A stretch of 42,802 nt of DNA, from positions 1-42,802 of the forward strand of contig JAYUZV010000039.1 of NCBI GenBank assembly GCA_043751475.1. Direction: 5' to 3'. Origin of the DNA: Chlamydiia bacterium (GTDB lineage Bacteria > Chlamydiota > Chlamydiia > Chlamydiales > JAYUZV01). The notes under the pieces were generated by a model that was not told the origin of the DNA, made no database searches, and was given only the letters and a program-made list of their open reading frames with translations. Made by a program: the position numbers and the translations under genes. This document shows positions 1-42,802 of the stretch, piece by piece. Each line of letters opens with the position of its first letter. Positions within the stretch are counted from its first letter, which is position 1.

Positions 1-154
1 CAACACTATCCACTCTTTTTTTCTTGAACGGAAAAGATAGTAAAAATTAGAGTAGAGCAACTAAAGGCTTCTGCCACCACCCATGCTTAGGCTTGAGAGG
101 TGACCAGAAAAACCCTTGATAAGAAAAAAAACAAACTGACCCGAACCTAGGACA

Positions 155-1417
155 ATGACTATGAACCTAAACAAAATGTGGACAGCAACGGCTCTTGCCT
201 TGCTAACCGTTACAAATTTTGCTAACGCAGCAGATACTAAAGATGTACAGATGGATCCTCCATTGATCATCAGCCAAGCAAAAGACGGAGGCGCATTCTC
301 TGTTGCCGCCGACCTTCTTTATTGGAAAGCTATTGAAGATGGCACAGAATATGTCACCAACACACCTACTACAACAACCGGTGATGCATCCGGTGCTACA
401 GCAGAGATCAAATCGGCAGAAGGTAAATTCAAGCCGGGCGTCCGTCTTGGCGTGCGCTACCTTTCACAACACGATGCATTTGACTTCCGTTTTGACTGGA
501 CTCACCATAAATCAACTAGCTCCAAAACTGATACCGCAACTTTTGGCACAAACCGCCTAGACAGCATGTTGACAGCGCCTGACCTTGCACGTCAACTACC
601 AATGACAAATGCAACTGAAAACCAAGACATAGCCGGTCCACTCATATTTGCCCAGTACGACACATTAAGCGCTAAAGGAGAGTACGTATTAAAGTCTGAC
701 TGGCTCGACCTCAGCATGGGTCGTGTTATGAACCCATTTGGTACAAAGTGGCTATCTGTTCGTCCGCATACTGGTTTTCGTTATGTAAATATGAAGCGCG
801 ACCTAAATGTTACCATCAACCATGATAACGTCAGTAAAACAGCAAACGTGCCTGCTGGTCCTGGCCCTTACACATCAATGAACATGGGATCACTGCCAGC
901 TATTGATAATATCACTCTTAAAAACAACCTAAATGGTTTTGGTGTACGTAGCGGTATTGATACAGAGTGGGGCCTAGCAAAAAATTGGAACATCTACGCT
1001 TCCTTTGCTGCTTCTCTACTTTGGGGCAAACATAATGTAAACTTTATTGAAAGCTCAAAGAGAATTCAACTTACCGGCGGCCAACTCCAACCACCACCAG
1101 AACCAATTCCTGTAGAAACTACCGGGTCATTCATTGTAGGAACAGCAACAGGGTCTGATGCAGAGGGCAATTACTACAGAAATAATCACCAGAGCATGTC
1201 ATCTGTTAAAGGTATGACAGATATGGCACTCGGCCTAATGTGGGAAGATTGCTTCGACGGCAACTGGGGTCTTACAGTAACTGCTGGATGGGAACACCAT
1301 ATGATCTATGGTTTCAACCAATCGTTCCACCTTGCAACTGATACAAATACCATCATCCGTCACCATGGCAACTTATTCATGGGCGGTTTTGTACTTGGAC
1401 TAAAACTCGATTTCTAA
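155..1417 (+). CDS. MOMP-like (Lpg1974/Simkania-type) outer-membrane beta-barrel porin
   Basis: 420-aa ORF with signal peptide (...FANA/AD), ADLLYWKA motif typical of this family, amphipathic beta strands, C-terminal Phe (LGLKLDF), and its own terminator. Confidence 0.8.
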   Translation: MTMNLNKMWTATALALLTVTNFANAADTKDVQMDPPLIISQAKDGGAFSVAADLLYWKAIEDGTEYVTNTPTTTTGDASGATAEIKSAEGKFKPGVRLGVRYLSQHDAFDFRFDWTHHKSTSSKTDTATFGTNRLDSMLTAPDLARQLPMTNATENQDIAGPLIFAQYDTLSAKGEYVLKSDWLDLSMGRVMNPFGTKWLSVRPHTGFRYVNMKRDLNVTINHDNVSKTANVPAGPGPYTSMNMGSLPAIDNITLKNNLNGFGVRSGIDTEWGLAKNWNIYASFAASLLWGKHNVNFIESSKRIQLTGGQLQPPPEPIPVETTGSFIVGTATGSDAEGNYYRNNHQSMSSVKGMTDMALGLMWEDCFDGNWGLTVTAGWEHHMIYGFNQSFHLATDTNTIIRHHGNLFMGGFVLGLKLDF

Positions 1418-1441
1418 GAGTTAACAAACTAGTATAAGTTG

Positions 1442-1475
1442 TAAACCCCACTCTTTAGAGTGGGGTTTATTTTTT
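1442..1475 (+). terminator. Rho-independent terminator of the MOMP-like gene
   Basis: Perfect 12-bp stem TAAACCCCACTC / GAGTGGGGTTTA, 4-nt loop, followed by a T run, 25 nt after the stop. Confidence 0.9.
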
Positions 1476-1481
1476 ACTTGA

Positions 1482-1720
1482 GAAGATAAAGAAAAGAAAA
1501 AGAAATTGGCAGGATAGAGGATGGCCAGGATCAGGCCAGGATAAGGCTAGGATAAGGCTAGGATAAGGCTAAGATAAGGAAAGAAAAAGAATAATTGTTA
1601 AAAAAATAAACAAAAACTCTTTTTCTTTATCCTTTCTTTCTTATCCTGACTATCCTGTTATCCGTGCCAACCTTTCTTTATCTTCCTTATCCCTGCTTTC
1701 TTATCCTGATATCTTGCGAC
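1482..1720. repeat. Palindromic intergenic element, locus 1 of the TTGGCACGGATAACAGGAT family
   Basis: Exact reverse core TATCCTGTTATCCGTGCCAA at 1651-1670; degenerate forward core AAATTGGCAGGATAGAGGAT from 1503; outer arms GAAGATAAAGAAA (1482-1494) / TTTCTTTATCTTC (1673-1685). Confidence 0.8.
1523..1577 (+). repeat. Tandem repeat, 5 x 11 bp (GGCYAGGATAA)
   Basis: ggccaggatca ggccaggataa ggctaggataa ggctaggataa ggctaagataa read directly from the sequence. Confidence 0.95.
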
Positions 1721-2926
1721 CTAACGAAGGCGGGTGGTGATGGAGGTGAGGGCAGTGATGAAAAAGTCGATGTCGGCAAGGGTGTTGTAGGGAGCAAAGG
1801 AGGCGCGTACAGAGGCGTCAAGGCCAAATTTGCGCAGTGCCGGCTGAGCACAGAGATGGCCCGTGCGCACGGCAATGCCGCGCAAATCAAGAAGTGTTCC
1901 AACATCAAGAGGGTGGACCCCATCAATCACAAAATTGCAGATAGCCCCTTTTTCACGCGCAGACCCTAATAGGCGCAGGCCAGAAATAGCGAGCAGCTTT
2001 TCTGTTGCATAGCCTAGCAACTTCTGCTCGTGCGCTTCAATCGCATCAAGACCGAGTGATTCGATATAGTCGATAGCAGCGCCAAGGCCAATCACCTCGG
2101 CAATCATCGGTGTACCTGCTTCAAAGCGCATCGGCGGAGCTTGAAAACGGCTATCGCGTAAATGGACAGAGGTAATCATATCACCGCCCGTCTGGTAGGG
2201 TGGCATCTGCTCAAGAATTTCGCGCTTGCCATAAAGAATACCAACACCTGTAGGCCCAAAACATTTGTGACCCGAAAATAGAAAGAAATCAGCGTCTAGC
2301 TTCTGCACATCAATTTTTAGATGGGCGGCACTCTGCGCGCCATCAACAGCAAATTTAGCCCCCACTGCATGAGCAAGCAGAATCATCTGCTCTATCGGGT
2401 TTTTAGTTCCGGTGCTGTTGGCAATATGAGCAATAGAAACAAGTTTGACGCTACTATCAAGTAGCTCCTTGTAAATAGCTAAATCTAGCTCTCCCTTTTC
2501 ATCCATGGGAATAAAGCGCAGTTCAATTCCCTTTTCGTGCGCAATCTGCTGCCATGGAACTAGATTAGCGTGGTGCTCCATCTCGGATAAGATAATAGCA
2601 TCCCCTTTCTGCAAAAAATGGCGTCCAAAACTATGGGCAAGCAAGTTAAAGCCGTCGGTTGTCCCTTTTGTAAAGATGATCTCGTCCGAAAAGCGCGCAT
2701 TTAAGAAGGTGGCCACCTTTTCGCGCACAGCGCAATAGCGGCCTGTGGCATCTGCGGCCAGCTTATATACGGCGCGATGGACAGTGCCGTAGTGATTTGC
2801 ATAAAAATCGCTCATCGCATCAATCACGCAGCTAGGCTTATGAGCCGTTGCTGCACTATCTAAATAGATCAGCTTACCGTCCTTAAAAATAGGGAAATCA
2901 GCGCGTACCTCCTTAAGATCCCGCAT
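1721..2926 (-). CDS. sufS: Cysteine desulfurase SufS
   Basis: YLDSAAT, SGHKCFGPTG (PLP lysine), RTGHLCAQP catalytic Cys; last gene of sufBCDS. Confidence 0.95.
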   Translation of the reverse strand: MRDLKEVRADFPIFKDGKLIYLDSAATAHKPSCVIDAMSDFYANHYGTVHRAVYKLAADATGRYCAVREKVATFLNARFSDEIIFTKGTTDGFNLLAHSFGRHFLQKGDAIILSEMEHHANLVPWQQIAHEKGIELRFIPMDEKGELDLAIYKELLDSSVKLVSIAHIANSTGTKNPIEQMILLAHAVGAKFAVDGAQSAAHLKIDVQKLDADFFLFSGHKCFGPTGVGILYGKREILEQMPPYQTGGDMITSVHLRDSRFQAPPMRFEAGTPMIAEVIGLGAAIDYIESLGLDAIEAHEQKLLGYATEKLLAISGLRLLGSAREKGAICNFVIDGVHPLDVGTLLDLRGIAVRTGHLCAQPALRKFGLDASVRASFAPYNTLADIDFFITALTSITTRLR

Positions 2927-4037
2927 ATCCCTCCACGTAGCTCAGCAAATAGGTGCGCCACTTCTCCTCGGGAATTTGAAAAAGCAGCTCCTGACAAAAA
3001 CTCTTTAAAAGAAGTCCCTTCGCAGCCTCTTTATCAATTCCGCGCGACTGCAAATAGAAAAGACTCTCCGCCTCAAGTAGCTGTACGGTAGCTCCGTGTG
3101 AGGCCTTTACATCGTCCGCAAAAATCTCGAGGTTCGGCTTACTATTTGCAATAACACTATCGTTTAAAAGCAGGTTGTTGTTGCGCTGATAGGCCTCTGT
3201 CTTTTGCGCAAGGCGGTCTACAAAAATTTTTCCCTCAAAACTGGTGCGCGAGCTCTCTTTTAAAACGTTTTTAAAGAGCTGGGTCGAGCGGGTCTCGGGC
3301 GCTAAATGGCGCATCGTGACGTGCGTATGGTGGTGGCGCGACTGCCCTACCATAGCCACACCTTGTAAAATCGCTTCGGCATGCTTTCCTTGCAGCTCAA
3401 CCTCAAAGCGGTTGCGCACCGCCTTCCCACCAAAACTTGTGGTCAGGCTCGTAAAAAAACTTCTCTCCGCTAGCTGCGCGCGCATTGATCCTAGTAGCCA
3501 GCTACTATTCCCAGGTTCGCAGTGTTGTAAATGGGTCACTCTAGCCCCTTCGCCAAGCGAAATATCGCAACTGATCTGCTGGCAGGCTCCATCCACTGAT
3601 AGCGCGTGGCAAACAAGTGAAACCTCAGCCCCTTTCCCGACAAAAACATGGAGGGCATCATAACTTTTACCTCCGCTAGAGAGGTGAAGCAAGCGCAGCG
3701 GCCTCTTGACCTTCGTGCCTGGCGCAATATAAAGCACAAGAGGCTCCTTGGCCTGATTGCGCACCTCGCTGGCAAAGAGATCGCTCTCGCTGCTTTTTAG
3801 CTGGCTAAGACGCTCCTGCAAAAAAGTTCCATAAATTTTCAGCGCCCTTGAAAGCGGCAGAGCCGTCACACCTTGTGGCAGATCACCTATTAAAATCTCT
3901 TGCTCGCCAAATGTAATTAGATTTTCCGAAGAAAAAAGAGGATGATCTTTTGCACAGACAGCCACCACTTTTTTTTCTGAAAAAGTAAAACTATCAAAGG
4001 CTGTTTTGGGGAAGTATTGCAGAGACTCTTGGCTCAA
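2913..4037 (-). CDS. sufD: Fe-S cluster assembly protein SufD
   Basis: [20 protein letters not shown] and LFYLQSRGI motifs; lies between sufC and sufS. Confidence 0.92.
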
Positions 4038-4798
4038 GTTTGCACCTCGCCAAATTCGGCGTAACCACTGGCTTCAAGGGCAAGCGAGAGTTCAGATCCG
4101 CCCGATTTCACAATTCTACCATCCACCATGACATGGACAAAATCGGGCTTAATAAGCTCCAAAAGACGCTGGTAGTGGGTAATAAGCAGCAGCGCATTTT
4201 CGCTTGTGCGCAGGGCTGAAATACCGCGCGCAACAACGCGCATTGCATCGATATCAAGGCCAGAATCTGTCTCGTCCAAAATTGCAAGTTTAGGGTCAAA
4301 AAGCGCCATCTGTAAAATCTCGTTGCGCTTCTTTTCACCACCAGAAAAACCTTCATTTAAACCGCGCTCTTTAAAATCATTTTTCATCTCAAGCAGTTTA
4401 CTCTTCTCATCTAGTAGCGCTGAAAATTCTTCTGGTGTCAGATCTTTTTTGCCAGCTCCCTTCATACGTGCATTGCACGCAGCGTGTAAAAATTGTGCGT
4501 TTGTAATACCAGGAATTTCAAGCGGATATTGGAATCCCATAAAAATACCGGCAAGAGCGCGTTCTTCTGGCTCCATCTCCAAAATACTGACTCCATTAAA
4601 GCGAATATCACCACCTGTTACGATATAGTCGGGATGGCCTGCAATAATTTTTGATAGGGTCGATTTTCCAGCCCCATTCGGACCCATAATGGCATGAATT
4701 GAACCCTTAGCAATTTTAAGTGATAATCCCCTCAAAATAGGGGTCTGATTAGCACCACTTACAACCGCTGCATATAAATTTTCGATCTCTAATAACAT
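4034..4798 (-). CDS. sufC: Fe-S cluster assembly ATPase SufC
   Basis: Walker [45 protein letters not shown] at 4798 preferred; the track ORF extends to 4813. Confidence 0.96.
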
Positions 4799-4805
4799 AT
4801 AAAAT

Positions 4806-6230
4806 TTACCCAACAGAATTTTCTAATTTTAACGATAAGAGTTTGCGCGCTTCAACAGCAAATTCAGCCGGCAACTCCTGAAAAACCTCTTTGCAAAAAC
4901 CGCTGACAACAAGATTGATCGCATCCTCGCGCGCAATGCCGCGCGACTGCAAATAGAAGAGCTGCTCCTCACTCATTTTTGATGTCGACGCCTCGTGTTC
5001 GACACAGCTCGAGCCATTTGCCACCTCAATATAGGGAAAGGTATTGGCACTGCACATATCTCCAACCAGCATCGAATCGCACTGCGTGTAGTTGCGCGCT
5101 CCTTTTGCTTTTGGTGCAATTTTTACAAGGCCACGGTAGGTGTTATGGGACTCATCGGCCGAAATGCCCTTCGAGATAATTGTCGAGCGGCTTCCCTCGC
5201 CAATATGGATCATTTTGGTACCCGTATCGGCCTGCATTTTTCCATTTGTTAGGGCAACAGAATAGAACTCGCCGATAGACTCTTTCCCCTGCAAAATACA
5301 CGATGGATATTTCCAGGTAATAGCAGCACCAGCCTCCACTTGAGTCCAGGTAATTTTTGATTTGTAACCAGCGCATCTACCACGTTTTGTCACAAAGTTA
5401 AAAATGCCACCCTTACCTGTTTTAGGATCACCTGCATACCAATTTTGGACTGTCGAATATTTAATTTCAGCCCTCTCTTTGGCAACAAGCTCTACAACTG
5501 CTGCATGCAGCTGATTATTGTCATATGCCGGAGCGGTACACCCCTCCAAATAGCTCACAGAGGATCCCTCTTCAGCGATAATCAGCGTCCTCTCAAATTG
5601 ACCCGACTCTTTGTCGTTAATTCTGAAATAAGTGGAGAGCTCCATAGGCGATTTAACACCTTTTGGCAAATAGACAAAAGAGCCGTCAGAAAAAACCGCC
5701 GAATTAAGCGCAGCAAAGTAATTATCGCCAATTGGCACAACAGACCCTAAATACTCCTCGAGCAGCGCCGGATACTTTTCAACAGCTTCTGTCATGGAAC
5801 AGAGCACAACACCCGCTTCATGCAACTTTTTACGGAAGGTTGTGCCTAGTGAAACCGAATCAAAGACAACATCGACAGCTACATTTGCCAGCTGCTTCTG
5901 CTCGTCTAGTGGGATGCCAAGCTTCTCAAAGGTGCGCAGCAGTTCCGGATCAACCTCTGATAGTGAACCGAGCTTTTTTTTTGTTTTAGGCACAGAGTAG
6001 TAGCGGATCTTGTCGTAATCAATAGCGCTGTAGTGAATATTCGCCCAAGCAGGCTCTTTCATCTCACGCCATTTTTTGTACGCTGCAAGGCGAAAATTGC
6101 GCAGAAACTCGGGCTCATTTTTTTTTGCGGAAATCAGACGTACGACATCCTCGGAAATCCCGCGTGGGAACTCCTCAGTTTCAATGGGTGTTGAAAAGCC
6201 ATACTTATAGCTCTCTTGCGAAAATTCCAT
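4806..6230 (-). CDS. sufB: Fe-S cluster assembly protein SufB
   Basis: [37 protein letters not shown] and EHEASTS motifs. Confidence 0.97.
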
Positions 6231-6249
6231 AACTCTCTATTTTTCACTG

Positions 6250-6993
6250 CTATTTTGTTGATAGGGCGGCGAGATACTTTTCTGCCTCATCTAAATGTTC
6301 TGGTAGATCAATTCCCACGCTCTGCTGCTGCGTTTCATGAACGCCTATTTTTAGCCCCGACTCTAAGTAGCGCAGCTGCTCGAGCTGCTCTGCCATTTCA
6401 AGGCCCGATGGGGGCAAATGGGCCATCTGATGAAGAGCCTCGCGCGTATAAGCGTAGAGGCCGATGTGCTTGTAGTAGAGCTTCTTCTCATTGGGATGGT
6501 TATCGCGGTAGTGCGGGATTTGCGCGCGCGAGAAATAGAGGGCCAGCCCCCTTTGATCTGTAACCACTTTCACCAAATGTGGACTAGAGCTTTCACTTGC
6601 TGTAATTCTCTTTTTTAGCGTCCAAATAGAGGCACTACTAACTTGAAGCAGATCTGCAATCATCTCGCGGCAAATAAAGGGCTCATCACCCTGCCAATTA
6701 ACAAATATATCGCCATCAAGGGCGCCACTTGTCACAAGCTCAATGATGCGCTCTGTCCCGGATAGACAATCGGGTGATGTCATCATCGCCTCTGCCCCAA
6801 AAAGAGCAACGACAGCCGCAGTTTCACAGCTATCAACCGCCACCACAACGCGATCAAAAAAACCGGTGGCAATAGCCGCTTCAAAGGCCCACTGAATCAG
6901 AGGCTTTCCACCGAGGAGAGCCAAAATTTTTCTTGGAAAGCGGGTGGATGCAAGCCGAGCCGGTATTACACAGATTATTCTACTCTTTTTCAT
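6250..6993 (-). CDS. kdsB: 3-deoxy-manno-octulosonate cytidylyltransferase (CMP-Kdo synthetase)
   Basis: IPARLASTRFPRK, SGTER, VNWQGDEP, ALYFSR, HIGLYAY and EQLEQLR motifs. Confidence 0.95.
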   Translation of the reverse strand: MKKSRIICVIPARLASTRFPRKILALLGGKPLIQWAFEAAIATGFFDRVVVAVDSCETAAVVALFGAEAMMTSPDCLSGTERIIELVTSGALDGDIFVNWQGDEPFICREMIADLLQVSSASIWTLKKRITASESSSPHLVKVVTDQRGLALYFSRAQIPHYRDNHPNEKKLYYKHIGLYAYTREALHQMAHLPPSGLEMAEQLEQLRYLESGLKIGVHETQQQSVGIDLPEHLDEAEKYLAALSTK

Positions 6994-7003
6994 GAGTACT
7001 ATA

Positions 7004-10000
7004 TTAACCGCTAGAACCTTTTAATTCATGCTTTGCTTTAATTTCGCGCCATTTTTTGACAATCTGAGCGGCAAGAGGGGCGGCTTCTTTACCCGCTTTA
7101 CCAAAGCGCAGATAGACAACCACAACAATTTCTGGCTCCACGCTATCAAAATGACCCGCTTTTACCGGTTTTTTTGTCGAAAACCCACCAAACCAGACGT
7201 GCTTTTCCATGGAAGCTGGCGTCTCTCCATCCAGAGTCTTTTTATACAAAATTTCGGCCGTTCCAGTCTTGCCAATAAGCTCCTGCTGAATTTCAATATA
7301 ATCTTTTACAAAACCGCGACTCTCAGGCGCTGCAAGGCTCAGCAGCGATGCGCGTGCGGTTCCTTTAGCGCCATTAACAGCCTTCCACATCCCCTCAAAA
7401 AGAGCGGCTTTTACCTCACGCGGCATCGGCAATTTGCGCGCCACCTCTTTGCCACTTGGAACGCCCGACTTTTGAAGCGGCATGAGACTCTGCGTAAAAA
7501 GGGGAAAATCCACACCTAAACCTAGCAGCTCTTCTTTAAATGGGTAGTCACTCATCTGAAAAAGAGCACTCTGCTGGCGCAAAAGCGAGGAGCCGCGCAC
7601 TTCCTTCACAATGCGCGGAGTGAGCACCTCACCGCCTGTTGCAAGCGAGTTAATCATCACAGCCGACTGAAGCGGCGTTACAACCAGCGAGTGCTGCCCA
7701 ATAGCAAATGCGTAAAGACCGGTCTTATTATAGGCCAAATCCGACGGAATGGTTCCACCAATCTCTCCGGGAAGTGCAATACCTGTGGGTCTGCCGTAAC
7801 TAAATTTGCGACTTGCCTCGCACAAACTCTCGGGACTTGAAAGGAAATCGCCCGCGAGCAGTGAAAAGTAGATGTTACTAGATGATTCAATCGCTCCGGC
7901 AATATCAATTTTGCCAATACCAGAGTGTGAACCACGTGGCAAAATCCCCCCTTTATGCAGACGGTAGATATTCTCACCGCTGCTCATCTGTCCAAGCACC
8001 TGCCGCGTCTTTGTAGATGTGGTAAATGACTCGTCAGTAATAGTCAGCGGATTGACAGCTCCGTAAGGACCTGCAAGATACTTTTCCATCATCGCCTGGT
8101 AGGCCACAACCAGCTTAAAAAGCGATCCCGAGGGGGTCGATTGGCGAAAGGCTTGCGACCTTCCAAACCCGTAGCCATGTAGCGGATAGAACGCAGCAGC
8201 CAGATCCTTTTGCACGGAAAGCTCTCCAACTCTGCGCACATTGTGATAGGTGGCGCGCAACGGCAGCGTTAACTGTTTAAAGGGGCGCATAGAACCGATA
8301 TACTCCGCCATTTCGGCCCCACCCAGCTGCCTTCCAAGGGCTGTTAACGCATCAAACCCTTTAACGCCCTTAAAGCTCTGGCGGGCCCTAATTAACTCTG
8401 CGTAATAGGGCAAATAGGCTGAATCTAAATGGTCACTATTTCCTAAAATAAAGGCTTGCAAAAGAGACTCTCCAGCATCTGCCCAAAATGCGGCAAACTG
8501 CTCGCCCTCGAGCTGCTCCAAGTAGTCAATATAGGGCTTATGGTAGCGCCGCTGCTGCATCTCCTCTTTACGCTTTTCTTTTAAAAAACTTTTAAAATGG
8601 GCGGCGCGCCAATCGGCAAAATCGCGCTCCTTAAATAAATGACGGGTCAGCTCTTTTACACACTTTGTCATCTGAACGCGGCACTGGGTCTGCTCGCGAT
8701 AAGAGCTCAGCGTGACACTGCCGATTTTCTCCAAAATATCCGCCGAAAACCGGGTACCATTTAACGCCAAATCACACAGATCGACCATCAAAAACCGATC
8801 TCTTGGATGCGCGATTAATTCTTGGAGCTTCTCATCGCCATTTCTTACAACATCGCTAGCATTTTTAACTGTCTTAACTTTTGAAATAGCCTGATAAATA
8901 GCCGATTTTTTGGAGAGAATTTCAGAGAGATAATAGTCCCAAGAGAGTGGTTGCGAAAGATCTTCAAACTGCCCGCTTTTTCTATTAAAGGTCTCTTTGA
9001 CAAGCTGCTGCGAACCGTCCCAAACCCCTTCGAGATAGTGCTCATTTTCAAGCCACTGGGCCACCTTTTCGCGCTTACCTGCTGCACTCAGAAAATCGCT
9101 TGGATTAAAGCGTGGATGGGACGCAAGACAGAGTACTTCTCCGCTCTCGGGCAACATAGCAACAATTGCACCGCCACAAATCCATGGAGCAGAGCCGCCT
9201 CCGCGATTTTTTTCGCTCTCAGCCAGTAGCTGCTCGGCATACTCCTGCAACTCCGCCGATATCGATAGCAGCAAGTCCTGCCCATCGACCTTTGCGCGCG
9301 CTCCGGGTAGTTCTTTTAGCAAATTCCCGTCGGGGTCGACCTCATAATTTTTTTTGCCCGAATAGCCATGTAAAAGCGAATCGAATTTCGCCTCGACACC
9401 GCTCTTTCCCACCATTTCAGAAATGGTGTAGGTCTTTTCTTTAATCTCCGCAAGTCTTGCGCTCACCTGCTGTGCCGAATCGTAGCCCACCGGCAAAAAG
9501 GGGAGGTTACCCTCCTCCCGCTGCCGGATATAGTGCGAAAGTTCACTCTTTTCATCTGCAATCCGCCGATATTCTCTGTCGCTAATCACTCCGAGATATC
9601 CGATCACATCTGCAGCAACTTTACCAAGTGGATAGACTCGCCTGGTCGATTTTTCCATCGATAGGCCGGGAAAATCGCGCTGCATAAGGCGCAGTTTGTA
9701 GTAAAGTTTTTCGTCGATATCGCGCTTAATCACGTAAGGTGTGTGGGGAAAAATTGCCGCCCGACCGTGAATCTGATCCTCAATAGACCTAGCATCCATG
9801 TTTAGATGTTCAGAGAGCATCGCCGAAAGAGCGGCAATATAGTCCGATCTTGGGTAGGCGCGCTCTTTTTTACCGTTTACCCCTTCCCTCCACCCTAAGC
9901 GATCGATCTGTTTAATGGGGGCGTAATAAATAGCTGCATTATATTGAATTTTACTGCCGGCAAGAGTAATGCCAAACCGATCGTAAATCGAGCCACGCAA

Positions 10001-10168
10001 AGGGGCCTCAATCAGCGTGCGCGCGCCGGGTTTGCTGGCAAAGGCGCGCCACTTCTCGCTCTCCGGCCCAGCAAGCATCAAGCAGCGCAGCCCGAGGAGG
10101 GCAAAAAAAAGGAGCAGCAAACGAAGAATCCGCCCTGTTTTGTAAGCAATAGGCTGCTTATCACTCAT
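7004..10168 (-). CDS. mrdA: Class B penicillin-binding protein 2, chlamydial long form
   Basis: N-terminal TM, RGSIYDR, RVYPLG, GKSGVE; transpeptidase motifs SLFK (SxxK), SSN and KTGT; large insertion typical of chlamydial PBP2. Confidence 0.9.
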   Translation of the reverse strand: MSDKQPIAYKTGRILRLLLLFFALLGLRCLMLAGPESEKWRAFASKPGARTLIEAPLRGSIYDRFGITLAGSKIQYNAAIYYAPIKQIDRLGWREGVNGKKERAYPRSDYIAALSAMLSEHLNMDARSIEDQIHGRAAIFPHTPYVIKRDIDEKLYYKLRLMQRDFPGLSMEKSTRRVYPLGKVAADVIGYLGVISDREYRRIADEKSELSHYIRQREEGNLPFLPVGYDSAQQVSARLAEIKEKTYTISEMVGKSGVEAKFDSLLHGYSGKKNYEVDPDGNLLKELPGARAKVDGQDLLLSISAELQEYAEQLLAESEKNRGGGSAPWICGGAIVAMLPESGEVLCLASHPRFNPSDFLSAAGKREKVAQWLENEHYLEGVWDGSQQLVKETFNRKSGQFEDLSQPLSWDYYLSEILSKKSAIYQAISKVKTVKNASDVVRNGDEKLQELIAHPRDRFLMVDLCDLALNGTRFSADILEKIGSVTLSSYREQTQCRVQMTKCVKELTRHLFKERDFADWRAAHFKSFLKEKRKEEMQQRRYHKPYIDYLEQLEGEQFAAFWADAGESLLQAFILGNSDHLDSAYLPYYAELIRARQSFKGVKGFDALTALGRQLGGAEMAEYIGSMRPFKQLTLPLRATYHNVRRVGELSVQKDLAAAFYPLHGYGFGRSQAFRQSTPSGSLFKLVVAYQAMMEKYLAGPYGAVNPLTITDESFTTSTKTRQVLGQMSSGENIYRLHKGGILPRGSHSGIGKIDIAGAIESSSNIYFSLLAGDFLSSPESLCEASRKFSYGRPTGIALPGEIGGTIPSDLAYNKTGLYAFAIGQHSLVVTPLQSAVMINSLATGGEVLTPRIVKEVRGSSLLRQQSALFQMSDYPFKEELLGLGVDFPLFTQSLMPLQKSGVPSGKEVARKLPMPREVKAALFEGMWKAVNGAKGTARASLLSLAAPESRGFVKDYIEIQQELIGKTGTAEILYKKTLDGETPASMEKHVWFGGFSTKKPVKAGHFDSVEPEIVVVVYLRFGKAGKEAAPLAAQIVKKWREIKAKHELKGSSG

Positions 10169-10252
10169 AAAAAACGACTATTTACTATAAAAATCTTACT
10201 TAAGACTAGGGCAAATCAGATATTTTTGAAACTCTATTTAAGAACAAATGGT

Positions 10253-10281
10253 TTGCCAAAAAATTTGCCAGCCATTACTCT
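10253..10281 (+). promoter_or_regulatory. Putative sigma66/sigma70 promoter for the tRNA-Gly-rpsB operon
   Basis: TTGCCA-17 bp-TACTCT ending 22 nt before tRNA-Gly. Confidence 0.55.
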
Positions 10282-10302
10282 GTTATCTTCGCGCTATTTA
10301 GT

Positions 10303-10373
10303 GCGGGCGTAGCATAATGGTAATGCTCTAGCCTTCCAAGCTAGCCACGTCAGTTCGATTCTGATCGCCCGCT
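10303..10373 (+). tRNA. tRNA-Gly(TCC), CCA not encoded
   Basis: Acceptor GCGGGCG/CGCCCGC, anticodon arm CTAGC-CTTCCAA-GCTAG, T loop GTTCGATT. Confidence 0.97.
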
Positions 10374-10491
10374 TATTTAAAGAACCGTGCACTGAAGTAA
10401 ATAAAAACCGACTAAAATCTCTTTTAAACACAATAAAAAAGAGATGCTCTTAAAAAGAGTCCCATTAGTCCAAAACAGGAAAACCAGTCTG

Positions 10492-11274
10492 ATGACCTTA
10501 CAAGAAACCCCTACCCCAAACAAAATCACCCTTCAAACCCTCGTAGAGGCGGGCGCCCATTACGGCCACCAAGCGGCAAAATGGAACCCAAAAATGGCCC
10601 CCTACATCTATGGTAAGCGCAATAAAATGCACATTATCGACATGTCCAAAACAATGGGTTCTTGGGAAAGAACGGAAAAGTTCCTCACTCAGGCTGTCTT
10701 AGACGGCAAACAGTTCCTTTTTGTAGGAACTAAGCGGCAAGCCGCGCCAGCTATTGAAAAAGCGGCAAAAGATTCAGATTGCATGTATGTTAACCACCGC
10801 TGGCTCGGCGGCCTTCTTACAAATTTCGAAACAATCAAACAAGCTATTGCCAGACTAAAAGACTGGGAAAACAAGCTTGCAAATGACCTGACCCTCACCA
10901 AAAAAGAGCGCGGTCAGATTACCAAAAACATCGAGAAAAAACTGAAAACAATTGGCGGAATTCGCGAACTTCGCGTAGCCAAAAACATTGTCCTTATTAT
11001 TTCTGATATCAACCAAGAGTCTCTCGCTCTTCAAGAGGCGCGCTGCCTTGGGTTCCCGGTTGTCGCAATTGTCGACACCAACACAAACCCGGAGCTGGTC
11101 GACTACCCAATTCCAGCTAACGACGATGCTGTAAAAACCATTGAGCTCATTCTAAACTCCATTTCCCACCTAATTCAAACAGTTAAATCGAGCAGAGCTC
11201 CTGCAATCAGTAAAGATGCGGATGATGCAACAAATACACTCATGAGACAGGCTATCGCAGAGAAGGGAGATTAA
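10492..11274 (+). CDS. rpsB: 30S ribosomal protein S2
   Basis: GAHYGH..KWNPKM, LFVGTKRQA, RWLGGLLTN, VDTN, PANDDA. ATG 10492 preferred; upstream ATG 10444 is possible. Confidence 0.96.
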   Translation: MTLQETPTPNKITLQTLVEAGAHYGHQAAKWNPKMAPYIYGKRNKMHIIDMSKTMGSWERTEKFLTQAVLDGKQFLFVGTKRQAAPAIEKAAKDSDCMYVNHRWLGGLLTNFETIKQAIARLKDWENKLANDLTLTKKERGQITKNIEKKLKTIGGIRELRVAKNIVLIISDINQESLALQEARCLGFPVVAIVDTNTNPELVDYPIPANDDAVKTIELILNSISHLIQTVKSSRAPAISKDADDATNTLMRQAIAEKGD

Positions 11275-11278
11275 TTAT

Positions 11279-12139
11279 ATGGCAGATATCACAGCGCAAA
11301 TGGTTAAAGACCTACGCGACCGCACCGGCGCCGGTATGGGCGATTGCAAAAAAGCTCTTGTTGAAACAGATGGCAACATGGATAACGCAGTAGATTTTCT
11401 GCGTAAAAAGGGGCTAGCTAGTGCAGGCAAGAAAAAAGACAGAGACGCCAATGAGGGTCTTGTAGCCTATTGCGAAATTAACGACTCTGCAACTACCGCT
11501 TTTGTTGAAATGTATTGCGAGACAGACTTTGTTGCTAAAACAGACAAATTTACAGGCTTATTAAGCCGTTTTTGCCTGCAAGCTGCGAGCAAAAACCCAG
11601 ATTCTATCGAATCCTTTTTAAGCAGCCCATCTCTTGATGACGCATCTTTAACTGTACAGCAAAAAACCGATGAACTTATCTCCATTTTGGGAGAAAATAT
11701 CGGCATTGCACGTATTGCTGTTATTAACCGCGGACCAAATGAGTCTGTTGGAGTCTATAGCCACAACAATGGCCAGATTGTAGCAGCGGTTCACCTGACC
11801 GGCTCTGCAGATAAAGCGCAGCTTGCACGCAATTTAGCGCAGCATATTGTCGCTTTCGCACCCTCGTACCTATCGAGTGCGGAGGTGCCAGCTGATATTA
11901 AAATGCGCGAGCTAGATATTGCAGCAGAAAAAAATGCAGGCAAACCAGCGCAAGTGCTTGAAAAAATTGCCGCTGGAGCTCTTGCCAAATATTACGCAGA
12001 AAATTGCTTACTTGATCAAAAATACCTCCATGACGACAGTAAGTCTGTAGCGCAAATATTGGAACAAGAGAAAGCTTCCATTAAACAGCACATCTACTGG
12101 AAAGTGGGTGGAGCCAAGCCAGAACAAGCCGAGAGTTAA
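11279..12139 (+). CDS. tsf: Elongation factor Ts
   Basis: VKDLRDRTGAGMGDCKKAL and CETDFVA motifs; follows rpsB. Confidence 0.97.
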   Translation: MADITAQMVKDLRDRTGAGMGDCKKALVETDGNMDNAVDFLRKKGLASAGKKKDRDANEGLVAYCEINDSATTAFVEMYCETDFVAKTDKFTGLLSRFCLQAASKNPDSIESFLSSPSLDDASLTVQQKTDELISILGENIGIARIAVINRGPNESVGVYSHNNGQIVAAVHLTGSADKAQLARNLAQHIVAFAPSYLSSAEVPADIKMRELDIAAEKNAGKPAQVLEKIAAGALAKYYAENCLLDQKYLHDDSKSVAQILEQEKASIKQHIYWKVGGAKPEQAES

Positions 12140-12146
12140 TTTAATA

Positions 12147-12869
12147 ATGTCTATTAAGCCCTGTTTCAAGCGTGTGCTGATTAAGCTCTCCGGAGAGGCG
12201 CTCTGCGGAGAACAGGGTTTCGGCTTTTCAGCTGCGGCAACAGCTAAAATTGCAGAGGCAATTCAAAAGGCGCATGCCGCTGCAATTGAAATTGCGATTG
12301 TTGTTGGCGGCGGCAACATCTTCCGCGGAAGCCTTGCTGAGGAGTTCAATTTTAAACGGACACCAGCGGACCATATCGGGATGCTCTCGACAACTATTAA
12401 TGGGCTAGCCCTTGAACAAGCACTTGCCAACCTAGGTTGCAAAACCCATATCATGAGCGCCTTTAACTGCGCGCCTATTATTGAAAATTACAACTGGCAT
12501 AAGGCTATGGACCTTCTGAAAGATGGAGTGATTCTCATCTTTGTTGGCGGTACTGGCAACCCTTACTTTACGACTGACTCTGCGGCTGCACTAAAAGCGT
12601 GCGAAATTGAGGCGGATATTCTGCTTAAAGCGACAAAAGTAGATGGCGTCTATTCGGACGACCCCAAAAAAAATCCAAATGCAGTAAAAAGTGATAGGCT
12701 GACCTACAACGAGATCTTATCTGGTCAGCTGGGTGTCATGGATGCAACCGCTGTTGCGCTCTGCCGTGACAACAACCTACCCATCTACGTCTTTAACATT
12801 TTTACGACAGGCTCGCTGAATAGCGCAATTTTTGAAAAGTCTGGCGGCACACTGATTTCAGGAGATTAA
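12147..12869 (+). CDS. pyrH: UMP kinase
   Basis: RVLIKLSGEAL, VGGGNIFRG, GTGNPYFTTD, DGVYSDDPK. ATG 12147 preferred over the track start 12108. Confidence 0.97.
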   Translation: MSIKPCFKRVLIKLSGEALCGEQGFGFSAAATAKIAEAIQKAHAAAIEIAIVVGGGNIFRGSLAEEFNFKRTPADHIGMLSTTINGLALEQALANLGCKTHIMSAFNCAPIIENYNWHKAMDLLKDGVILIFVGGTGNPYFTTDSAAALKACEIEADILLKATKVDGVYSDDPKKNPNAVKSDRLTYNEILSGQLGVMDATAVALCRDNNLPIYVFNIFTTGSLNSAIFEKSGGTLISGD

Positions 12870-12876
12870 TCTTATT

Positions 12877-13434
12877 ATGTCAGCACTCGATGATGCCAAA
12901 GCAGGGGCAGCAGATGTCCTTACAAGCCTACAAAACCGTTTTGCAACACTCCGCACAGGAAGCGTGACTCCATCGCTTCTTGACCCTGTAACTATTTCTA
13001 TGCCGGAAATTAGCGATAAGCCCATGAAGCTGACCAAAATTGCTTCTGTCACTCCTCAGGGGCGCACTTTAGTGGTCACACCGCTTCATCAATTTAAGAA
13101 AGCACCCATTGAAAATGCGATTAATCGCGCAAATCTGGGGCTAACCGCGCAGGCAAAAGAGGGTATAATTTACGTAGCCATTCCGCCGCTTGACGGAAAC
13201 CAGAGAAAGCTTATTGTCAAAGATGCAGAGAAAATGGCCAATGAAGCTAAAATTGCTATGCGACAAGTCAGACAAGATGTAAATGATGGTATTAAGAAGG
13301 CGAATAAGGATGGCGACCTAACAGACAACGAGAAAGAGGCAGCTCTTGATAAGGTGCAGAAGGTTACGGACGAGACGATGAAGGCCATTGATAAATTGCT
13401 TGAGGCGCAGACAAAAAAAATTACAACGATTTAA
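12877..13434 (+). CDS. frr: Ribosome recycling factor (divergent)
   Basis: 185 aa, LRTG..PSLL, IPPL, KIAMRQVRQD; canonical position after pyrH. Confidence 0.9.
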   Translation: MSALDDAKAGAADVLTSLQNRFATLRTGSVTPSLLDPVTISMPEISDKPMKLTKIASVTPQGRTLVVTPLHQFKKAPIENAINRANLGLTAQAKEGIIYVAIPPLDGNQRKLIVKDAEKMANEAKIAMRQVRQDVNDGIKKANKDGDLTDNEKEAALDKVQKVTDETMKAIDKLLEAQTKKITTI

Positions 13435-13439
13435 TCCGT

Positions 13440-13496
13440 GCTAAGATTAGCTAACCCAAAATTGGTAGCGCTAAAATTAGCTACACCAAAATTGGT
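13440..13496. repeat. Direct repeat, 2 x 27 bp with 30-bp period, each unit holding two small palindromes
   Basis: GCTAAGATTAGCTAACCCAAAATTGGT (13440-13466) and GCTAAAATTAGCTACACCAAAATTGGT (13470-13496), 24/27 identical. Confidence 0.85.
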
Positions 13497-13497
13497 C

Positions 13498-13527
13498 TTG
13501 CTGAAAAAAGCAGAAACGGTATAAAAT
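13498..13527 (+). promoter_or_regulatory. Putative promoter for tRNA-Glu/tRNA-Lys
   Basis: TTGCTG followed by TATAAA (16-bp spacer) or TAAAAT (18-bp spacer), ~22 nt before tRNA-Glu; same -35 hexamer as upstream of tRNA-Ser. Confidence 0.5.
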
Positions 13528-13548
13528 CGAGCCAGTTATTTGCAAAAT

Positions 13549-13623
13549 GGCCCCTTCGTCTAGCCCGGCCTAGGACATCAGGTTTTCATCCTGGTAACGG
13601 GGGTTCGAATCCCCCAGGGGTCA
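13549..13623 (+). tRNA. tRNA-Glu(TTC)
   Basis: Acceptor GGCCCCT/AGGGGTC, anticodon arm TCAGG-TTTTCAT-CCTGG, T arm GGGGG-TTCGAAT-CCCCC. Confidence 0.96.
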
Positions 13624-13651
13624 TTAATTTGTAAACACACCCATATTGTAT

Positions 13652-13723
13652 GGGATCTTAGCTCAGCGGTAGAGCAGTGCCCTTTTAAGGCATTGGTCGT
13701 AGGTTCAAATCCCACAGGTCCCA
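13652..13723 (+). tRNA. tRNA-Lys(TTT)
   Basis: Acceptor GGGATCT/AGGTCCC, D arm GCTC-AGCGGTA-GAGC, anticodon arm GTGCC-CTTTTAA-GGCAT, T loop TTCAAAT. Confidence 0.96.
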
Positions 13724-13726
13724 TTT

Positions 13727-13754
13727 AGACTTCCTTAACAGGAAGTCTTTTTTT
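13727..13754 (+). terminator. Rho-independent terminator after tRNA-Lys
   Basis: AGACTTCCT-TAAC-AGGAAGTCT followed by a T tract. Confidence 0.9.
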
Positions 13755-13801
13755 ATTTGTAAATTAAATTAAAACAAATTAAAACCATGTTAACGACAAA
13801 C

Positions 13802-13840
13802 AAAGAAGGGCGCCCCTCCACAGGACGCCCTCTTCTTTTT
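13802..13840. terminator. GC-rich hairpin, probably a bidirectional terminator
   Basis: Minus strand GGGCGTCCT-GTGGA-GGGGCGCCC then TTCTTTGTTT; the plus strand is followed by TCTTCTTTTT. Confidence 0.6.
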
Positions 13841-13844
13841 AATC

Positions 13845-14034
13845 ACGCCGCAGCGAAACAAGCACGGATTACCCCTTGAGTCACCTTTTTTCATCACCAC
13901 AGAGCCTGTGAAGGGGTCAGTCTTGTTACAGGCAAGTCCATCCAGGAACCCTTCAAACATTGGCAGATAACTTTACAAAGATTTTGAAACGGAGCGCCTG
14001 AGTTTATTTTTCTAACTATTTCCGCACGTGGCGT
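13845..14034 (+). ncRNA. Candidate structured ncRNA, 6S-RNA-like
   Basis: The ends pair (ACGCCGC..GCGAAA / TTTCCGC..GTGGCGT); inner stem TGAAGGG/CCCTTCA with apical CTTGTT/GGCAAG; ~190 nt; segments resemble E. coli SsrS as I recall it. Strand and identity are uncertain. Confidence 0.35.
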
Positions 14035-14122
14035 TTAATTACCTTTTTTACCACCACAGAGAAGAGAGAAAAGGGTAATTAAAGGCTATCTACAAAAGGA
14101 GCTGTAGATACAAGGGCCTCCT

Positions 14123-15352
14123 CTAAGCGATGAGGATGTGGTAGAAGGCACGCTTGCCGACTTTTAGTTTGAAATTCCCACTTGTAAGCGCGCTGAGTAG
14201 CACGGCTGGATCTTTCACCTTCTCTCCGTTCAATGTCACACCACCACCTTCAATGAGACGACGTACCTCGCTTTTGCTCTTATCTGGCGTAAGGGCAAAG
14301 CAGAGGTTGCCAAGGCTGAGCCCTGTAAATGTCAGGTTAAGCGCTTTAAGCGGCGTGTCACTATACTCAATTAACTCCTCATCGCGCGATTGAACCTGCT
14401 TATAGAAGTGGCTCGCAGCAGCAGCTGCCTCTTCTTTGCTATAAAACTGGCAGACGATATCAAAAGCGATCTCTTTCTTGCTCTCCATCGGGTTGTGACC
14501 CTCTTTTTTAAGCAGATGAGCCATTTCATTAATTTTCTCTGCGGCGAGGTCTGAGACAAGGCGCGCGTACTCTAAAATGAGGTGGTCAGGAATCGACATC
14601 AGCTTGCCGTACATCTCATTTGGCGGATCGGTTAACCCGATATAATTGCCAAGAGATTTGCCCATCTTCTGCTCGCCGTCAGTGCCGCGCAAAAGCGCCA
14701 CGCAGGCGACAATCTGCTGCCTTTTATTGTGGATATGTTGAATTTCTCTGCCCATGAGGCAATTGAAGAGCTGGTCTGTACCACCCATCTCTAGGTCGGC
14801 GTTAATCATCAGCGAATCGTACCCCTGCATAATTGGGTAGAGAAGCTCGTGAAAATGGATGGGAACTCCTTCTTTGTAGCGGTTATGAAAATCTTCGCGC
14901 TGAATAATTTGGGCCAGTGTAATTTTGGAAATCAGCAAAATGGTCTGCCGCAAATCCATTTTATCTAGCCAGCTAGCGTTGTAGTGAATCTCTGTTTTAG
15001 AGAGGTCAAGAATTTTGGAGAGCTGCTCGAAATAAGTTTTGGCATTAGCTGCAATTGCTTCGGGTGTGAGCGGTGGGCGCGTCTTGTTACGGCCTGTTGG
15101 ATCACCGATGCACGCCGTAAAATCACCTAAAATCACCACCACTTGGTGGCCAAACTCTTGAAATTGACGCAACTTTTTAAGAGCAACTGCATGGCCGAGG
15201 TGCAAATCGGGTGCCGTCGGGTCAAACCCTAGCTTAATACGCAGCGGAGTGGCTGTTTCAAGACTCCATTTGAGTTTTTCTTCGAGTCCCTGTGCAGGAA
15301 CAAGAATTTCTAGATTTTTGCTTAATCTATTGATCTGTTCTTGAAGAGTCAT
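14123..15352 (-). CDS. tyrS: Tyrosine--tRNA ligase, type 2 (TyrZ-like)
   Basis: IKLGFDPTAPDLHLGH (HIGH), YPIMQGYDS, GGTDQLFN, KMGKS, C-terminal S4-like domain. Confidence 0.96.
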   Translation of the reverse strand: MTLQEQINRLSKNLEILVPAQGLEEKLKWSLETATPLRIKLGFDPTAPDLHLGHAVALKKLRQFQEFGHQVVVILGDFTACIGDPTGRNKTRPPLTPEAIAANAKTYFEQLSKILDLSKTEIHYNASWLDKMDLRQTILLISKITLAQIIQREDFHNRYKEGVPIHFHELLYPIMQGYDSLMINADLEMGGTDQLFNCLMGREIQHIHNKRQQIVACVALLRGTDGEQKMGKSLGNYIGLTDPPNEMYGKLMSIPDHLILEYARLVSDLAAEKINEMAHLLKKEGHNPMESKKEIAFDIVCQFYSKEEAAAAASHFYKQVQSRDEELIEYSDTPLKALNLTFTGLSLGNLCFALTPDKSKSEVRRLIEGGGVTLNGEKVKDPAVLLSALTSGNFKLKVGKRAFYHILIA

Positions 15353-15660
15353 ATGCGATATCCGCCGTGATTAAACAAACGAGAGGCTGCGGAAACAACA
15401 CCAACAACAACCACAATAGGCAGCAAAACAAAGCCAATACCGCCTGTAATGGTAGCGGCAAACATCGACAGCGATAGCAGAAGAGCCGCAATAACTGCGA
15501 TGGTTGAAACAGTGCCCAGTAGATAGCCAACAGCTGCAAAAACAAGCGAGAGAAGACCAAAACTAAAGCCAGCAACTTTTGCAATTACTGTACACTTTTG
15601 AAAAACCGGACTTGACTCTGCTCTAGCTGGCGGGAAGAAAAGCTGGGATAATAGCGACAT
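15349..15660 (-). CDS. Small membrane protein with a ~60-aa continuous hydrophobic stretch (Inc-like)
   Basis: ATG start, hydrophobic residues ~29-92, stop overlaps the tyrS start (ATGA). Confidence 0.7.
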   Translation of the reverse strand: MSLLSQLFFPPARAESSPVFQKCTVIAKVAGFSFGLLSLVFAAVGYLLGTVSTIAVIAALLLSLSMFAATITGGIGFVLLPIVVVVGVVSAASRLFNHGGYRI

Positions 15661-15839
15661 ATTTACTCTCTACTTATTTTCTAGCGCAATTTTAGGTTTT
15701 AACCCTGTTCTTGCCCAAAATTTTCTCGCATTAAGAAAATATTTACAAGGCCTTTTTATCTTTCTCTGCGCATCGACAAAATTGACGCGCTGTAAAAGAG
15801 CGCAGTATACCACCCTAGCGATTTTTCAGCTTACCAAAA

Positions 15840-16496
15840 TCAACGAAGGAGGGTCTCGGCAAAAGCCAGATCTTGTTTGGTGGTGATTTTGAAGTTTTCG
15901 GCAGAGCCGGGGGTGATGGCCACTTCTTTACCAGATTCAAAAAGAAGGCGGCAATCATCTGTCACCGCGCTAAAATCGGTGCGCTGCGCGTAGGCTTTCA
16001 TGATCCAATCGTAGCGGAAGGTTTGTGGTGTCTGAACACAAAAGAGGGTGGCTCTATCGGGCATGGAGGTAATAAATCCGTCGCGCACTGCAATAATTGT
16101 GTCTGTTGCGGGTATGCATGTGGTAACAGCGGAGGCCTCAACGACGCGCGCTATATTAGCCCGTAAAATTTCCTCGCTTACAAAGGGCCTTGCCGCATCG
16201 TGAATCAAGACATACTCTGTCGCTTCATGGCACGCTTTTAGGGCGCTGTAGGACGATTCATAGCGCGTAGCGCCACCAACGATAATGGCGTGGCCCGGAG
16301 ATTCACTTTTTACAAGCTCTATAAATGGCTCTGCTACCACAACAATAATTTGCGAAAAGAGGCTCGATTTAGCAAGCCTAGCAAGCGCGTGCTGGTAGAC
16401 CCTCTTGCCACCGAGCATCTGGTACTGTTTAGGCAGCTCTGTGCCAAAACGCGCGCCGCTACCGGCCATTAAAAGAATTGCTGTGCAATTAACCAT
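15840..16496 (-). CDS. ispD: 2-C-methyl-D-erythritol 4-phosphate cytidylyltransferase (IspD/TarI family)
   Basis: LMAGSGARFG..PKQY, GGATR, IHDAARP, VQTPQTF, TDD and NFKITT motifs. Confidence 0.9.
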   Translation of the reverse strand: MVNCTAILLMAGSGARFGTELPKQYQMLGGKRVYQHALARLAKSSLFSQIIVVVAEPFIELVKSESPGHAIIVGGATRYESSYSALKACHEATEYVLIHDAARPFVSEEILRANIARVVEASAVTTCIPATDTIIAVRDGFITSMPDRATLFCVQTPQTFRYDWIMKAYAQRTDFSAVTDDCRLLFESGKEVAITPGSAENFKITTKQDLAFAETLLR

Positions 16497-16498
16497 GA

Positions 16499-16852
16499 TT
16501 AATATCCAAAGAAGCAGTGGCTCTTATAGTCAAATATGGAGGCTACAATAATCATGATAATTCTTTCCATAAAAAGGATAGAAAGGGGAAGAAATGAGAA
16601 GAGAATGGCTCTGCTAAGCATCCCTTTTTTAAAGGAAATCCAGGCCATCGGAAGGGCAAAAAGTGTGATTAATACAAATAGGAGGCTAAGCAGAATTTGA
16701 ACACCCAGCTCTGAGGCAAAATTTGTGACGGTGAGCTGAAAGAAAAGGTCGGCACTCTTTCTAATCAGTGGAAAGAGATAGCCGCAAGTGGCAACCATGC
16801 ACAGCCACTCCACCCGATCTGCTATAACCGACTGCCCCGTTATATTAACCAT
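16499..16852 (-). CDS. Hypothetical membrane protein (about 3 TM)
   Basis: 117-aa hydrophobic ORF tightly packed between its neighbours on the same strand. Confidence 0.65.
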   Translation of the reverse strand: MVNITGQSVIADRVEWLCMVATCGYLFPLIRKSADLFFQLTVTNFASELGVQILLSLLFVLITLFALPMAWISFKKGMLSRAILFSFLPLSILFMERIIMIIVASIFDYKSHCFFGY

Positions 16853-17177
16853 ATAAAAAAGCCCCTATAAAAAAGGGAATAAAGAGGATACCAAGCAAGC
16901 AGAGCCCTTTGTGCGAGCGCTCTAACTGGCGCATAATGGCGCGCTCGTTGCCATCTGCCCAGGCCATCCAGAGGCCACAAAGAGTAAATAGAAGAAAGAG
17001 GTCAACAACCCAGATAGGTGTCGCAATTAAAAGAAGACCTCGTCCAAGGGGGTAACCGAGAGCCATAACAAAATAGGTGAGCCAGTAGAAAGGATAGTAA
17101 GAGAGAAAGAGTGCACCTATCAAAAGCAGAGATCTCACGCTCGATCTTTCCCCTAAGCGCTCCTCTTCTCCGATCAC
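16845..17177 (-). CDS. Hypothetical membrane protein (about 3 TM)
   Basis: 110-aa hydrophobic ORF; GTG start abuts the upstream stop, and its stop overlaps the next ATG. Confidence 0.65.
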   Translation of the reverse strand: MIGEEERLGERSSVRSLLLIGALFLSYYPFYWLTYFVMALGYPLGRGLLLIATPIWVVDLFLLFTLCGLWMAWADGNERAIMRQLERSHKGLCLLGILFIPFFIGAFLYG

Positions 17178-18200
17178 TTAGACAGCCCCTTCTTCCGGAT
17201 TCTCTGATACTCTTACCTCTAGTACATCTGGTCGTCTCAAGGAAACAATCCCAGGCGATCGAAACAATCTACGTATAGGACTTCCTGGAAGAGGTGAGCC
17301 GAACAGATCTGGACGACCCTTAATTTGGAGAGGTGGATGCGGCGAACCTTGCGGAACAACATGCTGTCCGAGAACAGCCGCTGCAAGCTCACAAATCTCT
17401 TCCGGAATAGATCCGTTTGGCTCTTTCAAAATAGCCTGAACAAGAACCCGGACCTCCTCTGATCCTTCCTCTAACATCAGATTACCGGCTACGATATGAA
17501 TGCCCTGTGCAGCTAATCCAAGCGCGTCTATATGCGTATCAATAGAATTATCAAGAGCTTGTTGCTGCCGTTCTGCACGACCTGTTGCCAAATCAATTTG
17601 CTCTTGAATTCTTAGAAGCTCTTTTTGTCTTTTTTCAAGATCCGCTGTTCGTGCTTCAATACTCACATCCAGCCTAGCAAGCACCTTAGATTCAGAAGCG
17701 ATACATGCCATAACAGCCTGTACACCACCAGAAACTGCATTTGCGCTGCCAGCGATTTGGTCTGAAGTATCACTCAACTTCTCATTGACAGCAACCGTGA
17801 GTTTTACCGCAGCTTCAAGATCTTTGATCTGTGCCGCAGATTCTGTAGCACTTTTTTCAGCGGCCTCTTGTTGTTTGGTAAGCGCCTGTTGTGTTTTGTC
17901 TAGCGTCGCTAGTGTCGTTGCAAGCTGCTCGCTATTGGCTTGATCTGTGCTGCAACGGCCTAAATGACGCGCCGCATAAAAAAGGGCCACTGTAATGCAG
18001 AGATTAATAAGGGTCAGAAGAATGGTAAAAAGCACAGCCACAACAATGGTCTGAATGGCTGCAATAATCGCAATCAGCAGAACAATTCTGGCCGGTGTTT
18101 TTGAGATTTTTGTCTGTGCGGCACTTGCCGCAGCTGCAGCCGTTGCACCAGCCTCCAAAAGACCCCCCTTATCAAATCCCCCTGCATCAATACCACTCAT
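17178..18200 (-). CDS. IncA-like protein (bilobed hydrophobic domain plus coiled coil)
   Basis: Hydrophobic residues ~39-77, long Q/E/A/K-rich heptad region, Pro/Ser-rich C-terminal tail. Confidence 0.7.
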   Translation of the reverse strand: MSGIDAGGFDKGGLLEAGATAAAAASAAQTKISKTPARIVLLIAIIAAIQTIVVAVLFTILLTLINLCITVALFYAARHLGRCSTDQANSEQLATTLATLDKTQQALTKQQEAAEKSATESAAQIKDLEAAVKLTVAVNEKLSDTSDQIAGSANAVSGGVQAVMACIASESKVLARLDVSIEARTADLEKRQKELLRIQEQIDLATGRAERQQQALDNSIDTHIDALGLAAQGIHIVAGNLMLEEGSEEVRVLVQAILKEPNGSIPEEICELAAAVLGQHVVPQGSPHPPLQIKGRPDLFGSPLPGSPIRRLFRSPGIVSLRRPDVLEVRVSENPEEGAV

Positions 18201-18272
18201 TTTTTACTCATCGCTCAAATTTTAATTCTTATGCTAGTAAATTATCGATTTGACAGCTAGAAAAATTTTGGC

Positions 18273-18301
18273 TTGACATGTGAGGGAGCTCCTAGGAGAA
18301 T
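18273..18301 (+). promoter_or_regulatory. Putative sigma70-type promoter of pgeF
   Basis: TTGACA-17 bp-GAGAAT in the divergent intergenic region. Confidence 0.55.
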
Positions 18302-18321
18302 AGTTCAAACCCTTTTTACTG

Positions 18322-19083
18322 GTGAAAATGAGACGTGTAAGAGATGGAGAGGTCGAGTGGCTAACCTTCGATCTGCTAAATAACCATAAAGAGATTAAGC
18401 ACGCGGTTTTTCTGCGAAAAGGAGGCAGTAGCTCGCCTCCTTACGCATCGCTAAACTTTAGTTATTCAAGCGGTGACACTCCCAATTGTGTTGCAGCAAA
18501 TAGAGCTAAAGCGTGTGCTATTTTGGGGTGCGAAAAGGAGTATATCGGCAAGCTTATGCATGGAAAAGCTGTGCGCGAGGTCAGAAGAGACTCTGCCCAG
18601 CAGTTAGAGGCGTGCGATGGTCTGATGAGCGCAGAAAAAAATCTTGGGCTGCTGACAACTCACGCCGACTGCCAGGCGACATTTTTCTACGACCCGGTAA
18701 AAAAGGTAGCCGCCGTTGTCCACTGCGGCTGGCGCGGCAATGTGTTTGATATTTATGGCGAAACAGTAAAAAGCCTTCACGCTCGGTACGGATCAAATCC
18801 GGCAGATATTTTGGCATGCGTGGGCCCTAGTTTAGGACCCTCACATGCAGAATTCATCAACTATAAGCAAGAATTTCCGGAAGAATTTTGGGAGTTTCAG
18901 CCGCACCCTTTTCACTTTAATTTGTGGGAAATTGCGCGTATGCAGCTAAAGCGTGCAGGACTCCTTACCCATCATATTGAAATTGCCGCGCTTTGCACTT
19001 TTGAAAATAGCAGCGACTTCTTCTCCTACCGAAGAGAAGGCGCTGCCTCCGGTCGCCACGGCTCCATGCTCCTATTGGTTTAA
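18322..19083 (+). CDS. pgeF: Peptidoglycan editing factor PgeF / YfiH (purine nucleoside phosphorylase, laccase-domain family)
   Basis: RKGGSS.PPYASLN, THADCQ, VHCGWRG, VGPS, LCT..FFSYRR. The start may be ATG 18328. Confidence 0.9.
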   Translation: MKMRRVRDGEVEWLTFDLLNNHKEIKHAVFLRKGGSSSPPYASLNFSYSSGDTPNCVAANRAKACAILGCEKEYIGKLMHGKAVREVRRDSAQQLEACDGLMSAEKNLGLLTTHADCQATFFYDPVKKVAAVVHCGWRGNVFDIYGETVKSLHARYGSNPADILACVGPSLGPSHAEFINYKQEFPEEFWEFQPHPFHFNLWEIARMQLKRAGLLTHHIEIAALCTFENSSDFFSYRREGAASGRHGSMLLLV

Positions 19084-19154
19084 CCGTTTTCATCACCTTT
19101 TTTCAACGCAAAGAAGCAAAGGGTCGGTTTGCGCCTTTGTATTAAAGGAGCAGC

Positions 19155-20156
19155 TTAGAGGTAGATCGAGAGGGCGACGATGTAGGTAGTGAATTGTGAT
19201 GTGTTACGACCCGCAAGTGTCCAATGGACGCCAGCGATTAAACCGAAGGCTGAATTCCAATTATACTCAATGGCAGGAGCTATTGAGAGCTGCTCTGCAA
19301 CACCTGAACCAACCGGTGATAATGCGGGTGTTGTCCCATGAAAACTAACAGCATTGGCATAACTATAAATGGCGTCAAAGGCAAGCGCTAGGTGTTTAGA
19401 AAAGAGATACTCCGCACCGAAAGAGAGGGTATAAACACCACCCACTTTTGCAGTGCCATCTGTAGAGGGCGCGCCGCCGTAAACATTGAGCCCGTTAACA
19501 TGCGTTTTAAAAGGAATGGTATAATCAAAAGCCAGACGCGCATTCAAATAGTGCCGCTCATCAAGGTGATAGGTATCCCCAAAAGTAACGCCAACCGTTG
19601 TATTCCAATTTCCGGCTCCAACTCCGTCAATGCCCAATTTTGTAGGGTCGAGATTCTGAAATTTACCAAAAGGAATATTTTCACTGACGCTTAATTTAAT
19701 ACTTGGTAGGGGGCTACCTGCACTTGACTTGTAAATCTGGAAATCAATACCCGCACTCATGTCGCCAAATTCTGTAGCGTGTAAACCCTTAAATTTCGTG
19801 TGTATCAGCTCAGCTGAAGCGGAAAAATCGATTCCCTCGACAAGGCCAATAGTAGCCGGCAGCTGAACAGTTGTTGTCCATTTAGTTTCCTCTGAAACAC
19901 TCTTCCAATTGTCGTCATAACTGCCAAAGGTCTTATTTACATAGAGGTAAGGCTCGATATAAAAATGGCCCGGTGCAACAACATTTGGCGAAGGAGAGAG
20001 AAGTGTTCCTGTAAACCAAGGACCATTGTCTACCGATTCCGGCGGCTGAATAAAACCACCCTTGCCACCTTTGCCAGCTTTTCCACCTTTAGCATGAGCA
20101 GGAGATGCTGTAAAAAGTGCGACAAGCAGCGCAGCCGATGCGAGATATTTGTTCAT
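19155..20156 (-). CDS. Putative outer-membrane beta-barrel protein
   Basis: Signal peptide (..PAHA/K), GPWFTGTLL and YIEPYLY motifs, alternating aromatic strands, terminal strand VALSIYL. Confidence 0.7.
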   Translation of the reverse strand: MNKYLASAALLVALFTASPAHAKGGKAGKGGKGGFIQPPESVDNGPWFTGTLLSPSPNVVAPGHFYIEPYLYVNKTFGSYDDNWKSVSEETKWTTTVQLPATIGLVEGIDFSASAELIHTKFKGLHATEFGDMSAGIDFQIYKSSAGSPLPSIKLSVSENIPFGKFQNLDPTKLGIDGVGAGNWNTTVGVTFGDTYHLDERHYLNARLAFDYTIPFKTHVNGLNVYGGAPSTDGTAKVGGVYTLSFGAEYLFSKHLALAFDAIYSYANAVSFHGTTPALSPVGSGVAEQLSIAPAIEYNWNSAFGLIAGVHWTLAGRNTSQFTTYIVALSIYL

Positions 20157-20214
20157 AGAAGAGTAACCTCTTAATATATTAAAGAATATCCCTAATCTTA
20201 TAAGAAAGATTCGT

Positions 20215-20607
20215 TTATTGTCTTACTGTTTTTAAGTAGATGGTGCACACATCTCCTGGTAGCAAGAGAAGCGATGAGGGATCAAGAGCATCTACCTCTT
20301 TCCATTTCAGTAGATAAGTGACATCTCCACGCTCAATTTTTATCCGGGATAAGGGGCCAAGTTTATCTGCTGAAACCACGGCAAGAACGGCGAGTTTTAA
20401 AGAACGCGCCCTTAAAACAGGTAGCGTCTCTAGCGGCTGATCTTCAAGGCCAATATAGACAGCCGCCTGTTTAACCTTGCGCTTTTTTGATGGCTTCAGT
20501 GGAACTGCATGAGAGTCGACAAGAAACTCCTCAGCTCCTAAATAGGAGCGCCCTCTTTCATGATAACAGCCTGAAAAGAAAAGGAGAAGAAGCAGAAAAT
20601 ATTTCAT
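20215..20607 (-). CDS. Small lipoprotein, possibly a reduced Wza/SLBB-type polysaccharide export protein
   Basis: Lipobox FSG-C; C-terminal LLLPGDVCTI resembles the end of an SLBB domain; ATG overlaps the nnrD stop. Confidence 0.55.
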   Translation of the reverse strand: MKYFLLLLLFFSGCYHERGRSYLGAEEFLVDSHAVPLKPSKKRKVKQAAVYIGLEDQPLETLPVLRARSLKLAVLAVVSADKLGPLSRIKIERGDVTYLLKWKEVDALDPSSLLLLPGDVCTIYLKTVRQ

Positions 20608-21494
20608 GGCGTGATAAAAGGAAATTCTAATTTTAATAGAGCTCTTGGCAGTAATTTTAACATATCTGAGGCGATCATCCCGCGCGACCCATATTTAGCG
20701 GCAGCAAACTCACCAGCCCGCGCATGAATATAAACCCCAATAATAGCCGCCTTATGAGCCTCTATACCAGAAGCAAGCAGTGCCCCGATGGCGCCTGTTA
20801 AAAGATCCCCCGTACCAGCTGTTGCCATGCCGGGATCACCATGGGGCATCACAATCACCTTTTGACCTGGATGAAAAATATAGGTCGGGTAGCCCTTCAA
20901 AACAAGCGTGCATTGTCTATCTTGTGCAAAGTCATTGCACTGCTGCAAAAATGTTGACGCGTCAGCTTTTTGCAGCAGCCTTTTCATCTCGCCGCGATGG
21001 GGTGTTAAGACGCTATTTTTAAGGATCGTTCCAACTGGAAGATGGTAGAGAGCGTCCGCATCAATCACCATAGGCACTGTAGTTTGCTCTAAAACTCTTT
21101 TAACAAGTAGTGCCGTATCTTGTGAACGGCCCATACCGGGGCCAATTAGCAGAGCATCTGCGCGCGCGAGCTCACTTGTAAAGCTCTCCATATTATCTGC
21201 GTTAATCGAGGCACAAATCAGCTCAATAGCTGCCCTATGCAAATGACCCTCTATTTCAGGCGGATGAAAAAGACGGACGATGCCGCAGCCACAACGCAGG
21301 GCACTACTGGTCGCTAAAATAGCCGCCCCTTCCATACCAGCGGAGCCGGCAACAGCGAGCAGATAACCGGCGTCATACTTATTCTGATCACGCGCTAATT
21401 TAGGTAAAAAAGTAGCTATTTCAAACGAATCAATGAGATAAGCGCCACCTTCAATTCCGTCTGAAAATACGCTATCTGCTGCTTCTAATTTCAC
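20604..21494 (-). CDS. nnrD: ADP-dependent NAD(P)H-hydrate dehydratase (dehydratase domain only)
   Basis: VAGSAGMEGAA, IGPGMGR, VIDADAL, LTPHRGEM, VLKG, ATAGTGDLLTG. Confidence 0.9.
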   Translation of the reverse strand: MKLEAADSVFSDGIEGGAYLIDSFEIATFLPKLARDQNKYDAGYLLAVAGSAGMEGAAILATSSALRCGCGIVRLFHPPEIEGHLHRAAIELICASINADNMESFTSELARADALLIGPGMGRSQDTALLVKRVLEQTTVPMVIDADALYHLPVGTILKNSVLTPHRGEMKRLLQKADASTFLQQCNDFAQDRQCTLVLKGYPTYIFHPGQKVIVMPHGDPGMATAGTGDLLTGAIGALLASGIEAHKAAIIGVYIHARAGEFAAAKYGSRGMIASDMLKLLPRALLKLEFPFITP

Positions 21495-22513
21495 AACTTC
21501 TCCTCAGGTTTTACATCGCGTGTCAGAAGCATTTTAACAGCATCAAGAGGTTTAACACCCTTGCGCAAAACTGCATAGACACCTTCTGTAATAGGGAGGT
21601 CAATACCGAGTTTTAGTCCGAGATCACGCGCCGCTAAACAGGTGGATATCCCCTCAACAACCATCTTAATCTCCGCTTTGGCTTCGGACTCAGAATAGCC
21701 ACGCGCAATGAGCTGGCCAAAGCGGTGGTTACGGCTTAAGTTCGATGCGCATGTCACGCAGAGATCGCCCATACCAGCAAGGCCATTAATTGTCTCGGGA
21801 AGACACTCGCCCTCTGCGCCAACTCTTGTTGCTAGCTTGCGAATTTCATGTAAACCCCGCGTCATTAAAGCAGACTTGCTATTGTCACCAAAACCAAGCC
21901 CATCTGAAATTCCGCAGGCAATAGCAATGATGTTTTTCATAGCACCACTAAAGGAGACCCCTTTGATATCGGGATTTGGATAGACTCTAAAAAAGTCAGT
22001 GGTAAAAAGAGCTCGGATATCGTCCATGATCTGCCTATCGTAGGCCGAGCAGACAACAGATGTCGGCTGCTTAATATGCAGCTCTTTGGCAAGCGATGGC
22101 CCACTAATAGTGCCGATATATTTTTTATAAGCGCTTCCTAAAATCTCGGTGACCACTTCGTGCATCAGCAGGCCACTCTCTTGTTCAATTCCTTTAGATG
22201 TCAAAACAATCGGTATGGATATAACTCCCAATTCCTTTAACTGCTGAAAGACGGGCCGAATACCACCGGCTGTAACCGATTCAACAATAAAGTCGACACC
22301 CTGGACCGTCTGTGCAATTTCTTTGCAGAGGGTAATATTCGGATCAATTCCACCATCAAGTGACGGGTGGCACCCCTCATTTTTCATCATGTTAAAGCGC
22401 TTTTCACTTCCCGGCCAGAGGTTGACCTTATGACCTTTTCTAGCTAGCAGCGTAGCAAGACAAAAACCCCAAGCACCACCACCCAAATAACCAATTTTTT
22501 TAAGCTCTGACAT
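21491..22513 (-). CDS. gpsA: NAD(P)H-dependent glycerol-3-phosphate dehydrogenase
   Basis: GGGAWG, SKGIE, SGPSLA, KNIIAIACG, GMGDLCVTC..SRN, VEG. Confidence 0.96.
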   Translation of the reverse strand: MSELKKIGYLGGGAWGFCLATLLARKGHKVNLWPGSEKRFNMMKNEGCHPSLDGGIDPNITLCKEIAQTVQGVDFIVESVTAGGIRPVFQQLKELGVISIPIVLTSKGIEQESGLLMHEVVTEILGSAYKKYIGTISGPSLAKELHIKQPTSVVCSAYDRQIMDDIRALFTTDFFRVYPNPDIKGVSFSGAMKNIIAIACGISDGLGFGDNSKSALMTRGLHEIRKLATRVGAEGECLPETINGLAGMGDLCVTCASNLSRNHRFGQLIARGYSESEAKAEIKMVVEGISTCLAARDLGLKLGIDLPITEGVYAVLRKGVKPLDAVKMLLTRDVKPEEKL

Positions 22514-23684
22514 ACCCGCTCCCCTCCGCTAAATTCTTTCCCTTCCACTTTTGCAGGGTCTCTTCTGTAGGATAGTAGAAGTCTGCTGCTAATTCAAATT
22601 TTTTATTGTCAGCAGACGCTCCAGTGACACGCTTAAACTGAAGCCTATCGCGCACTTGTAGCGCCGCCTGCACACTATCAAAACTATCCGGACCTGTCCT
22701 GTTTTTTAAGGGTGCAAAAATCTCTTCACGGGGGAAAGCAACCACACCAAAGCGCTTACCGCTGCGAAAATTATCAAAGATAAAGCTCTCAAATTTATAA
22801 AGACCAGATTTCTCGGCCACATGAAGTGGCAAAGCTGTAACCTCTGCCGCACACGCCTTAATAAACTCCATCGAAAAGAGATAGATCCCACTATTTCCAA
22901 GCGGATATTTGTCGCTGAGTAAATCCGCTTCACTGCACTCAAAGTAATCCGCAACGGCCAACCTCCCATCAACCTCTCCAAGTAACCCCATCTTCTTATC
23001 ATCAGCGCTGCGAATGACGCCAACTAGCGTCACATCATTATTTTTCTGGGCTTGCAATCCAAGCAAGTCTAAATCAAACGGATCTGCAAGTGCATTATCG
23101 ATAGAAAGAGTTGTGACAGAAGAAACACCACGCGATTCGAAAAGTTTAGCAAGTCCTGTCTGCATAAAAAGCGAGAGAACCTCTCCATTGCCATTTGGCG
23201 CGCAGACTACATCACCATTCTTATCAAAAATGGCCTCTCCATTTTTATTTAACGAGGGCAGCATCCCTTGCTCAAAAATTTCAATCTGCTCCTTTTGCAG
23301 CCCAAAATAGTTGCCCTCCACCAGATGCTCTTCAATAGCCCTGCTATTTAATGGTGAAACCATAATAGCAAGCGGAATCTGCCGGCCATACTTTTTGCCC
23401 GCTGCTACAACCTTTTCGCACATCAAATGTAAAAGGGTTTTACATCTAAAACGCGTCACAGGGATCAGCGCTTTTGGCAGATCACTTCCAAGCCTACTCC
23501 CTTGCCCTCCCGCCAGCAAAAGCACCCCAATCTTCCTGTCGAAAAGCAGCTGCTCACCGATCTTCTGGCGCTCGAGATCTCCGCGGTTTTCAAATGTTTC
23601 TAGTGGAGCCAGATGAATTACCTTTTTCTCATGCTCAAGATGCTCCCGCAGCCTACCCACCACCTTGCCTAAAAGCTCATCCAC
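22500..23684 (-). CDS. Eukaryote-type UDP-N-acetylglucosamine/UDP-sugar pyrophosphorylase (UAP1/AGX family)
   Basis: LLAGGQGSRLG..PK, PNGNG, IDNAL, KFESFIFD, FAPLKN. GTG at 23684 has a GGAGG RBS just upstream; the track ORF starts at 23729. Confidence 0.88.
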   Translation of the reverse strand: MDELLGKVVGRLREHLEHEKKVIHLAPLETFENRGDLERQKIGEQLLFDRKIGVLLLAGGQGSRLGSDLPKALIPVTRFRCKTLLHLMCEKVVAAGKKYGRQIPLAIMVSPLNSRAIEEHLVEGNYFGLQKEQIEIFEQGMLPSLNKNGEAIFDKNGDVVCAPNGNGEVLSLFMQTGLAKLFESRGVSSVTTLSIDNALADPFDLDLLGLQAQKNNDVTLVGVIRSADDKKMGLLGEVDGRLAVADYFECSEADLLSDKYPLGNSGIYLFSMEFIKACAAEVTALPLHVAEKSGLYKFESFIFDNFRSGKRFGVVAFPREEIFAPLKNRTGPDSFDSVQAALQVRDRLQFKRVTGASADNKKFELAADFYYPTEETLQKWKGKNLAEGSGYVRA

Positions 23685-24783
23685 GCTTTGCCTCCTCTTC
23701 CTTAAACGCCTGATAAACCATATCAACACTCACCCCTTTCATGCACCTATGATCAATCGGACAGTGTTTCTGATAACAAGGTGAGCAGCCCACCACATGC
23801 TTAACAACAGATCCCCAGCGATAGGGCCTCATTTCGACGTTGCTGGATGAACCAAAAATAGCGACTAGTGGCACTTGAAGAGCTGCTGCAATATGCATAG
23901 GACCACTATCAATTGCAATCACACACTTGCTTAGCTTAACGATCCCCATCATTTCGCGAATTGTTGTCTCTCCTGCCAAGTTTATCACTTGGTAACCCTG
24001 ACCATCAAAGGCCTTTTCTATTACACCCCTATGCGTTTTGTTACCAATAACAACAATAAAAAGCGCTGGATTTTCTTTCTGTATTTTATCAGCGAGCTCC
24101 CTGAAGCGCTCCACACCCCAATGGCGAGCCGTACCATGGCTGCATAAAGGAGAAAATACGACGATTTCAGCCTCTTTTGGAACACCCTTTTTTAATAAAA
24201 AATTCCGAGCACTAACCACTTCTTCTTCTGAAACAAGCAGAATGGGGCACTGCTCAAAATAGGTGACACCGATTGGTGCTAGCAAACACTGGTGCTTTTC
24301 GACATCGGGGATCTGTTTTTCGTTTGGGTTGGGATCGATCAGATGCGTCATAAAAACTTTACACAAGTATTTGTTTTTACTTAAATAGCCCAATCTAACC
24401 CGAATTCTTGCCAAAAAACAGCAAATTAACTGTGATTTACATACCTTGCTAGATCCATCTCGATAGAGAATAATAGCGAGGTTCATTCCTCTAAGTTTTT
24501 TCGCTGTTTTAAATATCTCAATCCATCTAACAAAAAAAGAGCGCGATCTAAAATTCGAGGTCCTGTAAACCCTATCAATATCCGGATGCCCCTTTAAAAC
24601 TTCTTCACACGAAGGGTTGTTAGATAAAAAGGTAATATGCGCATCTGGATATTTTGTTCTTAGAGCGGTGCAGACAGGAATCGCGACAACCATGTCACCG
24701 AGTGCGCTTGGAGCGCACACAACAATTTTTTTGGGAGCCAAATCTTCTATTAACTCCTCTCGATTAATCTTCACTGCTAACAC
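23677..24783 (-). CDS. GT9 glycosyltransferase (WaaF/heptosyltransferase II-like), paralog C
   Basis: PSALGDMV, NLAGETT, IDSGPMHIAAAL..P.VAIFG, C-terminal CSPC....CPIDHRCM. Confidence 0.9.
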   Translation of the reverse strand: MLAVKINREELIEDLAPKKIVVCAPSALGDMVVAIPVCTALRTKYPDAHITFLSNNPSCEEVLKGHPDIDRVYRTSNFRSRSFFVRWIEIFKTAKKLRGMNLAIILYRDGSSKVCKSQLICCFLARIRVRLGYLSKNKYLCKVFMTHLIDPNPNEKQIPDVEKHQCLLAPIGVTYFEQCPILLVSEEEVVSARNFLLKKGVPKEAEIVVFSPLCSHGTARHWGVERFRELADKIQKENPALFIVVIGNKTHRGVIEKAFDGQGYQVINLAGETTIREMMGIVKLSKCVIAIDSGPMHIAAALQVPLVAIFGSSSNVEMRPYRWGSVVKHVVGCSPCYQKHCPIDHRCMKGVSVDMVYQAFKEEEAKRG

Positions 24784-24799
24784 CTTTTTCTAATTCTCT

Positions 24800-25135
24800 C
24801 TAAAAAGCCTGGTAGACCATATCAACACTCACCCGCTTCATACAGCGATGGTTGATAGGAGACGTATGCAGCGCACAGGATAGACAGCCAACCTGACTTT
24901 TGACAACGCTCCCAACGCGGTAGGAGCTTGTTTCAACTAAGGTGACCGATCCTATCATTGCGACAAGCGATTTTTTAAGCGCAACCCCGATATGCATCGC
25001 GCCCGTATCAATAGTAATTAGGGCGTTGCTAATTTTAATCAGCACAAAGACCTCTCTAAGTGTTGTCTGCCCAGCAAGAGAGATAATGCGCCCCATTTCT
25101 GAGGGCCCAGCTCCTGCTCAATCACTTGCCGATTG
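24800..25135 (-). pseudogene. Duplicated 3' fragment of the GT9 gene at 26273-27406
   Basis: Nearly colinear with ~26308-26642 with scattered substitutions, a 1-bp indel at the C-tract (CCCCCC to CCCCA), a premature TAG and a Cys-to-Ser change in the C-terminal motif; no N-terminal domain. Confidence 0.85.
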
Positions 25136-25157
25136 TCCGTCTCTTGCTCTCTTTTTT

Positions 25158-26276
25158 TTATTTTATCCATGCATCCGCCTTCTGTTTACCTAACTCTTCT
25201 TGAAAAGCTCGGTAGACCATATCGACGCTAACCCCTGTCATACAGCGGTGGTCGATAGGACAGAGGTGAAGAAGACATGGCGAGCAAGCGACCCGTTGTT
25301 TCACCACACGGCCCCACCCATAAGGACCTGTTTCCACATCGCTTGAAGCGCCAAAAATTGCGACAAGAGGCACTCTTAGCGCTGCAGCAAGATGCATAAT
25401 ACCTGTGTCAACTGTAATGACGCCTCTACTGATTTTAACTAGGCCCATCAGCTCCCGAACGGTTGTCCCCCCCATAAAGGAGATCACGCGCGGCGATAAA
25501 CCTCGAATTGCTTCCTCAATTGTATTTCGATAATGATCAGACCCGACAAAAAGAATAAATACTGTTTTATCTTCCTCTATAAATCTTTTCACCAGCTCAA
25601 TAAATCGATTTAAATCCCAGTTTTTTGCTTTGTCGTATGGAGCTGCTTTCGGACTTATAACAAGCAGCTTTGATCCTTTAATATACCCTTTTCCCTCCAG
25701 CCTTTTTAATGCGGAAGTTTCCTCGTCTGCTGTAACAAAAAGAGTGGGCACCTCGTTAAAGTGAGTAACACCAAGAGAAGCTAAAAGAATCTGATTTTTT
25801 TCAACATCATGTAAATGTTGTCGCATCTTAGGGTTGGGAATAGGGTGGGTAATAAATAAGTTGGCAAACCAGCGCCTGTCAACTGACTCCTTATACGCAA
25901 GCCGGTTTTTAACCCCACCAAAAACAAGCGAGAGCATCGGGCTTCTCTCGTTCCGCATGATGACACCTAACTCATAGGAGGAAAGCTTGCGTCTCATTTC
26001 GGACAGAATCTTAAACTTTTCAATTAGGGACTTGCCCTTGTAATTGGGGTAAAAATAAAGATCATCAACGTCGGAATGACCCTCAAAAACCCTCTCATAT
26101 GAACCAACCGTTTCCGGCTTCCCGCCCATAGCTGTAATATGAGCTTTCGGGTAGAGCATACGTATTTGTTTAAAAACAGGCGCAGCCATAACGGCATCTC
26201 CAAAAAACCTCGGCAGTACAACCACAATCTTTTGTGGATTTAACTTTTTTAGGGCTTCGTATTTACGTTTATTCAC
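25158..26276 (-). CDS. GT9 glycosyltransferase (WaaF-like), paralog B
   Basis: PRFFGDAVM, AKNW, VDTGIMHLAAAL, CSPC....CPIDHRCM. Confidence 0.9.
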   Translation of the reverse strand: MNKRKYEALKKLNPQKIVVVLPRFFGDAVMAAPVFKQIRMLYPKAHITAMGGKPETVGSYERVFEGHSDVDDLYFYPNYKGKSLIEKFKILSEMRRKLSSYELGVIMRNERSPMLSLVFGGVKNRLAYKESVDRRWFANLFITHPIPNPKMRQHLHDVEKNQILLASLGVTHFNEVPTLFVTADEETSALKRLEGKGYIKGSKLLVISPKAAPYDKAKNWDLNRFIELVKRFIEEDKTVFILFVGSDHYRNTIEEAIRGLSPRVISFMGGTTVRELMGLVKISRGVITVDTGIMHLAAALRVPLVAIFGASSDVETGPYGWGRVVKQRVACSPCLLHLCPIDHRCMTGVSVDMVYRAFQEELGKQKADAWIK

Positions 26277-27406
26277 CGATTTGCCTTCTCTTTTGCCATC
26301 TCTTCTTGAAAAGCGCGGTAGACCATATCAACACTCACCCGCTTCATACAGCGATGGTCGATAGGACAGGTATGCAGTGCACAGGATAGACAGCCAACCT
26401 GACTTGTGACAACGCTACCAACGCGATAGGGACTCGTTTCAACTAAGCTGGCCGATCCTATGATTGCGACAAGCGGTTTTTTAAGCGCAACCCCGATATG
26501 CATCGCGCCCGTATCAATAGTAATTAGGGCGTTGCTAATTTTAATCAGCGCAAAGATCTCTCTAAGTGTTGTCTGCCCAGCAAGAGAGATAATGCGCCCC
26601 CCTTTCTGAGGGCCCAGCTCCTGCTCAATCACTTGCCGATTGCGCGGCTCGCCGATAAAAACAACAAAAGCTGACGGGTCTTCAGCAACAATTTTTTGGG
26701 CTAAAAGGACAAACCTCTCCATATCCCAATGTCTGGCTACCGCATTGCCCATCGCCCCTTTTGGGTTGACTGCAATGATTTTTGCCCCCAGCGGACAGCC
26801 GATCCTTCTCACCATTTCCAGGGCCCGCATCTCCTCTTGTTGAGTCACAAAAATTTCTGGCACTTCATCAAAAACTTTCACTCCAAATGGCAAAAGAAGC
26901 TCTTGGTGTCTGCGTATATTGTGCATCACCCATTTCTTTTCCAGCCGACGATGTGTGAGAAAAAATGATTTGACGATGCTGGGAAAATTGAGGTAGGAGT
27001 GTCCGAGGCGCACCTTAACTCCTGCAAGAAAAAAATGAACAGCATGTGAACAGAAGTCCGCCGCGTGCAAAGAGATTGCGAGGTCAAACTGCCCGTTCTT
27101 TAAAAAAGCAATGCGCTCTTTAAATAAGCCCCATTTTTTAATTAACGACCCCTTCCATCGTGGATAGGCGTAGATGTTATCGACATCAGGATTGCCCTCA
27201 AGCGCCGCACCCGAACTGGCGCACATGGCTGTAATATGGGCTTTTGGAAATCTCTTGCGCAAAAGGGTTAAAAGCGGAATAGCCATAATAAGATCGCCCA
27301 AACAGTTTGGCATTTTAACGATGATTTTTTTGGGAAGAAAATTGGAGAGATCTTTCATCGAAAATAAGTGGTTTATTTGAAGTTTTTTCGGGCATGAATC
27401 TAACAT
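26273..27406 (-). CDS. GT9 glycosyltransferase (WaaF-like), paralog A
   Basis: MPNCLGDLIM, SLAGQTTL, IDTGAMHIG, CLSC....CPIDHRCM. The true start may be ATG 27358. Confidence 0.9.
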   Translation of the reverse strand: MLDSCPKKLQINHLFSMKDLSNFLPKKIIVKMPNCLGDLIMAIPLLTLLRKRFPKAHITAMCASSGAALEGNPDVDNIYAYPRWKGSLIKKWGLFKERIAFLKNGQFDLAISLHAADFCSHAVHFFLAGVKVRLGHSYLNFPSIVKSFFLTHRRLEKKWVMHNIRRHQELLLPFGVKVFDEVPEIFVTQQEEMRALEMVRRIGCPLGAKIIAVNPKGAMGNAVARHWDMERFVLLAQKIVAEDPSAFVVFIGEPRNRQVIEQELGPQKGGRIISLAGQTTLREIFALIKISNALITIDTGAMHIGVALKKPLVAIIGSASLVETSPYRVGSVVTSQVGCLSCALHTCPIDHRCMKRVSVDMVYRAFQEEMAKEKANR

Positions 27407-27523
27407 GATTTAGGGATTTTTACAACAAAAGGGAGGGGGTGAATAGCCTTCTATTTATTTTAATCGACAAAACAGAGGGTGCCCAGCTAGAATAAGATCT
27501 ATCAAAGCATTTAAGGTTTTACC

Positions 27524-28138
27524 ATGGAACAGTTCCACAATTGGCTAGTTATCTACGCGCCCTACGCTCATTGGATGATTTTTGGGTTAATTCTGCTAGC
27601 TGGGCTAAATCTGCCCTTTAGTCTTGATGCCCTGACTATTACCGCCGCGCTCCTAGCCGCAACGGTTGTCCCGCAAAATCTCTATAAACTTTTTGTTAGT
27701 GTCTGGCTCGGCGCCATCTTATCCGCCTACATCAGCTACTGGCTTGGCCGAATTGTGGGCAATAAGTTGATGCGTAAACCCTTTTTTCAAAAAATAATTA
27801 ACCCCGAAAGCCTTAAAACAATGCGCCGATTTTACAAAGATCACGGCTTATTTGCGATGATTGTCGGCAGATTTATCCCTTTTGGCGCTCGGAACTGTCT
27901 CTTTATGTCATCTGGTATGAGCCATACGCCCTTTGCAGCATTTATTTGGCAGGATTTTATCGCGTGCTCAATTTGGGCAACCACCTGCTTCTCTATCTAC
28001 TACTCAATTGGCCATAACTACGATGCGCTGATGGGTCACATCCGGATTGTGAATCTCGTTATTGGCGCCCTATTTTTAATTGCTGTTACAACTTTTATCA
28101 TCTATAAAAGAAAAAAAGCAAAAAAACGCTTCTGGTAA
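27524..28138 (+). CDS. DedA/VTT-domain membrane protein
   Basis: SYWLGR and GRFIPFGARN motifs, multiple TM segments, basic C-terminal tail. Confidence 0.9.
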   Translation: MEQFHNWLVIYAPYAHWMIFGLILLAGLNLPFSLDALTITAALLAATVVPQNLYKLFVSVWLGAILSAYISYWLGRIVGNKLMRKPFFQKIINPESLKTMRRFYKDHGLFAMIVGRFIPFGARNCLFMSSGMSHTPFAAFIWQDFIACSIWATTCFSIYYSIGHNYDALMGHIRIVNLVIGALFLIAVTTFIIYKRKKAKKRFW

Positions 28139-28200
28139 GAGCCCTATATCGTGTATCTATAAAATTAATTGTATAGATTAAACTGCTATAGGTTCATCAG

Positions 28201-29286
28201 ATGGAAAAAGTCACCTCTACCCTACTTGCAATCCTCATTGCACTGATTCTTCTCGTTATTGGAGTCCATTTTTTACCGTTTGATGAGGCCATTCTCTCTT
28301 CCATCAGATCGATGTTAACTACAACATCGACCATTGTCTTTTTTCTATTTCTACTTACCTTTATCGGAAGTTCAATTCACGACCAGCTCATCAGCCCACC
28401 CGAGCGAACAGTTCTTATGCTTGAACCAAATCACCTCGGGGATATTGAGTCGACAAAAGGAGCGGCACCGATCTTCATTAAACTGCCCATTCATGGAATC
28501 ATCGGTGGGCCAGATCTTTCTATGGACCTAATTGACTCCTTTTTGACAGACACTTTTGGGCCAATCCTGCCAAAAGAGCAGATTCGCGGGGTGATTTTAC
28601 ACATCGACTCCCCAGGTGGCACCGACATCGACTCTGCTGGCATTTACAAGTTAATCAGCGAACTAAAAGAGCGTTTTAAAATTCCGGTACACGCCTACAT
28701 CGAAGGGCTCTGCGCATCGGGCGGCCTCTATGTCGCCTGTTCTGCAGACCGCATTAGCGCCTCTAAAGTCAGTAAAATCGGCTCTATCGGCGTTATCATG
28801 GGTCCCCTCCTTAATTTCACAGATGGAATGAAAAAGCTCGGTATCAGCTCTCGCACCCTTTCACAAGGGCGCGGCAAAGACCTTTTTAACCCATTTAGAA
28901 AATGGGAGAAAGATGAGGGCAAATCGATCCAGAAAATCATCGATGCGCTATACGAAGAATTTGCGGCCATTGTAAGCACTAGTCGTAAGGTCTCAAAGAA
29001 AAAAATAGAGCAGATGGGAGCCGACCTATTTATGGCAACAGAAGCACAAACTCTTGGCCTGATCGATGCATCGAGCAGCAGTTATAGTCAGGCCCTTCTT
29101 GGCCTTATTACAGCAGCAGGACTTAAAGAGAGCGATAGCTATCAGGTAATGAGTGTTTCACGGCCACGCCAATTTTTAGAAGAGATGATTGCCGGATTCT
29201 CACTAAAAAGCAGCCCGCTAGGAGTAAAAGACCTCCTGAAAATGGACCCCGCAACAAAATCGCAATTTCTTTTTCTCTACAGATAA
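28201..29286 (+). CDS. S49 family peptidase (SppA/SohB-like), paralog 1
   Basis: IDSPGG, CASGG (catalytic Ser), GSIGV, GKD; N-terminal TM segments. Confidence 0.88.
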   Translation: MEKVTSTLLAILIALILLVIGVHFLPFDEAILSSIRSMLTTTSTIVFFLFLLTFIGSSIHDQLISPPERTVLMLEPNHLGDIESTKGAAPIFIKLPIHGIIGGPDLSMDLIDSFLTDTFGPILPKEQIRGVILHIDSPGGTDIDSAGIYKLISELKERFKIPVHAYIEGLCASGGLYVACSADRISASKVSKIGSIGVIMGPLLNFTDGMKKLGISSRTLSQGRGKDLFNPFRKWEKDEGKSIQKIIDALYEEFAAIVSTSRKVSKKKIEQMGADLFMATEAQTLGLIDASSSSYSQALLGLITAAGLKESDSYQVMSVSRPRQFLEEMIAGFSLKSSPLGVKDLLKMDPATKSQFLFLYR

Positions 29287-29346
29287 ATCTAGAAGAAAAT
29301 AGCAGCAATTCCTAATATAAATTAGAAAGAAAAAGAGGAAGAGATA

Positions 29347-30381
29347 ATGCCTACAAAAGATTCTGTTTTCATGAGTGCTGTGCGTACTTTCTGTGTTGTG
29401 CTAGCCGGTTTTTTTGCAATTTTATGCGGTTTTTTCCTTCTCTCTGCAGCTTTTTTCTCCCCTAAAGTCCTCCCTCTACAGGCGACACCTTCTGATGTCA
29501 TCATCTACCCAGATGAGCATGGAAATCGCGCCCTTCTATCGGAATCAACACCCGTTATTTTAAGGCTCAATATCCATGGCGTTATCGGTCAGGGAAACCT
29601 CTCACAAGAAAAAGTTGAGGGCATGCTACTTGATGCGCGTAATGGCACTCTACGCAAGGGTCGCCTAAAAGCTATTATCCTCCACATTAACTCTCCGGGC
29701 GGTATTGCCGAAGATTCATTTGGTATCTATGCGGCGCTTAAAGAGTTAAAAGAAGAGCTATCTATTCCTCTCTACGCCTATGTCGAAGGTAGCTGCATGT
29801 CTGGTGCTATGTTTATTGCATGTGCCGCTGATAAAATTTACGCGTCTGCCGCCAGCAGCGTCGGTTCTGTCGGCGTTATTGTTGGACCTTCTTTTAACGT
29901 AAGCAGTGCCATGGAAAAATATGGTGTTGCTTCAAAAACAATTACACAGGGTAAAGACAAAGATATGCTTAACCCATACCGTCCTTGGAAAGAGAACGAA
30001 GGCCAATCAATCACCACACTTGTTGAAGCGCTCTACGACCAATTCGTCGCGGTTGTGACAACCAACAGACCTAAAATTTCAGAGGCGATGTTGCGCGACA
30101 CCCTCGGCGCGAATGTCTTTATTTCTTATGAAGCTGAAAAACTCGGCTATATTGATGTTGCAGGTGTTCCTTATCACAAAGCCCTTCATGATTTAGCTGA
30201 AACAGCTAAACTTAACCAATACCAAGTGTTACGCATCCGTCCTCCAGTGAATCTCTACGAGAGCGTTTTTGGTAAGGGGGAAAGCGGAAATGGAGCCCAA
30301 GTTGACCATGTCGTGCACTTTGGAAAAAAATGGGGTGAAGCGCTGCAGGGCAGAAACCTCTTCTATTACGACCAGAACTAA
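29347..30381 (+). CDS. S49 family peptidase (SppA/SohB-like), paralog 2
   Basis: INSPGG, CMSGA, GSVGV, GKDKD; directly upstream of polA. Confidence 0.88.
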   Translation: MPTKDSVFMSAVRTFCVVLAGFFAILCGFFLLSAAFFSPKVLPLQATPSDVIIYPDEHGNRALLSESTPVILRLNIHGVIGQGNLSQEKVEGMLLDARNGTLRKGRLKAIILHINSPGGIAEDSFGIYAALKELKEELSIPLYAYVEGSCMSGAMFIACAADKIYASAASSVGSVGVIVGPSFNVSSAMEKYGVASKTITQGKDKDMLNPYRPWKENEGQSITTLVEALYDQFVAVVTTNRPKISEAMLRDTLGANVFISYEAEKLGYIDVAGVPYHKALHDLAETAKLNQYQVLRIRPPVNLYESVFGKGESGNGAQVDHVVHFGKKWGEALQGRNLFYYDQN

Positions 30382-30409
30382 ACTTTACATCTTGGCTTTA
30401 AGGTAATCT

Positions 30410-33073
30410 ATGGACAAGCTCTATCTTGTCGACGCGCTAAACATCCTCTTTCGCAGCTACCACGCCATTAGAGCCCCTTTCACAAATAAAAAGGGCGAGC
30501 CAACAAATGCCCTCTATGGCTTTGTCCGCTCTATTAATAAGATTATTAAAGAGCATGGCCCCTCGCACATCGCCATTATCTTTGATGGCCCGGGAAACAA
30601 AGAGAGCAGGCAAGCTATTTTTGCGGCCTATAAACAGAATAGACCGCCCATGCCGGAAGATCTGCGCCACCAGATGGCCTACGCCAAAGCATTCTGCAAA
30701 GCAGCCCACCTACCGATCTTAGAAGTGCCCGGCCATGAAGCGGATGATGTCATCGGCACGCTCGCTGTTTGGTCTGAAAAAAAAGGCTCTAATACTTACA
30801 TCATCTCGAGTGATAAAGATCTCGCGCAACTTATCACAGATCACACCTTCATGATCAACCCAAGCAAAGATAATCTGCTCATTGATAAATTGGCTGTTAA
30901 AGAGATTTATGGCGTTCATCCAAATCAAATTCCCGATCTGCTCGGCCTTATGGGAGACAGTTCTGACAATATTCCAGGCGTTCCAGGTGTTGGCCCCAAA
31001 ACGGCAATTACTTTTATTGAAGAGTTTGAGTCTATAGAAAACTTACTAAAACAGAGCGGCACAGGCAAAAAATGGGATCTGCTAAAAGAGCATGCAGATA
31101 GCGCTATTCTGTCTAAAAAACTGGCCACTATTTTAATAGATGACTCTCTCATTCCCACATTAACTGAGGACTTTTTTACCCTAAAAAATGGCGCTATCGA
31201 TGAGTTGCGCGCCTTCTACACAGAGATGGATTTTAAGACGTTACTGGCAGAATTACCTGCCGCTAAAGAGGTTCCATCAGCGGAGGAAAAACCGCTTTTT
31301 CATGTAGTAAATAGCGAGAAGGAAATAGCAGATCTTATCGCCAATTTAATGGGCGAGTCTACCCTTGTTTTTGACACAGAGACAACATCTATAGAACCTA
31401 TGGAGAGCCTGCTTGTCGGTATAGGTTTAAAAGCTGGTGGTGGGCCGCCTTGCTATATTCCCATGAATGGCGCCGTTCCAAAAAAACGGCTTCTCGATTT
31501 ACTCAAACTGCTCTTTGAAAACCCAAATATCGCCTTTTGTGGCCACAATATTAAGTTCGACATACACACGTTACTAAATGAAGGAATCTGTGTTGCAAAG
31601 ATCGGGTTTGACACGATGATCGCCTCCTATTTGCTAAGTCCGCAGGAGCCGCGCCACGGCCTTGACCACCTATCTGCACTCCACTTTGACAAGACAAAGA
31701 TTCCTATTACAGATCTGATCGGAAAGGGCAAAGAAGAGATCTCGATGAGCACTGTGCCGCTTGAAAAGATCAGCGAATATTGCTGCGAGGATGTCGAATA
31801 TACTGCAAAACTCCAAAACCTTTTTGAGCCTCAGTTAAAAAATCATGAAAAGCTCTATCAGCTTTTTAAAACCATTGAACTCCCGCTTATTCCGGTGCTT
31901 ATTAAGATGGAGCGCGCAGGCATTTTTGTAGACAGAGAAAAACTTGCTAAAATGTCCTATATGCTGACTGAAAAACTCGCGCTACTCGAAGCAAAAGTGC
32001 AAAAAGAGGCAGGTCACGCAATCAACCTCAATTCGCCCAAACAGGTGGCAGAACTTCTCTTCAATCAGATGGGTATTCATCCACTGGAAAAGACCGCGAC
32101 AGGCTATTCGACAAGTGCTGAGGTCCTAGAAAAACTGCGCGACAACTACCCAATTGCCGGAGATATTCTAGACTACCGGCTGCTCGAAAAACTCCGCTCG
32201 ACCTATGTCGATTCACTGCCCGAACAGATCAACAAAGAAACAGGAAAAATCCACTGCACATTTATGCAGACAGTGGCTGCAACAGGAAGGCTCTCTTGCC
32301 AATCTCCAAACTTGCAAAATATTCCGACGCGCTCTGAAGAAGGACGTAAAATTCGGGAAGCTTTTAGACCTGAAAAAGCGGGGTTTTTCTTTCTTGCAGC
32401 CGACTACTCGCAAATTGAACTGCGTCTACTTGCCCACATGAGTGAGGACCCCTACTTAATTGACGCCTTTACGCGCGGATTCGACGTCCATATCGCAACA
32501 GCGGCTCTTATTTTCGGCTGCGATATAAAAGAAGTCACGCTAGAAATGCGCCAACAAGCGAAGGCTGTCAACTTCGGTGTTATCTACGGCCAGCAAGCTT
32601 TTGGCCTATCAAAAGGGCAAGGAATTACCTTTGCCGCTGCAAAAGAATTTATCAAAAAATATTTTGATCGGCTGCCGGGTGTAAAAAGATATATCGATGA
32701 CGCAATTGCTACGGCAAAGAGCAACGGCTATTCCGAAACACTTACCGGTAGGCGTAGGCCTATTCCAGAACTATCAAGTAAAAACCCTGCCCTACGCGGC
32801 TTTGGCGAGCGGCTCGCCGTCAATAGTCCACTGCAAGGTACCAATGCCGACCTGATTAAAATAGCGATGATCCGCATTCAAAAAAGGATTGAGAGCGAAC
32901 TTAAAAATAGCCATATGCTCCTGCAAATTCACGATGAGCTCCTTTTTGAGGTGATAGAGAGTGAAATTTTAGCTCTAGAAACACTCGTAAAGGAAGAGAT
33001 GGAAGGAGTTATCTCGCTTAAGGTCCCGCTTCTTGTAGACATAAAGATTGGCAAAAATTGGGGCGAGTGCTAG
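30410..33073 (+). CDS. polA: DNA polymerase I
   Basis: 5'-nuclease (EADD, DKD, GDSSDNIPG), proofreading motifs FDTET / NIKFD / YCCED, polymerase motifs DYSQIELR, KAVNFGVIYG and QIHDE. Confidence 0.98.
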   Translation: MDKLYLVDALNILFRSYHAIRAPFTNKKGEPTNALYGFVRSINKIIKEHGPSHIAIIFDGPGNKESRQAIFAAYKQNRPPMPEDLRHQMAYAKAFCKAAHLPILEVPGHEADDVIGTLAVWSEKKGSNTYIISSDKDLAQLITDHTFMINPSKDNLLIDKLAVKEIYGVHPNQIPDLLGLMGDSSDNIPGVPGVGPKTAITFIEEFESIENLLKQSGTGKKWDLLKEHADSAILSKKLATILIDDSLIPTLTEDFFTLKNGAIDELRAFYTEMDFKTLLAELPAAKEVPSAEEKPLFHVVNSEKEIADLIANLMGESTLVFDTETTSIEPMESLLVGIGLKAGGGPPCYIPMNGAVPKKRLLDLLKLLFENPNIAFCGHNIKFDIHTLLNEGICVAKIGFDTMIASYLLSPQEPRHGLDHLSALHFDKTKIPITDLIGKGKEEISMSTVPLEKISEYCCEDVEYTAKLQNLFEPQLKNHEKLYQLFKTIELPLIPVLIKMERAGIFVDREKLAKMSYMLTEKLALLEAKVQKEAGHAINLNSPKQVAELLFNQMGIHPLEKTATGYSTSAEVLEKLRDNYPIAGDILDYRLLEKLRSTYVDSLPEQINKETGKIHCTFMQTVAATGRLSCQSPNLQNIPTRSEEGRKIREAFRPEKAGFFFLAADYSQIELRLLAHMSEDPYLIDAFTRGFDVHIATAALIFGCDIKEVTLEMRQQAKAVNFGVIYGQQAFGLSKGQGITFAAAKEFIKKYFDRLPGVKRYIDDAIATAKSNGYSETLTGRRRPIPELSSKNPALRGFGERLAVNSPLQGTNADLIKIAMIRIQKRIESELKNSHMLLQIHDELLFEVIESEILALETLVKEEMEGVISLKVPLLVDIKIGKNWGEC

Positions 33074-33074
33074 T

Positions 33075-33656
33075 TTGATTAAGATTGCAGTAACCGGCGG
33101 GCTCGCATCAGGCAAGTCCACTGTATGTAAAATCATTAAAGAAAGCTTTTGCGCTACCGTTGTTGATACCGACAAAATCGCCCATATTTTATTGTCGGAA
33201 GATAGCGCTGTTAAAGAAAAGATTGTAGAGCTATTCGGTAGCGCAGCCACCACAGATGGGCGGTTAGACAGAGAAAAAATAGCGTCTATTGTCTTTACAA
33301 ATAATGAGAAATTAACAGCCTTAGAAAACCTACTTCACCCACTTGTTTTTGATAAAATAAAAGAGCTATATTCTAAACAGAAAAACTCCCCTGAATTCAC
33401 CTGTTTTGTTGCGGAAGTTCCACTGCTTTTTGAAAGCGGAATGGAGATCTTTTTTGATGCGACAATCGCTGTTCATGCAAATGAAGCTGCTTGCCAAGAG
33501 CGTTTTATAAAAAGTGATTTTGCAGCGCGCATAAAAAATCAAATGGCTATGAAAGAGAAGATAAAACGCGCCGATTACACCATTGAAAATAGTGAAAATG
33601 AAGCAGCGCTAAAAGAGAATGTTTTAAAGATCATGAACCAAATTTCAAAAACTTAA
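33075..33656 (+). CDS. coaE: Dephospho-CoA kinase
   Basis: IAVTGGLASGKSTV, LENLLHP, EVPLLFE. TTG at 33075 just after the polA stop; the track start is 33048. Confidence 0.93.
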   Translation: MIKIAVTGGLASGKSTVCKIIKESFCATVVDTDKIAHILLSEDSAVKEKIVELFGSAATTDGRLDREKIASIVFTNNEKLTALENLLHPLVFDKIKELYSKQKNSPEFTCFVAEVPLLFESGMEIFFDATIAVHANEAACQERFIKSDFAARIKNQMAMKEKIKRADYTIENSENEAALKENVLKIMNQISKT

Positions 33657-33671
33657 GAGATCATTATCCGC

Positions 33672-35183
33672 ATGGAAAACGAAATAACAAACGCCCCTCT
33701 ACCTGAAACAAATAGACCCCCTCAAGAGAGTGGTGGAGAAAATCGCCGAAGGGAGCGCACTGGAAGGAGTAACGACAGAAGAGGCAATCGAGATCATACC
33801 AATCGGCCGCGTCCTCCTCAGAGCGGCGAAAGAGCGCCCCATCGCGAGAGAACCCCCATGCCAAAAGAGGAAGGCGAAGAGCTGCTGAACTACAGCGACC
33901 TACCCCCTGAGGATCCAACGCCTGCAATCACAACGATTGCCGAGCTTCAGCGTATGCCGATTGAGCAGCTAACCGGCGTTGCCAAAATGTTCCAGATAAA
34001 AAATATGGGCAAAATGAATAAAGCCCAGATTGTCCACCTGATTGTGAAAGCAAAAATGGAACACTATAAGGCCAATATGATTGCCGAAGGTGTCCTTGAT
34101 TTACACCACGAAGGATTTGGCTTTCTGCGCTCACCTTTTTTCAACTATATTAGCTCAGCCGAAGATGTCCATATTTCGCAGTCGCAGGTGCGTAAAAATA
34201 ATTTGAAGCGTGGCGATTCTGTTAAAGGCCATATCCGCATACCGAAAGAAGGCGAACAATATTTTGCACTTGCAAGTGTGCTTACTGTCAACGATGATGA
34301 TATCAGCTCTATGAACGAGCGAATCGCCTTTGAAAATTTAACACCCCTCTTCCCAGATACGCGCTTTTTTCTTGAAACTGCAAAAAACAAATTGACACCG
34401 CGCGTTCTCGACCTCTTTATTCCCCTTGGAAAAGGACAGCGCGCACTGATTGTGGCGCCGCCTAAAACCGGAAAAACAACAATGCTACAAGATATTGCCA
34501 ATGCGATATCTCAGAAGTATCCCGAGTGCGTTTTAAAGATTCTTCTTATCGATGAGCGTCCAGAGGAAGTGACGGATATGATCCGAAACGTCAAAAATGC
34601 AGAGGTCATCGCCTCTACATTTGATGAACCGGCAAGCCGCCACGTTAAAATTGCCGATATGGTAATTGATAACGCAAAACGCCTGGTTGAGCACGGAAAA
34701 GATGTGATTATCCTACTTGACTCGATTACCCGTCTAGCGAGGGCCTATAACATGGTCGAGCCGCACTCGGGCAAGGTTCTTTCTGGTGGTGTTGACGCTA
34801 ATGCCCTTCATAAACCAAAACGTTTCTTTGGTGCCGCAAGAAATATCGAACATGGCGGATCACTCACGATTATTGCCACAGCCCTTGTAGACACCGGTTC
34901 GCGGATGGATGAGGTTATTTTTGAGGAGTTTAAAGGTACAGGAAACGCGGAGATTGTCCTGACACGCGAGCTCTCGAATAAGCGCCTCTACCCAGCCATT
35001 GACCTTCTTAAATCCGGCACGCGTAAAGAGGAGCTGCTCTATGACCCTCAAGAATTGCTGAAAATCAACCTTCTACGGGTCACTCTTGCTGACCTTGGCA
35101 GCTACGACGCGATGAATATGCTGCTAAGGCCGCTCACGGCGTCGGGTAGCAACGTCGAGTTTCTCCTCTCCCTCAAGGGATAA
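33672..35183 (+). CDS. rho: Transcription termination factor Rho
   Basis: [43 protein letters not shown]; charged low-complexity N-terminal extension. Confidence 0.98.
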
Positions 35184-35186
35184 GTA

Positions 35187-35653
35187 GTTGCACGATACAA
35201 AGATAAGCAAGACAAGAAAGCAAAATTGGCACGGATAACAGGATAAGAAAGGATAAGAAAGGATAAGTAAGAAAAATAATTAATTAAATAGTAAAACCAA
35301 CAGCGTCTAACGAAGGGTGTGTACAACGAATTGTGTAAACGTCTTTTTCTTGCCTTTTCAAAAGCCTTCTTCCCACCCCTGATTTCTTTCTTTATCATTT
35401 ATATCATCACATCATTCCAATCATTTAATTCTAAAACAAATTAACGATCGAAATGATGCGATGATATAAGTGATAAAGAAATTATTTATTTAATAAAAAC
35501 CTGAATTCCCCCAAAAAAACCAATTCTCATTGGATCCGTTTACACGGTGCGTTAAACCCTGTCGGTTTTACTATTTAATTAATTATTTTTCTTACTTATC
35601 CTTTCTTATCCTGTTATCCGTGCCAATTTTCCTTTACTTGCTTATCCTTGCTG
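35187..35653. repeat. Large nested palindromic element, locus 2 of the family
   Basis: Outer arms 35222-35303 / 35559-35630 (one mismatch plus one extra 10-bp unit), extending imperfectly to ~35198/35650; inner arms 35387-35422 / 35446-35481 (32/36). Confidence 0.92.
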
Positions 35654-35750
35654 ATCTGTTCTCCATCTTTCTGATCCGTGCTTTACAAAGATATCGGATA
35701 ACTCTATCATCCCCCACTTTCATCAGTAGTGAAAACCCAGGTGGTAGATT

Positions 35751-37385
35751 ATGAAACGGTGGAGCCTCCTCGTTCTAGTCCTTCTTGCAGCAGCAGCTCT
35801 TTTTGTTAAAAGCAAAGAGCGTGATCGTAGCAATAACCCTGTCCAAGCCGGCCAGTTTTTACGGCTTAACCTAGAGCGCGAACCAGCAACACTCGACCCG
35901 CGTAAAGGAGGCGATGTCGTTTCGACCTCTCTTCATTTCATGCTCTTTAACGGCCTTGCCAGAGTTGGCGCTGACGGCAAAACCCAGCTCTCTGGAGCCG
36001 ATTCCTACACACTGTCAACAGATAAATTGACATACACATTTTATTTGAAAGAGGCAACATGGTCAAACGGCTTGCCTGTAACTGCACACGACTACGAATA
36101 TTCATGGAAAAAAATTGCTGACCCTATATTTCCAGCCCCAAATGCCCACCTGATTTATCCCATTAAAAACGCGCGTGCCTGTAAAGAAGGGAAATTACCC
36201 ATTAGCGAACTGGGTGTAAAAGCTCTAAGCGACAGAACACTGGTTGTCACCTTGGAAAGACCCTGCCCATATCTCCTCGATTTACTCTCTTTCTGCATCT
36301 TTTTTCCTATTAGTAAAGAGAATGAACTGATTTACTCCGACTGGGCCTATAATAAGGGCGACCGTTTTGTTTGTAATGGCCCATTTTTATTGAAAGAGTG
36401 GAAGCATCAGAATGAGATTTTACTTGTTAAAAACCCCCATTACCTCGAATCAACCCTCATTAAACTGAGCGGCATTCATATGTCAATGGTCGCAAGTGAG
36501 AACACCGCACTGCAGATGTATGAAAAAGGAGAGCTCGATCTACTGACAACCTCCGCTTCACACCTACCTATTGATTCTATTGAAAGACTTAAGCAGCGCG
36601 GGTACCTCCATATTCATCCATCGGCCGCGAGCACATTTTGTACATTTAACACCTCAAAAAAACCCTTTTCTAACATTAATATTCGCAAAGCCTTTGGCTA
36701 CGCCATTAACCGCCAAGAGCTGGTGGATAATATCACACAACTCGGAGAGCCTATTGCCACAGGACCTATTCCTCCGCTATTAAAAAATGGCCGCAACCGT
36801 CTTTTTTTTCGAGATGGAGATAAAGCGGCAGCTAAAGCCTATTTAGCGAAGGGTCTGGAAGAACTAGCCATCAAAAAAGAGGAGTTAAATAGTCTCACCT
36901 ACACCTATTCAATCTCCGAATCAAATGACAAAATTGCGCAAGCAATTCAGCAGCAGTGGAAGGAAACTCTTGGTGTTACTGTTAATTTGTGCAGCACAGA
37001 GCATAAGACACTACTAGATAAACTCGGTAAGCGCAATTACGACTTTGCCCAAGCTATTTGGGTTGCCCAGTATCCAGACCAGGTCAATATTTTAGAGCGC
37101 TTTGCCCTGAAAGATAATGTGAAAAATTATGCTGGATGGGAGGACCTTTCCTACATGCGGCTGCTAAATCGCTCGAATAATGAATTTGACTCCGAAGAGC
37201 GGGCCCTCACTCTTGAAGAAGCCGAAGAACGCTTTGTCGAGATGATGCCGGTAACTCTGCTTTTTCATATGAATTACGCATTTCTGATACAGCCCTATGT
37301 GCGTGATGTCTCTTTTACTCCCATGGGTTTTGTGCTAATCGAGCACCTATCCATTAATAAAGAGGAAAAAGCACGGCAAAAATAG
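35751..37385 (+). CDS. oppA: Oligopeptide ABC transporter substrate-binding protein (OppA family)
   Basis: EPATLDP, TYTFYLK..WSNG.PVTAHDY, NGPFLL, KNPHY, RKAFGYAINR; N-terminal anchor. Confidence 0.9.
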   Translation: MKRWSLLVLVLLAAAALFVKSKERDRSNNPVQAGQFLRLNLEREPATLDPRKGGDVVSTSLHFMLFNGLARVGADGKTQLSGADSYTLSTDKLTYTFYLKEATWSNGLPVTAHDYEYSWKKIADPIFPAPNAHLIYPIKNARACKEGKLPISELGVKALSDRTLVVTLERPCPYLLDLLSFCIFFPISKENELIYSDWAYNKGDRFVCNGPFLLKEWKHQNEILLVKNPHYLESTLIKLSGIHMSMVASENTALQMYEKGELDLLTTSASHLPIDSIERLKQRGYLHIHPSAASTFCTFNTSKKPFSNINIRKAFGYAINRQELVDNITQLGEPIATGPIPPLLKNGRNRLFFRDGDKAAAKAYLAKGLEELAIKKEELNSLTYTYSISESNDKIAQAIQQQWKETLGVTVNLCSTEHKTLLDKLGKRNYDFAQAIWVAQYPDQVNILERFALKDNVKNYAGWEDLSYMRLLNRSNNEFDSEERALTLEEAEERFVEMMPVTLLFHMNYAFLIQPYVRDVSFTPMGFVLIEHLSINKEEKARQK

Positions 37386-37439
37386 ACGAATTTTAGCTGC
37401 GTGTTGTACATTCCTCTGTAGAAAAGCAAAGACTCCTCT

Positions 37440-38273
37440 ATGTTCCGTCTCCTGAGCCTCCTCTTTACCGCACTGATGATCGCCTACGCTTATTTCTGGG
37501 TTGATTCGAAACATCCAGAATTAACAAACGAGCTCTTTACCGCGACAACAAATGTCAGGGGTGATTTGCAAACTCTTGAGGTGAAATTTAGCGTCGAACA
37601 GATTTTAAAAGCACATAAACGTGAGTTAATGCGCGATAGGCGCAATGAGTATCTCGGTGCAGCTCTTAAATTCTACCCTTATGTCCTGATGGAAGTAAAA
37701 TATCTGACGGCCAGTAAGCGTACCAAAGAGGCTCTCCTACTTTGGGATTTAACGGACGGTGAAATTGTTATTAACACAAAAAATTGGGAAAAAACCCACG
37801 GCCTCGGCGATGCTATTACGGCAAGTGCTAACCGAGAGGACTTCCAAGTGCTCCAAACCATCCATCTGCGCGGAGGTGCTGCCGATAGAGAGACTATCGC
37901 ACGCACACTTAACCTCTCAAAAGAGATAGCCGAGCACATGCTGGAGAGCGCTTCAAAAAAACATTTGGTTGTTGTGAAAAGTGGTAAATACAAAATCCAC
38001 CTCGACAGGCCTTTATTGCCGCTAAACCCAGAGACTAGGTTTACCGAATCGCTGGTTACAAAGCCCTACCGCGGCGCCCTCCGGACAGCGCCTAAATTTT
38101 CCAATGAGCGCCTCCAGAAAGTGGCAAAAGAGCTCTTCGGCTCCGACCTTGTGATTCGCGGCGCCCGCGAAATTTACCTGCCTGTCCACGCAATTGCGAT
38201 ACAAAATCCAGACGGCTCCCTCCAAACCACCCACTGGAATGGGCTAACCGGCAAAAAAATTGCCGGCAACTAA
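37440..38273 (+). CDS. Hypothetical protein with N-terminal membrane anchor
   Basis: 277-aa ORF that fills the space between oppA and tRNA-Ser; no family I can name. Confidence 0.8.
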   Translation: MFRLLSLLFTALMIAYAYFWVDSKHPELTNELFTATTNVRGDLQTLEVKFSVEQILKAHKRELMRDRRNEYLGAALKFYPYVLMEVKYLTASKRTKEALLLWDLTDGEIVINTKNWEKTHGLGDAITASANREDFQVLQTIHLRGGAADRETIARTLNLSKEIAEHMLESASKKHLVVVKSGKYKIHLDRPLLPLNPETRFTESLVTKPYRGALRTAPKFSNERLQKVAKELFGSDLVIRGAREIYLPVHAIAIQNPDGSLQTTHWNGLTGKKIAGN

Positions 38274-38291
38274 AGCTTTTATAAGGATTAA

Positions 38292-38321
38292 TTGCTGTAA
38301 AATAAGCTGGCGCGTTATGAT
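38292..38321 (+). promoter_or_regulatory. Putative promoter for tRNA-Ser (and dnaB)
   Basis: TTGCTG-18 bp-TATGAT ending 20 nt before the tRNA. Confidence 0.55.
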
Positions 38322-38340
38322 CAGTGCTACTTCTCATTGC

Positions 38341-38430
38341 GGATAGGTGGCTGAGTGGTCGAAAGCACGTCCCTGCTAAGGACGCGTACCCTGTTAAGGG
38401 GTACCGTGGGTTCGAATCCCACCCTATCCG
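38341..38430 (+). tRNA. tRNA-Ser(GCT)
   Basis: Acceptor GGATAGG/CCTATCC with discriminator G, anticodon arm CGTCC-CTGCTAA-GGACG, long variable arm GTACCC..GGGTAC, T loop TTCGAAT. Confidence 0.97.
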
Positions 38431-38489
38431 AATTCTACCCTTATGCGCTATAGTGCAAATCTAATACGCTAAATGGATCTTCAGACGAC

Positions 38490-39941
38490 ATGAGCAGCGA
38501 AATTTCCCCTTCCAAAACAAAGACCCCTCCGCACTCGCGAGAATCAGAGATGATGGTCCTCGGTTGCATGCTAACCAACATCAACAGCCTTAATATTGCA
38601 TCTGATTCGCTTGACGATACCGACTTCTATTTCACAGAACATAAAATTGCTTTTCAGATCTTAAAAAGCTGCTACAAAAACGACAGGCCAGCTGATATTC
38701 ACCTCGTTTCAGAAGAGCTAAAACGGACAAATAGTCTCGAATCTGTTGGCGGTATTCCCTACCTAACAACACTGGCTCAATTTGCCGGTACATCGGCCTA
38801 CATCGAAGAGTATGTCGAAATTGTGCGCAGTAAATCAATTCTGCGTAAAATGATTCTTGCCTCGCAAGATATTGAAAAGAGTGCCCTTGAAGAGCCCGAA
38901 AATGTCCATACAGCGCTGGACAACGCTCAAGCCAAATTTTTCCAGATTAGCCAACTCTCAAACATGGCTGCCGGCGTCCAAATTAAGGATCTCCTCTCCG
39001 GCTTAAAATCGGCCTCGCAGGTTCCCTACCTGAAGCAGCTCGAAGAGCGCCAAGAGAACTTCCAAACCCGCGGTCCGGACGACCCGGGCATCACAGGTAT
39101 TCCAACCCATCTGCACGACTTAGATAAGATGATTAACGGCCTCAATAAATCAAACCTGATGATTATCGCCGGCCGTCCTGCAATGGGTAAAACTGCGCTG
39201 GCGCTAAATATCGCAGAAAACCTCTGCTTCAAAAACAAACTACCTGTCGGAATTTTCTCGCTTGAAATGAGCGCAGAACAGCTTCTGCACAGGGTCATCT
39301 GCTCGCAATCTGAGGTGGAATCGGACAAACTCGTTACAGGATCGCTCAACGGCTCTGAATTTCAGCGCGTAGTTGCCTGTGTTAACGGCATGCAGAAGCA
39401 CACGATGATTATCGATGACCAGCCGGGACTGAAAATCTCCGATTTGCGCGCAAGAGCCCGCCGCATGAAAGAGGCGTATGACATTCAGGTGCTGATTATC
39501 GACTACCTCCAGCTTATTTCGGGAAATAACACCTCAAAATCGGGTGATAATCGCCAAGCCGAGATCTCCGAAATCTCGCGTATGCTCAAAAACCTCGCGC
39601 GCGAGCTCAATATTCCCATTATCTGCCCCTCGCAGCTCTCCCGTAAAGTGGAGGAGCGCGCCGGCCACCGACCGATGCTAAGCGACTTGCGCGAATCGGG
39701 CTCGATCGAGCAAGATGCCGACCTAGTTCTGCTGCTGCTGCGCCGCGACTACTACGACCCGTACGACAAGCCGGGCATGGCCGAGATCATCATCGCTAAA
39801 AACCGCCACGGCGGCGTCGGTAGCGTCAACCTCGCCTTCCGCAAAGAATTGGCCCAATTTACCAATTACAACTCCTCACTATCGCCATCCGGCGGTGCTC
39901 CGGAAGAAGATGACGCCTTTTCTGCGTTCACTCCCGGATAG
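38490..39941 (+). CDS. dnaB: Replicative DNA helicase
   Basis: GRPAMGKT, FSLEMS, IDYLQL, SQLSR, DLRESGSIEQDAD, KNRHG; no intein. Confidence 0.98.
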   Translation: MSSEISPSKTKTPPHSRESEMMVLGCMLTNINSLNIASDSLDDTDFYFTEHKIAFQILKSCYKNDRPADIHLVSEELKRTNSLESVGGIPYLTTLAQFAGTSAYIEEYVEIVRSKSILRKMILASQDIEKSALEEPENVHTALDNAQAKFFQISQLSNMAAGVQIKDLLSGLKSASQVPYLKQLEERQENFQTRGPDDPGITGIPTHLHDLDKMINGLNKSNLMIIAGRPAMGKTALALNIAENLCFKNKLPVGIFSLEMSAEQLLHRVICSQSEVESDKLVTGSLNGSEFQRVVACVNGMQKHTMIIDDQPGLKISDLRARARRMKEAYDIQVLIIDYLQLISGNNTSKSGDNRQAEISEISRMLKNLARELNIPIICPSQLSRKVEERAGHRPMLSDLRESGSIEQDADLVLLLLRRDYYDPYDKPGMAEIIIAKNRHGGVGSVNLAFRKELAQFTNYNSSLSPSGGAPEEDDAFSAFTPG

Positions 39942-39958
39942 TTTTTTCGGGTGGGCTC

Positions 39959-39995
39959 TTTACAATTTTAAGGCTATACTCTAGACTATAGCCTT
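39959..39995 (+). promoter_or_regulatory. Putative promoter with an overlapping palindrome, upstream of the 31-aa ORF
   Basis: TTTACA (39959)-17 bp-TAGACT (39982); inverted repeat AAGGCTATA-N8-TATAGCCTT at 39970-39995. Confidence 0.6.
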
Positions 39996-40019
39996 TATAA
40001 CACTTGTGGAGTGAACGAG

Positions 40020-40115
40020 ATGTCTAGTGTCAAGATGAAGCGCCGATACAAAATTGCCAAACACAAGCGCAAAAAGATAAGCCGTAAAAACCGCCACAAG
40101 AAAAAACTCCCGTAA
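40020..40115 (+). CDS. 31-aa basic protein of the bS22/mS38 (AURKAIP1/COX24-domain) family
   Basis: My translation: MSSVKMKRRYKIAKHKRKKISRKNRHKKKLP*; GGAG RBS 8 nt upstream; own promoter; below the ORF-track length cutoff. Confidence 0.85.
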   Translation: MSSVKMKRRYKIAKHKRKKISRKNRHKKKLP

Positions 40116-40207
40116 AGAAAATTTAATTAGTTAGAAAAACTTAAATTTTCTTCTCCCTCTAGCAATAGGGGTTTCCTGTTTATAAATTTTTTAGTTAAGA
40201 GTGCATT

Positions 40208-42034
40208 ATGTGGAACTATCCAGAGACTTTCGATCTGATTGTCATTGGCGCGGGCCATGCAGGCTGTGAAGCGGCCCATATCGCTGCCAAAATGGGGTGC
40301 AAAACTCTTCTGCTCACCATGTCTCTTGATACTGTCGGTAAAATGAGCTGCAACCCAGCTATTGGTGGCACTGCCAAGGGGCACATTGTCCGCGAAATCG
40401 ATGCACTCGGCGGTATTATGGGAAAAGTAGCCGATCAAACGGCTATCCAATCCAGGATGCTCAACCGCTCGAAAGGCCCTGCCGTCTGGTCTCCCCGCAC
40501 ACAAAACGACCGCTTTGCCTACCAGGCAGTTATGCGCAAACGGCTTGAGCAGACTGAAAACCTCTATCTCAAACAAGGAACTATCGAATCGCTTTTTATC
40601 GTAAATGATAAAATTGAGGGTGTCGATACGCAAGAGGGCATACGCTATGTCGGAAAAAGCGTTGTCATCTCATCCGGCACCTTTCTCCGCGGAAAAGTCT
40701 TTATTGGTGAGACCACCTACGCAGCCGGCAGGGCTGGTGACCAGCCCTCCATTGGCCTATCGAAAGAGCTTGAAAAGCTTGGATTTAACCTAGGGCGCCT
40801 TAAAACAGGCACACCTCCACGCGTCCACAGACGCAGCATCGATTTTTCCAAAATGGAGAAGCAGGAAAGTGAGCACACCGTCCGCTTCTCGTACGATGCT
40901 GCTGAGAGCGCCCCTCTTCCTCACATCTGCTGCTGGATTACCTACACAACAGCAGCATCAAAAGATATTATTGTAAAAAACATCCACCGCTCGGCTATGT
41001 ACAGCGGAAAAATAGATGGCATCGGCACGCGTTACTGCCCATCTATTGAGGATAAATTTATGCGCTTTCAAGATAAGGAGCGCCACCAGCTATTTATTGA
41101 ACCGGAAGGTCTCGATAGCGAAGAGTTTTACATCAACGGCATCTCATCATCGCTTCCATTCGATGTGCAACTACCGCTTCTGCACTCGGTGATTGGGCTT
41201 GAAAATGCAGAGATCATGCGTCCTGCCTATGCTATTGAATATGATTATGTCAAAAGTGGTCAGCTCTATAACACACTCGAGACAAAGAAAATTAAGGGGC
41301 TATTTTTAGCCGGCCAAATTAACGGTACAACAGGTTATGAAGAGGCTGCTGCACAGGGGCTAATGGCCGGTATTAATGCGGCATTGCAAGTGCAAAATAA
41401 ACCCTCTTTTTCTTTAAAACGCAGCGAAGCTTATATCGGTGTTTTAATTGACGAGCTAATTGCAAAAGAGCTGACAGAGCCCTATCGCATGCTCACCTCC
41501 CGTGCAGAGCACAGGCTTCTGCTTCGCCAAGATAATGCTGACCTGCGACTACGCGAGCATGCGTGGAATCTCGGCACAATTACCTCCGCTCAATACGCGC
41601 GCTACCTCCATAAAAAAGAGTGCGTCGAGGGCGAGACAAAAAGGCTAGACAAGAGCTTTGTCCACTATCTAGGAGAGTCAATTGCAATTGGCAAACTATT
41701 GACACGGCCAGAAGGAAACTACCAGACACTTTTAGAGGCTTACAGCGATAAAGTGAACGATCACGGCGAGGAGATCAACCTACAAATTGAGCTGCTGCTG
41801 AAGTATGCAGGTTACATCAAAAAACAAGAATTAGAAGTGAATCGCCTTGAAATGAGCGAGAATATCACAATCCCACGCGACTTTAATTTTCTACCTATCA
41901 CCGGATTGCGAATTGAGGCCAAGGAAAAACTCCATAAATTTCATCCCGCGACAATCGGCGCGGCTAGCCGCATTTCAGGTGTTTCGCCCGCCGATATTTC
42001 AGTTCTTCTCGTCCATTTACGCGCTACTCTATGA
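40208..42034 (+). CDS. mnmG: tRNA uridine-5-carboxymethylaminomethyl(34) synthesis enzyme MnmG (GidA)
   Basis: [56 protein letters not shown]. Confidence 0.98.
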
Positions 42035-42738
42035 CCCTCAAATGTATCCACACCAAAAACTACCCCATATTTGAGCAGCTGAAGCTAGAGGAAGCCCTTC
42101 TACGCGCAGATAACGGCAATTGGTGTATCATTAATGAGGGTACGCCTGATAAATCAATTGTCATGGGACTTTCAGGTAAAGCCGATGAGCTGATCGACCT
42201 GCCAAAAGCAGCGCGCGACTCCATTCCTATTATCCGTCGCTTTAGTGGTGGAGGCACTGTTATTGTCGATAAGGAGACTCTCTTTGTCACCTTTATTTTT
42301 AATAAAGAGAGCCACCCCTTTCCGGCCTATCCAATGGAACTCATGCAGTGGAGCCACGCCATCTACCAAGAAGCATTCAAATCGCATACACCTCTGCTGC
42401 TGCGCGAAAATGATTATGCAATTGGAGAGAAAAAATGCGGTGGCAATGCACAATATATCAGCCGTACTCGCTGGCTTCACCACACCTCATTTCTATGGGA
42501 TTTTAACCCCCAATCTATGCACTATCTACTCCATCCAAAGCGCACACCAAAATATCGTGCCGAAAGATCTCACCTCGATTTCCTCTGCAAATTATCAACA
42601 ATTTTTCCATCAAAAGAACTCTTGCTTACCTCTCTTAAAACCCACCTCAATTTACTCTACGGCCTCACCGAAATCCCTCTAGAACAAGCCTCCCAAATCC
42701 TCTCCCTTCCCCACACCTCCACCACCACCCAAATGTAA
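42031..42738 (+). CDS. lplA: Lipoate--protein ligase A family protein (catalytic domain only)
   Basis: [22 protein letters not shown] motifs; ATGA overlap with mnmG. Confidence 0.88.
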
Positions 42739-42748
42739 ATCTGCTTTA

Positions 42749-42802
42749 CAGCAAGGGTTAACAAGCTAAAAAGGGAAGAAAAATTGGCACGGATAACAGG
42801 AT
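42749..42802 (+). repeat. Locus 3 of the TTGGCACGGATAACAGGAT family (cut by the window edge)
   Basis: AAAATTGGCACGGATAACAGGAT at 42780-42802 is identical to 35222-35244; upstream CAGCAAGG..CAAG matches the reverse complement of 35637-35653. Confidence 0.9.

Follow-up and report, generated by a model that had tools for sequence, protein, structure and literature searches.

The window and its repeat copies

The window, that is, the whole 42,802-nt stretch analysed here, is one entire contig (C39) of the 1.32-Mb, 114-contig draft assembly of a Chlamydiia bacterium (GCA_043751475.1; completeness 88%, contamination estimated at 0.24%). Near its left end, a porin-like ORF (155-1417, with a Legionella_OMP domain) is directly followed by a terminator-like hairpin and then by a palindromic element that sits between this hairpin and the stop codon of sufS (1721-1723). 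A second and longer palindrome begins immediately 3' of the rho stop codon (35181-35183), ahead of an oppA-like gene that starts at 35751, and the first arm of a third begins after the stop codon of lplA (42736-42738). These features are:

1441-1470, plus strand: terminator-like hairpin and T run, outside the family (13-bp stem with 6 GC pairs, tail TTTTTACTTG)
1482..1720, no strand assigned: element locus 1, a foldback that lacks the three-hairpin module (core matches, RNA fold, arm homology)
1506-1531, plus strand: B core, the second arm type, in locus 1
1652-1674, minus strand: A core AAAATTGGCACGGATAACAGGAT, 2 mismatches
35184..35700, no strand assigned: element locus 2, an atypical 517-bp foldback (cores, arrays, RNA fold)
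35222-35244, plus strand: A core AAAATTGGCACGGATAACAGGAT (23-mer), exact
35608-35630, minus strand: A core AAAATTGGCACGGATAACAGGAT, exact
42739..42802, plus strand: left arm of a third element, truncated where the contig ends
42780-42802, plus strand: A core AAAATTGGCACGGATAACAGGAT, exact, at the contig end

The 23-nt A core thus matches the window four times, where no match is expected and none of 100 shuffles gave one. A first-pass annotation of this DNA had placed the core at three unlinked loci, which is borne out, and the 'degenerate forward partner' that it noticed at 1503 is real, being a copy of the B core. Counted from the end of the stop codon, the 23-mer begins 46, 38 and 41 nt after sufS, rho and lplA, respectively (53, 45 and 48 nt for a 16-mer within it), so the earlier figure of about 40-50 nt holds, and the 19/25 identity between the stop-to-core segments of sufS and rho is correct on direct reading. 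The third copy, at 42780, is genuine too, but the window ends inside its core and the element was therefore cut by the assembly; the arms around the cores reach the stop codons themselves.

In locus 1, the B-type arm is a 5.2-copy array of the 11-nt unit GGCCAGGATAA (1523-1579, detected with TRF), the centre (about 1580-1625) is AT-rich and the A-type arm extends to 3 nt from the sufS stop codon; its arms have homology to many contigs of the genome, and the arm after lplA to more than 20 other contigs. In locus 2, the left arm carries an array of the unit AGGATAAGAA (35240-35271) and the right arm another array (35591-35656), on either side of a palindromic interior (35270-35590) that is single copy in the genome, and the only ORFs are short and unconserved. 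The TRF arrays of both complete loci have a period of 10-11, in agreement with the GGATAA reiteration reported around the core. As had also been claimed, these two loci are foldbacks with different interiors, the predicted RNA folds reaching -103.6 kcal/mol (z = -8.6) for 1418-1720 on the minus strand and -187.9 kcal/mol (z = -17.1) for locus 2.

A modular family with dozens of copies

The first-pass annotation had seen three loci. Across the 1.32 Mb, A cores, B cores and modules together define 88. Of the 82-86 copies of the 23-mer (86 with up to four mismatches), 21 are exact; the 16-mer with at most two mismatches has 94 matches, which form 25 convergent pairs (135-395 bp apart) and 44 single arms, and the B core TTGGCAGGATACAGGATGGGCAGGAT has 59 matches. 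A three-hairpin module of about 100 nt, which none of the copies in the window contains, is found in 40 full copies and one cut by a contig end.

The elements are imperfect palindromes, about 250-400 bp long, with two inverted arms; every arm is a purine-rich array of 8-11-nt GGATAAG-type units and carries a conserved core, of type A or type B. Across the genome, AAAGATAAG and AAAGGATAAG are the commonest short-period array units, and 8-10-nt GGATAAG-type units dominate. A weaker, outer copy of the motif (GCAMNGATMA) occurs in about half of the arms, 26-100 nt (mostly 35-60 nt) farther out. Between the arms lie the three-hairpin module, which is asymmetric, and an AT-rich centre. Of 39 module copies, 32 have an A core with at most two mismatches on their 5' side and 25 have one on their 3' side, and in composite loci '+' arms are always 5' of '-' arms. 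As in MITEs, there are terminal inverted repeats (the 25 convergent core pairs), the arms aligning as inverted repeats to about 50-60 nt past the core in the 22 of 25 paired elements that were aligned.

That these repeats are chimeric joins, or DNA of another organism, is extremely improbable. The draft consists of 114 contigs and contigs do break at repeats (a feature of the family lies within 250 nt of 30 of the 228 contig ends, or 13%, vs 3.9% of the genome), but the 25 complete pairs are found inside contigs and between ordinary genes, and the contamination estimate is very low. Moreover, although Logan contigs from four sequencing runs stop at the cores of locus 2, they reproduce its flanks and its single-copy interior at equal depth (about 10-14).

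Folding, conservation and coding capacity

The elements are closed to translation: 24 of the 25 paired elements have a stop codon in all six frames, ORFs starting at an ATG of the module range from 10 to 120 codons in a frame that is not conserved, and there is thus no coding capacity, again as in MITEs. What is conserved is structure. Element loci fold into very stable hairpins on either strand (z = -17.1, -8.6 and -11.7). In the module, 96.5% of cells are paired and ten pairs have changed on both sides, vs 3.1 in shuffles (none of 500 reaches ten); one pair in hairpin 2 is CG in 19 copies, UA in 17 and broken in three. Mean pairwise identity is 0.905 in the stems, 0.514 in the loops and 0.796 over whole copies, while the core carries about 2 bits at 14 of 16 positions (89 arms) next to variable spacers. 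Cores and stems are, therefore, far better preserved than loops, a pattern that could equally reflect a present function for the host. The family is old, since even its closest copies are only 80-86% identical.

Placement at the 3' ends of genes

None of the paired elements lies inside a gene. Both flanks are resolved at 57 loci, of which 29 lie between convergent genes, 25 between tandem and three between divergent ones, that is, about half are convergent when this configuration accounts for only 16% of all spacers (148 of 939, the others being 647 tandem and 144 divergent). Similarly, when spacers of 40 nt or longer are compared, those with four or more GGATMA motifs number 28 of 82 if convergent, 20 of 273 if tandem and 3 of 126 if divergent. 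An inward-reading ORF of at least 120 codons ends within 250 nt of 62 of the 94 cores, and 48 of these 62 end 21-58 nt ahead of the core. Their stop codons (27 TAA, 27 TAG and 8 TGA, vs 595, 229 and 190 genome-wide, where TAG makes up 23%) often read TAGCA..., GATAAG or TGATCA within the outer motif, the bases that precede TAG being mixed (C, T, G or A). Judged from the sequence, the arms appear to abut the stop codon or to provide it, and as their outer ends vary too much to be placed at base resolution, the latter is read from the position of the motif and not from a known boundary.

One explanation for these observations is that selection now maintains the copies, whatever their origin, as structures that end transcripts in both directions where genes converge or follow one another, be it as a read-through block, an RNase III site or a 3'-exonuclease barrier. 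The enrichment in convergent spacers, the very stable hairpins on both strands, the presence of an RNase III gene in the genome and the retention of stems and cores in copies about 80% identical whose loops drift are all consistent with it, as is the bias to convergent genes that SPRITE and REP elements share according to PMC3184786. We nevertheless consider it rather unlikely. Purifying selection alone would also lead to 3'-end placement, and the same conservation pattern would arise if only copies with intact cores and stems were copied and each then decayed by about 5-7%. Besides, where genes are in tandem, the three-hairpin module lies either way round relative to the upstream gene (4 sense, 8 antisense), with no preference. 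A simple consensus scan detected no terminator-like site (GC stem and T run) at locus 2 (35100-35800), and near locus 1 the sole intrinsic (Rho-independent) terminator is the canonical one at 1441-1470, which adjoins the element without being part of it, so the host is independent of the element for termination there.

Convergent placement, together with the sharply conserved 23-nt core and the recurrence of RGAT motifs every 8-9 nt in the arms, would also fit arrays bound by a protein as duplex DNA, in which cores and phased GGAT units would be putative sites at which a nucleoid or topology protein binds, in places where supercoils build up from converging transcription. The model here would be REP/BIME, since BIMEs bind IHF, DNA polymerase I and gyrase (as listed in PMC3184786). 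This is very unlikely: no candidate protein is known, the 8-9-nt spacing is off the helical repeat, and the compensatory changes of the module point to folding of a single strand and not to recognition of a duplex.

Search for mobility and for relatives

The first-pass annotation had proposed a REP/MITE-like family mobilised in trans. The first part of this proposal stands, since the family is dispersed, non-coding and palindromic, whereas for the second part, no member of eight transposase families, no consistent target duplication and no empty site was found. Just as the window holds no transposase, a Pfam search of the assembly (88% complete) returned no Y1_Tnp, DDE_3, DDE_Tnp_1, rve, Transposase_mut, DEDD_Tnp_IS110, TnpB zinc-ribbon family or DDE_Tnp_ISL3; for the Y1 (RAYT) transposase (PF01797), there was neither a match nor a candidate, when control genomes matched. 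Neither a long repeat of high identity, as a candidate insertion sequence, nor an autonomous partner with the same ends was found in the assembly (no core pair is more than 395 bp apart), although such a partner may be unassembled in a draft of this completeness. No contig resembles the cargo of a longer element and no copy in the assembly has a gene between its arms. The flanks of the 22 aligned paired elements (of 25 pairs) show no direct repeats; of 51 arms, 10 have TA and 29 have A just before the outer motif, and the element ends are so variable that a short target duplication could be hidden. No empty-site joint across 35184-35700 was found in contigs of the four runs, which belong to one study and may derive from the source sample.

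The family appears to be confined to its lineage. The core was found in none of 400 other genomes of the same order (46 families), and a model of the module in none of 150, five weak matches being plain A/T hairpins. Exact-pattern scans of genome, metagenome and viral contigs in other public collections returned no core, and blastn against plasmid and phage collections returned no full element. In Rfam, only four tRNAs of the window reach the gathering score, and three module-bearing loci (E up to 1) gave only two chance-level matches, away from the elements. Finally, our literature search found no description of a chlamydial interspersed hairpin repeat family of this kind, which, with the empty Rfam result, agrees with the earlier view that the family is undescribed in Chlamydiae.

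An architectural parallel within the order leads to a further possibility, which we regard as decidedly unlikely, namely that the elements are gene-less derivatives of an IVS-type cassette (for the rRNA intervening sequence, or IVS, of Coxiella, see PMC4990558) whose full form encloses a small 23S-rRNA-IVP (four-helix-bundle) gene, with the full copy either lost or located in an unassembled rRNA operon. Of 400 genomes of the order, 56 have an IVP gene that passes the Pfam cut-off, and 15 of 20 IVP loci examined have inverted arrays of short units on both sides, a build recalling the arms of the present family, which likewise consist of short units in tandem (TRF period 10-11 in the window). 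However, the units are 6-7 nt long at IVP loci vs 8-11 nt here, and most of these loci (L071 excepted) have a pyrimidine-type array 5' and a purine-type array 3', the opposite of the order seen here. IVP-locus units often read GGGCACG or GGGCAAG, and GCACGG/GCAAGG is common to the motifs of the present family, but a common 6-mer is weak evidence. No 23S rRNA gene is present in the assembly, so any rRNA-borne copy could not be seen. On the other hand, a search of the genome for PF05635 (23S_rRNA_IVP), with six candidates scored, gave no match at E up to 0.1, the copies here are without an enclosed gene, and seven metagenome contigs with the same 27-nt array have no IVP gene nearby. The conserved core and the three-hairpin module are both unique to the present family and lacking at IVP loci, and the module model matched nothing in 150 genomes of the order.

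Comparison with known repeat families

Rickettsia palindromic elements (RPEs) insert in frame within genes and are tolerated there. Like them, the present family consists of palindromic repeats that have spread through an intracellular bacterium's reduced genome, but its paired elements are closed in six frames (24 of 25) and none lies within a gene. RPEs are named among the repeat families tabulated in PMC3184786, which also covers MITEs forming long hairpins within transcribed spacers, for example Correia/NEMIS in Neisseria, ERIC/IRU in enterobacteria and RUP, BOX and SPRITE in Streptococcus pneumoniae. The family shares with these MITEs its non-coding nature, a size of at most a few hundred bp, inverted ends, dozens of intergenic copies and stable hairpins; it is biased to gene 3' ends and convergent genes like SPRITE (as described in the same source), and modular like BOX. 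It departs from them in three respects: (i) a target duplication and a partner insertion sequence were not found here, (ii) the arms are arrays of 8-11-nt units with two motif copies and not simple terminal repeats and (iii) the inner three-hairpin module shows covariation. The likeness is one of description, with no sequence similarity seen and Rfam empty.

REP/REPIN sequences offer a second parallel, with two short conserved sequences in inverted orientation around a variable spacer, which together form a hairpin, and a placement between convergent genes. GTAG REPs' ends frequently supply the TAG stop codon of flanking ORFs (as reported in PMC3733652), and the ORFs adjacent to the present family likewise end in TAG more often (27 of 62) than genes at large (23%). 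Yet, on direct reading, the core GGCACGGATAACAGGAT has no internal inverted repeat and no GTAG or CGTC tag, no Y1/RAYT gene of the kind that accompanies REP/REPIN was found in the assembly, and in length the elements exceed a REP doublet by a factor of 3-10. As for 23S_rRNA_IVP (S23p) cassettes, these are also hairpins whose arms are inverted arrays of short tandem units, but the link is architectural only: no IVP gene was found here, unit length and array polarity differ, and the core and the module are extra.

How the family may have spread

Taken together, the repeats are probably an old, lineage-specific and gene-less interspersed family of the MITE/REPIN kind, and the family is a fresh example of a well-known class of selfish repeat. 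We infer that it was mobile. Multiplication would have relied on a putative trans-acting enzyme needing the cores and the module stems, because these are the parts that stayed intact across copies while the loops drifted. Copies would survive almost only at gene 3' ends since, anywhere else, an element closed in six frames would break a gene or a promoter, and at 3' ends their arms would contact the stop codon or provide it. RNA polymerase reading through from either side would then produce a long RNA hairpin, a likely substrate for the RNase III of this genome and a likely block to read-through. Spread appears to have ceased long ago.

A bolder version of this scheme, which we think unlikely, would make the family the amplified, gene-less branch of a broad class of selfish elements, 'repeat-armed hairpins' that also flank IVP genes in many chlamydiae and in other phyla. 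Through an unrecognised mechanism, such elements would target the very 3' ends of genes, with the core and the covarying module as the recognition structure for a mobilising enzyme acting on a folded single strand.

Significance

Interspersed hairpin repeats have rarely been documented in chlamydiae, and in its genome this family takes up roughly one in three convergent spacers that are 40 nt or longer (28 of 82) and is found at 13% of contig ends. It is thus relevant for the assembly and annotation of such metagenome genomes and for the calling of stop codons and 3' ends. With cores and stems kept so much better than loops, the elements offer a defined candidate recognition structure for whatever copies them, and the architectural link to the IVP cassettes of relatives can be tested as a lead on how that widespread class might move.

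Genome and gene context

The window is an entire contig from a 114-contig draft genome totalling 1,322,379 bases (GC 45.8%, estimated completeness 88%, contamination 0.24%), which is the sole representative of its family among the genomes compared, in an order comprising dozens of families with genome sizes of 0.8-4 Mb. The genes of the window are housekeeping genes (sufSDCB, kdsB, a long PBP2, rpsB-tsf-pyrH-frr, tyrS, ispD), together with polA-coaE-rho, an oppA-like gene and dnaB-mnmG-lplA. The polA-coaE-rho and dnaB-mnmG-lplA orders are the same as in Chlamydia trachomatis, and the genome is likely chlamydial. LPS heptosyltransferase-like paralogues (family 9 glycosyltransferases), three in tandem, occupy 23677-27406, and the 98-aa ORF between such genes at 24800-25096, which matches just the C-terminal part of their domain, is probably a gene fragment. 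Elsewhere in the genome, four TLC/NTT nucleotide-transporter genes (contigs C73, C22, C62 and C109; three strong matches) are consistent with an energy-parasitic intracellular lifestyle.

A genome-wide family of palindromic elements

The first-pass annotation had picked out in the window a 23-nt core (hereafter the A core), placed after stop codons in palindromic intergenic elements. This core does recur, shuffled sequence giving 0 matches, in three elements.

1482..1720: locus 1, by sufS, with the core at 1652-1674 (-), two mismatches
35184..35700: locus 2, after rho, with exact cores at 35222 (+) and 35608 (-)
42739..42802: third copy, after lplA, with an exact core at 42780 (+) that terminates exactly with the contig end

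The "degenerate partner" described near 1503, facing the reverse core reported near 1651, is real and is a copy of a related second arm type (B). Recounting bore out the stop-to-core distances for sufS, rho and lplA, direct reading gives the same 19/25 identity between the sufS and rho stop-to-core segments, and the reiteration of GGATAA around the core is accompanied by TRF arrays of period 10-11. As the annotation had it, both complete loci are foldbacks, on RNA folding, with interiors unlike each other. Locus 2 is atypical, since two "AT-rich-side" ends flank a 320-bp interior that is single-copy and palindromic in itself. SufS and Rho reach their normal C-termini in NCBIfam alignments; at both loci the element begins a few bases past an intact gene. 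On its other side, locus 1 is bordered by a canonical intrinsic terminator (1441-1470), directly 3' of a porin-like ORF, and the element sits between this terminator and the sufS stop. The ORF at 155-1417 (+), 420 aa, has no NCBIfam match but a Legionella major-outer-membrane-protein domain (E = 2e-31).

The possibility, raised at first pass, that only a few copies exist is contradicted by the rest of the genome, where merging all features yields 88 loci, about 1 per 15 kb. The 23-mer is found 21 times exactly and 86 times at up to 4 mismatches (82 at up to 3 in an independent count), while its best-conserved 16-mer, at up to 2 mismatches, gives 94 matches that resolve into 44 single arms and 25 convergent pairs, the latter spaced by 135-395 bp with a mode near 240. 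The B core has 59 matches, 29 of them at loci with neither A core nor module, the latter being a three-hairpin inner part present in 40 full copies plus 1 cut by a contig end, none of them in the window. Of 228 contig ends, 30 are no more than 250 nt from a family feature, vs 3.9% of the genome, and the arms at these ends are oriented as expected of broken elements, so the true copy number is above our count. Composite copies were also seen, at C58:7742-8130 and C24:5029-5289. They comprise (i) one element with two modules in opposite orientation and (ii) a long palindrome with alternating B-A-B arms and no module, and suggest nesting or arm duplication.

Anatomy of the element

A full element, from outside inward, has the following layout.

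1. Outer motif: (A)GCAMNGATMA, 26-100 nt outside the core, in 51/94 arms
2. Units rich in purines, e.g. GCAAGATAAG and AAGAAAG, between outer motif and core
3. Core, inward of these units
4. Units CAGGAT/GGATAAG, between core and module
5. Module, about 100 nt, conserved, in typical copies and not in the window copies
6. Variable stretch, then the centre, AT-rich TTAATTAATTA
7. Opposite arm, pyrimidine-rich, mirror image of the first

Judging by their spelling (GCACGGATCAGCAAGAT vs GCACGGATAACAGGAT), outer motif and core are variants of one word. The commonest short-period units across the genome are AAAGATAAG and AAAGGATAAG, and the density of GGATAAG in intergenic DNA is 15 times that in coding DNA. 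Arm order is fixed, the purine-type arm being 5' of the pyrimidine-type arm in every case, and since A and B arms are able to pair together, B is a variant arm rather than a separate element. A conserved small ORF starting from GGAGGATAAATG was considered and rejected, since frames and lengths differ between copies; the module ATG is preceded by a perfect Shine-Dalgarno-like GGAGGA, yet opens no conserved frame.

Module structure and constraint

Alignment of 39 module copies defines three hairpins, with standard pairs in 96.5% of cells. Both sides have changed at 10/29 pairs vs 3.1 in shuffles, a value reached by 0/500 shuffles, and slid controls fall to 50-71% paired. In hairpin 2, 7/8 pairs covary, one of them being CG in 19 copies, UA in 17 and broken in 3. 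The presence of two invariant G-U pairs speaks for the strand orientation chosen, and a candidate closing helix between columns 3-7 and 83-87 has 80% pairing and no covariation.

Divergence is considerable, the most similar pairs of elements having just 80-86% identity over 276-346 bp and module copies a mean identity of 80% (range 62-93%). It is unevenly distributed, with mean pairwise identities in the module of 0.905 in stems, 0.514 in loops and 0.724 in other unpaired columns. When core retention is scored starting from modules, which involves no selection on the core itself, an A core at up to 2 mismatches is found 5' of the module in 32/39 copies (19 perfect) and 3' in 25/39 (13 perfect), while in random 110-nt windows the best core match mostly has 6-9 mismatches. 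Cores and stems are therefore far better kept than the loops of the same copies. Two readings fit this pattern. Host selection might be acting now on cores and stems or, as we prefer, copying over a long time would have been confined to lineages whose cores and stems were intact, before a silence during which each copy decayed by about 5-7%. We prefer copying followed by silence as the more economical of the two, because the decay of cores and stems agrees with the divergence of the closest pairs.

Placement at gene ends

Where both flanks could be resolved (n=57), 29 loci are convergent, 25 tandem and 3 divergent, vs 148, 647 and 144, respectively, for all 939 spacers on a crude gene map; for spacers of at least 40 nt, arrays are held by 28/82 convergent, 20/273 tandem and 3/126 divergent ones. 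For 62/94 cores, an ORF of 120 codons or more that reads inward ends within 250 nt, and in 48/62 of these its stop is 21-58 nt ahead of the core, that is, within the arm or at its edge. These stops are TAA in 27 cases, TAG in 27 and TGA in 8 (595, 229 and 190 genome-wide), many of them spelling TAGCA..., GATAAG or TGATCA inside the outer motif. The elements would donate stop codons, which is not new, since REP ends are described in PMC3733652 as able to donate TAG stop codons. Stops occur in all six frames in 24/25 paired elements, which accounts for the absence of elements inside genes.

Possible mobility

The first-pass annotation had proposed a REP/MITE-like family mobilised in trans. The family-like traits stand (inverted ends, non-coding, multi-copy), while a target duplication, a partner transposase and a RAYT were not found. 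Six-frame searches of the assembly, with a method that gave matches in control genomes, returned none of eight transposase families (Y1/RAYT, IS630-type DDE_3, DDE_Tnp_1, rve, IS256, IS110, TnpB zinc ribbon and ISL3). None of the core pairs in the genome has arms enclosing a gene, an arrangement envisaged at first pass, and we found neither a long high-identity repeat in the genome nor a consistent target duplication at element ends, duplications of TA or TAA included. A mechanism by which elements insert at the TA of stop codons and rebuild TAG was dropped as a candidate because TA precedes just 10/51 outer motifs. DNA contigs from four runs of one study, labelled metagenome or sediment metagenome, which may be the source of the window DNA, break at cores, with no join across the locus 2 element and no empty site, a pattern that carries no information on polymorphism. 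Among loci related via Rho, where the matches were two unrelated MAGs, there was no empty site either.

An improbable rival, or sub-hypothesis, would make the family a form of the repeat-armed hairpin cassettes built around 23S_rRNA_IVP (IVP) genes (PF05635). This architecture is real and present in relatives, since IVP genes score above the Pfam cut-off in 56/400 same-order genomes and, at 15/20 loci examined, have inverted arrays of 6-7-nt units on either side (GGGCACG, GGGCAAG, GGTCTC, CTCCGAA and others in loci L066-L085). At some of these loci, e.g. L075 and L082, gene-less palindromic arrays adjoin the IVP gene. However, the genome studied here has no IVP match, unit length and usual array polarity differ between IVP loci and our family, and IVP loci have neither its core nor its module. 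The 23S rRNA, where an IVP copy could hide, has no assembled gene in this genome. An exact 27-nt array, GGATAAGAAAGGATAAGAAAGGATAAG, lends the IVP link no support, occurring in seven metagenome contigs (L087-L093) whose contexts are unrelated and in which no IVP gene is close by. In L093 this array is directly 3' of the pntB stop, in L091 it is part of an inverted array pair, and in three related metagenome contigs its neighbours are a DUF4326/SLOG gene and small GC hairpins.

Distribution

The core was found in 0/400 other same-order genomes (46 families, 215 genera), and exact-pattern scans, from which the window's own records were possibly excluded, gave 0 matches in genome contigs (21-mer), metagenome contigs and viral contigs. 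The full element has no blastn match in plasmids and phages. A module covariance model run on 150 same-order genomes retrieved just A/T-run hairpins, its five weak matches being set aside as such, three of them orthologous. These three, at the same position in three genomes of one same-order genus (L053-L055), consist of an A-run/T-run hairpin (GGCAAAGCAAAAAAAC...GTTTTTTTGCTTTGCC) that resembles module hairpin 1 in style and could represent this order's local version of a bidirectional terminator. A match to a described Rfam family, which according to the first-pass annotation would refute its reading, was not seen, Rfam giving nothing beyond 4 tRNAs over the window and nothing like the module over three module-bearing loci.

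Comparison with known families and a possible RNA-level role

Like bacterial MITEs and REPINs, these elements have conserved inverted ends, lack coding capacity, occur in many copies, form hairpins and are tolerated at the 3' ends of genes, but they could be placed in none of the named families, no target duplication, partner transposase, RAYT, IVP or Rfam match having been found. What is ordinary in this family is its placement, selfish-repeat logic and hairpin form. What is unusual is (i) the make-up of the arms as unit arrays in which the core is duplicated, (ii) the module of three covarying hairpins and (iii) a very high density in a 1.3-Mb genome where none of the eight transposase families searched was found.

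If transcribed from either side, the elements are predicted to form highly stable hairpins (-187.9 kcal/mol, z = -17.1 for locus 2; -103.6 kcal/mol, z = -8.6 for locus 1; -148.5 kcal/mol, z = -11.7 for a typical module-bearing copy), and an RNase III gene is present in the genome, on contig C51. Inside locus 2, a simple scan detected no motif of the classical terminator type, and modules in tandem contexts show no preferred orientation (4 sense, 8 antisense). REPs as 3'-UTR regulators are the subject of a 2026 bioRxiv preprint, and the likeness to REP and SPRITE elements (PMC3184786) makes a role of the present family at transcript ends plausible.
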